Shown here one piece after another: positions 1-64,000 of a stretch of DNA of 64,000 nt. Origin of the DNA: Octopus bimaculoides. Taxonomy: Eukaryota. The stretch spans positions 24,494,944 through 24,558,943 of the forward strand of contig NC_068994.1 in NCBI RefSeq assembly GCF_001194135.2, written 5' to 3'. The stretch's first letter is position 1. Every line of letters starts with the position of its first letter. The notes beneath the pieces are model-generated. The model saw only the letters and a program-made list of their open reading frames with translations, was not told the DNA's origin and did not search any database. The translations under genes were made by a program, and so were the position numbers.

Positions 1-158
1 AGAGCCAGGTATGCATTAGCAATTTTTGCACTGGTTGCGAACACACTTAATTGTTCTTGAGCAACTGCTGATTATTATTTATATTTATTATTTAATTTTT
101 GTCATGGATTTATCCTGTGTGCATAAAATTTTTAATAAATTTGTATAATACATATATA

Positions 159-960
159 CCATAAATCCTCGAGTATAGTCCGCCCTTGAGTATAATACGC
201 AGGGGATTTTTAGGGGGCTGTACCTCTGAAAAATTTAAACCTTGTGTATAATACACACCCCTTCTCTAACTTGAGTCAAGGAGGTCTATATATCGTCCTT
301 GGTTTGTAAATATATATATACAGTAACGTCCTTTATCATTATTGTATATATAACATAATGCAAACATGTAGCTTTATTGTGCACTTTGTTTGCAGAAAAT
401 AAAGAAATAACAGTAATAACGTCAGTGAAAAATAAATATTAAGTAAATTGCCTTTACATATTTATCACTATCAGTTACAAAAGCAAAAGCAAAAACATTT
501 ATTCAAATCCTTCAAATTCAACGTCACTTTCAGCATCAAATAACTGTTCCATTCGTTCCTCCGTAAACATGCCAGCATCATTGTAATGTAAATCTCCGTC
601 ATCGTCAGATTCATAGTCAACATTAGAAGATTCACTTTCATTTATTTCATCTTTCCATACAACATCATCCTGAGTACCATCCAGTTCAGACAATATACAA
701 CACTTTTATTTTAATAAATGTGGCTTACTGCAAGTTATGGATGATTCTTTTATGACTTCATTGCTTTCAGGCTTAGCTTAAGGTATTTTCATGCCTGACA
801 TCACAAAATGTGTTTGAATAAACATTACCGGACAGCAAATAGAAACTTGGACATTGCTTAGAAAATATTTTTCATTTTTAACCTCGTATATAGTACGCAC
901 TAGGGATTTTGACCTTTAAATTTGGGGAAAAACATGCGGATTATACTCGAGGATTTACGG
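159..960 (-). mobile_element. Internally deleted pogo/Tigger-type (Tc1/mariner superfamily) DNA transposon with transposase C-terminal remnant
   Basis: 25-bp TIRs CCATAAATCCTCGAGTATAGTCCGC (159-183) and GCGGATTATACTCGAGGATTTACGG (936-960), 23/25 match. TA on the left (157-158), CA on the right. Related subterminal repeats. The minus strand encodes KCCILSELDGTQDD...ESDVEFEGFE, matching the pogo C-terminal KCxIxxxLDGxxDD motif and acidic D/E-F-E-G-F tail. Confidence 0.75.
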
Positions 961-1766
961 CATATAGATTTATGTAAATACATGTAAAACTGGTTATTGA
1001 TACTTTCAATTACTTTTGGGTATACATGAGAAAAAATAGGACATTAAACTAAACATTGTTTAATGGGTGCCCTAGTAATAATAATAATGGGATAGAATTG
1101 GACATTTGCATTCTTAACAGTATTTGGTCAGCCAAGCTGTGACAAGTGTTATGCTTTGACTTAACATTTCATATCCCAACTCCTTGTTATAAAAATATCT
1201 AAATTAAAACCTCCCTTCAAAATGTTTCAATACATGTTCCAAATTCCACATTAATAATGACAAACTTATTTTACAGAATTCTTCATTATTTTCAAAATCA
1301 AGTGAAACAAAGGCAGTGTATTTCGACATAAATATGGTAACAAAAAGATTAAGAAAGCTCTTATTTGACACTGAAAAACTCATAACATTTTAGAAAAACA
1401 TCTATTTTAACATGTATATCCAAGATTATATTTTAACTTGCAAATGTTAGTGTTAATTTTGTGAAAATGAGAGACTTTTATCTGATAAAATATTCTATAC
1501 TTTGTGCTTTTAAAATACATACTTAATGATATATTTGTATTTCTTTCAGATTCCTTATTGTGATTACATGCTGTGTTGCTAGTCACACTGAATGAATGCA
1601 AATATACAATAAATTATAAAGGCAACATAACAGATTTTCCTTAAATATTATTTTAATTTAAAATAAAATCTTAGAAATGCAGTACAAAATATGATGTCAA
1701 AAAGAAGTTAAGCTTTAATGGTGTCAATAGAATAGAAAATTTTTGTGACTTTTATTTTACAAATCA

Positions 1767-2400
1767 ATGTCTCCTGCTAAAAGTAAAGGGCAAGGTCGGA
1801 AATCCAAAATGAAACTGAAACAACATAGTCAGTATTACCCTCAGAATCAACTATATGTTGATTCTCATGTCTATAAAAGAACTTCTAAAAAACAAAAATC
1901 ATCTGAATTTCATGATGAATGTATGGACCCTGCAACCTTAGAAGCTCATGTTGAAGCAGCCACAGCTGCTGCATCAGCTGCAGTTGCAGCAGAAATGGCT
2001 AATTCTAATCATTCAAATTTAAAGTCAAATGTGTATTCATCTTCAAAAACAGATACATCACCATCAAGATTACTTACATCTGAAGTTCCAATATTGCCTG
2101 ATGACTATCAAATGCAATCTTCTCCTAAAGGTGTAGATATTGGGCAAGTGAAGCAAGAGGACTTACAGTTGTTTCTTGAGTCTATTCCAGACTTTCATCA
2201 TGCTAATATTGTCAGAGGTGGTCGTTGTGTTAAATCAGGTTTTGTTCATGTTGTCAAAGGTGAAAATTACTTAAGAGATATATTTTATAACACAGCAACA
2301 ACTCCACAACGAAACATAATTGTTGTAAGAGAAACTCTTTATTGTAGTGGGCGTGGAAACTGTTTGCGTGCCTGTGGAGGTAGAGGACATTGTGTAGAAG
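1767..2400 (+). CDS. First coding exon of an uncharacterised ~430-aa protein (basic N-terminus, Ala tract, first half of a Cys/His-rich module)
   Basis: Uninterrupted 220-codon ORF with protein-like composition in otherwise ORF-poor DNA. In-frame TGA upstream at 1746. Strong donor GAAG|GTAAGT at 2400/2401 (phase 1). Candidate upstream acceptor TTTCTTTCAG at 1548-1549 would make 1550-1766 5'UTR. Confidence 0.85.
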
Positions 2401-2946
2401 GTAAGTTATATTTCATTGTTAAGCAATAAATGTTGTATCTAATTGCTTCAGTTTACCCTGTTCAATCTCTACCAAATTTGTTAAACCATTAAATATAGAA
2501 GCATCTCTTACTCCATTGTTAATTATAGCAAACAGTTACCATTAAATTGTATTTTCATAGCTATGTTGATGACATAGTTGTATTTGCCATACAGTAATGT
2601 TGTAAACTTGATAAAACTATATAACTTACTCTTTTTGCTTTATATAATAAATTGTGTTTTTTTAATTAAAAAACATACAATTTTTAATTATATAATCAGT
2701 TTATAATCAAATGTTATTGAATGACTTGATTAATATTCAAAAGGACCTTGAAACAATTGTAATTCATGTTTACTGCATTTCAGGAAGCAGATCATAATTT
2801 TGTTAAAAAACAAGGTTTAATTGTAACAAAATAAGTATCAAGGGAATTAATTTCAGCTTGTTTGAGATAAGATGGTAATCAGTGCAATAAACCAACAAAT
2901 TACCTATCCATTTTCTGTTAAATTAGTTCTGATCTCTGCTCCCCAC

Positions 2947-3014
<68 letters not shown>
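2947..3014. repeat. (CT)n(AT)n microsatellite running into an assembly gap (N 3015-3197)
   Basis: Direct reading of the sequence. Confidence 0.95.
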
Positions 3015-3197
3015 NNNNNNNNNNNNNNNNNNNNNNNNNNNNNNNNNNNNNNNNNNNNNNNNNNNNNNNNNNNNNNNNNNNNNNNNNNNNNNNNNNNNNN
3101 NNNNNNNNNNNNNNNNNNNNNNNNNNNNNNNNNNNNNNNNNNNNNNNNNNNNNNNNNNNNNNNNNNNNNNNNNNNNNNNNNNNNNNNNNNNNNNNNN

Positions 3198-3528
3198 TAC
3201 AGCTGGATGCCCTTCCTAACGCCAACCACTCAGAGAGTGTAGTGGGTGCTTTTACGTGTCACCCGCACGAAAACAGCCACGCTCGAAATGGTGTCTTTTA
3301 TGTGCCACCCGCACAAGCCAGTCCAGGGGCACTGGCAACGATCTCGCTCGAAAATCCTACGGGAGCCAGTCAGGCGGTACTGGCAACGGCCACGCTCAAA
3401 ATGGTGCATCTCATGTGCCACCCGCACAAGAACCAGTCCAGGGGCACTGGCAACGATCTTACTTGGCTTGCCGGGTCTTCTCACGCACAGCACATTACCA
3501 AAGGTCTCGGTCAGTAGTCATCGCCTAT
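3198..3528 (-). mobile_element. RTE-tail-related short retroposon (SINE-like) fragment with internal duplication
   Basis: Contains CTGGATGCCCTTCCTAACGCCAACCAC, shared with copies at 11262, 24716, 33336 and 40462. A ~57-bp segment occurs twice (3288-3343, 3401-3458). Confidence 0.6.
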
Positions 3529-4340
3529 ATTTATATATATATATAAATGAAGTAGTGCAGACTTTGTGTCTTGCTGAGAGTGTAGTCTAGTTTCAGAAAT
3601 GAAATACAAATTCATAACACTTCAGTCTTACACATTATCGCATGAAAACTATGATAATATACTTAAGTATATGCTTAAGTAATTCATGTCTTGAATCTAT
3701 GTTTACAAAATGCATCTCTGCTTCAGAATACAAGTTTGGTTAAATGTAAACTACTGGAATGGGGTTAGCTGATAGTTATATTTTGTATCTTGTATTTAAA
3801 TCAAAATCTAAAAAGTTAGTTAAAAGCTTTTGGTGGGAATAATACAGATCAAGGTTTAATAATGACTAGAAAATCTGTTGCTGACTTTCCCTGTTAGTTT
3901 AAATATGAAAGTTATCATTATCATTGATATCCTAATATGTGCTTTCATGTTCATTTTGTTTGCATAGATCTGCAGTACAGCATATCACTTACTAATACAG
4001 ACTTTTGTTACCTGCTCTCTGAAGTCCAGCATCTTAGGATCTGACCACACCTCTTTCCCTGTTTTACTCAGTCATCCTATTCTTCAAATATGCTCCATCC
4101 ACAGCACTTTTTGACTCAGTATTTATTACCAATTCACCTCACATGTCCATACAACCACAATCATCTTTCCCCATGTTGATGTATTTAATATCTAATTGTT
4201 CTCTCAAATACTTGTGCTCTGCCTTTCAGGCAAGATGACATTGCATTTTGTTGTGAGCAAAGTCACTTTCCAGGTGACAGTGGGTTTTTCTGTTCTCAGT
4301 TACTAATAAGTACTTTGATATTTGCTTTGCTAACTTTTAG

Positions 4341-4545
4341 CTCTTTAGCATTCAAATTACTCTACCAAATGTAAAGCTTATTTACTCATATTGCTTTGAA
4401 TTGAGCATAGCTTTGAGATTTCAATGGTGTTATCTATTTTTAGGGTGACATTGTAGGGTAGGTGTGAGAGACTAGACTTGGCCAGTTTGAACTTAAAACA
4501 AGGGGTATATTTGGGCCAGATATGGCCAGTTTAAATGCTAAAGGG
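4341..4545. mobile_element. piggyBac-like MITE
   Basis: 16-bp TIRs CTCTTTAGCATTCAAA / TTTAAATGCTAAAGGG (14/16). Flanked by TTAG (4337-4340) and TTAA (4546-4549), consistent with a decayed TTAA TSD. Confidence 0.6.
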
Positions 4546-6483
4546 TTAAGTTTAACTAGTCATGACCAAGGTTACTGAGCTAGGTTCCTGAATGTTCATC
4601 TAGATCAAATTTATGTTAAAGGGTTACTTTGTTGACAAAAGCAAAATGTTAAAAATTTCTATTATTTAGAAAAAAAAGTTAAATTATTTAACCCCTTGCA
4701 CATAAAATTCTAGGATCTGTAATATCTCATCTAAATAATGCAAATATGCTACACAAATATTATATGACCTCCTATAAGGAAAGAGGTAAACAAATAGATC
4801 TAAATAAATAACTGAAAATATAATTTATTAGTGATAGCCTTTACAAATTACTTAGCTGATTTCACTACATTAGACTCCCTACAATTTGAAATTAACAAGA
4901 TAAAAATGATTTGATAATATGAATGTATTAGAAATTGTTTTTGAAATAACTCTGTTTGAGATTTCTTGAGATAAACTTGTTTTGAATGATATCAGAAAGT
5001 TTGATATAAAACTATTTTGACCTCTTGTTTGGTAGGTATTTCCCTTAGTTTTAACAAAATATGCCTACATCTTATTTGAACATCGATATCTTTTTATCTT
5101 AAGTGTCCTTTATCAGTTTAATTTGTATTGCAGTTGATGAATCATTATTTACAGGTTTCCAGTAGGACAGTCATTGATCCACTGCATTTCCAATGGCAAC
5201 ATAAACAAGGAATGTTTAACTTGTAAAACAAATGTTACACGAGACTTTGCTCAGAGTCCAATTCATTTTATTTTGTTCTGTTGCTCATGTTTACTTCCTT
5301 TGCTGAGACAAATTGACAAAAGATATCATCATCACCTGACATCAATATTCCATGCTTGTATGGGTTGGATGATTTGGCAGAATCCAACGGATCAGAGAAC
5401 CATCTTTTGTCTTAGTTTTTAGTTGGTATCTTACTATGGAAATTTGCTTGTGAGCAAATTTTGTCTTTCTTTGCAAAGTATAAGTAACCTATCTTCAATT
5501 TAAAAAAATTCAATTTCATCTCAAAAACTCTGTATGCGCAATTTTTCCACTCTGTACTAGTTGTAAAACGTGCATGCACACAAGCACATGGCTTAGAGGG
5601 AATATTGGTGATGAGGTGTGAGAATGTATCCTCAAGGTAGAAGATGATTAGAAGAGAGAATGGGGACCGAAAGACAGAGCAGGCAAAGATTGCAAAAGTG
5701 TTAGGGGAAAGTGGGAAATGGTTAGAAATAAGGGTGGAATAAATGTAGTGAATGGTGAACAAGGGCAATAAATGGTAAATATAAGTAAGGGTTGAGTGAG
5801 AAAACTGAAGGATGTCAACAGAAGTGGTTCAGGGAAGTGGGGTGCTGGCTGGCAATACAGTAAGAGTAATAAGCTGCAGATTAATACAGTAGTTGGGGGA
5901 ACGGTGAATGGATGGGTGATGTGGAGATGAGGCTAAGTAAAAGTTGCAAGAATGTAAGGAAAAGTGAGAGACAAATAGAGATAGGTGTGACAATGGTCAG
6001 AGGTATATAAAGGCCCAAAGTGCCACACAGTGGGACTGAACCATGTCGTGGAGAAGGAAACTTCTTACCATACAGCCATGCCTGAAACAAACTTCAGTGT
6101 AGTTATACATAATGTTTAATTTGTGGTATCAAAATAAGACTGTTCATGATGAACAAAAATGCATTCAGTAGTAAATGCTACATGAAATAAGCAAATGTAA
6201 TATTCAAGAACAAAAATGTGTAATAAGTGAACAATCTGAAGTTTGGGTCAAGAATAGCATATCCATGTATCAACAGGATATATGGACACTCATGCATATA
6301 ATAATGTATATATAGACTTGCCTTACCACTTATATATGCATGCACATAAACAGATCAATATACTCATCAATATAACTGTACATGTATATGTAAAATCACA
6401 TACAGACATACTCTGGTATGTGGTTTCACGGTCCTCTTTAAATTCTAAATCCAATGTAGGAAAGGTTCCAAGTATGGTGTAAA

Positions 6484-6822
6484 ATAAGAACACAAATGGG
6501 TTTCAGATACGTGTTTTGTTGATGAACAAATCAATAACATCATGAAATGAAAACTATTTTCTTCATATGAATAAAAATTTAAATCTAAAATTTAAGATTC
6601 AGCTCATAATGGAGAAATAATTTTTCTTTTTCTGATCATCACAAAAATTATACTTATTATGAGCCTAATCTTAAATGTTAAATTTCAGGTTTAAATTTCT
6701 ATTCACCTTGAAGAAAATGTTTTTTTTTGTTTTTTTTCATGATGTAATTGATCTGTTCATCAATAAAAATAAAAACATGTCAGAAACAGTTGTAGTGAAC
6801 TTCAACCCATTTCTGTTCTTTT
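6484..6822. mobile_element. Fold-back (palindromic) MITE-like element
   Basis: The left half (AAGAACACAAATGGG...GATGAACAAATCAATAACATCATG...GCTCATAAT) is the gapped reverse complement of the right half (ATTATGAGCC...CATGATGTAATTGATCTGTTCATC...CCCATTTCTGTTCTT). Confidence 0.6.
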
Positions 6823-7355
6823 ATGTATATGTACATGTGTGTATGTGGGTACACATATTTGTGTTGTGTGTGTATATGTGTGTACACGTACACGTGTGTG
6901 TGTATGCATGAAAAGGTGATGATAGCTTTGTAACTTTCTGCTGCACTGAGGTTTGCATTCTTTTATCTCACTTAATGGACACAGTATCTTCCTGACTTTA
7001 ATGACCTTAAGAACACTAGCTTGGCTACAGCATGCCTGTGTTTCTTGTATGTCCACACAGTCAGTTTTGGATATAAAGTAATTAAGATAACTCTTTTGAA
7101 ATTTGAGTAGTTTCATCTCTTTGCTTCTTGCATGCCTGTTATAGCCGCTCCTAATTTCCCTATAAATTCAAATATAATTTTTTAAAATACCACTTATCCA
7201 GAAATGTTGGTTCAATTTGTCAAGATATTATATTTGTACTTGTTTAACATTTTACCTGAAGATGGTAGATTATGTGCTATGATGTAGTCTATGAATAATC
7301 TATAAAATTCTACCAAAACAGCTGTTGCAAATTTTAAACCCCATTTGTGTTCCTT

Positions 7356-7356
<1 letters not shown>

Positions 7357-7386
<30 letters not shown>

Positions 7387-7395
7387 GAATATATG

Positions 7396-7469
<74 letters not shown>

Positions 7470-7546
7470 CATATATACACACACACGTGTATATACACAC
7501 ACACACAAATATGTGTACCTACATACACACATGTACATATACATAT
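7357..7546. repeat. (AT)n / (AC)n compound microsatellite
   Basis: Direct reading. Confidence 0.95.
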
Positions 7547-7637
7547 AAGAACAGAAATGGGTTGAGGTTCACTACAACTGTTTCAGACATGTTTTTATTT
7601 TTATTGATGAACAAATATATATATTTACCACATGTAG

Positions 7638-7711
7638 TTTATTTTTCTCTTTGAAACCTATTTCTATTATATATATATATAATAGAAATAGGTTTCAAAG
7701 AGAAAAATAAA
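7638..7711. repeat. Perfect 74-bp palindrome centred on (TA)n
   Basis: Arms TTTATTTTTCTCTTTGAAACCTATTTCTATTA and TAATAGAAATAGGTTTCAAAGAGAAAAATAAA are exact reverse complements. Confidence 0.9.
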
Positions 7712-8088
7712 GTAAGAAGAAAAAGCGAAAATGCACATTGGATATTTAAAAAATAAAGGCTTTTTTATGAAAAGTAACGATAAATATATACAGTTAGATG
7801 AACTGAGGTAGAATTAAGAGGAATAAAGTTATTATTTTGAATTGTTAAAGGAATTCAAAGTCATACCGATTTCATCAATTGCTGTTCACTGGCTTTCAAT
7901 GCACACTGATTACCAAATGGTGTTGTGTCTACTAGTCCCTGAATAAAAAGATTATATGTAAGGGAGGTAAGTAGTTCTGGGAGTGGTGCAATTAGGGTAG
8001 ATGTAATAATGTAATATGAATGGTGTATAGAATGTATGGGAATTAGTGGTATTAATGGTAGGGTTAGTAGTGTTCTATGTTATATGTT

Positions 8089-8530
8089 CACGTTGAGTTG
8101 TGGATGATATTTATTGATGAAAGTTGCTTCTTTATTTCTTTGCTGAACTGAGGTATTCTGTGAACATTGATATAAAGGGAAAATTTGGAAGTTCCTAGCA
8201 CACCTTTCTATGTGTTCACTGACCTGTAACTGTCTGTATTGTGGGTAGTGGATTTGTTCCTTGTGAAGAGTTGTTCTTTAATGGAGTGACATTCCTGTTT
8301 GGCCAATATAATGATTATCGCACCCTAAGCAGGTAATGGCATAGATTAAGTTTTCCAAAGCACAGGTGAAATTTGATTTTATCTTAAATATTTCACTTTG
8401 TTTAAAGTGGAACTCTGTACCCTCCAAAAGGTGGGGGCATGTACCACAATTAGGCTGACCACATTTTTTCACTTTCGGTTCCATTGTTAATGGATATAGT
8501 CTTGCATTGGTTAATATTTTTTCAATGATT
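8089..8530 (-). mobile_element. Penelope-like element remnant (GIY-YIG endonuclease region)
   Basis: KKCGQPNCGTCP...FKIKSNFTCALENLIYAITCLGCDNHYIGQTG...H...INKYHPQLN matches the CxxxxCxxC / IYxIxCxxC / YIGQT pattern of PLE GIY-YIG domains. Stops and frameshift present. Confidence 0.8.
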
Positions 8531-8631
8531 TCGGTTGCATTTTGCTCTTGATAATTTTGTGTGAGTCTAAAATTTTGTTCATGTATGTATGTATGTATGC
8601 ATGCATGTATGTATAAAATTAATTTACAAAG

Positions 8632-9065
8632 GTACCGTTAATTCTATTATTATCCAATGTCACTAGTTTAAGAATGATAATAACAGAATTAACGATACAG
8701 GCGGCTGCAGGCCAAAAAATGGCATTTAAATAGCCGAGGAATTATAATTAATCAAAGGACATACTAAGTATGTCTACCTGCTTGAAATAACAGTCAAAAC
8801 TCGTTATTAAATCGTCAAAACTACACTGGTGATTACTACAGAAATCAAACGAAGGTAAATTTGGTTAAGACAATCTACTTACATACATTCAAGTATATGG
8901 ATTTATGTGGACTAGTTTCTGCATTGGCACAAAATGCCTTAGCTTCTTCAGCACATATCACCACCAAAGCGATTTCCAACCTATCCTTCTGAAATCTGTG
9001 CCGCTACTGATTTGTTTCGCGCCGAAATCACAGCAGCTTCCCAGTGTAAAAAATAATCTCGTTGC
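8632..9065. repeat. Older copy of the ~455-bp repeat unit seen at 62.2-63.4 kb, preceded by a 23-bp-arm hairpin
   Basis: Shares ATTAATCAAAGGACATACTAAGTATGTCTACCTGC..GAAATAACAG and ACTACAGAAATCAA with 62600-62710 and 63200-63300. Arms 8632-8654 / 8676-8698 match 21/23. Confidence 0.7.
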
Positions 9066-9094
9066 CGATATATCTATATAACTGATGACGAGGA

Positions 9095-9388
9095 TTCCAG
9101 TTGATCTGATCAATGGAACATCCTGCTCATGAAATTAACATGCAAGTGGCTGAGCACTCCACAGACACATGTTACCTCAACTTAGTTCTCAGGGAGATTC
9201 AGTGTGACATGGAATGTGACAAGGTTGGCCCTTTAAGATACAGGTACTACTCAGTTTTGCCAGCTGAGTGAACTGGTGCAACATAAAATAAAGTGTCTTG
9301 TTCACAGACGTTATGTGCTGCTGTGAACTAAACTCATGACCTTATGGTCATGAACAGAATATCCTAACCACTAAGTTATGCACCCTTA
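9095..9388 (-). mobile_element. tRNA-headed SINE (decayed)
   Basis: The minus strand begins with A-box-like TAGTGGTTAG and a decayed B-box-like segment, followed by a body shared with 53780-53968. Confidence 0.5.
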
Positions 9389-10251
9389 CATCATTGAGCT
9401 TGGCCATTGGTCAGTTCATGAGAAATTTCCTAACAGTGTCTGTTCACAAGGCCAAGCTTATGGAGATGCCTATTAATGGTGCTTTGTGAGGATCAAGTTC
9501 TGCTAACAATGTACAAGTGCCTCTGCTTGGCTGTTGTTTAACTTTTTCAAGCAAAGCTTCATCATCCACAACAGATGATCTGCCTGACCTTGGTTTGTCT
9601 GAACCAGTTTTGTGTCACACGTTTGTTGACAGTTCCTGAGCCTTCTACATCATTAATTTCTTTTGCCACTGCCCTTGTACTCAGTCCTTTTTCCACAGGT
9701 AGCGTAAAATGGCAATTTATTCAGCACAGAATAAATAATTCATGTTCATGTGTTAAACATAAAAATAAAGAATAAACAATTCAGCAATGGTAGGATAAGT
9801 TGTATCAAATTGATGATGTAACATGAAGATGCAAGTTGCCAAAAATCATCAGAGAAAATCTGAAAAGATTTTTGCTCAACCTGGTATATATAAAGACATA
9901 TACAGACAAGTACTAATACATACATCTGCACATACATATATACACAAATTATACATTCAAAAAATATTGTTATATATCTCTATGCATTAACGTGTGTGTG
10001 TATAAATGTGTGACAGTATGGCATACTAGTTTGAGTGTTCAGCTTATAATCAAAATATCATGGAGTCATTTCCTGTTTCCAACGCATTGTGTTCTTGAGC
10101 AAAATATTTTATTTCATGGTGTTCCAGTTTCCTCAGCTGAAAGTGTATACTAGTCAAATGCTGAAGCAGTTCTCTCTGTCTAACTATCCTGAATGTGCTG
10201 TTTGGTCAAAGAGTGGGAGAGGTAAAAGTTGTATTTTTATATGTACATATA

Positions 10252-10590
10252 CAGGGTACCCTTAACAAATGTGTACACACATTGAATGATTATAAAGTCA
10301 GTGTTTATTAAAATGCATTTTATCAAAAGGTAATAGAATCTACAAGAATAATTTTTTTCATTTTATGAATGCCTGTTTTTCAACTGATGACTGTTCTGGC
10401 CCAGATACTGCAGATAATGCAGAGCAACAGAATAGCAAACATCAAGAAACATTTCCAGTGGACACAGAGTATTTTTACTGAACCCGTTTGGCAAATTATT
10501 ATCAAGTTAAACCTTTACATTACTATGGTATGTAGCGAGGTCCCCATCTTACTGAAAATATAACTCCACATCTTAAAATCCTCTTGAGTG
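10252..10590 (-). mobile_element. Tc1/mariner transposon 3' remnant
   Basis: TA|CAGGGTACCC... terminus. The minus strand reads FQ*DGDLATYHSNVKV*LDNNLPNG, resembling the catalytic FQQDGAPPHY..VR.YLD..LP motif. Confidence 0.55.
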
Positions 10591-11261
10591 CTTGACATAA
10601 CATATAGTTGCAGTAAATGGAGTAAATGGGACTAGTCACAGTATCATCAAAACAGATTGATCCAATTAATCCTTTTTTTTTTTTTTTCGTTTTTTAAGCC
10701 ACACCAGTTTGGCAACAGACTAATAGAATAATTTCCAGACTTTAAAAATAAGTACTGGGGGTGATTTGTTTGACAAAACCATTTAGTGTCCCAGCATGGC
10801 CACTGTCTAATTCCTGAAACATGTAGAAGATGAAAGATAGAGATATATTTATATATGATGTTTAACAGTATTTTTCTATAATTCTGCTACTTATCAAGTA
10901 CAGCATTTTTTTATTGTCTCTCTGGAAATTTGCAGAGAAATATCCATTATGTTGATGAATTTTTTTTTTCTTCAGAAGGTGAATGATTCTGTACCTTGTT
11001 AAAAACATTCAGTAACTTCCTGCACAGCATAAAAAAAAAAAGTAATCTGTGTGATATTATTTCAGTTCATACTATTCATTATTAACATGAAATTAGAAGG
11101 CATGACGAAAAGTTTTTGAGTTTCGCTCAATGATACGGATGTAAAGTATTCTGAATGAACACTCCTATAGAATGGAGTTGAAACTATCAAAAGAATCAAA
11201 AACCATTTTCTTTGGGTGTGTAGTTTTATGGATCTTAGATTGTGATTAAGCAAATATCATT

Positions 11262-11600
11262 GTCATCATCATCATCGTTTAACATCCGCCTTCCATGCTG
11301 GCATGGGTGGGACAGTTTGACAAGAGCCAGCCAGGCAGAAACCTGCACTAGACTTCTGTAATTGTTTTGGCGGGATTTTTACAACTGGCTGCCCTTCCTA
11401 ACACCAACCACTCATCAGAGTGGACTTACTGCTTTTTACATAGCACAAGCACTAGCAAGGTCAGTTTTGACAAGGTTTTTGCAGTTGGATGTCCTTCCAA
11501 ACACCAACCACTTTACAGTGTGGACTGCATGCTTTTAAGTGGCACCTACACTGACAGGATCACCAAGTACTTGCAAGATAAAAAAATAAAACTCTTTTGA
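11262..11600 (-). mobile_element. RTE-tail-related SINE-like element
   Basis: (CAT)n followed by CGTTTAACATCCGCCTTCCATGCTGGCATGGG; family shared across the window. Confidence 0.65.
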
Positions 11601-12519
11601 GAGGTCAGGGGGCATTGGAGGAGGTGATTTTTTGTTGGATGATAAAAGGTTATAGTGAGGCAGAGAGATTCCCAAAGTGGGTGATGAATTTCTAGAAAAT
11701 GGTGGTTGATTTGAGATTTGAGCAGGCAATATGAACATTTTGTGGGTGACAATGAATTTTTAGAAATTAAGTCTGCATTTACTGATATCTAGGCATGCCT
11801 AGAATAAGGATGCATTTTTATCAATTTGACTATTTGTATTAAAAACGTGGACTTGTTTATCGATCAAATATTTTTGTCACAGACTTTGAGATGGTTGTCA
11901 TGCATGCTAAAAATAGCAGCCAAATAGGCCTAGGCCTTAAATCACACTCCACCACAAATTTTTTGGAGGTGGGGCATAGTCATATAAAGTCCCACGTGTT
12001 GAATTCAAAATCTCAAAAATTTCCCGAAAACTTTGAAAAATAAAAAAGTTAGGAGTTATATGTTGTGCATAATTCTGTGGTNNNNNNNNNNNNNNNNNNN
12101 NNNNNNNNNNNNNNNNNNNNNNNNNNNNNNNNNNNNNNNNNNNNNNNNNNNNNNNNNNNNNNNNNNNNNNNNNNNNNNNNNNNNNNNNNNNNNNNNNNNN
12201 NNNNNNNNNNNNNNNNNNNNNNNNNNNNNNNNNNNNNNNNNNNNNNNNNNNNNNNNNNNNNNNNNNNNNNNNNNNNCAGCAATTTAACTTGGAAAGGTAC
12301 ATTAATGTGCTGAATTTTTAAATTTTCAATAAACTTTGATTTTTGAAATGCTGGCAGCCAAACAAACTAGATCCGTATTTGCTCCAGTAAAGACGTGTCA
12401 TCTAACTCTGCTCTATTGACTTCTTCTTCTCTTTGGGAATACCATACTGCCTTTCTGATGCCATCTGTAGAAATTCATTTCCACCTTTCCATTTTACTGA
12501 TGCCTCCAGTCGAGAAAAT

Positions 12520-14618
12520 TTGTCGACAGTACAGTAGTGATTATTTATTGTTTGGATTTATTCCCTCTCCTCAGAACTGTCAGTTACCAATGTGCCTTCT
12601 TTGCTATCAAACATTGACCAGCGAAGCAATGAACCCTTCACGCTTGAAGTATCACTTTGATGCAAAGCATCCTGACAAGGCGCACAAGCCATTGTCATAG
12701 GTTTTGCAACAGAGCTCCTCTTTCAAAAAGTAAATACAAACATTCAACACGCTACTCCAGGAAACTAGTAAACAGGAGAATGATGGGTTGATTGTACAAC
12801 ATTGCATTGCTTGTTGGTAAGTCTGGGAACTTTCACACAATTGGAGAAACATTATTTCACCCAGTTCTCTAAGAAGTTTTGTCAACCATTATGTGTTATA
12901 TCGCACGTTCGGATGGCGTGCCTTCACCAATAACATACCTTTACTCTACTACTGAACTCTCACTTCCAACGACTCAACTCAACAGAACTTGATGTCTAGT
13001 CTACCAACGGCTCCGGCTCGCTGTATGTGATGCTTCTACGACTAGCTATCACATCCACTATTTATACATATTTGACTAGCCTACTCGTTGTCTGTGGGCG
13101 TCCACACAACATTATGCACAAAAAACCCAATAACATTATGAAGATCCCACTTAGTAATAACACAATTTCTCGAAGCATCAATGAAATAGCCAATGATGTC
13201 AAACATCAGTGAATTAATATTCTCCAGTGTTCTGAATTTTCTATACAAGTGGATGAGTCAACTGTTGTGGACAATCAATGTTTGACAATGGTATATGTTC
13301 TGTATTTCAGCGAAGACCTTCAACCTTTTGAGGAAATGCTGTTCACAGAGAAATTGCCACTCAATTCAAGAGGTGCAACTACTTTTCACACTCTCAAGTC
13401 TTTCATTTTTGAATATAATATCCTACTCAGTAATATTCTTGCCTGTGCATCTGATGGAAACCCTTTGATGATAGGAAGATACAGAGGTTTGTTTTTCATC
13501 TCTCCTAAAGCATGAAATTTCCCACCAGATACTAACTGTTCATTGCTTGGCACATCAGCAGCATTTAGTGGCAAAATATATGAATGGTAGGTTGAATGAT
13601 GGACTACAGTTAGTTATCAAGACTGTGAACAAATTGAAGTCCAGTCCCTTGTCTGATTGAATTTTCCACCAACTCTGTGTGAGAAATTATGAGGACTATA
13701 CTAAACTCTTATACCATACTGAAGTAGAGTGGCTGTCAAAAGGAAACTGTGTTTTACGCTTTGTTGAACTGTTTCATATAATCATATCTTTCTTTGAAGA
13801 TACTCCACTCTCCACTTCATTGATGGCTGCAAGGTATGGTATCTTTTTTCTTTGTGATATAGCCACAAAATTAAATGATTTGAATAAGTTATTGCAAGGA
13901 AACAGAAAAACTCTCATTGATTGTAAATCATTTATCACTACCTTCATTTTGAAATTAGTGTTGTATAAGACTAACATTTCAAAATGTCAATTCCATCAAT
14001 TTCCACAACTTATTTCTTTGAAAGATCAATTAGTTGATGAGGATTTAACTACATATCACAGCTATTTACAATTATTGCATGATAACATGGTGGAGCAATT
14101 TCAAGATGTTATTGCACTGAATATTCCAAATTGGTATAGCATTCTGTTTGAGGTCAATGCAGTCGATTGCGAGGATGACGTTCAGTAGGAACTGACAGAA
14201 TTACAAAATGACAATGACACCACAATGTGATATTGCCGTAATGGCAAAGAAGGTTTGTGGTACCACCAGAGTATATTGAATTCCTACCACATCTGAAATT
14301 ACTTTTGCTTGCCTTCCCTACCTCATACCTGGTTGAATTCGGTTTTAACCATGTTTGAACTTTACTTTCCCATAAAAGAATTGGACTGGATGTGACACAA
14401 CGAGATCTGCGGCTAAAGATTACAATTTTGAAACTGAATGTATCTGCACTAACTGCATTGCACCAGACACACGGTTCTCATTAAAATGTTTTATTCTTTT
14501 CCTTTATAATACAATCATTAATTATTTTTGCATTGGTAGTTCTTATCAATGGTTAATTTGTGAAAATGATAATCAGTGTAAAAGAAAGCACAATTTTTCA
14601 AAAGTTTGGGAAACACTG
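12520..14618 (+). mobile_element. Decayed hAT transposon, Buster/Charlie (ZBED5/ZBED8-like transposase) family
   Basis: BED-like PMCLLCYQTL..EAMNPSRLKYHFDAKH, IPLSNNTISR, DEST, SDG, HTEVEWLSKG and FPTSYLVEFGF motifs with many stops. Right TIR AAAGTTTGGGAAACACTG ends at 14618, followed by CTGTAGAG. Left TIR not seen (possibly in gap 12082-12276). Confidence 0.9.
12894..13111. mobile_element. Solo LTR nested in the hAT transposase
   Basis: 218 bp, TGTT...AACA termini, perfect 5-bp TSD TTATG (12889-12893, 13112-13116). Removing it restores EVLSTIMHKKPNNIMKIPLSNNT. Confidence 0.8.
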
Positions 14619-15004
14619 CTGTAGAGGAAGTACAAAGTTACCCAGCCAGGGAGAGAGATCAAGAATGAAGACAGTAAGAGGTGCGCTGCCACAAAGGAAA
14701 TACATGGTTACTCAGCCTGAGGGAAGTGCAGGAGAAAGAGAGAGAGAGTGGGAGACAGCAGGATAGAGATGGTGACAAAGTGCCAGGCATACACAATGAT
14801 ACAGTGAGACAGGATGTGGGTGGAACACACAGGTCGCAAACTAGCAGAAAGCAATGATACAGTGGCACAGGGCCAAGAGGACAGGAGTGAGGAGTGGGAA
14901 GTAAGCCTAATGCATGAAGTGGAAATGTGAGGAAGAGAAGAGATGTAGTTTGGTTTGTTGTGGTAGAGTATGTGAGAAATTTTCTATTTAAGTGTAGGTG
15001 GGAC

Positions 15005-16008
15005 ACAGCACTTCTAGCATTCAGTTTTGCTGATGTGAGCAGGTCTTCTCAAGAACTTCATATCGCTAGACATCTCCGTCCATTGTCATTTCTTCCGTGA
15101 AGCCCAGCATACTGAGATCAGCCCTTATCACTTAATCCTACTTCTTCTTAGGTTTCTCTCTTCTGCAGGTACCATCTACTTTCATATGCTTCACATCCAA
15201 ACCAATGTAGTCTTCTCTCTTGCATGCTACATTTGGTTCCTCTTATGCCCAACTTTTCTCTCAATACATTTGCACTTTGTCACACATGTACACTGATGTT
15301 GCACATCCAACTGAGAATACTACCTTCATTTCTCTCCAGTCTACACGTCTTCTGCATTCAAAGCCCATGTCTCACTACCATGGAGTATAGCCATTCGCAC
15401 AAACATCATAAAGTCTACCTTTTACTCTGAGAGAAAGTCCTTTTGTTGCCTATAGAGGTAGCTCTCTAAACTTCCTCCACCCAATTCTTATTCTAGAAAC
15501 AATACTTTCAGAGCATCCTCCACCATTGCTAATTTGGTCACCTAGGTAACAGAAACTATCTACAACCTCAAGAGAGCCTCTTAAGTTCTGTGTGCTCTTA
15601 GTGCTTATTGTTCCTGCACATCTGCCATATAGAAAGGCAACTTTATTTGTTAACCTACTTGTTATTTCACTGCAACTCTTATGTGTCCATAGTTTACACT
15701 GGGTGCAGCAAATGGAATTTCTTCCATCTCCTTTCCTACATATTTAACAGGGCCATTTACCTGACAGAAAGAGAGTTTTAACAACAACTTTGGTCTTTGC
15801 TAAGTTAACTTTAAGGCCCTTTGATTCCAAGTTTTTGTTTCCATACCTGGAATTTTTTCTCCAATTCTGCTAAAGTTTCTGCAATAAGATCAAGGTCATC
15901 AGCATATAGCATTTCCTATGGGCACCCAGTTTTGAATTCTGTTATGACCTGGAGGACTATAATGAATGAGAGTAGGCTGAGAACTGAGCTCTGGTAAACC
16001 CCAAGCTG
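15005..16008 (-). mobile_element. RTE-clade LINE fragment (RT C-terminal half)
   Basis: Frameshifted equivalent of GVHQGSVLSPLLF...GCPWELLYADD...ESKGLKVN.AKT on the minus strand; homologous to 34.5-35.6 kb and 37.2-38.3 kb. Confidence 0.7.
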
Positions 16009-16013
16009 TATGC

Positions 16014-17489
16014 TATGGTACTGTTACTACATGTTTCTCCTAGCGAGAAATATGTAGTAACAGTACCATACAGTACAGCTTATTTGCTAATGCAACGTCA
16101 CAGTCCTGCGCAGAATGATGTTACTACTTGTTAACCCCAAAAAAACATCTTTTCCAGCTGGCTACCAACACATGATCTGCATCCGTATACTGTGAGAAAG
16201 GCAGTCTACTGCTCCCTTTCTAGCCATAACGATACCTTTAGACCAATTTTTTCTGGGTAATTTCCCTTCCTTGGTACAGGACAACTGCCAGCTAGAGTTA
16301 GCAGTCAATCACTCTTACTCACAGTATATAATTTTAAAGTAATACAACAGTTACTGATCAATAAAGAGAAAATGACTAGTTTTAAATCTCTGAACGAGAA
16401 ATATGTAGTAACTGTACCATACAGTAAAGTCTATTTGCCAATGCAATGTGCTAGTCCTACACGGGATGATGTTCCTACTTTTTAGCCCCAGGAAAACATC
16501 TTTTTCAGTTGGCTACTGACACATGATCTTTGTATACTGTGAGCAAGGGTGTCTTCCGCTCCCTTTCTAGCCACAGCCATACCTGTAGACCAACTTTTTC
16601 TGGGTAATTTCCCTTACTCGGTACAGGACAACTGCCAGCTAGAGATAGCAGCCACTCCCTTGCTCACAGTATATACTGTGAGCAAGGGAGTATACCGCTC
16701 CCTTTCTAGCCACAGCCATACTTGGAAATACTTGTAAAGTGACACACAGCCACTAATCTTGTGAAGAGAAAAACAACTAGTTTCAAATCTCTGGGCTAGA
16801 AATGTGCAGTAACTGTATCATACAGTAAAGTCTGTTTGCCAATGCAACACGCCAATCATACGCAGGATGATGTTACTACTTTTTAACCCGAGGAAAACAT
16901 CTTTTCCAGCTGGCTACCAGCATATGATCTGTGTCTGCATACTGTGAGCAAAGTGGTCTACTGCTCACTTTCTAACCACAGCTATACCTGTAGACCAATG
17001 GTTTCTGGTCAATTTCCCTTACTCAGTACAGAACAATCACTGGCTAGAGATAGCAGTCACTTGCTCTTGCTTATACTATATACATTTAAAGCAACACACA
17101 GTCGCTGATGTTGTAATGAGAAAAACAAACTAGTATCAAATCTCTGAGCGAGAAATATGTAGTAACAGTCCCGTACAGTAAAGTCTATTTGCTAACGTAA
17201 TGTGGTAGTTCTGCACAGGAGGATGTTACTACTTTATAGCTTCGGAAAAACATCTTTTCCAGCTGGCTACCAACACATCTTCTGTGTTTGTATACTGTGA
17301 GCAATGGAGTCTACCACTCCCTTTCTAGCCAAAGCGATACCTGTAGACCAATGGTTTCTGAGTAATTTCCCTTACTCGGTACAGGACAACCGCTGGCTAG
17401 AGACAGCAGTTACTCACTCTTGCTCACAGTATATACTTTGAGCAGGGGAGTATACCACTCCCTTTCTAGCCATAGCCATACCTGTAAAC
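16014..17489. repeat. Tandem array of ~350-bp units (4 copies), left block
   Basis: Marker GAGAAATATGTAGTAAC recurs at ~16045, 16396, 16797 and 17150. The array begins with an inverted 26-bp fold-back (16014-16039 vs 16045-16070). Confidence 0.9.
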
Positions 17490-20400
17490 CAGTGATTTTC
17501 AACCAGTGTGCCACGGTATACAGGTGTGCTGTGAGATCTTCCTAAGTGTGCCGCGAAATTTTGAATGACACATTAAGAAAATGCGAAAAACCACGTGATC
17601 CCAATCAAGTATTCACAGTCTGTGGTATAACATGTTGCACCACATAGCTTTGTTCATTTAGAGATAAGTGAAATGTTTCCAAATGTCACAATACTAAAAT
17701 TTCTATATCTTTTATTGTTTCATTTGTCATTAGTATTGATCATATGAATGGATATTGGTTAATACTTGTCTTAAGTTGGGACACACCCCACACCCCCAAA
17801 AGAAAAAAATTTATATCATGCATCTTTTTTCCACTTTTATGGTAGAATCTACCTCTAAAACTGAGACAAATGATATATTTCTTTTTCCTCTGGTCCTAAT
17901 TTTTGCTGAGACATGACCAAAAATGGTTGAAAAATAGCGTAATTTTCAGAATTCTTTTGAGAAAATCCAAATAAGCTATGAAGGTGGTTTTTACATTTTT
18001 TAGAATCTGATAACCCGTCATTGTATAGTAACAAAAGCCTTTTTTTTTTTTTTTTTTGATATTTTGGGAAAAAAAAATTTATTGTCATTAGTGGATGGAC
18101 AATAAAAAAAACTGAAAAAAATCACATTTTTTTTTTTTATAAAAATGACTAACATTTTTTCAAGGCAGAATTTTTTTTAAAGGCTTCTGTCATGATGAAG
18201 CTACTATTATGAGGAAGGTCTCCTCAAAATTTCAAGCAAATCTATTGAGTAGATTTTTTGGAAAGAGCTTTGAACTTTTGATAAGTACCCATTTTGAGAA
18301 AATTACCTGTACAGAATTGAAACACAAATGTCAGCTTCTACCTCTGTTTCAGAACAATCTGTGGATGATTCCAATGATTTAGCTCAGAATTCTCTGGTTC
18401 ATGCTACTTAATAAGTCTATGTTAGCTTCCTTTTACTCATATTTTGTCTTGCTTCATCTCTATATGCCATAATTTCCTAATTTTTGGGTGGATTATCGCA
18501 TTGGAAGAGTGAATTTGGCCGCCATGTTTACATTGTGATGGTGGACTGTGTGGTCATGTGATGTACTGGACCAATCAGCGGGCACCATTTACCGAGTGTA
18601 GCTGCAAAGGAGGCTCAGTGTGCATTTGCTTGTTCAATATGGGCCAATTTTCAAGCTTTTTACACCAGTGAGTTCTAGTGTTTCATCACCTTATGCTAAT
18701 GAGGGTATAGTAGAGGTCTATAGCTGTTTACTGGTGCATGGAACATAGCATAAATGGTGGATTTACGATGTGTTGTCAGTGTGCTAAGATTGACTATTTT
18801 TGTGTGTAATGCATCGAAAATTGATGATTTCCAGCTAGACATGGTTTCATAAAACATCTGTTTTAGGTTGGAAGACATATTTTTATTGTTTTGCTGTGTT
18901 TGTGCATGAAAGAGAAAACTTTGTGGGACCAACAGACACTGTCATCTCAATATAGACAATCCTACCCAAAACTGTCATAGTGATATTTCATCACCCTTCA
19001 CAATGGATAAATATTTGAAAAGGAAAAATATTAATGATGAGTCCAGAGGCGAACAATCATCAACCTCTATTGTCAAAAAAGAGAAACATTAATCAACAAT
19101 ATTGTGAAAATTATTTGAAATTTGGATTTTATTGGCCTGGTGATGTTGACATACAAATCCATCATGCATAGTGTGCAGTGAAACAATGTCAAAAGAATCC
19201 AATGTACCAAGTAAATTAGAAAGACATTTTAACTCAAAACATTTATCTCTGAAAGATAAAAAGCTTGATTACTTTCAAAGACTGTTAGAGCAGAAATCAA
19301 AATAGTGAAGTTATTTTGAAAAAATAATGATCTTGTCTGAACTAGCCCAACTAGCATCAATTCAGGTGGCTGAAATAAAAGCATCAACATCTGAATCCCA
19401 CATGCTTGCTGAGTCAGTCATCCTCCCAGCTTGCAAAAAGATGGTAAAATCCATGTTTGGTGAAAAAGCTGAAAAGGAATTGAACAATATTCCGCTTTCA
19501 AATGATACAATACATTGAAGAATTCTGTTGAAAAATATTGAAGACAATGTTCAGAAAAAGCTTAAGAATTCAAATTTTGCTTTAACCTTGAATGAATCCA
19601 TTGACATCAGTAATAATAGTCAATTGCTTGCATTTGTATGTTTTATTGATGAGAATGAAATAATCAATTTTTGTGCTGTAAAGAAATGTCCACAACTACA
19701 AGAGGTCAAGATATTTTTGATTTGATAACAGGTTACCTCAAAGAAATGAATTTGTCTTGGAAGTCTTGTGTTGGCATTTGCACCAATGGAGCTCCCATAC
19801 ATGACAGGCTGTATTACAGGATTTGTATCCTTCATAGAGAAAGAAAATCCAAATCTCATTCATACTTATCGCTTTCTATATAGAGAAGTTCTTGTTTCAA
19901 AAATATTGCAGGAAGATTTAAAGGTTTTGTTATATCAAGTTGTTGGAATGGTCAGTTATATAAAAAGTAGGCCATTGAAGTCATGATTATTTGAACAACT
20001 GTGCAAAGAGATGGACTGTCAGCATGTTAAGTTGTTAATGCACACTGAGGTTCACTGGCTGTCGAAAGGCAAAGTACTAAATCGTGTTCACGAACTTCAC
20101 AAGGAATTACTATCATTTTCTCTCAAGGAAAAGCAGGAGAAATTCTGTGAATACCTTAGTTGTGAATTTTGGATGTCTAAAATGGAATACCTAACAGAAA
20201 TATTTAGTGAACTAAATAAAACAAACAGTAGAATGCAAGGTAAAAATGAAAATATTCTGACTTCAACTTGCCTTCAAAAAGAAAATTGTGATTTGGGAAA
20301 AAAAGAGCAATCACTGGTAATTTTGATATGTTACCTTTATTGCATTCTACCTGCTTTAGAGAAATGATCCCTATTGTGTTTACTCATCTGACAGCCCTGG

Positions 20401-20993
20401 ACGAAAGCATCAACAATTACTTTCTGAAATTAAAGACAGAAAAGTATGGGATTAGAGATCCTTTCATTAATCATTCTTCCAACATAGAACTTGATTTACA
20501 GGAAGAAGAAGAATTGGCCACCTTCTAGTGACCGAGGGTTAAAATTAAAACATTTGAGTCTGCCCATTGATTCATTTTGGATTTCAATTCAAGAGGAGTA
20601 TCACATATTCTGTAAAAGAGCTTTCGCAATTTCATTACAATTTTCAACTTCTTACATATGTAAATTAGGCTTCTCAACATTAAACAACATCGAAAACAAG
20701 AAGCGCAAGAAATTGCGTACAACAGAAGAAGAAATGAGGGTGTATCTGTCTCATATTCAACCAAGCATTGAGGAAATTATGAATAAAAGCCAGGCACAAA
20801 TTTCTCACTAAAGAAGCCAGCTATTTAACTGATGAAATTTGAAACACTGCAATAAAGTAAGTTCATAGCTGTGTTTTTGAGTCATTCTGTGTGTCTCTGA
20901 CTAGTCTGTGTCTACAGTTATATGCTGTCTATGACTTGCAATGTTCTTATTTTGCAAAATTCAAATATTTTTCGTATATTTAGTTAGGTGTGC
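17490..20993 (+). mobile_element. Second decayed Buster/Charlie-type hAT transposon, inserted into the tandem array
   Basis: Left TIR CAGTGATTTTCAACC preceded by CTGTAAAC. Transposase remnants from ATG 19003 (YLKFGF..., IPLSNDTI, HTEVHWLSKG, FSTSYICKLGFS...QAQISH, stop 20811). Right TIR absent. Confidence 0.9.
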
Positions 20994-21009
20994 CTTTATT
21001 TTCCCAGGG

Positions 21010-22070
21010 AAATTTCCCTTCCTCGGTACAGGATAACAGTACCTGGCTAAGGATAACAGTTACTCGCTTTTGGTCACATCATATACATTTAAAGCGACAC
21101 ACAGTCACTAATCTTGTAAAGAGAAAAACAACTGGTATTAAATCTCTGAGCAAGAAATATGTAGTAACAGTACAGTAAAGTATATTTGCCAATGCAACAT
21201 GGCACTCCTGCGCAGGATGATGTTCCTACTTTTTCGCCCCAGGAAAACGTCTTTTCCCTCTGGCTACCAACACATAATCTGTGTCTGTACACTGTGAGCA
21301 AAGGAGTCTACCGCTCCCTTTCTACCTGTAGTTTCTGGGTAATTTCCCTTCCTCAGTATAGGACAACCACCAGCTAGAAATAGCAGTCATTCACTCTTGT
21401 CAGTATATACTTTTAATGTGACAATTAGTTTTAAATCTCTGAGTGAGAAATATGCAGTAACAGTACCATACAGCAAAGTCAATTTGCCATTACAATGTCG
21501 CAGTCCTATACAGGACGATGTTACATTTTAGCCCCAGGAAAACATCTTTTCCACTGGCTACTGATACATGATCTATGTCCATATACTGTGCACATGGGCA
21601 TCTACCGCTTCCTTTCTTTTTGTAGCAATACCTGTAGACCAATGGTTTTGGGGTAATTTCCCTTCCTCAGTACAGGACAAATGCCTGCTAGAGATAGCAG
21701 TCACTTGTTCTTGCTCAGTGACACACAGTCGCTGATCTTGTAATGAGTAAAACAACTAGTTTTAAATCTCTGAGCGAGAAATATGTAGTAACAGTACCAT
21801 ACAGTAAATTCTATTTGCCATTGCAATGTGGCAGTCCTGCGCAGGACAATTTGGAAGTTGTCCCATACCAAAGAAGGAAAATTACCCAGAAGCCATTGGT
21901 CTACAGGTATCACTACAGCTAGAAAGGGGATGGTAGCCTCCCTAGCTCACAGTGTATGGACATAGATTTTGTGTTGGTGCTGGCAAGAAAAGGTGTTTTC
22001 TTAGGGCTAAAAAGTAGTAATAACGTTCTGCATATGACTGTCATGTTGCGTTAGCAAATAGATTTTACTA
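21010..22070. repeat. Tandem array of the same ~350-bp unit, right block, ending in an inverted ~215-bp copy
   Basis: Marker at ~21152, 21445 and 21776. 21855-22070 is the reverse complement of part of the unit. Confidence 0.9.
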
Positions 22071-22299
22071 TATATATGTACATGTATATTTATATATATA
22101 TATATAATTATTATGGAGTGGTTTTTGCGCTTCCACCCTTTTTCTGTAATTTTTTACTTTCTCTTGAAAATTTTTCAGGTTCGTGTCTTATACATTTGAA
22201 ACGTTTTCAAAAAAAAATCTAAAAGCTGGAAAACTGGGATGGGGGATAGTAGGACAACAGTTATTTTTTCATTTTTATTTTTGTTTGTGATTGTGCATG

Positions 22300-23400
22300 T
22301 AAGAGGGGAGTGGAAACACCAAGTGCTGGATTATGGTATCCCCTGGGAGCAGGATTTTTGTGTTGTAATCCATGTTTTCTGCCACTGCTGTTGACTTAGA
22401 TATTGATATTTTGTGGTGCTGTTGCTGTTGTCTCCACATTATTGCTGAAATGAGTTAATGCTATTGTTGATGTTGGTATGGATGTTGTTATTGTTTTTCC
22501 TCATTTACCCTTACTGCTGTTGCTTATGCCTTACTTGTCACATGTCATTGTTATGGTGTCAGCAGCAGGATAGCCATTTCCACTCCCACTCCACCTTTTC
22601 TGTTTTCATTGTTTGGTAAGTAGGCTATCAGATGGTTGATTCTTCCACACAGTGGCATCTCAGCCTTCTACAGTTACTTGCAGCTCTGTCCCTTTCAGCA
22701 GAGAGATGAGACGTGGAATCTTTTCCAGATGTTCAGGATTTTTTGGAGAAAAACCTCTAGTATAGTCTCAAACTAGTTTTTCCTGCTTGTTCTCTTTCTG
22801 TCCAACAGGGTATCATTTCCCTCCAACACTCTGCAAGTTAGGATCCACTAGAGACCCAGCTTTGGTAGGACATCCTGTATTGTTAACCTCATTGTCCTTT
22901 CCAAATAGGTAGGGAAGAGAACAGTCATCACTGTGGTGGGTAATTACTGAGTGTTGAATTGCCTTACATTGGACTTACTCCGTGCAGAACTGCCTTACCC
23001 TCGGTATATGTTGGATATATGTTGCTATACATTATGGAGGGCTGTTCCAATGTGTGTTTGTCGTTGTCTCCTTTTGAATGATACTGTGACGATATTTTAC
23101 TGTCTTTCTAGCAGTTACAGCTTGAGTTTCAGGTTGGAGGTATAAGAGCTGTCCTTTTTCCTGCAATTATCTTAAATAAAGTGATGCCTTCAAGTTTGGT
23201 TCTCTTGTCCTCTAGGGAGAGACTATATGGCTCCTCCTGGAAAAATGACCTTGTTTCTTTTGCTGTTGGTATTATTGTTTTATTGTTGGTGATGTTATTG
23301 CTGTTGTTGTTGCTTCCATCACTGATGTCATTGTTGTCATTACCATTGTTGAAATTGTTGCTGCTGCTGCATTGTTTATCTGCCTCTTGCATGTCAAAAT
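22300..23400 (-). mobile_element. Possible decayed gag-like ORF1 of a non-LTR retrotransposon (L1/Tx1-like)
   Basis: Minus strand IPRLISLLKGTELQVTVEG followed, after a frameshift, by MPLCGRINHLIAYLP, resembling a VTVEGRxPxC..GH...CP zinc knuckle. Highly degraded. Confidence 0.4.
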
Positions 23401-23439
23401 ATGCATGTAGTGACTATATGCACTTATGTATTTATGCAT

Positions 23440-23720
23440 GGTTACACTTATGTATATTCATAAGTGCAGTCATGTGGTTTTGGGTTCAGGCTCACTATGC
23501 AGCACATAGGGCAAGTGTCTTCTACTATAGTCCCAGCCTAACTAAGGCCTTGTGAGTGAATTCAGTGGTCAGAAAACTGTATAGAAGTCCATCATATATA
23601 TGTACATGTGTTTTTAGTTGTCCCTTCACCACTTGACAACTAGTGTTGGTTTGTTTATATCCCCATAACTTAGTGGTTTGGCAAAAGAGACTAGTACGAT
23701 AGGAACCAAACTTAAAAGTA
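23440..23720 (+). mobile_element. tRNA-headed SINE family A, partial copy
   Basis: GGGCAAGTGTCTTCTACTATAG...GCCTTGTGAGTG...AAACTG..AGAAG.CC core shared with 40627-41016. Confidence 0.7.
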
Positions 23721-24248
23721 TGTAACAGGAGCAAACTGAAACCTGATTGAGGAGAAGGAAAGTAGAAGATAGAGTAAATGAAATACCACTAAAAGGATAG
23801 TCGTTGCATGGTTTGCAAATTATTGGGAGAGTAATTTAGGCTTTTATATGTATTCTATAACATATAAATAATGTATTAACAATATAAAATAAATGGAACA
23901 CTCAGGATACATCATAGTAACAGAAATAATGGATCTGATTGAAATAGTTTAGTATTATGATGAGATAGTGAAAGATAGCAGAAAATTAGAACTTACATAC
24001 CTTATAAGGTGAGTGACCAATAATATAAAGTAGATAAGGTTAAATATCATCACCATTCTTGTCTTAACATCACTTTTCCTTTCTGGTATGTATCAGACAA
24101 AAGTTATTGATGCAAATTTTCTTTGGCCCAATGCTCCTCCTGTCAAAAACCATCACCTGTCTATTTGTCTGAATGTCTGTCTATCTACCCAGCTATATGT
24201 TTGTCACACTTTCTCTCTCTGAATATTTGTCTCTATCTATCCATTTAG

Positions 24249-24535
24249 GCTGTACCAGAAAATCAGAAAGAGTAACTGGTGGACATTCATGTTTTTTTCA
24301 AGTGAAACTGTCCATGTATTCTGCATCCATCGGAACATGGAGGGTAAAAGTACAAGGCAGTCACAATGGACCAGTAGACTCCTGGAAGAACTCAATCAAC
24401 CATAAAGATGAAGTGGGTAACAGAAATCTGGATTTTTTTAATCTTGATGCTACTCATTCTGTTAACAGTTCTGGAAATGACTTGATAACTTCACAAACAG
24501 ATGCTATCACAGAATCTGTATACTTGAAATCTGAT
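24249..24535 (+). CDS. Coding exon 2 of the same gene (CTRKSERVTGGHSCFFQVKLSMYSASIGTWRVKVQGSH...YLKSD)
   Basis: Pyrimidine-rich acceptor ending CCATTTAG|GC (phase 1, completes a Gly codon with exon 1). Open frame. Donor GAT|GTAAGT at 24535/24536 (phase 0). The Cys pattern continues across the splice. Confidence 0.8.
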
Positions 24536-24715
24536 GTAAGTTAATCAGAACTTTTTGCTTTTTATTTTAAGTAAATATAAACCATGAGAGCAGGAACCTG
24601 ACATATTTATGTCTGGAATATCAGTAAATATATTTTATTCTATAGCTAAAAGTGTATGGTATAATAACAGCTAATATCTTGAATATATTTCACTACTTCA
24701 TTTAATATGTTAATC

Positions 24716-25040
24716 ATCATCATCATTTAACATCCATTTTCCATGCTAGCATGGGTTGGATGGCTTGAAAGGAGCTGGCAGGCCAGGGATCACACCAGGT
24801 TTCATAGTCTGATTTGGCTTGGTTTCTACAACTGGATGCCCTTTCTGATGCCAACCACTTTACAGAGTGTACTGGATGCTTTTTACATGGAACCATCACC
24901 AGTGTTTTTTATGCATCACTATCACCAGTGCTTTTTTTATGTGGCACCAGCACCAATGCTTTTTACATTGCACTTTGGTATTAGGATATCAATTCTGTTG
25001 TGGTGGACAGGTCTTCTTAAGTACAGCAATGCGCCACATA
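24716..25040 (-). mobile_element. RTE-tail-related SINE-like element
   Basis: (CAT)n-TTAACATCCATTTTCCATGCTAGCATGGGTTGG family. Confidence 0.65.
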
Positions 25041-26648
25041 TCTTAATATAATAATAGTACAATCTGATTGATTAATTTATACTTCATCCATAAATGTGTT
25101 TGTGTATGTATGTATATGCATATGTAATTGTGTATGCATACTCGTATTGAATTTAATAATTCTATCAGTTCATTTCCCATATATATTTTTTATTTCAGAT
25201 CCCAAATTCTTTTCAGAGTAGGAAATCAGGAATTGCCTCCATTATTTTACCAAACTTAATGATGATGATGATGATGATGATAGTCAATTTTACATCTCAT
25301 CTCCCCTCCTAATTAGATGGATTCAGTATACAAATCAATAAGCTAACCTCTCATCACAACACTGACACCAACTCTTCTTTCAGCAACTATACCACCACAA
25401 TCACCTTTAGTTTATCATCACATAGTCAATAAATCTTTAAATAACTAACATTGAAGTTTCTCTTACTAAACTTGCAATCATCTTGTGAGGGGTTTGACTT
25501 CTACTCCCACAGTGAAAAAAACCTATCTAAAAGTTCAAGTTACTCTGAATTCTAGTCAACAGTACTGATTGTGATCTTTGTTCAATGATATAATTTCTTT
25601 AGTGCTGTTGTTACAATAAACCACCATAGCCTTTTTTCAGGAGTCACCTCATTTAATACCAGTACCTTGCTCTTGGGTGATTTTAGCTAAATTCACTCTG
25701 TTCTAAGCATTCAAAGCAGGCTTCCAATCAAAAGATAACATGGTCCATTGATGTGCCAATTCTCACAATAATTTTCCTTTACAAAAATGTCACTGTTTGT
25801 AAGAAACCTTGTTTACAAGATACAAGAGCTTAATCCCATGAGTAGATTGACTTGAAGGATTTCATTATCAACTATCACATAATCCTGTAAATTCTTCTCC
25901 ATTAGTTTGTCTTCAGTACTACTTATTCTGTTTTCCTTGAATACTTTCAATTAGGTGTTTGCAAATCTTTTGAAATAGAAATGGTCCCCTAAAGTCATGA
26001 CTTGTAAATGTGAATCTAAAGTTTCATGTTGATCTGAATGTGCATTAGGCGCTCTTTCAGGATTTTCAAGAAACAGGATAAGGTCCTGCCTCTTAAACAT
26101 CTGTTATTTTCCAATACAAAATTTGCTTAAGTATTCTCAATTTTTTTCTCTTTTTGCCTGCTCTACAACTGACCCATCTAGACTATTTTGGTAAGGAGGA
26201 TTTCATCCCAACTCCTTCAGTTTACCATGCCATAAAAACCACAGTATATATCTAGTAAATAAGTCATTTTAATAAAGAATCTATTTATATACAAGTTAGA
26301 AAACAGTTGCTATTTGCAATTTTATTGAAAAAAAAACTTCCATTCTCTGTCATATTTACATTTTTAAGTTGAAAGATGATGTTCCTGTTTAAAATAAGGA
26401 TAATTTTAGTATTTTACATATCTTGTTTTTTAAAAAGGTATAGATTATTCACTTGAGTGCTCAAAAGACCATAATCCATTTCAGCATCCAAAATAAGAAT
26501 GAGCAAATGCATTGTGTTCAAAATAATTGATGTGCACTAATGCTGAAAAAAGCACATGATAATTAATCTTGAATTTCTAAAACTGGGGCAATATTCTATT
26601 ATTTGTTTTTACAATATATTTTTTTCTTGCTATGAAAACTCATTTCAG

Positions 26649-26865
26649 TGTAAACCTGTAACTCAAGGTATATTGAATCACGACATTGATAGTGTTGTTA
26701 ATAGTGTTGGCAATGGTGATAACATGCAAAACTGCAAAACTGAAGTTCAGCATACCAATGATAGCAGCTATCAATCGACTTGTGATGGCAGCTGCCAATC
26801 AGAACTCAAGAAGTTACGCCAAGAGAATACATCTTTAAAATTAGAGATCCTACAGTTACGACATG
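26649..26865 (+). CDS. Coding exon 3 (CKPVTQG...QSELKKLRQENTSLKLEILQLRH; coiled-coil start)
   Basis: Acceptor CATTTCAG|TGT (phase 0). Open frame with heptad-like Leu spacing. Donor CATG|GTAAAA at 26865/26866 (phase 1). Confidence 0.75.
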
Positions 26866-27440
26866 GTAAAAAGAAAGACACTTTTACATTCTTATATTTT
26901 GTTAATTTATTCTTAAATATTTCTCATTTATTGAGGGAATTCTTGTTTAGCTACATTAGTTTTATTCTCATAAATACCCATTATTTGTATTTTTAGTTCA
27001 CAAAGTGGAATAAGTTATTTTATTGAAAGAAGGAAGATATATCAGGGCCTTTCATTGTCACTTCTCTGCTGAGTGGGGCCTGCCCCAAATCTCAGTGACT
27101 TTTCTTCCTCACTGCAAAATAACTTATTCTGCTTCTGAATTTTCTGTATTTACTAATTGCCTAATCAAACCATTGCTAGTTTTCTCAAACTATATTGTAT
27201 CTTTAACTTTAGCTGATATCTGAAATACAGATCTTTCTTTAATCTTTATTATACAAGCTTCATTCTCCTCTCTTAGGAAAATGATTTTAAGAATAAAATA
27301 ATTTCATTTAGGAAAATAAAATAATGAATAAAATATTTACAGTGAGATATCAAATCTTATTCAACATCACTCTAAATCTTCTCAGAAAATTGAAACAAAA
27401 AAACAGTAACAAAATGATTTTTTTTTTTCCCCCTATCTAG

Positions 27441-27555
27441 CAGCTGATGGATTTAAACTTTTGGAAGATCTGAAAGAATTGATTGAGAAGTATGAAACAA
27501 ATGATAGTTTACCAACTACTCCCACATCACCTGCAATGTATTTGATGAAGGTGAA
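27441..27555 (+). CDS. Coding exon 4 (AADGFKLLEDLKELIEKYETNDSLPTTPTSPAMYLMKV)
   Basis: Long poly-T/C tract then TAG|CAG acceptor (phase 1). Open frame. Donor AA|GTAAGT at 27555/27556 (phase 2). Confidence 0.75.
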
Positions 27556-28305
27556 GTAAGTTAAACAATGCACTTGGTTTGTGATTTGTTTTAATAGTCT
27601 TGGTTAACTCAGAAAATAATACATCTAACATAATACTTGGAATAAGTAATATCATATAGGGTATTGGTTAGTAGAAATGATAATGATAAATGGAAATGGT
27701 CCTACTTTATTAGAGTATAAAAAAATAATTACTCTTTTAATTTTCTTCATTAAAATGTCCAACAGATCATCAGTAGTGACAGGAACATAGTATTACAGTA
27801 ACTGAATAAATATATGCACTTACATGCATGCATGCTTGCGTACATGCACACGCACATACAGAAGGAGACATAATGGTAGATGCAGCCAAGGTTGTATAAT
27901 TGAGAAGTTTGTTTCTCAACCACATCGTTTTGGCTTTAGTCGTACTATGTGACACCTTTGACAAGTGTTTTCTACTATAGCCCAGGTTAATGAAAGCCTT
28001 ATAAGGGGATTTGGTGGACAATACCTGAAAGCCTGTCATATATGTGTGTGTGTTTGTCTCATTGTTTTGACTGATATTTGTAAATGAAATTTACTATCTT
28101 CAAACCAGTGTTGCTCATTCCCACTTTTCTGTGAAAACATGTCTAATAATAGCATGGAAATAGGTAAGGCTTCATAGAAAATCTGCCTAAACGATTTCCA
28201 GCTGACCCTTGCAATCATGGAAATGTAGATATTAAAATGTTAATGGTCATCATCATTATGTGTGGTGAGCATGTGTATATATGCATGTACATATGTTTAC
28301 ATGTA

Positions 28306-28453
28306 TAGGCACAGGCATGGTTGTGTGGTAAGAAGCTTGTTCCGGGTTCAATCACACTGCATGGCACTTTGGGCTACTGTATTCTATTATAGCCCTGGGC
28401 CAACCAAAGCCTTGTGAGTGGATTTAGTAGACAGAAACTGAAAGAAGCCCATC

Positions 28454-28499
<46 letters not shown>

Positions 28500-28743
28500 G
28501 TATGTGTGTGTGTGTGTGTGTATCTCTGTTTCTGTGTTTGTTCTCCCATCACTGCCTAACAACCAGCATTGGTGTGTTTACATCCCCAGTAACTTAGCAG
28601 TGCAGCAAAAGAGACTGATAAAATAAGTTCTAGGTTTAAAAAAAAGTTAGTCCTGGGGTCGATTTGTTCAACTAAAACCTTTCAAGGCAGTGCTCCAGTA
28701 TGGCCACAGTCAGATGACTGAAACAATTAAAAGAATAAAAGAA
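28306..28743 (+). mobile_element. tRNA-headed SINE family A, near full length
   Basis: Same head, core, internal (AT)/(GT) tract and AATGACTGAAAC..TAAAAGA tail as 40627-41016. Confidence 0.8.
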
Positions 28744-29849
28744 TGTGTGCAGCTATCCAACTTTTTCTATCCAAAAGGATTTTTCAACCCAATATTTACA
28801 TGCTATTATTTACAGCTTTATGTGTATGCTTTGAAATATATTATTCTAAATAAGAATTATTTCACATTCTCTCAAAAGTTTATAAAATTCTTATAATGTC
28901 AAGAACATATATACGTGCATATACATATTTATATACACCTACACTTATTAACAAAAACCCATCAAAGTACGCACCAGTACATTAAGCAGTGTACACATAC
29001 ACTCTGCTAACACATGGACACACTTATCTATATCACACATGCTAACACATACACACTTCAATTAAAGTCCCACATGCTACCCATATGAACACATACAGTA
29101 ACGAGAAAACATAAACACACCTACAATTCCTAGTGCCTACACACACTTATGACACATCTGTTTCACAATCATATCTATTCAGTAGACATGTGCACACATA
29201 TGTGAATTGAATTTTTTTTTAAAACTAATCAGCTCACATAAAAATACTATCTCTGACTCAGGATGCACACATGTGACATTGCCTTCTGAATATCTTCATG
29301 ACTTAAAATTTAAAAAAACCCATAACAAAAAAGAGACAGTCACGAACTGTTTACACAAACAATCCAGGACATTCAAATTCTATAAGTTGAGATATAAGCA
29401 CAATATGAATAAATAACATACAGCTGGTACGTTATGTTTGTACATACATACACTCACACTTGTATATGTTTGTATGCATACAACTAAATGAATAGTAATT
29501 ATGTTTTTCTATGTATATTTATGTGTGAGTATAGTTGCATGGGTACATGGATGTGTGTAAGCAATTTATGAATGTGGAACCTAGGGTAACCCCATAGACC
29601 AGACATATCTATCTTCATATACATATAAATGTATGTATGTATATTTTGTGTTTGTTCATATATACACACACACGCCAATGTGTGCACATGTTGACTCGTG
29701 TATATAAATATACGTTTAAGTATATAGTAGTTTGCATATTGCATTATCAATTGTGTGTGTGTGTGTATAGATATATGTTTGTGAATATGTATTTGTGTGT
29801 GTGTATATGTGAGTATGCATCTATGAAAAAATATCTGCAAAATTCTACA

Positions 29850-32725
29850 CGAGGATAAGATTATCATATTGGGTGATTTTAATGCAAAGATCATGAGATA
29901 TGGGGTGTGATTGGAAGACACGGAGTGGGAAATCATAACAGCAATGGCTTACTTTTGTTATAGATGTGTTCTGAGCTGAATCTATGTATTTTGAGCACTG
30001 CTTTTCAGCAAAAAGATAAGTTCAGAACAACATGGATGCACCCCGGTTCAAAACTATGGCACCTGATAGACTATATGATAACTAGAAGGTAAGATAAGAG
30101 AGATTTCTGTATAGTGCGGGTCATGCAGGGAGCAGGATGTTGGACAGATTATCACTTGGTTCGTGGGATGATCAAGTTTATAGTGAAGCCAAAAAATAGA
30201 CAAAGTGGCACTGGCATCCCTAAACATTTGAATGTGAATCTCCTTAAGGATAAAACAGTTAGAGTAGAATTTCTGCAGAAAATCGAAAATTTGGATTGGA
30301 CAGATAAGTGGATGGACTTCAGAGGACAACTATAAAATTTAAGTAAAGGAGAAGAAACATCAAGATTGGTTTGATGAAGTTATGGAAATATTCAACATTT
30401 GTTAGAAGTAAAATGAAAGACATTCCATTCATTACTAACAAATGATTCTGACCAAAATAGAACTTTTTTCAAAGAGATAAAAGCAGATGTGCAAAGAAAG
30501 ATTCGAAGCATGCAGGTTACTTGGTGGAAGAAGAAAGCAGAAGAGATAGAGGCTCCTTCCAATGTTAAGAACACTAAGTTATTATATACTCTCCTTCATG
30601 AGGTGTATGGGTCATTATGTCCTACTTTGGCTCATGTGAAGAATAGGAATGGTGTTTTATTGAGGAGCCCAAAAACATCTTAAAATGATGGGAGGAACAT
30701 TTCAGTGAACTTTTGAATCGACCATCAGTTGTTGATGAAAAAAGTATTGATATAATTCCACAGAATGCACCCATTGAGTGCTTAGATGACACCCTGTCAG
30801 TGGAGGAAACAATAAAAGCAGTATCAAAGCTGAACAATGGCAAAGCACTGAGAGTTGATAGTCTGAATGTAGACCGTTTTAAGTTTGGTGGGTACTACTT
30901 GCTAGAAATGCTGACAACAGTAATACAGAAGATTTGGAAAAATGAAGTTATGCCAAAAGACTGGAAGGATGCAATCATGGAAGTTGTGTTCAAGGGTAAG
31001 GAACAAAAGGGTGAGTGCAATAACTTTCATGGTATTTGCTTGCTTGCTACAGCCGGTAAAGTTTTATCATGAATAATGTTGGACTGGCTGCAGATATATG
31101 TGGCTGATGAGATTCTTCCTGAATCACAGAGTGAATTCAGAAATGGTAGGGGTACTGTTGACATGATCTCTGCATGGAAGTTACAGGAAAAGAGTGTGAA
31201 CAGCAAATAGGACTTTATCAGGTATTCATTGATCTTACTAAGGCTTTTGACTCTGTCAATCAAACTGCTTTGTCAGAGATCTTGAGGAAACTTGGATGCC
31301 TGGTAAAGTTTCTCACTATTCTGAAGCAGTTTCATGAATGGGGTAAAACAAGGTAACATACTAGCACCCACTCTCTTCACCCTCTATTTTACTATAGTTT
31401 TTCTGTTGGCTTTCAAAGGCTCCTATGAAGGCATATATGTCAGATATTGCACAACAGGAAAAATCTTTAACATCAGAAGACAGTCAGCTAAGTCAAGAAC
31501 ATCCTCAACTCTTATTAGAGACCTCCTCTATGCAGATGATTGTGATATTGTCACTCATACTGAAGAGGACATGCAAAATCTTATGAATGCTATTTCAATA
31601 GTTGTGAGGCATTTGGCTTAACTATAAATCTAACCAAAGCTGTTGTCATGTTTCAGCCAGCACCAGGAATGCCATACATAGAACCTGGTATCTTTGTGTA
31701 TGGAAGAAAACTTGCTGTGGTTTCTAAGTTTGTTTACTTAGGGAGCACACTAAATACATCAGCAAATCTTAATGATGAAGTGTCACTACGCATTCAGAAA
31801 GCCAGTTTTGCTTTTGGCAAACTGGAAGACCGCCTATAGTCTAGACATGGTATTTCCACTGCTTAAGATTAAGGTATACAATACGTGTATCTTAACCTCT
31901 TTATTGTATGCTTGTGCACTTAAAACTTATGGAACATTTTCATCAACAATGTCTCAGAAGGATCTTGAGGATCAGCTGGAAAATGTTTGTAAGTGATGAT
32001 GAGGTGCTTGAAAGAGGGAAATGCTTCAGTATTGAAGCTTTGCTATTGCAGTACAGATTGAGATGGAGTGAACACTTAGAATGACAGACAACAGAATGCC
32101 TAAACAACTTTTTTACAGAGAATTGGTGACAGGTAAGCATCCATCCCACAAACCAAAGACGAGGTACAAAGATTGTCTGAAGTCAGGATTGAATAAGATA
32201 AATGTTCCAATTGACAACTGGGAAGATTTTGCACATTGCCGAGTAAAATGGAAAAAAGTCGTGTATGAAGGCAAAAATGAATTTGAAAGGAAGAGAATGG
32301 TTCAAAAGAAAGATGAGAAAAAGTAACAGGAATGATGTTCTAACAAGCATTAATGAACGTGATGATCTTACATGTGATGAATGTGGAAAGATTTGTCTTA
32401 GTAAGAGCCACATGAAATCACACATTGCACAACCGCACATTGATTACAGATGGACAGATGATTTCGAATGCATACTCTGTCATAAAGTATGCAGATCAAA
32501 AAGTGGCTTGAAAAGGCATAGTAAAGTTCATGGAGCTGTAAATTATACAATCACCAAGTTTTCTTGCACTAATTGTTCAAAAGCATGCAAGTCTTCGGCA
32601 TGCCTCAAAAGCCATATTTCGTGCAGCTCATCAATGTTATTCTAGGGCATAAAGAAATCAGGCAATGGCTCTACTCAAAATCAAGTTGGCAACCATCATA
32701 TGTATATATGTATATGTATGTATAT
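29850..32725 (+). mobile_element. 5'-truncated RTE (BovB-like) LINE: endonuclease, RT and C-terminal C2H2-like fingers
   Basis: IILGDFNAK, WHLIDY, WTDYHLV (APE); PKDWKDA, FIDLTKAFDSV, GVKQGNILAPTLF, LLYADD, FVYLGS (RT); RMPKQLFY; three CxxC...H motifs. Many stops and frameshifts. Confidence 0.9.
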
Positions 32726-33276
32726 TTACAAACTTATTCCACTATCCAAGTCATTGATCTCTTGTTTAGTTGGTGGCCTGTTGATTTGGGAGTTATGTAA
32801 CATTGCTTTCCCTCCTTAGTTTATTGCCCTTGAACTCAAACTCTTGCTGAATTTATATATTGAACTCAAACCTCTTGCTGGAATTAAATATTGTACCTTA
32901 ACTGTAAAACTGCACTGGCTGAAATACTAATTATCACATTCATTAGGCTTAAATTAGCCTGAAGTGTTTGGATGTCTATAAAAAGTATGATGTAATCTGT
33001 TATGACTACATTAAATACAGATTTCCAATGAAACACTTGTCTCAAATTTAAACTCCATTTATCTGTTTTTTTTATATTTCTCTCAAAATCATGAGTTTAC
33101 CTATTTATTGGTTCATTGGTAAATAATTGAAATTTAAAATAAACCAACAGCAGTATCAAGTTCCATATAATTTGTGACTATGATGTTGGATCTTTTCCCT
33201 TTCTGCTCTGATTCTTCTAGTCAACTGGTTGCATTTTACATGGTGATGTACCTTGATTCCTAATCAATCCTTTTAA

Positions 33277-33312
<36 letters not shown>

Positions 33313-33335
33313 TGTGTGTGTGTGTGTGTGTGTGT

Positions 33336-33730
33336 AACATCATTTAATGTCAATCTTCCATGCTGGCTTGTGCTGAATGAGTCTACAGGTTCTGACAAGC
33401 CAGAGGACTGTGTCAGGCCCTGCTGTCTGCTATGTTTTCTACTTCTGAATGCCTTTCCTAATGCAAAACACTTTCCAGAGTGTAGGGGAGGGTGCTTTTT
33501 ACAAAGCACTGGCACTAGTGAGGTCACCAAATGACTCACAGAACAAGACCCATCCACTGAGTTGGCTACAGTATTGAAGGAAGTGAGTTTATAGTCAAGT
33601 GTTAAGAGGTTAAAATATGAGAGACGGGTGGTAACAGATGACTGGCTGTAGAGGTTACTTGCTACTCCAACTTTACGAATAAAGGGATAGTGGTGATGAA
33701 GTGTCAAGGACATCTTCAAAGTACAGGAAG
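33336..33730 (-). mobile_element. RTE-tail-related SINE-like element
   Basis: CATCATTTAATGTCAATCTTCCATGCTGGC family. Confidence 0.6.
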
Positions 33731-34479
33731 GGTATAAGTGGGAGTACAGACAGAGAATCAGAAAGGTTTGGAGGGAAGGTAAGTTTGTGAGACTGTAAAA
33801 GAAGATTGACAGATGGTTAGAGATGGGGAGAGGAGAATGGAGAACAGGGTTGGAGGCATGGTCAATGGTGAATTGGAGAGCAAGTGAAGGAAATTGTAGT
33901 GAGCCAAGGAGGAGGATTAGAAGGTGATAAATGATGGAACAAAAAGTGGATCTGCAACATTAGAGTGTGCACATATACTGGTATGATCATGTGACATGTA
34001 AGGATGCATAAAGAAGTGCTAATTGCAAAATGTGGATGGAGGGGATGACTAAGACAGTCCTCATCTATACATGTCACACGACCATACCAGTACAATCTCT
34101 TGCACACTATGCCTGACATGATCAATAGTGAACTGAAGTGAAGGTGAAGGAAATTAGTGAATCAAGGAGGAGGAGTAGAAGGTGATAGATGATAGAATAA
34201 AATGTGGAATGGAGAACAACAGCAAAATAAAATCATAAGGAGATTAGAAACAGAGAGATGATATGAAGCATGGTGAGATGAGAGAAAGATGCACTGTAAC
34301 AGAGACTGAGGTCAGATAGTGGAAACAATAAGTGATAAACAAATGTAGTTGGGGCATCAAAAGCTGATATGAGAGGGTGTTCAGGACAAAGGTGCATAGG
34401 AAGATGAGTTGTGAGGAAGGATTGACAGGGACTGATTATATGTGAAGTGTAGGCATAAACAATATACTTTTGGGACCAC

Positions 34480-36480
34480 TAAAATGAACAGGTCATCCTG
34501 AGCACAGCATGTCACTAATCATCTTGGTCTTAGTCATCCCTTCCATCCACATTTTGCAATCAGCACTTCTTTATGCAACAGTCTTCATGCATACATGTCA
34601 TATGACCATACCAGTACAATCTCTTTTGCACACTATATCTGATGTCTCTTACGCCCACATTTTCTCTCAACACATTTACACTTTGTCATGCATACATTTT
34701 AATGTTGCACATCTAATGGAGCATACTAACTTCATTTCATTCTCGTCTTCATATATCGTCTGCATTCAAAGTCCACATTTCACTACCCTGTAGCATTACT
34801 ATTCATAAACAAGCATCATACTCTGATGTAATAACACTGAACTTTTTTTATTGCGAGTTGTTACTCTTTCAGAACACCTTCCTCCACTGCTAATTAGGCC
34901 ACCTATATAACAGAAATTATCCACTACCCGTAAGAACCCCCCTGAGCATTTGAGAAAATCTATTTCCTATGTGCTCTTAGTGTTTTGTACTCTGTTGTAT
35001 ATTCTATAAACAAAAGTGCTAATCTGTTAACCCTCCTGTGATTAAACTGCATCTTTAATTTGTCAATAGCTTGCACACCATATGGAATTTCTACCTACAT
35101 GTTTTCTACATATCAAACTGGGCCATTTAACTAAAGTGGCTTGCATCCTGTCTGTTTCCCTGCTTACTAAAACTTTCATCATTGTTTATTAACTTTAAGG
35201 ATTTTTGTTTCTAGGTTTTGCATCCACACCTGGAAATTCTTTTATGATTTCACTACAGATTCAGGTATGAGAACAAGGTCATCAGCAAAGAAAAGTTCTT
35301 ATAGGCAACTGGTCTAAAAATTCCACTGTTATGACCTAGAGGATTATGATAGATAGGAAGGGACTGATGACCAAGCTCTGGTGACCTCTTACCTGCACTC
35401 TAAATTCATGGCTGTAGTTGTTGCTAAATCTTAACTTACTGACAGCACCCTCGTACATGGCTTGGTTGGTCCCAACAGCCATTTGTCTATTCCTTCCACA
35501 GCAACCACCAGTTTTGGGAAAGGTTGATGTATGCCAAGTACAGCAGTTTACTTGATGCAAAATCTTCCTGCAGTTGCCTTACTAGAAAGACAGCATCAGT
35601 ACTTTTCCTTGAAATAAAAGCAAAAATGCTTCTGATCTAAGCTAACTTCCTTCCCAATTAATTCAGCTTCGGCAATTTTATATTTCTGTTATTAATTCAG
35701 TGTAAGGCATCTCCTTTAGTTTTGTTACACTTGCCTATGCTGCTGCTACACCAGTTGTAGGATATGATACCTTCCTGTATAAGCTCTTTAACTACTCAGG
35801 TGTCTAGACCCATATCCCACCCCAGTAGATATTTTAGCAGTAATTCTTGATGGACCAGGAGTGCTTTCTTTATCTTCATGTCCTTAATTACTTTGTCAAT
35901 CATAAAACTAGAATGACTGGCTCCTCACTAGGTTCACTTTCAAAAAACTTACTTTCTCCATTCATTCTCCACATTTAGTAGCCTTTCATGATAGCATTTT
36001 TATTCTTCTTTCTTTTCAGAATCACTAAGTGCAAGTATACCGCTATCCCCATCTGTGCAAACTTCTTTCTCTCAACATCTCTTTCTGCTGGTTGTCCCAT
36101 AAAATCTCCCACCTGTCCTCTGTGTTACTCATCCCTATCTCTTCCTCTTTCTCAGTGCTTCATTTGGCACATTGCTAAATCTCTCTCTGTTCAATGGATC
36201 TTTATGCTTCTATATCTTCCTTTTCCAGATTGATTTGTGTCTTTGAGTTCTTCTGTCTCTAAGTCTGAAGTTACTAACTACTGACCTACGTCGGATTGTA
36301 TATGCTTTATCAGGGAAGGACTTTGCATTCATGAGATTCTGTCTATCTCTTTTTCTGCTGAGAATGTAGTCAATCTGGCTTATATGCCCACCAGATGGAT
36401 AAGTGTTCTGGTAGCTAGTTGGTTTCCTGATGTTAGTGTTACAGATCACCATTTGCATCACAGGACTCCAACAGCCTTAT
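34480..36480 (-). mobile_element. Decayed RTE LINE (endonuclease end through RT)
   Basis: YPSGGHISQIDYILSRK (APE C-terminus) at 36.2-36.4 kb; YEGAVSK...QVRGHQSLVISP (RT) at 35.3-35.5 kb. Confidence 0.7.
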
Positions 36481-37149
36481 TCCCTTTTCATTTCTAGAAC
36501 CAAGGTTACACAGTTACACACATTTTAGAAGAGAGAGTTGGGGGGATCAGAGTAGAACTGGAAAGAGATAAAGTAGTGGTGATACGATGTCTGTATGGAC
36601 CCTCAAGGTTCAAAGGGAGTAGAAGTGAATGAGGGAAGAAAGACAGGAGTGTGAGTGGGTAGAGGTTGCAAGAGTGTATGGGAGAGTGAAACATGGGGGA
36701 AAGGGTGAATATAATGAATGAAGTACAAGTATTGAGGGGTGATACGTAGTGGAGGTAAGGAAGAGGTGACAACTGTATGGATTGGATGGGTCTGAGAAGT
36801 GGATGTAGTGAACGGTGGATAAGGGATGGAGGTTGTAGAGGGATGTGGATGTAGAGCAGCAAAATAATAATAATGATACAGTAGACAAGGAAAGGATAAG
36901 AGAGTATAGGGAAAGAGAGGTAGGCATAATGCATGGGCAATGCAAGAGACATAACGATGCAGAAGATAAGATGATTTGGTGGGTGAGGGTACTGTTCTCT
37001 CTGCAATTTAATATCTGTGAAGAGGACAGTATTAAGGATGAAGGATGAATATCAAGTGAAATGATTCCAGGTTGTGAGAAAGATTAGTGGTATTAAGAAA
37101 AAGTTGTCATTAGAGAAATGATGGGTTGTGAGAATGTTTCGACAAGCAA

Positions 37150-38290
37150 ATTGAATGAAGGTCCCAGCTGTGCATGTAAATATACTCACACAGCACTTCC
37201 AGATCTTAGTTTTGCCAAGTTGGGTGGGTTTTCGTGAGAATCACATATTGCTAGTAACCCCTGATTTCCTGTCATGTCCTCCATGAGATCCAAAGTCCTG
37301 AGAACAGCTTTTACTACTTCAGACCATGTCTTCCTGGGTTTCTCTCTTCCACAAGCTCCATCTACATTAAGTGATCAGTACTTTATACAGCTATCCTCAT
37401 CCATATGCATCACATGCCTGGAATTTCCTGTCTAGTTCCATTATAGATTTAACTATGACAAACAGATCAATCTTCTTTCTTGCATACTACATCTGATTCC
37501 CCTTAAGCCCACTTTTTTTTTATCAGCACATTTGTACTATGTCATTCATCATCATCATTTAATGACCATTGTCCATGCTGCACATCCAATGGAGCCTGCC
37601 CACTTAATTTCTTTCCAGTTTTATTAAGTTCTCAGCATTCAAGGCCCATATCTCACTACCATGCAGCATAACAGTTCTAATATAAGTGTCATACAATCTG
37701 TCCTTTACTCTGAAGTAAAAACCTTTGTTTCTAGCATTGATAGAAACTCCCTAAGCTTTCTCTTGTTCATTCTTATCCTAGCTAGGTAACCAAGACTATC
37801 AACTATTTCTGTAAGCCATCCAGGCATTTAAGACAATTTATTTTTATTTTAGTGTGCTGATAATGTATACTGCTCCAGTGCATCTATCACATATGAAGCT
37901 TACATCCTCTGTTAGTTTGCCTGTGGTTCCAATACACCTCTTGTGTGTCCATAGCTTACAATGGATACAGCACATCAAGTTTATACTAAATCTTATTCTG
38001 CATATCAAGCAAAGCTATTTCCTTGAAGATACCAGAGACCTGTCCTTTTTCCTACCTACCAGAACCTTTGTCTTTGCCAAGTTTACTGCAATGTACTTGA
38101 TTCTAGGTTTAGCTTCCATGCATGAGATGTCTTCTGTAATTCTACTATGAATTCAACTATGTATGCAAGTACCCATGGACAGCTAGTCTTAAACTCTTCT
38201 GTGATGAATAGGACTATGATGAATAGAAGAGGACTGAAGACTAAGCTTTGATGGGCTCCTGCCTTCACGCTAAGTTTGCCACTTCTAAGT
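37150..38290 (-). mobile_element. Decayed RTE LINE fragment
   Basis: KAGAHQSLVFSPLLFIIVLFITEEFKTSCPWVLAY; homologous to 15.0-16.0 kb. Confidence 0.7.
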
Positions 38291-38339
38291 GGATCCTGGT
38301 TTTATCCAAGTAGTTCACATGGCCAATCCAACCAAGCTG

Positions 38340-39950
38340 AACCTTTAGGATCTTGACTTTAATGCTTCATGTCCAAGACTGTCAGGTTGAAGATACAGTT
38401 CTGCTGCTGGATCTGCATAATTGATTGCAGAAAGCAATTTTGAAACTTGTTCAAGCTGTTTGATATGTCTGCAATACACTGTCCACATTCCACACACATA
38501 CAGGAGTGATGGAAGCCCAACAGCATTGGTGGAGAGGTGAATATCTTTGTGCTGCAGAACTTCCCAACACTTGACTTGCTTTCTGTTAAGGGCGCCACCA
38601 CTGGAGATGGTACTCCCCAAGTATTTGAAGCTATTGCGTGTTATCAATGGTAATGCATGATTGTAGAAGGAAACTGTTAGGTGTAGGTTGAAGGAGGGCC
38701 TCTGTCTTACTGAGGCTGATTGTCAAACTGAACAATCTGGATGCAGTGGAAAACCTATTAACAGGTGCCCAGTCATCTGCAAAGAATTTGTCTTTGATGA
38801 GCTTCCAGAAGCTTTTTGTGTGTGTTGCAAGGCAAAGCATGTTGCCCATCCAGATAGTATTTGATGTAAATGCCCAGATTTGAGTCTTCAGCAGCATGTA
38901 GAACTTTGGTGGAAAAAGAGATTAAAGAGTACTGATGCAAGCACACATCCTTGTTCAACACCATTGGAGATGTCAAACTTCTTACCAGGTTCATCAACTG
39001 AGTGCATCTCTCCAGTCATGTTATCATGAAAGAGATATATGAAGTTGGTGAATTTTGGTGGGTAGCCAACTTCCCAAGAATGATCCACGGATCTTCTCTG
39101 TTGACCTTGTTGCATGTCTTATCAGAGGGATAAAAACAAAACACAAGTTCATGTTCTGCTCTAAGCATTTCTTCTGCATTTGTCTGACACTGAAAATCAT
39201 ATCTATAGTGCTACATTCAGGCTGAAATCTGCATTCCAACTCAGGAAGATACTTCTTTGGATGCTGTTAAAATAAGTCTATTAAGGATGGTGTGGGCCAG
39301 AATTTTGCTGATGATGGAAAGTCAAGAGATGCCTCAGTTGTTCTCTCAGTTTGTTCATAAACCTTTGTTCTTATTTAGGGAAAGTATTGCTGCATGCCAA
39401 AGGTCATGTGGCAGTTCTTTTTCTTCCCAGATACTGACCTGGAATACTTCAAGGGGCTCCTAGCTGAAGGCTTTGTATAGCTCTTCAAGAATGCTATCCT
39501 TGCTGTGTGCTTTGCTACAGCTCATCTGCTTTATGGCTGACAAGGAAGACCTGTACATGAAAATATTATAGTGGGAAAAGCCTTGACACAGCCCCACTCT
39601 ATCAGCCTCAAAGTCAAGATCCACTGGCATGATCATTATGAATAGTTGCCTCTTCAGCTTTGAAATGCTGGCTAGTAGATTGATACAATCCACTTCATTG
39701 ACCACTTTTGGGACTCTTGCTCCAGATTTCTTCTCTTGGTTAACTTCCATATCCTTTCCCATGGCTGGGTGTAGTTAAAAGGCAGTGAAAGTTTTAAGTC
39801 AGGTTTTTTTTTCTAGGTGAGCTATTGGTCAAGACTGATGGACTCCACCTACCTAAAGCAACTGGTTTTGAGGTGCCAAGGATCTACTTTTGCTTCTTCT
39901 CCCATTAGTAGGAACCACATGAAGGCTGGGAGCTGGACTCGGTTAATAAA
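38340..39950 (-). mobile_element. Internally deleted RTE (BovB-like) LINE
   Basis: STIDMIFSVRQMQKKCLEQN, NGVEQGCVLASVLFNLFF, FFADD, FKYLGS motifs. 39.8-39.95 kb resembles an RTE 5' region. Confidence 0.75.
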
Positions 39951-40077
39951 GGCTGTTCGAGACACAAGCTACATGGAAGCACTTCAGAGGCAATGAAAGC
40001 CTATCCCCATTACAACTTTCAGTTATGCCAACTTTGAAATTCACATGCATGCATACATGTGTATATATGTCCACACA

Positions 40078-40240
40078 TACGATTGAAAATCCTTTATCTG
40101 AACTTCCAGAATCTGGATAATTTTTGAAAACTGACATAACATGCCACAAGTGGAAATTCCACCAATTGCTGAGAAAGTTCCACAAAGTACAGATGTGTGC
40201 CATTAAAACACAGGAGTTCATAAGCAGCAACTATCATGTT
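40078..40240. mobile_element. Possible Tigger/pogo-type MITE fragment
   Basis: GACAT..CATGCCACAAGTGGAAATTCCAC resembles Tigger4/Zombi-type subterminal sequence as I recall it; ends not defined. Confidence 0.35.
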
Positions 40241-40461
40241 TCGCTTTGTTTATTTGGTTTTTAATAGTAGAAGACACTTTTCCGAGGTTCTACACAATGG
40301 GACTAAGCCCGAAATATATACATATACACATAAGGTATATACATGCATAATGTGTAAGTTTGTGTGTGTACACATATATTTATATGCATGTATGTATGTA
40401 TAAGTGCTTACACACACCCATATGTATATATGTATCATACATATATATATATATATATATA

Positions 40462-40600
40462 TCATCATTGTCGTTTAATGTCCACTTTCCATGCTGGCAT
40501 GGGTTGGACAGTTTGACTGAGGGCTGGCGAGCCAGAAGGCTGCGCCAGGCTCCAGTCTGATCTGACAAAGTTTCTACAGCTAGATGCCCTTCCTAACACC
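40462..40600 (-). mobile_element. RTE-tail-related SINE-like 3' fragment
   Basis: CATCATTGTCGTTTAATGTCCACTTTCCATGCTGGCATGGGTTGG...GATGCCCTTCCTAAC. Confidence 0.65.
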
Positions 40601-40626
40601 AATTTATATATATATATATACATACA

Positions 40627-41016
40627 TAGGTGCAGGAGTGGCTGTGTGGTAAGTAGCTTGCTTAGCAACCACATGGTTCCGGATTCAATCCCACTGCATG
40701 GCACCTTGGGCAAGTGTCTTCTACTATAGCCTCGGGCCGACCAAAGCCTTGTGAGTGGATTTGGTAGACGGAAAACTGAAAGAAGCCCGTCGTATGTATG
40801 TATATATATGTTTGTGTGTCTGTGTTTGTCCCCCAACATCGTTTGACAGCCGATGGTGGTGTGTTTATGTCCCCGTAACTTAGCGGTTCGGCAAAAGAGA
40901 CCGATAGAATAAGTACTAGGCTTCCGAAGAATAAGTCCTGGGGTCGATTTGCTCGACTAAAAGAGGCGGTGCTCCAGCATGGCCGCAGTCAAATGACTGA
41001 AATAAGTAAAAGAGTA
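40627..41016 (+). mobile_element. tRNA-headed SINE family A, full length, young
   Basis: A-box-like TGGCTGTGTGG, B-box GGATTCAATCC, conserved core, CpGs retained, TAAAAGAG tail. Confidence 0.85.
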
Positions 41017-41149
41017 TACACACATATGTATGTATGTATACCCTTTTAACATTAACTGTTGGAGAAAAAAGAGTACTCAGTACCATGGTAGAGATTTATA
41101 ATATATCTTATTTTGATCAAGTGAGTCTCTTACTACTCTGTTATCAGCT

Positions 41150-42420
41150 GTAGGTGCAGAGGGTCTTCCTGTGCACCTACAGCTAAAGCACAGAGTAGCA
41201 AGAGATTGACTTAACCAAAATGAATGGATAAAGTGCATACTTAATTGTAAACCATACAGCTCATTTAATGGTGTTTCTACAAAGCACAAAATATTGGCAA
41301 CAAAGATATGTCTAAGCCTCCAAGCAACTAAGAAAATAACAGCCTCAGTCCATCTATTTGCCTGTCATACAAGATAAAGAAATTTGCAAAAATTTCATCA
41401 TCATCTTGAAAAATCCTTTTGATGTTTTCCAGCTTGAGAGAGAAGACTTATAGCCAAATACCTTGAATGCAAACTTTATCAAAATACATCATGAATATGC
41501 CAAAGTATGCCTTCCATGAAAGACTAGATTTAAAAGAAATCTGCCTTAGGAAAAAAAGAAACCATAATAGGTAAGAAGAAATACCTCAAGCAGCTCTATG
41601 AGATCAAAAACAGAAACCCAACTGCAGCAAATACAGAAAAAAAACAAATAAACGCAGAAGGAACTCGCAGAAAAAACATCAAAAGTATATTCAGCACCAA
41701 GTTGACTCTATTGAGCAAGCAGCAGAGAACATGCAAATATCCCTAGCTTAGAAAGAAGACTTCTAGAGCAATGGTAAAATCATCTAGCCAGCATAACCGT
41801 CTAAAAAAGTAGAAAAAACCCTTCCAAAATCAGCTTGGCAAGGTCTGTTATTGATGACACTACAACCAAGCTGATTGTTACCAAGAACTCAGTATCAAGA
41901 CTGAGACATTTGCAATAGATGAACTCCTGGCTCTGCCAAAGAAATTACAGAATAATAAATCTATAGGTCTTGACTCACTTGTATCATACTTGTTTATAAT
42001 ATATCTGGATTATTATATCTTATATGTATGCTTTGATATCAACAAGGGTTATGAATTTACACCTGAGACAGCTAGAAGTAGAAGTTATCTTGCAGTTGAA
42101 TTATTGGATGTCAACTTTGCTGATGATCTTACTCTTTTTACAGAATTAGCAGAGAAAATATTACATGCTCTTGAGACAGCAGCTGCACATAGAGGACTAT
42201 GTCTCGATGCTGGTAAGACAGAAGACTTGGACTTTAATATAATAGGTGATATCTACACTTTGAATGACACCAATCTGAAAATGGTTGATGACTACTTACC
42301 TGGGAAGTAACATCGTTTCATGAGAAAAGGACATCCAGGGAAGGATTGCAAAAGTATGGAATGCCCTAGACAGACTCTGACTTATATGGAAGTTTATAAA
42401 ATATTTATTAGTAACAGAAA
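41150..42420 (+). mobile_element. Decayed, internally deleted LINE (RTE-like RT)
   Basis: LLDVNFADDLTLF...LETAAAHRGLCLDAGKTE...VDDYLPGK matches RT domains 5-7. Confidence 0.65.
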
Positions 42421-42459
42421 GGTAATATTTATCCTCACTTAAACTATACTGTAGTAGTT

Positions 42460-45400
42460 ACCATGAGAGAAACTCTCGTCTTGGTTTCTGGTGCAAAAAT
42501 GCACTCTTGTCTTCTTCTTTCCATATGGAGAGCCAGGCTGGCAACCATATATTATTGATAATAAAACTAAAGCAAACATAAGGCAAGATGTTACAATGCT
42601 TCTACATAAAGTATCTCTTACAGCAGTTAGAGATGGTGAGTTCAACCCAGTTATCCATGAAGCTCTTCCAGCAATGGGCAGTAGACTCTTACCTGCAAGT
42701 CTAAAGTAACAATATAAATTTTGTGATGAACTATCAACACAGGTTGAAAGTTGAACAATACTGTGGTCTTGCTGGTCATTTACGGAATGCTGCAAATGCT
42801 CAAGTAGGATACACAGTTATCTTGCCTTCACCATTTCAAGGTTCTCCTAGGAATATGCATGAGTGCTATCAAGATACCATGGCTATTGTTTGCATATATG
42901 ATCCTCCTGTTATCTTCCTCACAATAACATGCAATCCTAATTGGCAAGAAATTAGAGAGAATTTACTTCCCGGCCAAACTTTATCAGATAGACCAGACTT
43001 GGTGGTCCATATATTCAGTATAAAGCTGCATGAACTCTTGAATGACATCACTAAGAAACATTTATTTGGACAAGTCACTGCTTACTGCTTCACCATTGAA
43101 TTTCAAAAGAAAGGCTTACCACATGCCCATCTATTGATCATTTTGCACCCTGATGATAAATTGGATGATCTTTAAAAAATTGATCAAATTGTCTGTGCCA
43201 TGATCTCAGATCCTGTCACTGAACCTCTACTTCATGAAACAGTGAAAAGGTGCATGATCCATGGGCTCTGTGGTGATCTCAACCCTACTGCTCCCTGCAT
43301 GGAAAATAACAAGAAATTAAAGAATTTCCAAAGGAGTATCAACAAGAGACACAGATAAACCCAAATGGTTACCCGTTGTACTGACGACGTCAGGGGGCAT
43401 TAGTTCGAGTTTGCAACCATGCAATAGACAACCGATATATAGTACCCTACAATAAATATCTCTGCCATAAGTTCAGTGCTCACATTTGTGTTGAAATTTG
43501 CCTCTTTGTCTCCTCTGTGAAATATATTTACAAGGATATCTACAAGGGATATGACTCCATCAATCTTGACATCCATGAAGCAGTTTCAAACAATAAGATT
43601 GAGCATGATGAAGTACGCAACCATTTAAATGCTAGGTATGTGAGAGCTCCTGAAAATATGTGGCACCTGCTTGAGAATAAAATGCATGACAGATCTCATT
43701 CAGTTATTTGTCCGCCTGTCCATCTGTCACAAGAGCAACTTTTATGCTTTGAAGAGGTCAAGAGAAATAGGTACTTGAGAGAGCAATACAGAAGAACACA
43801 CCACTAACAGCTTGGTATCTTCTGAATCAAACAGATGAAAATGCCTGGAACTTGCATTATTCGGATATTCTGTACAGTTATGTCTGCAATAAGCAGACTA
43901 CTGTATGGAAACGCAGACAAAGAGGAGGTGATAAAGTCATCTCCAGATTGTACACTGTTAGCCCAAAGCATGAGGAGCGATTTTACTTGAGACTGTTGTT
44001 GCTATATGTTCCTGGAGGTCAAAGTTATGAGGATGTGAAAACAGTAGACGGTATAGTCTGCAACTAATTTAAAGAAGCTGCTCTCAGAAGAAATTTAGTT
44101 CAAAANNNNNNNNNNNNNNNNNNNNNNNNNNNNNNNNNNNNNNNNNNNNNNNNNNNNNNNNNNNNNNNNNNNNNNNNNNNNNNNNNNNNNNNNNNNNNNN
44201 NNNNNNNNNTGAAGGAGTTAATATTGTGCGGTGCACTGCATCCTTCACAGAAGCTCAGCGCCAGGTCTGCAAACACATTACTGCAGCCATCAATGACAAT
44301 GAACAACAGAGTAGATTCTTTTCCCTCGATGGCCCTGGAGGTACGGGAAGACCTACCTGTACAATACATTGATAGCTTCTCTGAGAAGGCAAAACAAGTG
44401 TATCCTTTCCTATGCTACTAAAGGCATAGCTGCTGATTTGCTCATTGATGGAAGGACAGTTCACAGTGGACTCAAGCTACCTGTCCCATTGCATGATAGT
44501 TCCACCCCTCACATGAGAATCCCTTCAGAGTCCTCTGAAAAATTAAAGCAGGCTCACCTTTTAATTGTTGATGAAGCATCAATGTTATCATGCCATGCTC
44601 TGAGAGCCATTGATCTGCTGCTGAAGCAAATAATGAATTCACTCAGACCATTTGGTGGAAAAGTGTTGCTACTTGGTGGAGACTTCAGACAAACTGCACC
44701 TGTCATCCCACAAGGATTCAATGCAACAGTAACTGAGTCATCAATTAAGCAGTCTCGTCTCTGACATTTCGTAACAAAACTCAGTTTGACAGAAAATATG
44801 CGCATGGCTGGGCAAGATGACTTCAACAGGTGGCTCTTAGAAGTTGGAAATGGAACCCTCTCCAACAATGAAGGGCTGGAAGAAAACCTCATAGAAATAC
44901 CTTAAAACACAGTATGTACAAACAACATTGTTAGAGAAATTTTGGAGAAAGAATTATTACTAGACAATGATGAGGTAGTTGAATGAGTGACATCAACAAT
45001 CATTTTGACACCTAAAAACAAAGATTGTTTTCATATAAACACTGACATAATGTCCTTATTGCCTGGAGAGACAATGATCTGCAGAAGCCTTGACACCATA
45101 GTTGAAGAAAATAACAAAGCTGTTACACATTATCCAGTGGAGTTTTTAAATTCACTGATACTTTCTGGGATGCCACCTCATATACTGACCTTGAAGAGGC
45201 ATTCGATAGTCATGTTGCTAGAGAGCTTTACTCAATGGGACCTGGATCTTAGTGCTGTCCATCAAGGATTTTTTCATTCATGGAAAAATACTTAGTGGAA
45301 GTAAGAAAAGAGAGGAGACCTTCATTCTGCGCATCAACCTCTGTCCTAGTGAGACAACCTTTCTCTTTAGTATGAGTAGATGACAGTTTCCTGTTATCCC

Positions 45401-45704
45401 AGCATTTGTAATGACTATAAACAAATCACAAGAGCAGAGCTTCAATTATGTTGGTATCATCCTACCATCACCAGTAGTCAGCCATGGACAACTTTATGTT
45501 GCATTGAGTAGAAGTAGAAGTTGTAATAATATTAAAATGTTGGTAAAGGACCGTCCAAAACAAGATGAACTCATTGCTGGTAGGGTTTTCACTAGAGACA
45601 TGGTGTTGAAGCAGTTACTGAGGCAAAGGTTGTAATGTTTTTATTTTAATTTTATTTTTCGTATCATTTTCATGCTGTCATTTCTGATGGCACAGATACA
45701 CTAG
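42460..45704 (+). mobile_element. Decayed autonomous Helitron (Rep + PIF1-like helicase), 5'-truncated, 3' end intact
   Basis: Rep motifs FLTITCNPNW, EFQKKGLPHAH, KYIYK; helicase motifs [38 protein letters not shown]. 3' hairpin TGCTGTCA-TTTC-TGATGGCA (45673-45692) then CTAG (45701-45704) before T. Confidence 0.93.
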
Positions 45705-45911
45705 TAAGTAATGGTTTCACTAGTAAGTAATGGTTAAAAGCAGGAAACCAAAACAAGGATAGTTAAATAATATCTTGTATGTATAGTAGCTTCAATTTTC
45801 TTAAAATAAAAATGGTGATAAACTTTTAAAATAACAGCAAAGTTGTCTTTTTCTTCTTATACTTTTTTTAACTTACTGCATATTATAATATATATTTTCT
45901 TTTGCTTTCAG

Positions 45912-45951
45912 GAATCGGGATAATGAATATGTGACTATCACACAACCTTGA
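45912..45951 (+). CDS. Probable terminal coding exon (K-NRDNEYVTITQP-stop)
   Basis: Acceptor TTTTCTTTTGCTTTCAG|G. Phase 2 completes AAG with exon 4. TGA at 45949-45951. Short exon, so support rests on the splice signal and phase only. Confidence 0.55.
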
Positions 45952-46524
45952 AAGTATTGGGTGCATTTTGACTTTCACTCTTCTGTGAAACAGATGTTTT
46001 CAATGGCATGTTGTTGCTGTTAGTGATGGCAATCATTGTTCAAAAGCACTACCACCAACTTCAAGTTATATTTCACCATTTACCAGAGGTTACTAAAATA
46101 CAAAATGTCCAGCATCTTTTCTTTATCTCTCTTTACACACACTTAGACAGGTCATTTTTAGATATAAATTTATCCTTATGATAGTTTTGGTAAAAACTAC
46201 CTGAATATTGATTCTGTGCAAGTCAGCTGTATGATGATGAACATTGCTTGCAGTTTTACAAAGCAAGTGCCTTCACTTAACTATTCTTGCGTACTGTCTC
46301 ATTTTCTGTGTATACATGTTAAGATTATCCTGTGCCAAGTTCTGAATTTGGCAACAAGGTTTCAGTTATTTTTATCAGTTTTAAAACATTGGCACAAGTG
46401 AAAGTATAGGAAGGCGTGTAATTGATTTTCATGATCTCATTTCATGCTTAGCACTTATTTCATCATTTCTTAGGAATGAAAGACAAAATCAGTTTTGGCA
46501 GCATTTGAACTTATAGCATATCAT

Positions 46525-46640
46525 TGTCAGCATCATCATCATCATCATCATCATCATCATTATCTTTTAATGTCAGTCTTCCATGCATGCATGGGTAGGA
46601 CAGTTGACAAAAGCTGGCCAGGTAGAAGATTACCCCAGTG
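46525..46640 (-). mobile_element. RTE-tail-related fragment with (CAT)n tail
   Basis: (CAT)n-TTTAATGTCAGTCTTCCATGC...ATGGG. Confidence 0.55.
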
Positions 46641-47541
46641 ATGAAATTATTTTCTGAAAGGTTTTTAGTCCAGTATGCTACCTTTTTGACTGCAGAAAAA
46701 GAGTAGACAAGGCAATATATAATGACAGAAAAGTATTCATCAACTAATCTGGCATAAAATTAAAGTCTAAAAATAAAAACCTGTGTATTGATTTGTATGT
46801 TTTTATGAAGAAAGATAGCAATCTGAATTATGGTTTGTGACAGCAAGAATATGGGGCACCATGCTGCAAATTGTAAAAATATGGAGTATTTTCTTTTCCT
46901 CAAAGCTGAGATGGCTTATGTCATTTCTCTTCTCACAAGTACAGACACAAGGAAACCAGCCTCTTCATGGTCACTTAATCTGCTGAAAATAGCAGCCAAA
47001 TTCCTTTAAACAATATTTCTACTGTCTTCAAAAAGAAAGAAGGCATTTGATGATACAGTCCTAAATAACCTTAAAAACAGCACAATTGTTAAGGCTAGAA
47101 TGTCTTTGGTCATTAGTCTATACAATCAAGACTGAAGTGTGATTAAACAACAGCAACCAAAATGTCTTTGCAAGTAATAAGCTACAAAAGAAGCTAAAAT
47201 CTTCCACAGTATTCATTTATGGATTCTGATGTGACATAGGGAAAAGAAGTTTATGAGTTTTGTAAATGGAAACTTGTTATGGGGCTAACAGGAGAAAGCT
47301 TCAGAGAAAGAACTCCGTTGGCCCATTCATTCCTGATACTCTAAGGGAGCTGAGCTCACTTGTCATGACTCCTTGATGTCTTACTGTTTTGAAATGCCAC
47401 CTTTAATGGGGATTAAACTCGGAATTGTTGAGTGAGCTTATTGCTAAGCCGCAACGAACACCACACAGACTTACACTTTCTTTCCGCCTATAGTTAGCAG
47501 CTTGCTGTATTCCATTCCTTTTCAGTTCCATCTGTCATTTC

Positions 47542-47773
47542 TTATTTCTTTACTGCCCACAAGGGGCTACACACAGAGGGGACAAACAAGGACAGACAAA
47601 CGGATTAAGTCGATTACATCGACCTCAGTGCGTAACTGGTACTTATTTAATCGATCCCGAAAGGATGAAAGGCAAAGTCGACCTTGGCGGAATTTGAACT
47701 CAGAACGTAGCGGCAGACGAAATACCGCTAAGCATTTCGCCCGGCCTGCTAACGATTCTGCCAGCTCGCCGCC
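47542..47773 (-). mobile_element. tRNA-headed SINE family B, full length, with 11-bp TSD
   Basis: Minus strand GGCGGCGAGCTGGCAGAATCG (A box) ... GAGTTCAAATTCC (B box). TSD TCTGTCATTTC at 47531-47541 and 47774-47784. Confidence 0.9.
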
Positions 47774-49108
47774 TCTGTCATTTCCATCTGTCATTTCTTT
47801 TCACCCATAATCACCCATAACCACACTGAGCTCTTCTCAGCTGTTGCTATTCTTCTGCAACCCTTGATTCTGAGCTGTCAGTGTTAACTTTATATTTCTA
47901 GCATCAACAAAATAAATACCAAGCATGTGCTAAGTTTGATTTTATCAACTAATGTTGGACCTTGTCCCAGAAATGAGGAAATAATTAATATTAGTAACTT
48001 GGTTTTTTCATTTGTTTCATTCACTTCAAATATCCATTCAAGTCTGAAATTATTTTAATTATTCTAAGCACATACTAAAATGTATTTTACTACATTTCTC
48101 CACTATTACACTATACTAACCACTTTTACACATTACTTCATTATATTGTGCCAACCAGCAAGAGGAACGTCTATGTATTCATTGCTTGAAATTATACTCA
48201 AATTGCCCTTAAATCATATCCTACTACCTGAAATAAAGAAGGATACCATCAGGGATTATTTATATTGATTACATTGTCGTCTTAGATATACAAACAGATG
48301 GAACCTCATTGATCATATGTTTGACCTAATACTTATTATGCAACATTAAATTAAAAAAAAAGAACATTTAGATATCTTAATATTTTTTCTCTTCCTATTA
48401 CATAGAACTATTTACAACAATTAAAGCGATAGCAACTAAAATATTAATACCTTACTTCAGAACAAGACTGCATATTTATATACAGTCACCTTGAGAGATT
48501 CCTAATATATTTCTCAACTTCTTTATAAACCTGGAAGTGATGAAAAGCAAGTTGACTTTCAGAAAATTTGTACTCACAACATGTTTCTGAGTACTCTATT
48601 AATTTTGCATAACAACAATCAAAATTAAATATCAGGAACAAACTGGAAATACTTAGTTTGAAAAAAACAAGTTTTGAATTATGGATAGTGAAGAAACACA
48701 TTGCATAGTTTCCTAAGGCACTGATTAAGGCTAGAATATCTTTGATCATTGGTCAACACAGGTTTGCGCTGGGATTAAACAACAACAAACCTTTAAAAGA
48801 AGTTCTCAAAAGTAATAAGGTACAAAAGAAGCTATAACCTTCCCCAATATTCATTCATGGACTCTGATTTAGTGTGAGAAGAAATTACAAGCTGAAAGAC
48901 AACATCAATATCATTGTCTCCATGCAATGCAAAAGCGTTCAAAAAGGAGAAGTGAAACAATTTTTAAATAATTTTGTTTCTTTTTAAAACACTCTATCTC
49001 TGGACATTTGTAAAAGCTTTCACAAAGTGATTAAAAGTAAAGGGGTTGTAACTGTTGTTTGCCAGCACCACACTTGTCATATTTTATGAGTTATCCTAAG
49101 GTGGCATT

Positions 49109-49322
49109 GAGGTGGCAGAATCATTAGCACACCAGGCGAACTGCTCAGCAGCATCTCATCCATCTTTGCATTTTGAGTTTAAATTTCGCTGAGGTCGACT
49201 TTGCCTTTCTTCCTTTCAGGGTTGATAAAATAAGTACCATTTGAGCACTGGGGTCAGTGTAATTGACTTGCCCCCCTCTCCCAATATTTCTGGCCTTGTG
49301 CCTATAGTAGAAAGAATATTTC
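49109..49322 (+). mobile_element. tRNA-headed SINE family B, older copy
   Basis: GGCAGAATCATTAGC...GAGGTCGACTTTGCCTTTC.TCCTTTC core shared with 47542-47773. Confidence 0.75.
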
Positions 49323-49902
49323 TGAGTTATCTTTGTAATCATTCATCTTCTCTGTTTGTAAATAAGTAACAGCTGTATATTGGGATTGAGTGTATGAAGT
49401 ATGAACCTCACATTTTTTTGTTAACTTTTCAAGTTATTCTGCAGTGATACAAAAATTCATGCTTCTAATGAGCCAAAGGTAAGTCAACATGAAAATATCA
49501 ACATATAACTACTATAACAATAGTAATAATAAGCTTTGTGCTTATATCAGAACTCAGTGATAATAATAATGACGATAATTTCTCACAAGTAATGATTGTT
49601 TCTTGCAATGTTTACAAGAAGAAACATGATTCAGTAATGTTCTTGTCTTTTTGCAAAAGCATTAATAGCCTATTTGAATGAAATGGTTCTAACTGAAAAA
49701 AAATATGGATTTCAACTTATTCTACAGTTCTCACCTCTAAAAAATATGTATTATTTATTTTGTAACACTTAGTCATGGGAGTAAGGACAGTGCCTAAGAC
49801 ATTAATAGCTCACCCAAACTGAAAACATCAGGGCAGTAAATGAAAACTTCAACCCTGGGGTTGGGAAAAGGCTTAATCAAGAATCTGGGACATGAAATAT
49901 AC

Positions 49903-50200
49903 TATCATCATCATCCTTTTTACATCTGCTTTCCATGCTGGCATGGGTTGAACAGGTTATCAATGTTTGTGTCAGTCCTTATTTAGAGTTACTTCCCTCC
50001 GAGGAATGACCAGAAACGTTGCTTCACTCATTCATTTTCATTTGAGCATAGTTTCTATTAGATGCTTTACTTAATGCCAGACACTTTACTGAATGTACCA
50101 GGTGTATTTTTTTCCTGGCACTAACGCTAGAAAAGCTGTTATGCTCTTGACAAGACAAGACTATCCTCTTTGCTATATAATGTCTCTGTTCATCCACCAC
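49903..50200 (-). mobile_element. RTE-tail-related SINE-like element
   Basis: (CAT)n...CTTTCCATGCTGGCATGGGTTG. Confidence 0.5.
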
Positions 50201-50826
50201 TTCACAGTGTTCTAAATGTACTTTATTGTAATACCTGTACTTGTACCAGGATCTTCACTGCTCTACATTGACTTGAATGTGAGGGAGAGAAGGAAAGCAT
50301 TGACAATAGGGGTGAGAAACTGGAGAGCTAGTGCTGGAGAATAATGAGTAGTAATAAAGAAAATGTGTAAAAAGGGAAATAATAATGGCATGGTGTAAAT
50401 GGCAGCTACATATTTGCCAGTCAAAAATTAAGTGCAAGTAGTGAGTAACTGTTGGAATTGTGATGGATGTCAGTAAAAAGCAACAAATGTATGCTAGTAG
50501 GAGATAATGTTAGTAATGGATGATTGGTAAATGGAAATCATGCCAATTAAAGAGTGATCTCAGGGAGGGGGGGGGCATCGTGATAAACTCATATGTAAAT
50601 ATGTGAATACACAAATATATGCATGCAGACAATTATGTACACACACATAGAAGTATTTTAAATTTAGAAGTGCAAAATGATTATGTAAATGGTTAATCAT
50701 AAATCAAAATCAGTTTATAAAGGTGATGTAAATGCAGTGAAAGCTATAATGGGAAAAGTTATAGTAATAATTGTTAATGATTATTTTTTTGAATTTTTAT
50801 AACTTAAAAGAAAAAATTTTATACAT

Positions 50827-51184
50827 GTAGGCACAGGAGTGACTGCGTGGTAAGTAGCTTGCTTACCAACCACATGGTTCCAAGTCCAGTGGCACTTGGG
50901 CAAGTGTCTTCTTCTATAGCCTCAGGTCGACCAAAGCCTTGTGAGTGGATTTGGTAGATGGAAACTGAAAGAAGCCCATCGTATATATGTCTGTGTTTGT
51001 CCCCCCAACATCGCTTGACAACCGATGCTGGTGTGTTTATGTCCCCGTAACTTAGCGGTTCAGCAAAAAAGACCGATAGAATAAGTACTAGGCTTACAAA
51101 GAATAAGTCCTGGGGTCGATTTGCTCCACTAAAGGTGGTACTCCAGCATGGCTACAGTCAAATGACTGAAACAAGTAAAAGAGT
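50827..51184 (+). mobile_element. tRNA-headed SINE family A, full length
   Basis: Colinear with 40627-41016. Confidence 0.85.
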
Positions 51185-51246
51185 ATGTATATAGCTAAAC
51201 ACAATGCATATGTGATCAATATACGCACAAAAGTTATAAATACATA

Positions 51247-52438
51247 CAAGGTCTGACCAGTAAGTATCTGGACTGGTGCTATAAAAAACAAAACTACAAC
51301 ACGTACCGATTTGGCATTTAATTTCTTTCAAAGTAGTCACACACTTAATCTAGCGCCGTTTCCATTGATGGAAGCATTCCTGGAACTCATTTTCTGGGAT
51401 AATCAGCAGCTGCCTCATCATATTCTTCCCTTCAAGTGGGATTTGATATTTTGAAAGAGGAAAAAGTCTCAAGGGGGCGAGATCTGGGGAATGCTGTGCC
51501 TAGCCAAAAACTGCTGCGCTGAATAGAAATGCATTGTCATGGTGCAATTACCACTCACCAGACACATGTAGTCATGGCCTTTTCCAATGAATAGCATCAC
51601 GGCTAGTACTCCTTGTTTACTGTCTGACCAGGTGGAGCATACTCATGATGAACCCTTGTAGTCAAAAAAAAAACGGTCAACAGTGTCTTCACATTGCTTT
51701 TATTTATTTTTGCTTTTGGTTTTTGAGATGTTGGAGTCTTCCACTGCGAAGACAGCCTTTGTCTCAGGGTCATAGCCATAGATTCACAATTCATCACCCA
51801 TTATAACCGTTTCCAAAAAGTTTTCATTGTTTTTGACACAATCAAGGAGATCTTGTGCAACTAAAACCCAAGTGTCTTTTTGGTCAGCTGAAAGCAGTTT
51901 TGGCACAAACTTAGCAGACACCTACTCCCTACCCAAATCTTCAATGATAATGAACTGAACTATAACTAATCTGCACATCTGATAACTCACGGATGCTGAT
52001 TCAACAACTTCTCTTCACAGCTGCATGCACATTTGCGATGTTTTTTTCAGTTCTGCTGGTTGCAGGTCTCCAAGAACATTCATTACTGTCAACATTTTTT
52101 CGGCCATCTTGGAAACATCTGAACCACTTGTGTGCAACTCATACACTTCTCTCCATATGCTTTCTGCAACTTTGTGTAGGCCTCTGAGCAGGTATTGCCA
52201 AATGACAAAAGTTGATGCAGAATCTCTGCTCAACTTACTCTGTCATGGTCAATGTGACGATCACATGCTACACATGTTCCTTCTAAGCACTGCTGTAAAC
52301 AGCAGACATGACCTAGAACATTAAAACTTCGTGTGCATATACAGCAGAGTTGAAGATCAATCTGTGCCAAGCAGCTTTACTGTGTGCTTTAGTTTTGTTA
52401 CTATGGCAACAGTCCGGATACTTATTGATCAGATCGCG
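51247..52438 (-). mobile_element. Decayed mariner transposon with both TIRs
   Basis: ~29-bp TIRs CAAGGTCTGACCAGTAAGTATCTGGACTG / CAGTCCGGATACTTATTGATCAGATCGCG, TA on both sides. SSQWKTP...KSNVKTLLTVFF...VHHEYAPPGQTVNKEY matches mariner transposase. Confidence 0.9.
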
Positions 52439-52675
52439 TACATGAAAAAGCATATAAATTATAAAATAGTATCACTAAGAACTTTCTACAAATAAATGTA
52501 ATAGTGAATATATATGATTGATAAATTAATAGTAACAGCAATAATGATTAAGTAATAGATATATAATTAAAAAAATTAATGACTATGTTTTACTAATAAT
52601 GAAGAAAACAATATTCTTATATGTTAAAAATAGTGGAATGGAATGGGAGAGATTTGTAATGCATGGAATGGGCTA

Positions 52676-53040
52676 GTTTATTCTTTTACTTGTTTCAGTC
52701 ATTTGACTGCAGCCATGCTGAAGCACTGCCTTTGGTTGAAGAAATGAACCCCAGGACTTATTCTTTGTTAGCCTAGTACTCATTCTATTAGTCGCTTTTG
52801 CCGAACCGCTAAGTTTCAAGGATGTGAACACACCAGTTGTCAATCGATGGCATGGGAGAGGGGACAAACACAGACACAGAAATAAAGATATATATACATA
52901 TATGACAAGTTTCTTTCAGTCTACCAAATCCACTCACAAAGCTATAGTAGAAGACACTTGCCCAAGGTGTCATGCAGTGGAACTGAACCTGGAACCATGT
53001 GGTTGGGAAGCATGCTTCTTACTACACAGCCATGCCTGCA
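52676..53040 (-). mobile_element. tRNA-headed SINE family A, full length, inverted relative to 50827-51184
   Basis: Reverse complement of the family A consensus. Confidence 0.85.
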
Positions 53041-53779
53041 TCTACTAGTTTAGTAAACATTGTTTGTGTATTAGTACACGTGTAATCATATGCATTTATA
53101 TTAGTTGGGATTTACTGGTTGGCATAGTTTGAAGGATTCAAATGTCTGTAGGTCCTATACTTTCTATGAATGCAAGATGGAGTTTGTTATTTTATTTTTA
53201 AAAATGTCTTTAGAGAATATTTCCAAGCTTTCATATAAGCAAAAATCACATAGTTTTTCAGAGTTGGGTCTAGTTCTGGTGAGGATATTCCGCTAGATGT
53301 TATAAGGAAAAGATTTACTTTTTATGGCATGGATATATTTAGCTAGTGATGTTTGGATAGCTCTGTTGCAATGTCTAAAGGAATAGCTGTGCAAATTAAA
53401 TTAGATATGAACAAGTTTGAAGTGATACCAATATAGACACTGGATAAAGATTTGTCAACAGTAAATTTATAGACTGTGTACTAGCTAAACAGTTCTTGTT
53501 GAGTGGTAAATCATTGGTGCTACTGAGATTGCTGTTGTTAGTAGAAAGGTTTTCACTTGTTTTTTAGCTTGTGAGCATGAGAAGAAGCAATAATCTGTTT
53601 GAAATTTGGAGAAGTCGAATAAGAAATCTTTACTGTATTTTTGGTCGAAAATTTTGCATTATTGATATATTTTATTAACTTTGTCGTCTCCACTTTGCAT
53701 TGGAACATCATTAATAGTAAGTTGAGTTATCATTAAAGATTTTTTTCATTAGGATAAAAAATTTTCCCCAAGTCATATA

Positions 53780-53968
53780 GACTCATGGTGCATAAATTTC
53801 TCCCCCTGTATGGGATGCCAATCCATCACAGGAAATACTCATTTTTGAGTGGACTGGAACAACATGAAATGAAATATTTTGCCCAAGAAGACAATGCATC
53901 ACTTGGTCCAAGAACTGAAACCACAATCTTACAATCATGAGTTCAACACCCTAAGCCATGTGCCTCGA
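53780..53968 (-). mobile_element. Decayed tRNA-headed SINE
   Basis: GAGTGGACTGGAACAACATGAAATGAA..TTTTGCCCAAG body shared with 9095-9388. Confidence 0.45.
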
Positions 53969-54075
53969 CCTCTTTTTCATTAGCTAAAAGATTAAAAACG
54001 TTCTAAAATTTTTCTGGCTAAGCTAGTTATTGTGGATCTATGATAAATGGATGTTCATATATATATATATATATA

Positions 54076-55330
54076 CTAGCAAAAATACCCTGCTTTGCCC
54101 GGGTTAAAGAGAATAATGAAATCTAAAAACGCCGTCTAGACTACGCAACCCTCAACTGTTAGTAGCTACGATACCATATTTCTACATTAATAACTCTCCA
54201 ATCCATGCCAGCATGGAACATAGACATTAAGTGGAATGCCAGTCTCTCATCTAGGAGGGCCTTGAAATCAATGTTACCAACTGGGGACTATGTGTGTCGT
54301 AGTGATAATAAAAAGACCCAAAGGAGGTCTGCAACAAAATAATTTTACTCAACACTTTGCAAGTGAATCAGTGGAGGCAAATATGCGTCTCATTTTCTTG
54401 ACAATTTATGCATCACATTGCAGAAATCACAATGTAAGNNNNNNNNNNNNNNNNNNNNNNNNNNNNNNNNNNNNNNNNNNNNNNNNNNNNNNNNNNNNNN
54501 NNNNNNNNNNNNNNNNNNNNNNNNNNNNNNNNNNNNNNNNNNNNNNNNNNNNNNNNNNNNNNNNNNNNNNNNNNNNNNNNNNNNNNNNNNNNNNNNNNNN
54601 NNNNNNNNNNNNNNNNNNNNNNNNNNNNNNNNNNNNNNNNNNNNNNNNNNNNNNNNNNNNNNNNNNNNNNNNNNNNNNNNNNNNNNNNNNNNNNNNNNNN
54701 NNNNNNNNNNNNNNNNNNNNNNNNNNNNNNNNNNNNNNNNNNNNNNNNNNNNNNNNNNNNNNNNNNNNNNNNNNNNNNNNNNNNNNNNNNNNNNNNNNNN
54801 NNNNNNNNNNNNNNNNNNNNNNNNNNNNNNNNNNNNNNNNNNNNNNNNNNNNNNNNNNNNNNNNNNNNNNNNNNNNNNNNNNNNNNNNNNNNNNNNNNNN
54901 NNNNNNNNNNNNNNNNNNNNNNNNNNNNNNNNNNNNNNNNNNNNNNNNNNNNNNNNNNNNNNNNNNNNNNNNNNNNNNNNNNNNNNNNNNNNNNNNNNNN
55001 NNNNNNNNNNNNNNNNNNNNNNNNNNNNNNNNNNNNNNNNNNNNNGTGATTGTTTCAGTTAGTAGAATAGTTTCATTTTTAAAGTGAAAGTATTTGACAT
55101 GAGTGTTTTTGTTTCACTTTTGACACGTAATACTTAAATAGTGGAGGAGATATTATGTTGCTGTGGGCTCGAACTCTGCAAGAAGTTAAACTTTTTTTTT
55201 GACTAAAACACAACTGGAACCGTAAGTAAGGCATGTGTAAAATTTGAATGAAATTGGTTGCGTAGTTCTCGAGTTTTAGGGATTCACACACACACACACA
55301 CACACACATTCTCATTTTTATATATATAGA
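54076..55330 (-). mobile_element. Non-autonomous Helitron inserted in an (AT)n tract (contains gap 54439-55045)
   Basis: The minus strand starts A|TCTATATATATAAAAATGAGAATG(TG)n and ends CCCGGGCAAAGCAGGG-TATTTTTG-CTAG|T. No TSD. Confidence 0.85.
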
Positions 55331-56051
55331 TAGATATATATATATATATATATATATGTGTAATATAAAGTTTCATTACATTTATCAGATGGGTAATAAA
55401 AGATAAAATTTTAAACTGTCAGATCAAGGAACTTTACAATTTTAATACTTTTTTCAATGATGATACATAAATCATAATTTAAAAAAAAAATTTAAGTAAA
55501 GATTTTCTAAGCCTTTCTAATTCAGAAAGAGAGTAGTTGATGACTGTGAAGAGAGAGTTATCATGTTGTAGTTGCTGCCTAATCACAAAAATTTGCATTT
55601 AGTTCAAATAAGATAAATATTCCATCTAAATTATCTGAGCTGAGTTTGGTTAGCTCATAGTGAGTGATATCAAAATTATATCCAGATTTTCAATTCCAAT
55701 AATCAACATTGAAGGATAGAATTGCACTTTTAACTGCTAAAATAATACCTGTCTGTCATGCTTAAAGGGGAGATCATTCTAGTGAAGATAAAGACTTTCT
55801 TAAGGAGTATTGAAGCATGCTTTGCATGATGCGTATCATAATGAAACAACTAACTGTTGAGTACAATTAAACTATGGATTATGTAAAATTTAGGCCTTTA
55901 ATGTTGTGTGTGTGTGTGTATATATATTTCCACAACTATTAAATGATTCAGTTTAGCCTTTTATCTTTTCAAGATTTGTAAAATAAGTGAAGTAATAATT
56001 ATAATAAATTATTATAGCTAAGATTTATAACTAATTTCATTATTGATTTCC

Positions 56052-56260
56052 AGTTTTGGCATACAGCCAGCAAGTTAGGGGGAGAGGGTAAGTCAATTAT
56101 GTTGACCCCAGTACTAAACTAGTACTTATTTTAACAACCCTGAAAGGATGAAAGGCAAAGTCAGCCTCAGCAGCATTTGAACTCAGAACATAAAGACAGA
56201 CAAAATAAAGCTAACCATTTTACTAAATATGCTAATGATTCTGCTAATTTGCTGCCTTGA
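56052..56260 (-). mobile_element. tRNA-headed SINE family B, older copy
   Basis: GAAAGGATGAAAGGCAAAGTC core shared with 47542-47773. Confidence 0.7.
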
Positions 56261-56749
56261 ACTGTTCTAATAATTAAAAAGGAAAAAATATATATGAATT
56301 GAAAGGAGAAATAATGTGCATACATTCAAGAGGCTTCCAATTATACCCAGCTGTTTTACCATTGCTATTTATATACATTTCACTGCATTGATAGTGTTCA
56401 AAATACATTTACTATATTATCAGAAAAAGAATTTTTCTTGTGATAATTACAAACTCCTGTTGCAGCAAGTCTAACTGGCTATCTTGGTAGTGATATTATA
56501 ACACGATTACTTACATATTGTTCCTTCTTGTCAATATTTCTATTTTTCTAAACTTTCATTTAAAGCATTAATAAAGACATTTCACTCAAATATGTTTTCT
56601 ACATTTTGATTTTCATAATTTTAGTAAACTTACTAAAATCTGTTGGTGTGACTGTGTGGGAGGAAGTTTGCTTTCCTACCATGAGGTTCAAGTTCAGTCC
56701 CACTGCATGAACATGCACCTACAATTTCCATCCCCACCCTGTAATTTCT

Positions 56750-57160
56750 AAAACCCTACCAGCTGCCCTCTAGGCACATTCTGCCTTTTAAGGGATGTAG
56801 TCTATATAGCCGCCCTAACACCATTCAGTGGCATCACAAGGCACGACAGGGATATGACAGTCAATACTTCAAGGGAAGGTACACGCAGCAGATGCATTTG
56901 CTTAAATGCTGGGATAGATAGAATTCCTCTCTTTGTCGCGTTACCTCTGGAGACTTCACAACCTCTAGAATGAAACCCCCAACATCAAATGGACCATCAT
57001 CAACAGGGCCCCACCTTACCCTGCACCCACAATTGCCAACTCTCCACAAAAGACTGCACATTCTCAACCAACCTGCACTATCAACAGGAAATATGAACCA
57101 TCTTATCGCAGCCATCAGAAGTACACCCTCCTAGTAAACTTCAAACCACTGCCTCCCCAC
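56750..57160 (+). mobile_element. Probable Penelope-like element C-terminal remnant
   Basis: Frameshifted CPLG.FCLLRDVVY.A ... NIKWTII.RAPPY ... CQL ... HQKYTLLVNFK, resembling PLE GIY-YIG C-termini. Confidence 0.5.
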
Positions 57161-57721
57161 AACCAAGGATAGGGTTTCTAATGACTGATGTTTATGCAGA
57201 ACACAGGCTGAGTTTAGCCTTATGCATCCCCCGTAACTCCCTACGCTCGTCTCCATATACATGGTTGTGTGCACACACATCCGTTTATGTAAGTATACTT
57301 TTCCTTTTTTTATCCCCCTAACATCACTAAACCTCGATCCAACATGAAATTTCCACTCGACTCCGCCTTCCCAGCAACGTTGTTGCAACCACACTAACAC
57401 ACATCTGTCTTGTTTGCACACATAAATACCAAAAGCATGAATATATATATATAAAGTAAAATTTAATGGCTGTCCTGTAAGGGACGTTACTGTTTATTGG
57501 TCCCAAGAAACATCGATTCTAGCTGGCTATTCAACACATTATCTGTGTCCTTATATTTTCGAACCAGGCATCCAGTATCCCCGCCCCAGCACAAAACAAC
57601 ATCTGTAGACTTGTTCCAGGATTATTGCTCTTCATCAACAAAGAGTAGCTGCATTGCCGAATTCACGGTTCGAACATATAGATTTCAACGTGACTCACAG
57701 GCATTAATCTATAAATAGAAA

Positions 57722-57986
57722 GAGTATTATTTTTAAATCTCTCAGAGAGAGACATACAGTAACATTTCTTTAAAGTAAAATTTAATTGCCAATATAATAT
57801 GGCTGTCCTGTAAGGGACGTTGTTACTATTTATTAACCCCAAGAGATATCGTTTTCAACGTGACACACAGACACTGATAAACAGTAACAACTTCCCTTAC
57901 AGGACAGCCATATTATGTTGGCAATTAAATTTTACTTTAAAAAAATGTTACTGTATGTTCCTCTGAGAGATTTAGAAATAATACTA
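57722..57986. repeat. Inverted repeat with ~105-bp arms and ~50-bp loop (MITE-like)
   Basis: 57722-57830 is the near-exact reverse complement of ~57880-57986. A direct partial copy lies at ~57453-57500. Confidence 0.85.
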
Positions 57987-58192
57987 CTTNNNNNNNNNNN
58001 NNNNNNNNNNNNNNNNNNNNNNNNNNNNNNNNNNNNNNNNNNNNNNNNNNNNNNNNNNNNNNNNNNNNNNNNNNNNNNNNNNNNNNNNNNNNNNNNNNNN
58101 NNNNNNNNNNNNNNNNNNNNNNNNNNNNNNNNNNNNNNNNNNNNNNNNNNNNNNNNNNNNNNNNNNNNNNNNNNNNNNNNNNNNNNNNNNNN

Positions 58193-61100
58193 ACTTATAG
58201 AACCTACAATTGTTTCCATGTCCAATCAATACAGATTAGAAAAATTGAATTAAAGATTCATATTGAATTATAACTAACATTTCGTCAGGGTCAGAACTTG
58301 ATCGAAAAAAGAACTACATCCTAATGTGTTGATATATCCTTGGTAAACTCAGCATTAAATTCAGATATGCACGCTTCTGCATTCTAATGTATTAAAGAAC
58401 CCCCCCCCCCACCGTTAATTGCGTATATGCATCTTTGTTTTAATTTATTCTTACGCCTGCGTTTGTTAATGTGCTGAAAAACAAAGGAGCCGTTAGGTTG
58501 CCTAAACGATATTTTCATACAATTAATTGTAATTAAAAACTTTTATTCCTAATTTTCAATATTACTTGTGAGAGTACGAAATATCAGCAAAGTTTTTTAA
58601 TCACTTAAGAATTTTGTTGCAACTCACCTAGTTATAGCCTCTAATATTAATGATTAAATACTATTTTAAAAAATTTTTATAATTTAAAACATAAATCATA
58701 GTTACTTTAACTATGTACCACATGACCATAACGAAATTCAGCCTGTTTACATAGCACGGTAGCTTTATATTATATCAACAAGACTGCACAATTATTTTCT
58801 AAATTTCTTGGTTATAATCGTTAGTATTAACAATTAAATACTAATTTATTTAACATAATTTAAATCATAAATATATCTACTGTCTACTGCGTACTACGTG
58901 ACGATGACGAATTCAAACTGTTTACTATTTACCATAGTTGTACATTACGTATTCGAGATTTGTGTACAATTTTTTTTTTGTTATAATAATGAGGAAAAGA
59001 TACATACGATTACAACTGAGGAATACATTAACATTAATATAATCAAACTTAATAAATTTAATCCTTTATCTAATTAATGCATAATATTTTTTACTTTGAT
59101 ATTATTTATTATTTTAATTATAATTTTCCTAAGATACGTATTTATATATTTCTAGGGTAACTCTTAAATACATATTCACAGGCGTGAGCACAGGATAATC
59201 CACCCTCCTTTTTGGAGTTAAGAAGCTTACGTTTAGAAGTTAAAATCTGAAATAATTCTTCAACACAAAAATTACGATTCGCATCTCCAATTTTATGGGC
59301 GTTGGCATGGCTTATTATTTCTCACTCTATACTACATTTTTCATTCTTGTCCTTCAAGTCCCCAATATATACTTTCATTTTTATTCTTATTTCTATTTTC
59401 GTTTATAGAATTACATTCACTATTATTATTGTTCATACCGTTAGTCTTTAGGTTAAGATGGGTTCCAACGGGGAATGGTTCCCTTTGTACATTAGAAGGT
59501 TTATTAGTATATTCTTTTCTATCGTTATCACCTATGTTGTTCTGCAAAATATTAGTATTACATTTATTATTGTTATTATTATTATTATAGAAATCAGTTA
59601 ATTTCCTATTGTTAAGTGAAGATATAATTTGGAAAACATTTCTAGAAACAGAATGTTATTTTTATTCTTTTTGGGTCCTTTAAATCTTTTGTATAGCATA
59701 GAGTAGGAAATAGTAAGCCATGCCAAACCTTATAAAATTGGAGATACAAATTGTAATCTTTTTGTTAAAGAATTTTTTCAGATTTTAACTTCTAAACGTA
59801 AACTTCTTAACACCAAAAAGGAGGGTGGATTATCCTGTGTTCACGCATGTAAATATGTATTTAAGAATTACCATTAAAATAAAATGAAAACGTTACTAAA
59901 ACTATCTTAGAAATTGATTATCTAGAAATACATAAATACGTATCTTAGGAAAATTATAATTTATAATTAAAATAATAATATTAAAGTAAAAAACGCTACG
60001 TATTAATTAGATAATGAATTAGATTTATCAATTTTGATTATATTAATGTTAATGTATTCCTCAATTCTAATCGTATGTATCTTTTTCTCATTATTATAAT
60101 GAAAAAGAATATATTGTGCACAAATCTTGAATGGCTAGTAGGGAACGACCGTGCGAACTCAAAAAGGAGAAATGGTGACGAATGGAAAAAACAGAGGACT
60201 CCTTTTATTTAAACGCGTCACACGGTCGAACACAAAATTATATATATCAAAGATGATATACAAATAATATGTTATGCTACGATAACATAGATGACCAGTA
60301 ATGAAAGACCACAACCGTATTAGATGAATAACAGAAATATTTATTGTAGCGTTAAAGATGTATGTCTGTGTGTGAGTGTGAATGCGACATATAAGAACAT
60401 AATCAAAGACAGGCCGTCGTACAAAAAAAAGTATGCATGTGAGTGATACATGTGTGTGTGTGTGAGTTATTACAGCAGATGGAAAGAGAGTCAATAACAC
60501 GTGAGCAATTATACCAGTTCTTTAGTACACAATAGTATGAGTCTGTATGTGAAGTGAGTTGGCTGTGTGTGGCAGAGCTGATCACTAGTTGTGATGTCGT
60601 GGCATCGATGCCGGGCCGTGATTCTTGTTATACAGATGTTCGTCGCTGGCTGAGATCTCTTGTCTGTTTATTATCGTGGTGANNNNNNNNNNNNNNNNNN
60701 NNNNNNNNNNNNNNNNNNNNNNNNNNNNNNNNNNNNNNNNNNNNNNNNNNNNNNNNNNNNNNNNNNNNNNNNNNNNNNNNNNNNNNNNNNNNNNNNNNNN
60801 NNNNNNNNNNNNNNNNNNNNNNNNNNNNNNNNNNNNNNNNNNNNNNNNNNNNNNNNNNNNNNNNNNNNNNNNNNNNNNNNNNNNNNNNNNNNATTGTTGC
60901 TGCTGCTGTCGTGTGGTACACGGAACAGATCTCAAAGAGAAACTGGACCGAGACAAATTTGCTGGGTATGAGTTGATCTATTTAAGGCGTTAAGGGGGCT
61001 CCCTGACGGTGATAGAAAAACACTATCACGTGACCTTATTAAGGGCTGTGATTGGTCAGTTTGCGTTCTGGCGGGAACGGTTCGAAGAAGTTGCCGATTC

Positions 61101-61998
61101 GAATAATGATCAGTCACGTGATGACAAGGTTGATGTTTTCCGCTACGTCCGCGTTTGTTTATATTTAAATGAGAAGAATGGCGATAGCAGTTTTGTATCT
61201 AATGGCGGTAGGTAGTTTCACTACACACCTATGGCAAATAGTAAACAGTTTGAATTCGTCATCGTCATGTAGTACGCAGTAGAGAGTAGATATATTTATG
61301 ATTTAAATTATGTTAAATAAATTAGTATTTAATTGTTAATACTAACAATTATAGCCAAGAAATTTAGAAAATAATTCTTAGTGGATAAAATTAAAAAAAT
61401 ATATTGTGCAGTCTTGTTGATATAATATAAAGCTACCGTGTTATGTAAACAGACTGAATTTCGTTATGGTCATGTGGTACATAGTTAGAGTAACTATGAT
61501 TTATGTTTTAAATTATAAAAATAAGAAATTAGTATTTAATTATTAATATTAGAGGTTATAACTAGGTGACTTACAATAAAATTCTTAAGTGATTAAAAAA
61601 CTTTGCTGACATTTCGTACTCTCACAAGTAATATTGAAAACTAGGAATAAAAGTTTTTAATTACAATTAACTGTATGAAAATAACGTTTAGACAACCTAA
61701 CGGCTCCTTTGTTTTTCAGCACATTAACAAATGCAGGCGTAAAAATAAATTAAAACAAAGTTGCATATACACAATTAACAGAGTTCTTTTTAATACATTA
61801 GAATTCAGAACCGTGCGTATCTGAATTTAATGCTGAGTCTACCAAAGATACATCAACATATTAGGATGTAGTTCCTTTTTCGATCAAGTTCTGACCCTGA
61901 CGAAGTGTTCAATTAATTATTTTTCAATATGAATCTTTAATTTAATTTTTGCTAATTTGTATTGATTGGACATGGAAACAATTGTAGGTTCTATGAGT
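58193..61998. repeat. Giant inverted repeat: left arm 58193-59336; right arm split into 59695-60133 and 61229-61998
   Basis: Colinear reverse-complement match along the whole length (e.g. GTCAGGGTCAGAACTTGATCGAAAAA vs TTTTTCGATCAAGTTCTGACCCTGAC), with scattered substitutions and indels. Confidence 0.9.
60940..61215. promoter_or_regulatory. CpG-rich promoter-like segment
   Basis: Two GTCACGTGA E-boxes (61026-61034 on -, 61113-61121 on +), CCAAT on - (61051-61055), two AATGGCG YY1-like motifs (61177, 61201), TTAAATAG on - (60978-60985). CpG density is far above the flanks. Confidence 0.45.
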
Positions 61999-62077
61999 TT
62001 GATATTGTTCGAAATTGGATTTGTTTCAATAAATTGATGTTTATATGTCAATTTCTCCATGTTCCTTTTATTATACA

Positions 62078-63434
62078 CTAGCAGTATAGCCCAGCTTTGC
62101 CCGGTAGGATTATTAAGCTAATCAAGTTCTTTATTTCAAACCAAACTAAGTAGCATCGATGTCAAATTTGGGCAGAATCAGTGTCGCAACGGGAACGCAT
62201 GGGTTGGGAGATTGATCGGCAGAGGTCACTGATAATAACTACAGAAATCAACAGTATGGCAAACGGGCTAAGACAATCTCTCAGCATACATTCAAGTATT
62301 TGGACTCACCTGGACCAGTTTCTGGACTGGCATAATAGCCTCACCTTCCTCAGCACGGGTTACCATGAAGGAAAGCCCCAACCCGTCGTGTTGAAGTCTG
62401 TGCTGCAACTGATTCATTTTACGCCGAATCCTGGCAGCTACCAGTGTGAAAATGATTTCAATACGGACCAAATAATTCACGAGAAAATATTTGTGAAGAC
62501 ATCATTGACTCTATTATTATCTGATGTAATAATTTTAAAATGATAACAGAATCAATAAAATAGGCGATTGCAGGCCCCGAAAATGCATTAAATAGCTAAA
62601 AGATTAAAATTAATCAAAAGTCATACGAAGTATGTCTACCTGCTGGAAATAACAGTGAAAATTTTTATTTAAATCGTCAGAATACACTGACAATAACTAC
62701 AGAAATCAACCGTCTGAAGGCTAACGGTCTGAGACAATCTCTCAGCATACATCCAAGTATTTGGGCACACGTGAACCAGTTTTTGGACCGGCCTCACCTT
62801 CTTCAGCACGCGTTACCATGATGGAGAGCCCCAACTCTTCGCGTTGAAGTTTGCACTGCAACTGATTCGTTTTGCGTCAAATCCTGGCAGCCACCAGTGT
62901 GAAAATAATTTTAATACGGAGCAAATAATTCACGAAAAATGTGTATTTTGACGATTTATATAAGAGCTGAATTATTTGCTCCGTACTGAAATTATTTTCA
63001 CACTCGTGGCTGCCAGGATTCGGCGCAAAATGAATCAGTTGCAGCACAGACTTCAACGCGAAGGGTTGGGGCTCTCCATCATGATAACCCGTGCTGAGGA
63101 AGGTGAGGCTATTATGCCAGTCCAGAAACTGGTCCACATATGTCCAAATATTTGGATGTATGCTGAGATATTGTCCTAGCCCGTTTGCCTTCAGACAGTT
63201 GATTTCTGTAGTTATTATCAGTGTATTTTGGCGATTTAAATAAGTGATTTGTCTGTTATTTCCAGCAGATAGACGTACTTAGTATGTCCTTTGATTAATT
63301 TTAATCTGTCAGTTATTTAATGCTTTTTGGGGGCTTGCAATCTATTGATTCTATTATTATCATTTTAAAATTGTTACACTAAATAATAATAGAGTCAATG
63401 ATATCTTCACAAATATTTTCTCGTGAATTATTTG
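62078..63434 (-). mobile_element. Helitron-like 3' end followed by ~455-bp units in direct and inverted arrangement
   Basis: The minus strand ends CCGGGCAAAGCTGGGCTATACTG-CTAG|T at 62078. Direct unit 62225-62482; palindrome arms 62469-62932 / 62968-63434. 5' end not identified. Confidence 0.65.
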
Positions 63435-63564
63435 CCCTCGCCTAATTATTTCACGGATATTAAAGGTGTGTCAGCATCCAAGTTCCACAGTTTTATCCAG
63501 TGTATCAGTGAAATACTAAAAGACGTTAGCTTCACATTGATGGATATGGGTATGTTACCATTTA

Positions 63565-64000
63565 TCTGTATATATAAAAGGCAGGATGTATGTGTGCGTG
63601 TGTGTGTGGTTACGTGAATGTAATTTATGCACGTCCACAAATTAGCACGCATGTCGCTCCAATTTTAGGAGGACATTCGTCATGACCCTAGCTGTATTTT
63701 CGTCAACTTATTTTTCCCGGAGGCACCAGCGAATAGCAGTAAAAATTAATTTTCAACCAAGACTTTTAACAATTTTCAAGTCGGAGAAATCCACCATTGT
63801 TTACAACAGGAGTTAAGTCCCCTTCTAGCGACGCGTAAGTTTTTGTTAAGACTTTTGTTGTTGTTTTTCCATCGAGTGTTTTGTTGATATACGGGCAATA
63901 CACACACACACATACGAACATGTATACGTACAAAAAATATGTATCCAATTAGTGTACGTACGTACGTGTATGTATGTGCGTTGCCCATATATATATACAT
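63565..64000 (+). mobile_element. 5' end of a non-autonomous Helitron
   Basis: A|TCTGTATATATAAAAGGCAGGATG(TG)n start, the same architecture as the element at 55330. Confidence 0.6.

Follow-up and report, generated by a model that had tools for sequence, protein, structure and literature searches.

A conserved, predicted metal-binding domain of an uncharacterised octopus gene, probably derived from the DNA-binding module of a transposase

WRKY-GCM1 domains sit at the N-terminus of MULE proteins, in the standard transposase layout of an N-terminal zinc domain followed by a DDE core, and in the insert-containing WRKY-GCM1 and GCM1 types an insert of 20–70 residues separates the core Cys residues and a Trp lies in the fourth strand (Babu et al. 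2006, PMC1702500). Transposase DNA-binding domains that have been domesticated include FHY3/FAR1 in plants and the ZBED, THAP and FLYWCH factors in animals (PMC10027918). Here, we analysed a stretch of 64,000 nucleotides (the window) that contains the uncharacterised Octopus bimaculoides gene LOC106869118. The encoded protein carries a basic domain of ~135 residues (aa 124–256), which represents an undescribed, strongly conserved marine-invertebrate family and is predicted to bind metal. It probably constitutes a new zinc-domain family, in which a transposase-derived DNA-binding domain was domesticated in octopus.

The five coding exons in the window reproduce RefSeq isoforms X1, X2 and X3 residue for residue (Table 1), and the three isoforms result from the NAGNAG acceptor and the two donors of exon 4. 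The translation of exon 1 is 100% identical to XP_014770149.1 and comprises a basic, disordered-looking N-terminus followed by the N-terminal part of the domain. The join between exons 1 and 2 is canonical (AAG/GTAAGT at 2400/2401 and CCATTTAG/GC at 24248/24249), and joining the exons in phase 1 restores Gly212. In agreement with the preliminary description, which had placed a Cys/His-rich segment with six Cys and three His across intron 1, the two exons yield exactly that peptide of 61 residues with the same count by GT-AG splicing. Its span had been given as 2343–24370; the peptide does start at 2343 with CSGRGNCLRACGGRGHCVE(G) and continues from 24249 with (G)CTRKSER...GSHNGP, but it ends one codon later, at 24373. 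The segment is real, but it makes up no more than the C-terminal half of the domain. Repeat or transposon debris is also present inside intron 1. The Leu-rich segment encoded by exon 3, which may be a dimerising coiled coil, is kept in the closest relative (P0009), and a Pfam scan of the octopus protein revealed no enzyme domain.

Table 1. Features of LOC106869118 in the window (positions of the window; slashes mark exon boundaries)
Feature	Position	Strand	Details
Coding exon 1	1767..2400	+	aa 1–211 and base 1 of Gly212; ATG at 1767, donor AAG/GTAAGT
Domain part 1	2136..2400	+	aa 124–212; predicted strand, two helices, four strands, then four conserved Cys
Cys codons of part 1	C193 2343–2345; C199 2361–2363; C203 2373–2375; C209 2391–2393	+
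Intron 1	2401..24248	+	21.8 kb, phase 1, GT...AG ends
Coding exon 2	24249..24535	+	aa 212–307; acceptor CCATTTAG/G, donor GAT/GTAAGT
Domain part 2	24249..24382	+	aa 212–256; two strands
Codons of part 2	C213 24251–24253; H224-x-C226 dyad 24284–24292; W242 24338–24340; G-x-H250 24362–24364	+
Coding exon 3	26649..26865	+	ends in SELKKLRQENTSLKLEILQLRH (26799–26864), heptad-like, Leu-rich
Coding exon 4	27441..27555	+	NAGNAG acceptor 27441 or 27444; donors 27550 or 27555
Last coding exon, with stop codon	45912..45951	+	stop of isoform X3 at 45923

The domain holds seven Cys, compared with one in residues 1–123. An AF2 model places both exon halves in one domain (pLDDT 88.1, pTM 0.79; pLDDT 94–98 over part 1), with helices at model residues 7–15 and 18–22 and strands E62–70, E106–112 and E118–124 among its elements. 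In the A2 alignment of 33 domain sequences, columns C70, G72, C76, R78, C80, G81, G84, C86, C90, C103, G125 and H127 are invariant and column H101 is nearly so (column number plus 123 gives the protein numbering). Specifically, C193, C199, C203, C209, C213, H224, C226 and H250 are invariant or nearly so, the fifth of these Cys, C213, belonging to the insert. Because all six of the segment's Cys and two of its three His are retained in this way despite a mean column identity of 31%, the conservation, as judged from the alignment, is far beyond chance. Of the invariance that had been proposed as a check on the segment, six Cys, H224 and H250 thus hold, but His208 is variable across the family. 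W242, which lies in strand E118–124, is kept in at least 90% of the sequences, while the positions after H250 are variable, leaving one conserved His (G-x-H250) after the last strand. Purifying selection between O. bimaculoides and O. sinensis is strongest within the domain (dN/dS of 0.18, compared with 0.31 overall). Furthermore, the net charge is positive in each of the 33 domains (median +10, pI 9.4), and K/R columns are conserved.

The eight conserved ligands suffice for two metal ions, as the preliminary description had suggested in calling the module a possible two-metal variant, and the metal is most likely zinc, since the ligands are invariant or nearly so and the predicted context is intracellular. 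In the partition that we propose, one metal would be held by the Cys4 knuckle-like insert C-x3-C-x5-C-x3-C, and the other would link C193 at the strand end with both the H224-x-C226 dyad and H250, which follows the last strand.

HMMER retrieved 63 relatives from molluscs, amphioxus, a hemichordate and a sea urchin; for 15, E was below 1e-10. No Pfam family covers the domain region in any of them, in line with the earlier suggestion of a new Cys/His-rich module. Outside MULE-like proteins, molluscs, a hemichordate and a sea urchin have the domain joined to the gephyrin G domain, and gastropods and a bivalve have it joined to the tRNA enzyme PUS3. Since the gephyrin-linked form is common to molluscs and ambulacrarians, it is old rather than lineage-specific. 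In the sea urchin Diadema, the domain forms two large exons with the gephyrin G exons on one side and the E exons on the other, an arrangement that looks like a captured insertion.

The connection with transposases comes from bivalve relatives. In P0030 and P0111–P0121, the C-terminal half of the domain, a linker and DDE-like motifs (GIDGKHGLQDDGA ... MIDKFEAS..AC ... LCWFH.VKA) all lie in one frame, and the bivalve DDE-like region contains conserved D...D motifs. Of ten proteins, three list Pfam MULE (PF10551) and no other family (E 0.0047–0.063), at collinear profile positions, and this family aligns with the family consensus minus the 31-aa Cys/His insert over profile positions 1–98 of 99 (E 6.2e-4). 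The best PF10551 score is 20.6 bits, and all MULE matches fall below the gathering score of 27.6 bits. An hhalign comparison with approximate FAR1/FHY3 core sequences returned nothing. On a Dreissena chromosome, both domain halves and the DDE-like region lie on one strand within 4 kb, with no terminal inverted repeats seen around this copy, which is frameshifted; in Mytilus, the copy is truncated. A common intron position in octopus, Mytilus, Dreissena and Diadema also ties these genes together. We saw the MULE-linked form in bivalves and some further contigs only. The domesticated-transposase origin that had been suggested is thus plausible from the in-frame bivalve copies, which associate with a Mutator-like core at sub-gathering MULE scores.

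Because the bivalve copies run into a divergent MULE-like DDE core, a transposase lineage most likely uses the domain as its DNA-binding module. In octopus, the gene would retain only this module together with the C-terminal Leu-rich helix, and its product would most probably be a domesticated DNA-binding regulator in the nucleus, perhaps a dimer. We assign a probability of about 0.6 to this reading as a whole, namely a new family that binds two zinc ions, descends from a transposase DNA-binding module and serves as a domesticated nuclear regulator in octopus.

Several other explanations were weighed against this reading. The two runs of N in the window (3015–3197 and 12082–12276) both lie within intron 1, and therefore leave the reading frame unaffected. 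They are gaps of estimated length that separate the exons (GCA_001194135.2 CM046614.1 is the same assembly, with identical gaps), and gap 2 falls within a 12 kb stretch (7418–19476) that has no O. sinensis counterpart, as might be expected of a false splice across gaps or of a chimeric scaffold of unrelated exons. However, this stretch is flanked by collinear blocks and gap 1 has O. sinensis-collinear blocks on either side; the O. sinensis locus, which is gapless, contains this pair of exons around an intron of 12 kb; the proteins of O. sinensis and O. vulgaris run uninterrupted through the junction, as do 598-aa P0009 ORFs on assembled contigs of ~2.2 kb; and intron 1 occupies the same position in octopus, Mytilus, Dreissena and Diadema relatives, that is, in three other phyla or classes. 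With both exon halves also forming one confident AF2 domain, the artefact is effectively refuted. It is likewise very improbable that the conserved Cys hold an iron-sulfur cluster or form disulfides of an EGF-like or extracellular Cys-rich type. The C-x3-C-x5-C-x3-C pattern could ligate such a cluster, two members match Fe-S families very weakly in Pfam (E 2.3 and 2.6), and CSGRGxC has spacing similar to the EGF type. Yet the N-terminus (MSPAKSKGQGRKSK...) is basic and by eye has no hydrophobic stretch, and thus no apparent signal peptide, the domain is fused to cytosolic enzymes, two His are conserved beside the six Cys, giving 4+4 ligands, and the sole, non-significant PDB sequence resemblance is to a CCHC zinc knuckle. 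A host-born RNA- or protein-binding module, with gephyrin and PUS3 as ancestral contexts and a later gain by the bivalve MULE-like proteins, is rather unlikely. In its favour, the gephyrin- and PUS3-linked forms across phyla point to old host contexts, the common phase-1 intron fits a host gene, the MULE-linked form has the narrow distribution described above, and the basic charge suits RNA as well as DNA. The PUS3 and gephyrin G fusions would also fit RNA or protein binding, and an element could have captured a host domain rather than the reverse. Against a host origin stand the captured appearance of the Diadema insertion, the bivalve order of zinc domain and DDE core, which is the standard transposase layout (PMC1702500), and the lack of an enzyme domain in the octopus protein.

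A narrower question is whether the domain is a true divergent WRKY-GCM1 member of the insert-containing MULE/FAR1 type, with a GCM1-like metal insert. The layout of Cys, 32-residue four-Cys insert, Cys, Trp and Gly-x-His agrees with that described in PMC1702500, as had been proposed, although no search links the families. C193 ends strand E62–70 and C226 immediately precedes strand E106–112, as in the WRKY-GCM1 Cys dyad around the loop between strands 2 and 3, the last-strand Trp and the following His are in place, helices lie near the N-terminus, and the domain is N-terminal in a MULE-like protein, as WRKY-GCM1 domains are. By contrast, Pfam scans of the octopus protein, the 33 members, the consensus and nine insert-deleted sequences listed no WRKY, GCM (PF03615), FAR1, FLYWCH or MULE DNA-binding family at E≤10; phmmer and hmmsearch against the PDB found no WRKY, GCM, FAR1 or FLYWCH structure; and hhalign against approximate WRKY4, GCMa, FAR1 and FHY3 sequences gave, as a lead only, probabilities of at most 1%. 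Foldseek searches of the PDB with confident AF2 models, a check that the preliminary description had proposed, gave nothing significant for the whole domain or the trimmed core (best E 0.5). Among the whole-domain matches, a single WRKY chain, 5w3x_D, ranks 19th (E 2.4, prob 0.12, TM 0.24/0.43, rmsd 10 Å); the trimmed core returned no WRKY chain, and 1ODH is absent from both lists. Moreover, three strands precede the Cys-bearing strand, the first strand lacks a WRKY-like Trp, and the HxH/HxC dyad that follows strand 4 in WRKY-GCM1 is missing throughout the family, so that the absence of the last His noted earlier is not peculiar to octopus; H224 could replace it as fourth ligand. We therefore regard WRKY-GCM1 membership, with H224 in this role, as possible but doubtful. 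Only tentatively do we entertain a new two-metal DNA-binding fold distinct from WRKY-GCM1, belonging to a further Mutator-like class, taken up early in bilaterians into at least three host contexts (gephyrin G-domain isoforms, PUS3 and free-standing coiled-coil factors, among them the octopus gene) and lost in vertebrates and ecdysozoans.

If the transposase-derived reading is true, it adds a DNA-binding domain family unseen by current domain libraries. Because surveys of animal transposon-derived transcription factors rely on catalogued domain families (e.g. PMC10027918), they would probably miss such a family. For octopus, the uncharacterised candidate regulators would then number at least three (LOC106869118, LOC106879828 and the orthologue of LOC115226066). 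The family also points to an old, unexplained tie, found in several phyla, between the domain and the housekeeping genes gephyrin and PUS3; this tie offers a concrete case for the study of transposase-module capture by host genes. If the fold proves WRKY-GCM1-like, it would join GCM as the second animal case in which that fold carries a metal-binding insert.

Among described systems, the insert type of WRKY-GCM1 in MULE transposases and FAR1/FHY3 (PMC1702500) lies, like the octopus family, N-terminal to a Mutator-like DDE core. In both, a Cys closes a strand, 20–70 inserted residues follow, and a second Cys comes ahead of the next strand; a Trp of the last strand has a His after it, a helix lies close to the N-terminus, and the surface is basic. 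The octopus family differs in having no detectable sequence, profile or Foldseek similarity to that type, one C-terminal His in place of HxH/HxC, four invariant Cys in the insert, three strands before the Cys-bearing strand, and a distribution so far restricted to marine invertebrates. The CCHC zinc knuckle (C-x2-C-x4-H-x4-C) is close in spacing to the octopus insert (C-x3-C-G-G-x-G-H-x4-C), and the TUT7 knuckle is the best PDB sequence resemblance (E about 1, not significant). The family spacing nevertheless differs from it, and the knuckle His position is variable and the neighbouring Cys conserved; knuckle membership was rejected on spacing, the unconserved His208 and the TUT7 E value. The GCM domain (PDB 1ODH), also animal-specific, resembles the octopus domain as a putative two-metal unit with eight ligands, in which a Cys4 module separates the core Cys of a zinc site in a beta-sheet. 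In GCM that module is a zinc ribbon with other spacing, sequence and Foldseek comparisons gave no match between the two domains, and GCM is not known to be linked to a DDE core in animals. Given the lack of PF03615 and 1ODH matches and the knuckle-like spacing of the Cys4 insert, GCM membership was rejected, but the octopus domain may work like GCM. The octopus domain belongs to none of the families catalogued for host-transposase fusions (PMC10027918), but it resembles those fusions in that an N-terminal zinc domain is either kept without the catalytic core, as in octopus, or spliced to host exons, as with the gephyrin G domain and PUS3.

A HMMER search with residues 121–275 of the LOC106869118 protein against 1.84 billion representative proteins returned 63 relatives of its Cys/His-rich domain (residues 124–256) at E ≤ 0.001, 15 of them below 1e-10, and a profile search of a word-indexed protein database returned 13 proteins. 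The named relatives come from cephalopods (including two further octopus paralogues), gastropods (Pomacea, Biomphalaria, Aplysia, Elysia and Gigantopelta), bivalves (Mytilus, Mya, Dreissena and Sinanodonta), amphioxus, the hemichordate Ptychodera and the sea urchin Diadema, and are labelled either as uncharacterised or with the name of the fused enzyme. In an alignment of 33 domain copies, complete or C-terminal, the mean column identity is 31%; C70, G72, C76, R78, C80, G81, G84, C86, C90, C103, G125 and H127 are invariant, while D48 and H101 are nearly invariant. The candidate ligands are, in protein numbering (alignment numbering plus 123), C193, C199, C203, C209, C213, H224, C226 and H250, and W242 is kept in at least 90% of sequences. 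The preliminary description had singled out six Cys and three His in a segment split by intron 1. All six Cys are invariant in the 33 copies, as is H250, and H224 is nearly so, but His208 is not conserved. The segment forms part of a larger conserved unit that starts near residue 124.

The net charge is positive in 33 of 33 domains (median +10, median pI 9.4), and several Lys/Arg columns are conserved, the invariant R78 among them. A comparison of O. bimaculoides with O. sinensis gives a dN/dS of 0.18 for the domain, as against 0.31 for residues 1–307. The octopus protein lacks an enzyme part; its domain is followed by a low-complexity stretch and then by a Leu-rich, heptad-like segment (residues 358–379). 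This segment is common to P0009, the nearest relative outside the genus, which carries two tandem domain copies (residues 103–235 and 299–431) and ends in a Leu-rich tail as in octopus.

The window is AT-rich animal DNA and contains six runs of N; all three RefSeq isoforms of LOC106869118 can be rebuilt exactly from five exons within it (see table). Specifically, exon 1 opens with the start ATG and ends with AAG/GTAAGT, while exon 2 starts directly after CCATTTAG. Residues 1–20 of the peptide first described are encoded from 2343 on the plus strand and the remainder from 24249, and the junction, in phase 1, restores Gly212 and reads ...HCVEG-CTRK.... The 307-residue spliced product is 100% identical to LOC106869118 (XP_014770149.1) and shares 93% identity with its O. 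sinensis and O. vulgaris orthologues, both of which are continuous over the junction. At exon 4, a NAGNAG acceptor together with a choice of two GT donors explains isoforms X1, X2 and X3; use of the donor at 27550 shifts the frame of the last exon, which then ends in ESG-stop.

Coordinates of gene and transposon features (window positions unless a locus is named)
Feature	Coordinates	Strand	Description
LOC106869118 exon 1	1767-2400		canonical GT-AG ends, RefSeq isoform match
LOC106869118 exon 2	24249-24535		canonical GT-AG ends, RefSeq isoform match
LOC106869118 exon 3	26649-26865		canonical GT-AG ends, RefSeq isoform match
LOC106869118 exon 4	27441 or 27444 to 27555 or 27550		canonical GT-AG ends, RefSeq isoform match
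LOC106869118 exon 5	45912-45951		RefSeq isoform match
Fragmented reverse-transcriptase ORFs	30114-32645; 38345-39762	+; -	weak RVT_1 matches
ORF with C2H2 zinc finger	32265-32645	+	
Broken Helitron	42723-45635	+	Helitron_like_N (E 7.5e-45), PIF1 helicase (E 7.1e-32), Pif1 2B domain pieces
Diadema antillarum domain exons	L005 (Diadema locus) 9349-10629 + 11325-11699		between gephyrin G and E exons

Two assembly gaps, gap 1 (3015–3197) and gap 2 (12082–12276), both lie within intron 1, so that the reading frame across the N runs is irrelevant. The chromosome record CM046614.1 (GCA_001194135.2) has the identical sequence with identical gaps and therefore does not help to close them. The O. sinensis locus is gapless, carries the same exons 1 and 2 at a distance of 12 kb, and is collinear with the window left and right of gap 1. 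Gap 2 sits in a 12-kb segment (7418–19476) that is absent from the O. sinensis intron and bracketed by collinear blocks; this segment, a probable transposon insertion specific to the lineage, explains most of the excess length of intron 1 (21.8 kb versus 12 kb in O. sinensis). Furthermore, P0009 is encoded by a 598-aa ORF on contigs of 2.1–2.3 kb, which we infer to be spliced transcripts, and the junction is uninterrupted in both of its domain copies. The collinear O. sinensis locus and the read-through in P0009 thus indicate that the join of exons 1 and 2 is sound. A false splice or assembly chimera was rejected, the junction being intact in O. sinensis, O. vulgaris and P0009, and the chance that the module is an artefact of any kind is negligible.

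The 7418–19476 segment also carries ORF debris (12395–14188), for which only a weak Spin-doc zinc-finger match was obtained (E 0.0023). Internally repeated sequence at 16036–17488 and 21005–22048, and at 11235–12969 of the O. sinensis locus, matches itself and several offset O. sinensis intron sites at 70–81% identity, and may be an array of tandem or satellite-like type common to both species. A short interspersed repeat of ~190 bp (window copies 3198–3337, 11254–11455 and 24696–24936, one of which adjoins gap 1) matches many sites in the O. sinensis locus at 72–78% identity. In intron 4, the Helitron pieces lie on separate ORFs and are interrupted by an N gap (44106–44209). The fragmented reverse-transcriptase ORFs and the ORF with a C2H2 zinc finger, in the same intron, are probably remains of LINE-type retroelements.

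The domain is found next to a transposase-like region in bivalves. In P0030, a Mytilus protein labelled as gephyrin, the stretch past the domain resembles the first catalytic motif of a Mutator-like transposase, and a search with this stretch returned eleven relatives, including Dreissena and Mytilus edulis proteins. In the longer relatives that retain the domain, its C-terminal half is continuous in frame with a conserved linker, followed by GIDGKHGLQDDGA ... MIDKFEAS..AC ... LCWFH.VKA. Pfam MULE (PF10551) is the sole family found for three of ten proteins (E 0.0047, 0.045 and 0.063), with matches to collinear model halves, and on the family consensus from which a 31-residue Cys/His insert had been removed MULE matches over 1–98 of 99 (E 6.2e-4; 20.6 bits, short of the gathering score of 27.6). 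On a Dreissena chromosome, a single strand carries, within 4 kb and with one frameshift, the two domain halves, separated by an intron at the octopus position, and the DDE-like region; the Mytilus copy is likewise spliced at the octopus position and is truncated past the first motif. No terminal repeats flank the Dreissena copy in an inverted-repeat scan of its surroundings. Taken together, the domain is likely linked to a MULE-like core in bivalves.

At the Dreissena polymorpha locus (CM035924.1; L004 8325–12099), the gene models LOC127847213 and DPMN_184135 overlap and represent one locus comprising the domain and the MULE-like region, with the frameshift near 10122–10137 and a 1-kb interruption ahead of the second DDE motif. 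Dreissena has a further such locus, DPMN_066373, with 87–95% identity.

The domain also occurs in fusion with enzymes. A MoCF_biosynth (gephyrin G) domain opens many relatives and is confirmed by Pfam for the Diadema protein, whose predicted order is G domain, Cys/His-rich domain, MoeA (E) domain, and whose two large domain exons are split at the conserved intron position. The domain within the gephyrin gene looks like an old, conserved capture; we found no papers on domain capture inside this gene. Many mollusc and hemichordate proteins combine the gephyrin G domain with the Cys/His-rich domain, and the gephyrin-linked proteins are P0022, P0024, P0026, P0028, P0031, P0035, P0036, P0040, P0041, P0056 and P0059. 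In a PUS3 subfamily, the domain is N-terminal to the tRNA pseudouridine synthase PUS3 (P0019 from Biomphalaria glabrata and P0053 from Mya arenaria). Highly conserved fragments of this subfamily are P0025, P0027, P0032, P0043, P0047–P0049, P0051 and P0062, and its exon-1 part is ~90% identical over many assemblies.

The domain is conserved, under selection and basic, has eight conserved Cys/His residues, and is physically joined to a DDE-like core in bivalves. In the mechanism that we favour, it would bind two zinc ions, the first within the Cys4 insert and the second held jointly by C193, H224/C226 and H250; it would bind DNA sequence-specifically, like the N-terminal zinc domains of transposases; and the octopus protein would be a domesticated regulator, possibly dimerising through its C-terminal helix. 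To this mechanism as a whole, a two-zinc, DNA-binding, transposase-linked domain kept as an octopus regulator, we assign a probability of roughly 0.6. A host-born RNA- or protein-binding module that was acquired later by an element is an unlikely rival explanation. That the same invariant Cys serve Fe-S or disulfide chemistry is very improbable. A secreted EGF-like module was rejected: the N-terminus, judged by eye, lacks signal-peptide-like hydrophobicity, and the fused enzymes are cytosolic.

We found no description of the domain in Pfam families, solved structures or papers. A survey of transposon-derived transcription factors in animals reports six families, among them FHY3, for which it lists one octopus gene (PMC10027918); LOC106869118, lacking a Pfam match, would probably be omitted from such a survey. 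We rate the domain as a zinc domain that is associated with transposases and has been kept by host genes; its fold has a fair chance of being new.

The structural model of the domain predicted by AlphaFold2 from the 33-copy alignment (mean pLDDT 88.1, pTM 0.79) spans both exon halves. It starts with a strand and two helices, continues with four strands, the fourth of which ends in C193, and a 32-residue loop that holds the four Cys of the insert, and finishes with two strands, the last of which bears W242. A Foldseek search of the whole-domain model against the PDB gave no chain with E < 0.5 and none significant, the sole WRKY chain in its list ranking 19th (E 2.4, rmsd 10 Å); the trimmed-core model (pLDDT 84) gave zero WRKY or GCM chains and nothing significant against the PDB, and the whole-domain model nothing significant against BFVD. 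The Foldseek comparison proposed in the preliminary description thus returned no significant match. Pfam assigned no family to the domain in the octopus protein and ten full-length relatives, no WRKY, FAR1, GCM or FLYWCH in 33 domain sequences at E ≤ 10, and none of these or any other zinc family in the consensus and nine sequences without the Cys4 insert. PDB searches with the single-domain sequence and with the family profile gave no significant match, the best resemblance being a TUT7 CCHC knuckle (E about 1), and hhalign of the family profile against WRKY4, GCMa, FAR1 and FHY3 sequences, whose comparator profiles are too shallow to weigh as evidence, gave no signal.

The WRKY-GCM1 superfamily is defined by a core of four strands, a Cys dyad flanking the loop between strands 2 and 3, and a C-terminal HxH or HxC dyad; inserts occur between the two Cys, with a zinc ribbon in GCM1, and the MULE/FAR1 type has a strand 4 Trp and an N-terminal helix (Babu et al. 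2006, PMC1702500). The WRKY/GCM/FAR1-like character first proposed for the octopus domain holds for several parts of this layout but finds no support as homology in Pfam, the PDB or Foldseek, and we therefore do not count the domain among WRKY-GCM1 members. Full membership, which we consider doubtful, is a sharper form of the favoured transposase-linked explanation and does not contradict it. The octopus domain differs from the superfamily in having a single C-terminal His in place of HxH or HxC. The resemblance to the insert types is one of layout only, comprising a Cys at a strand end and a Cys preceding the next strand, an insert with four Cys between them, helices near the N-terminus, and a Trp in the last strand followed by a His.
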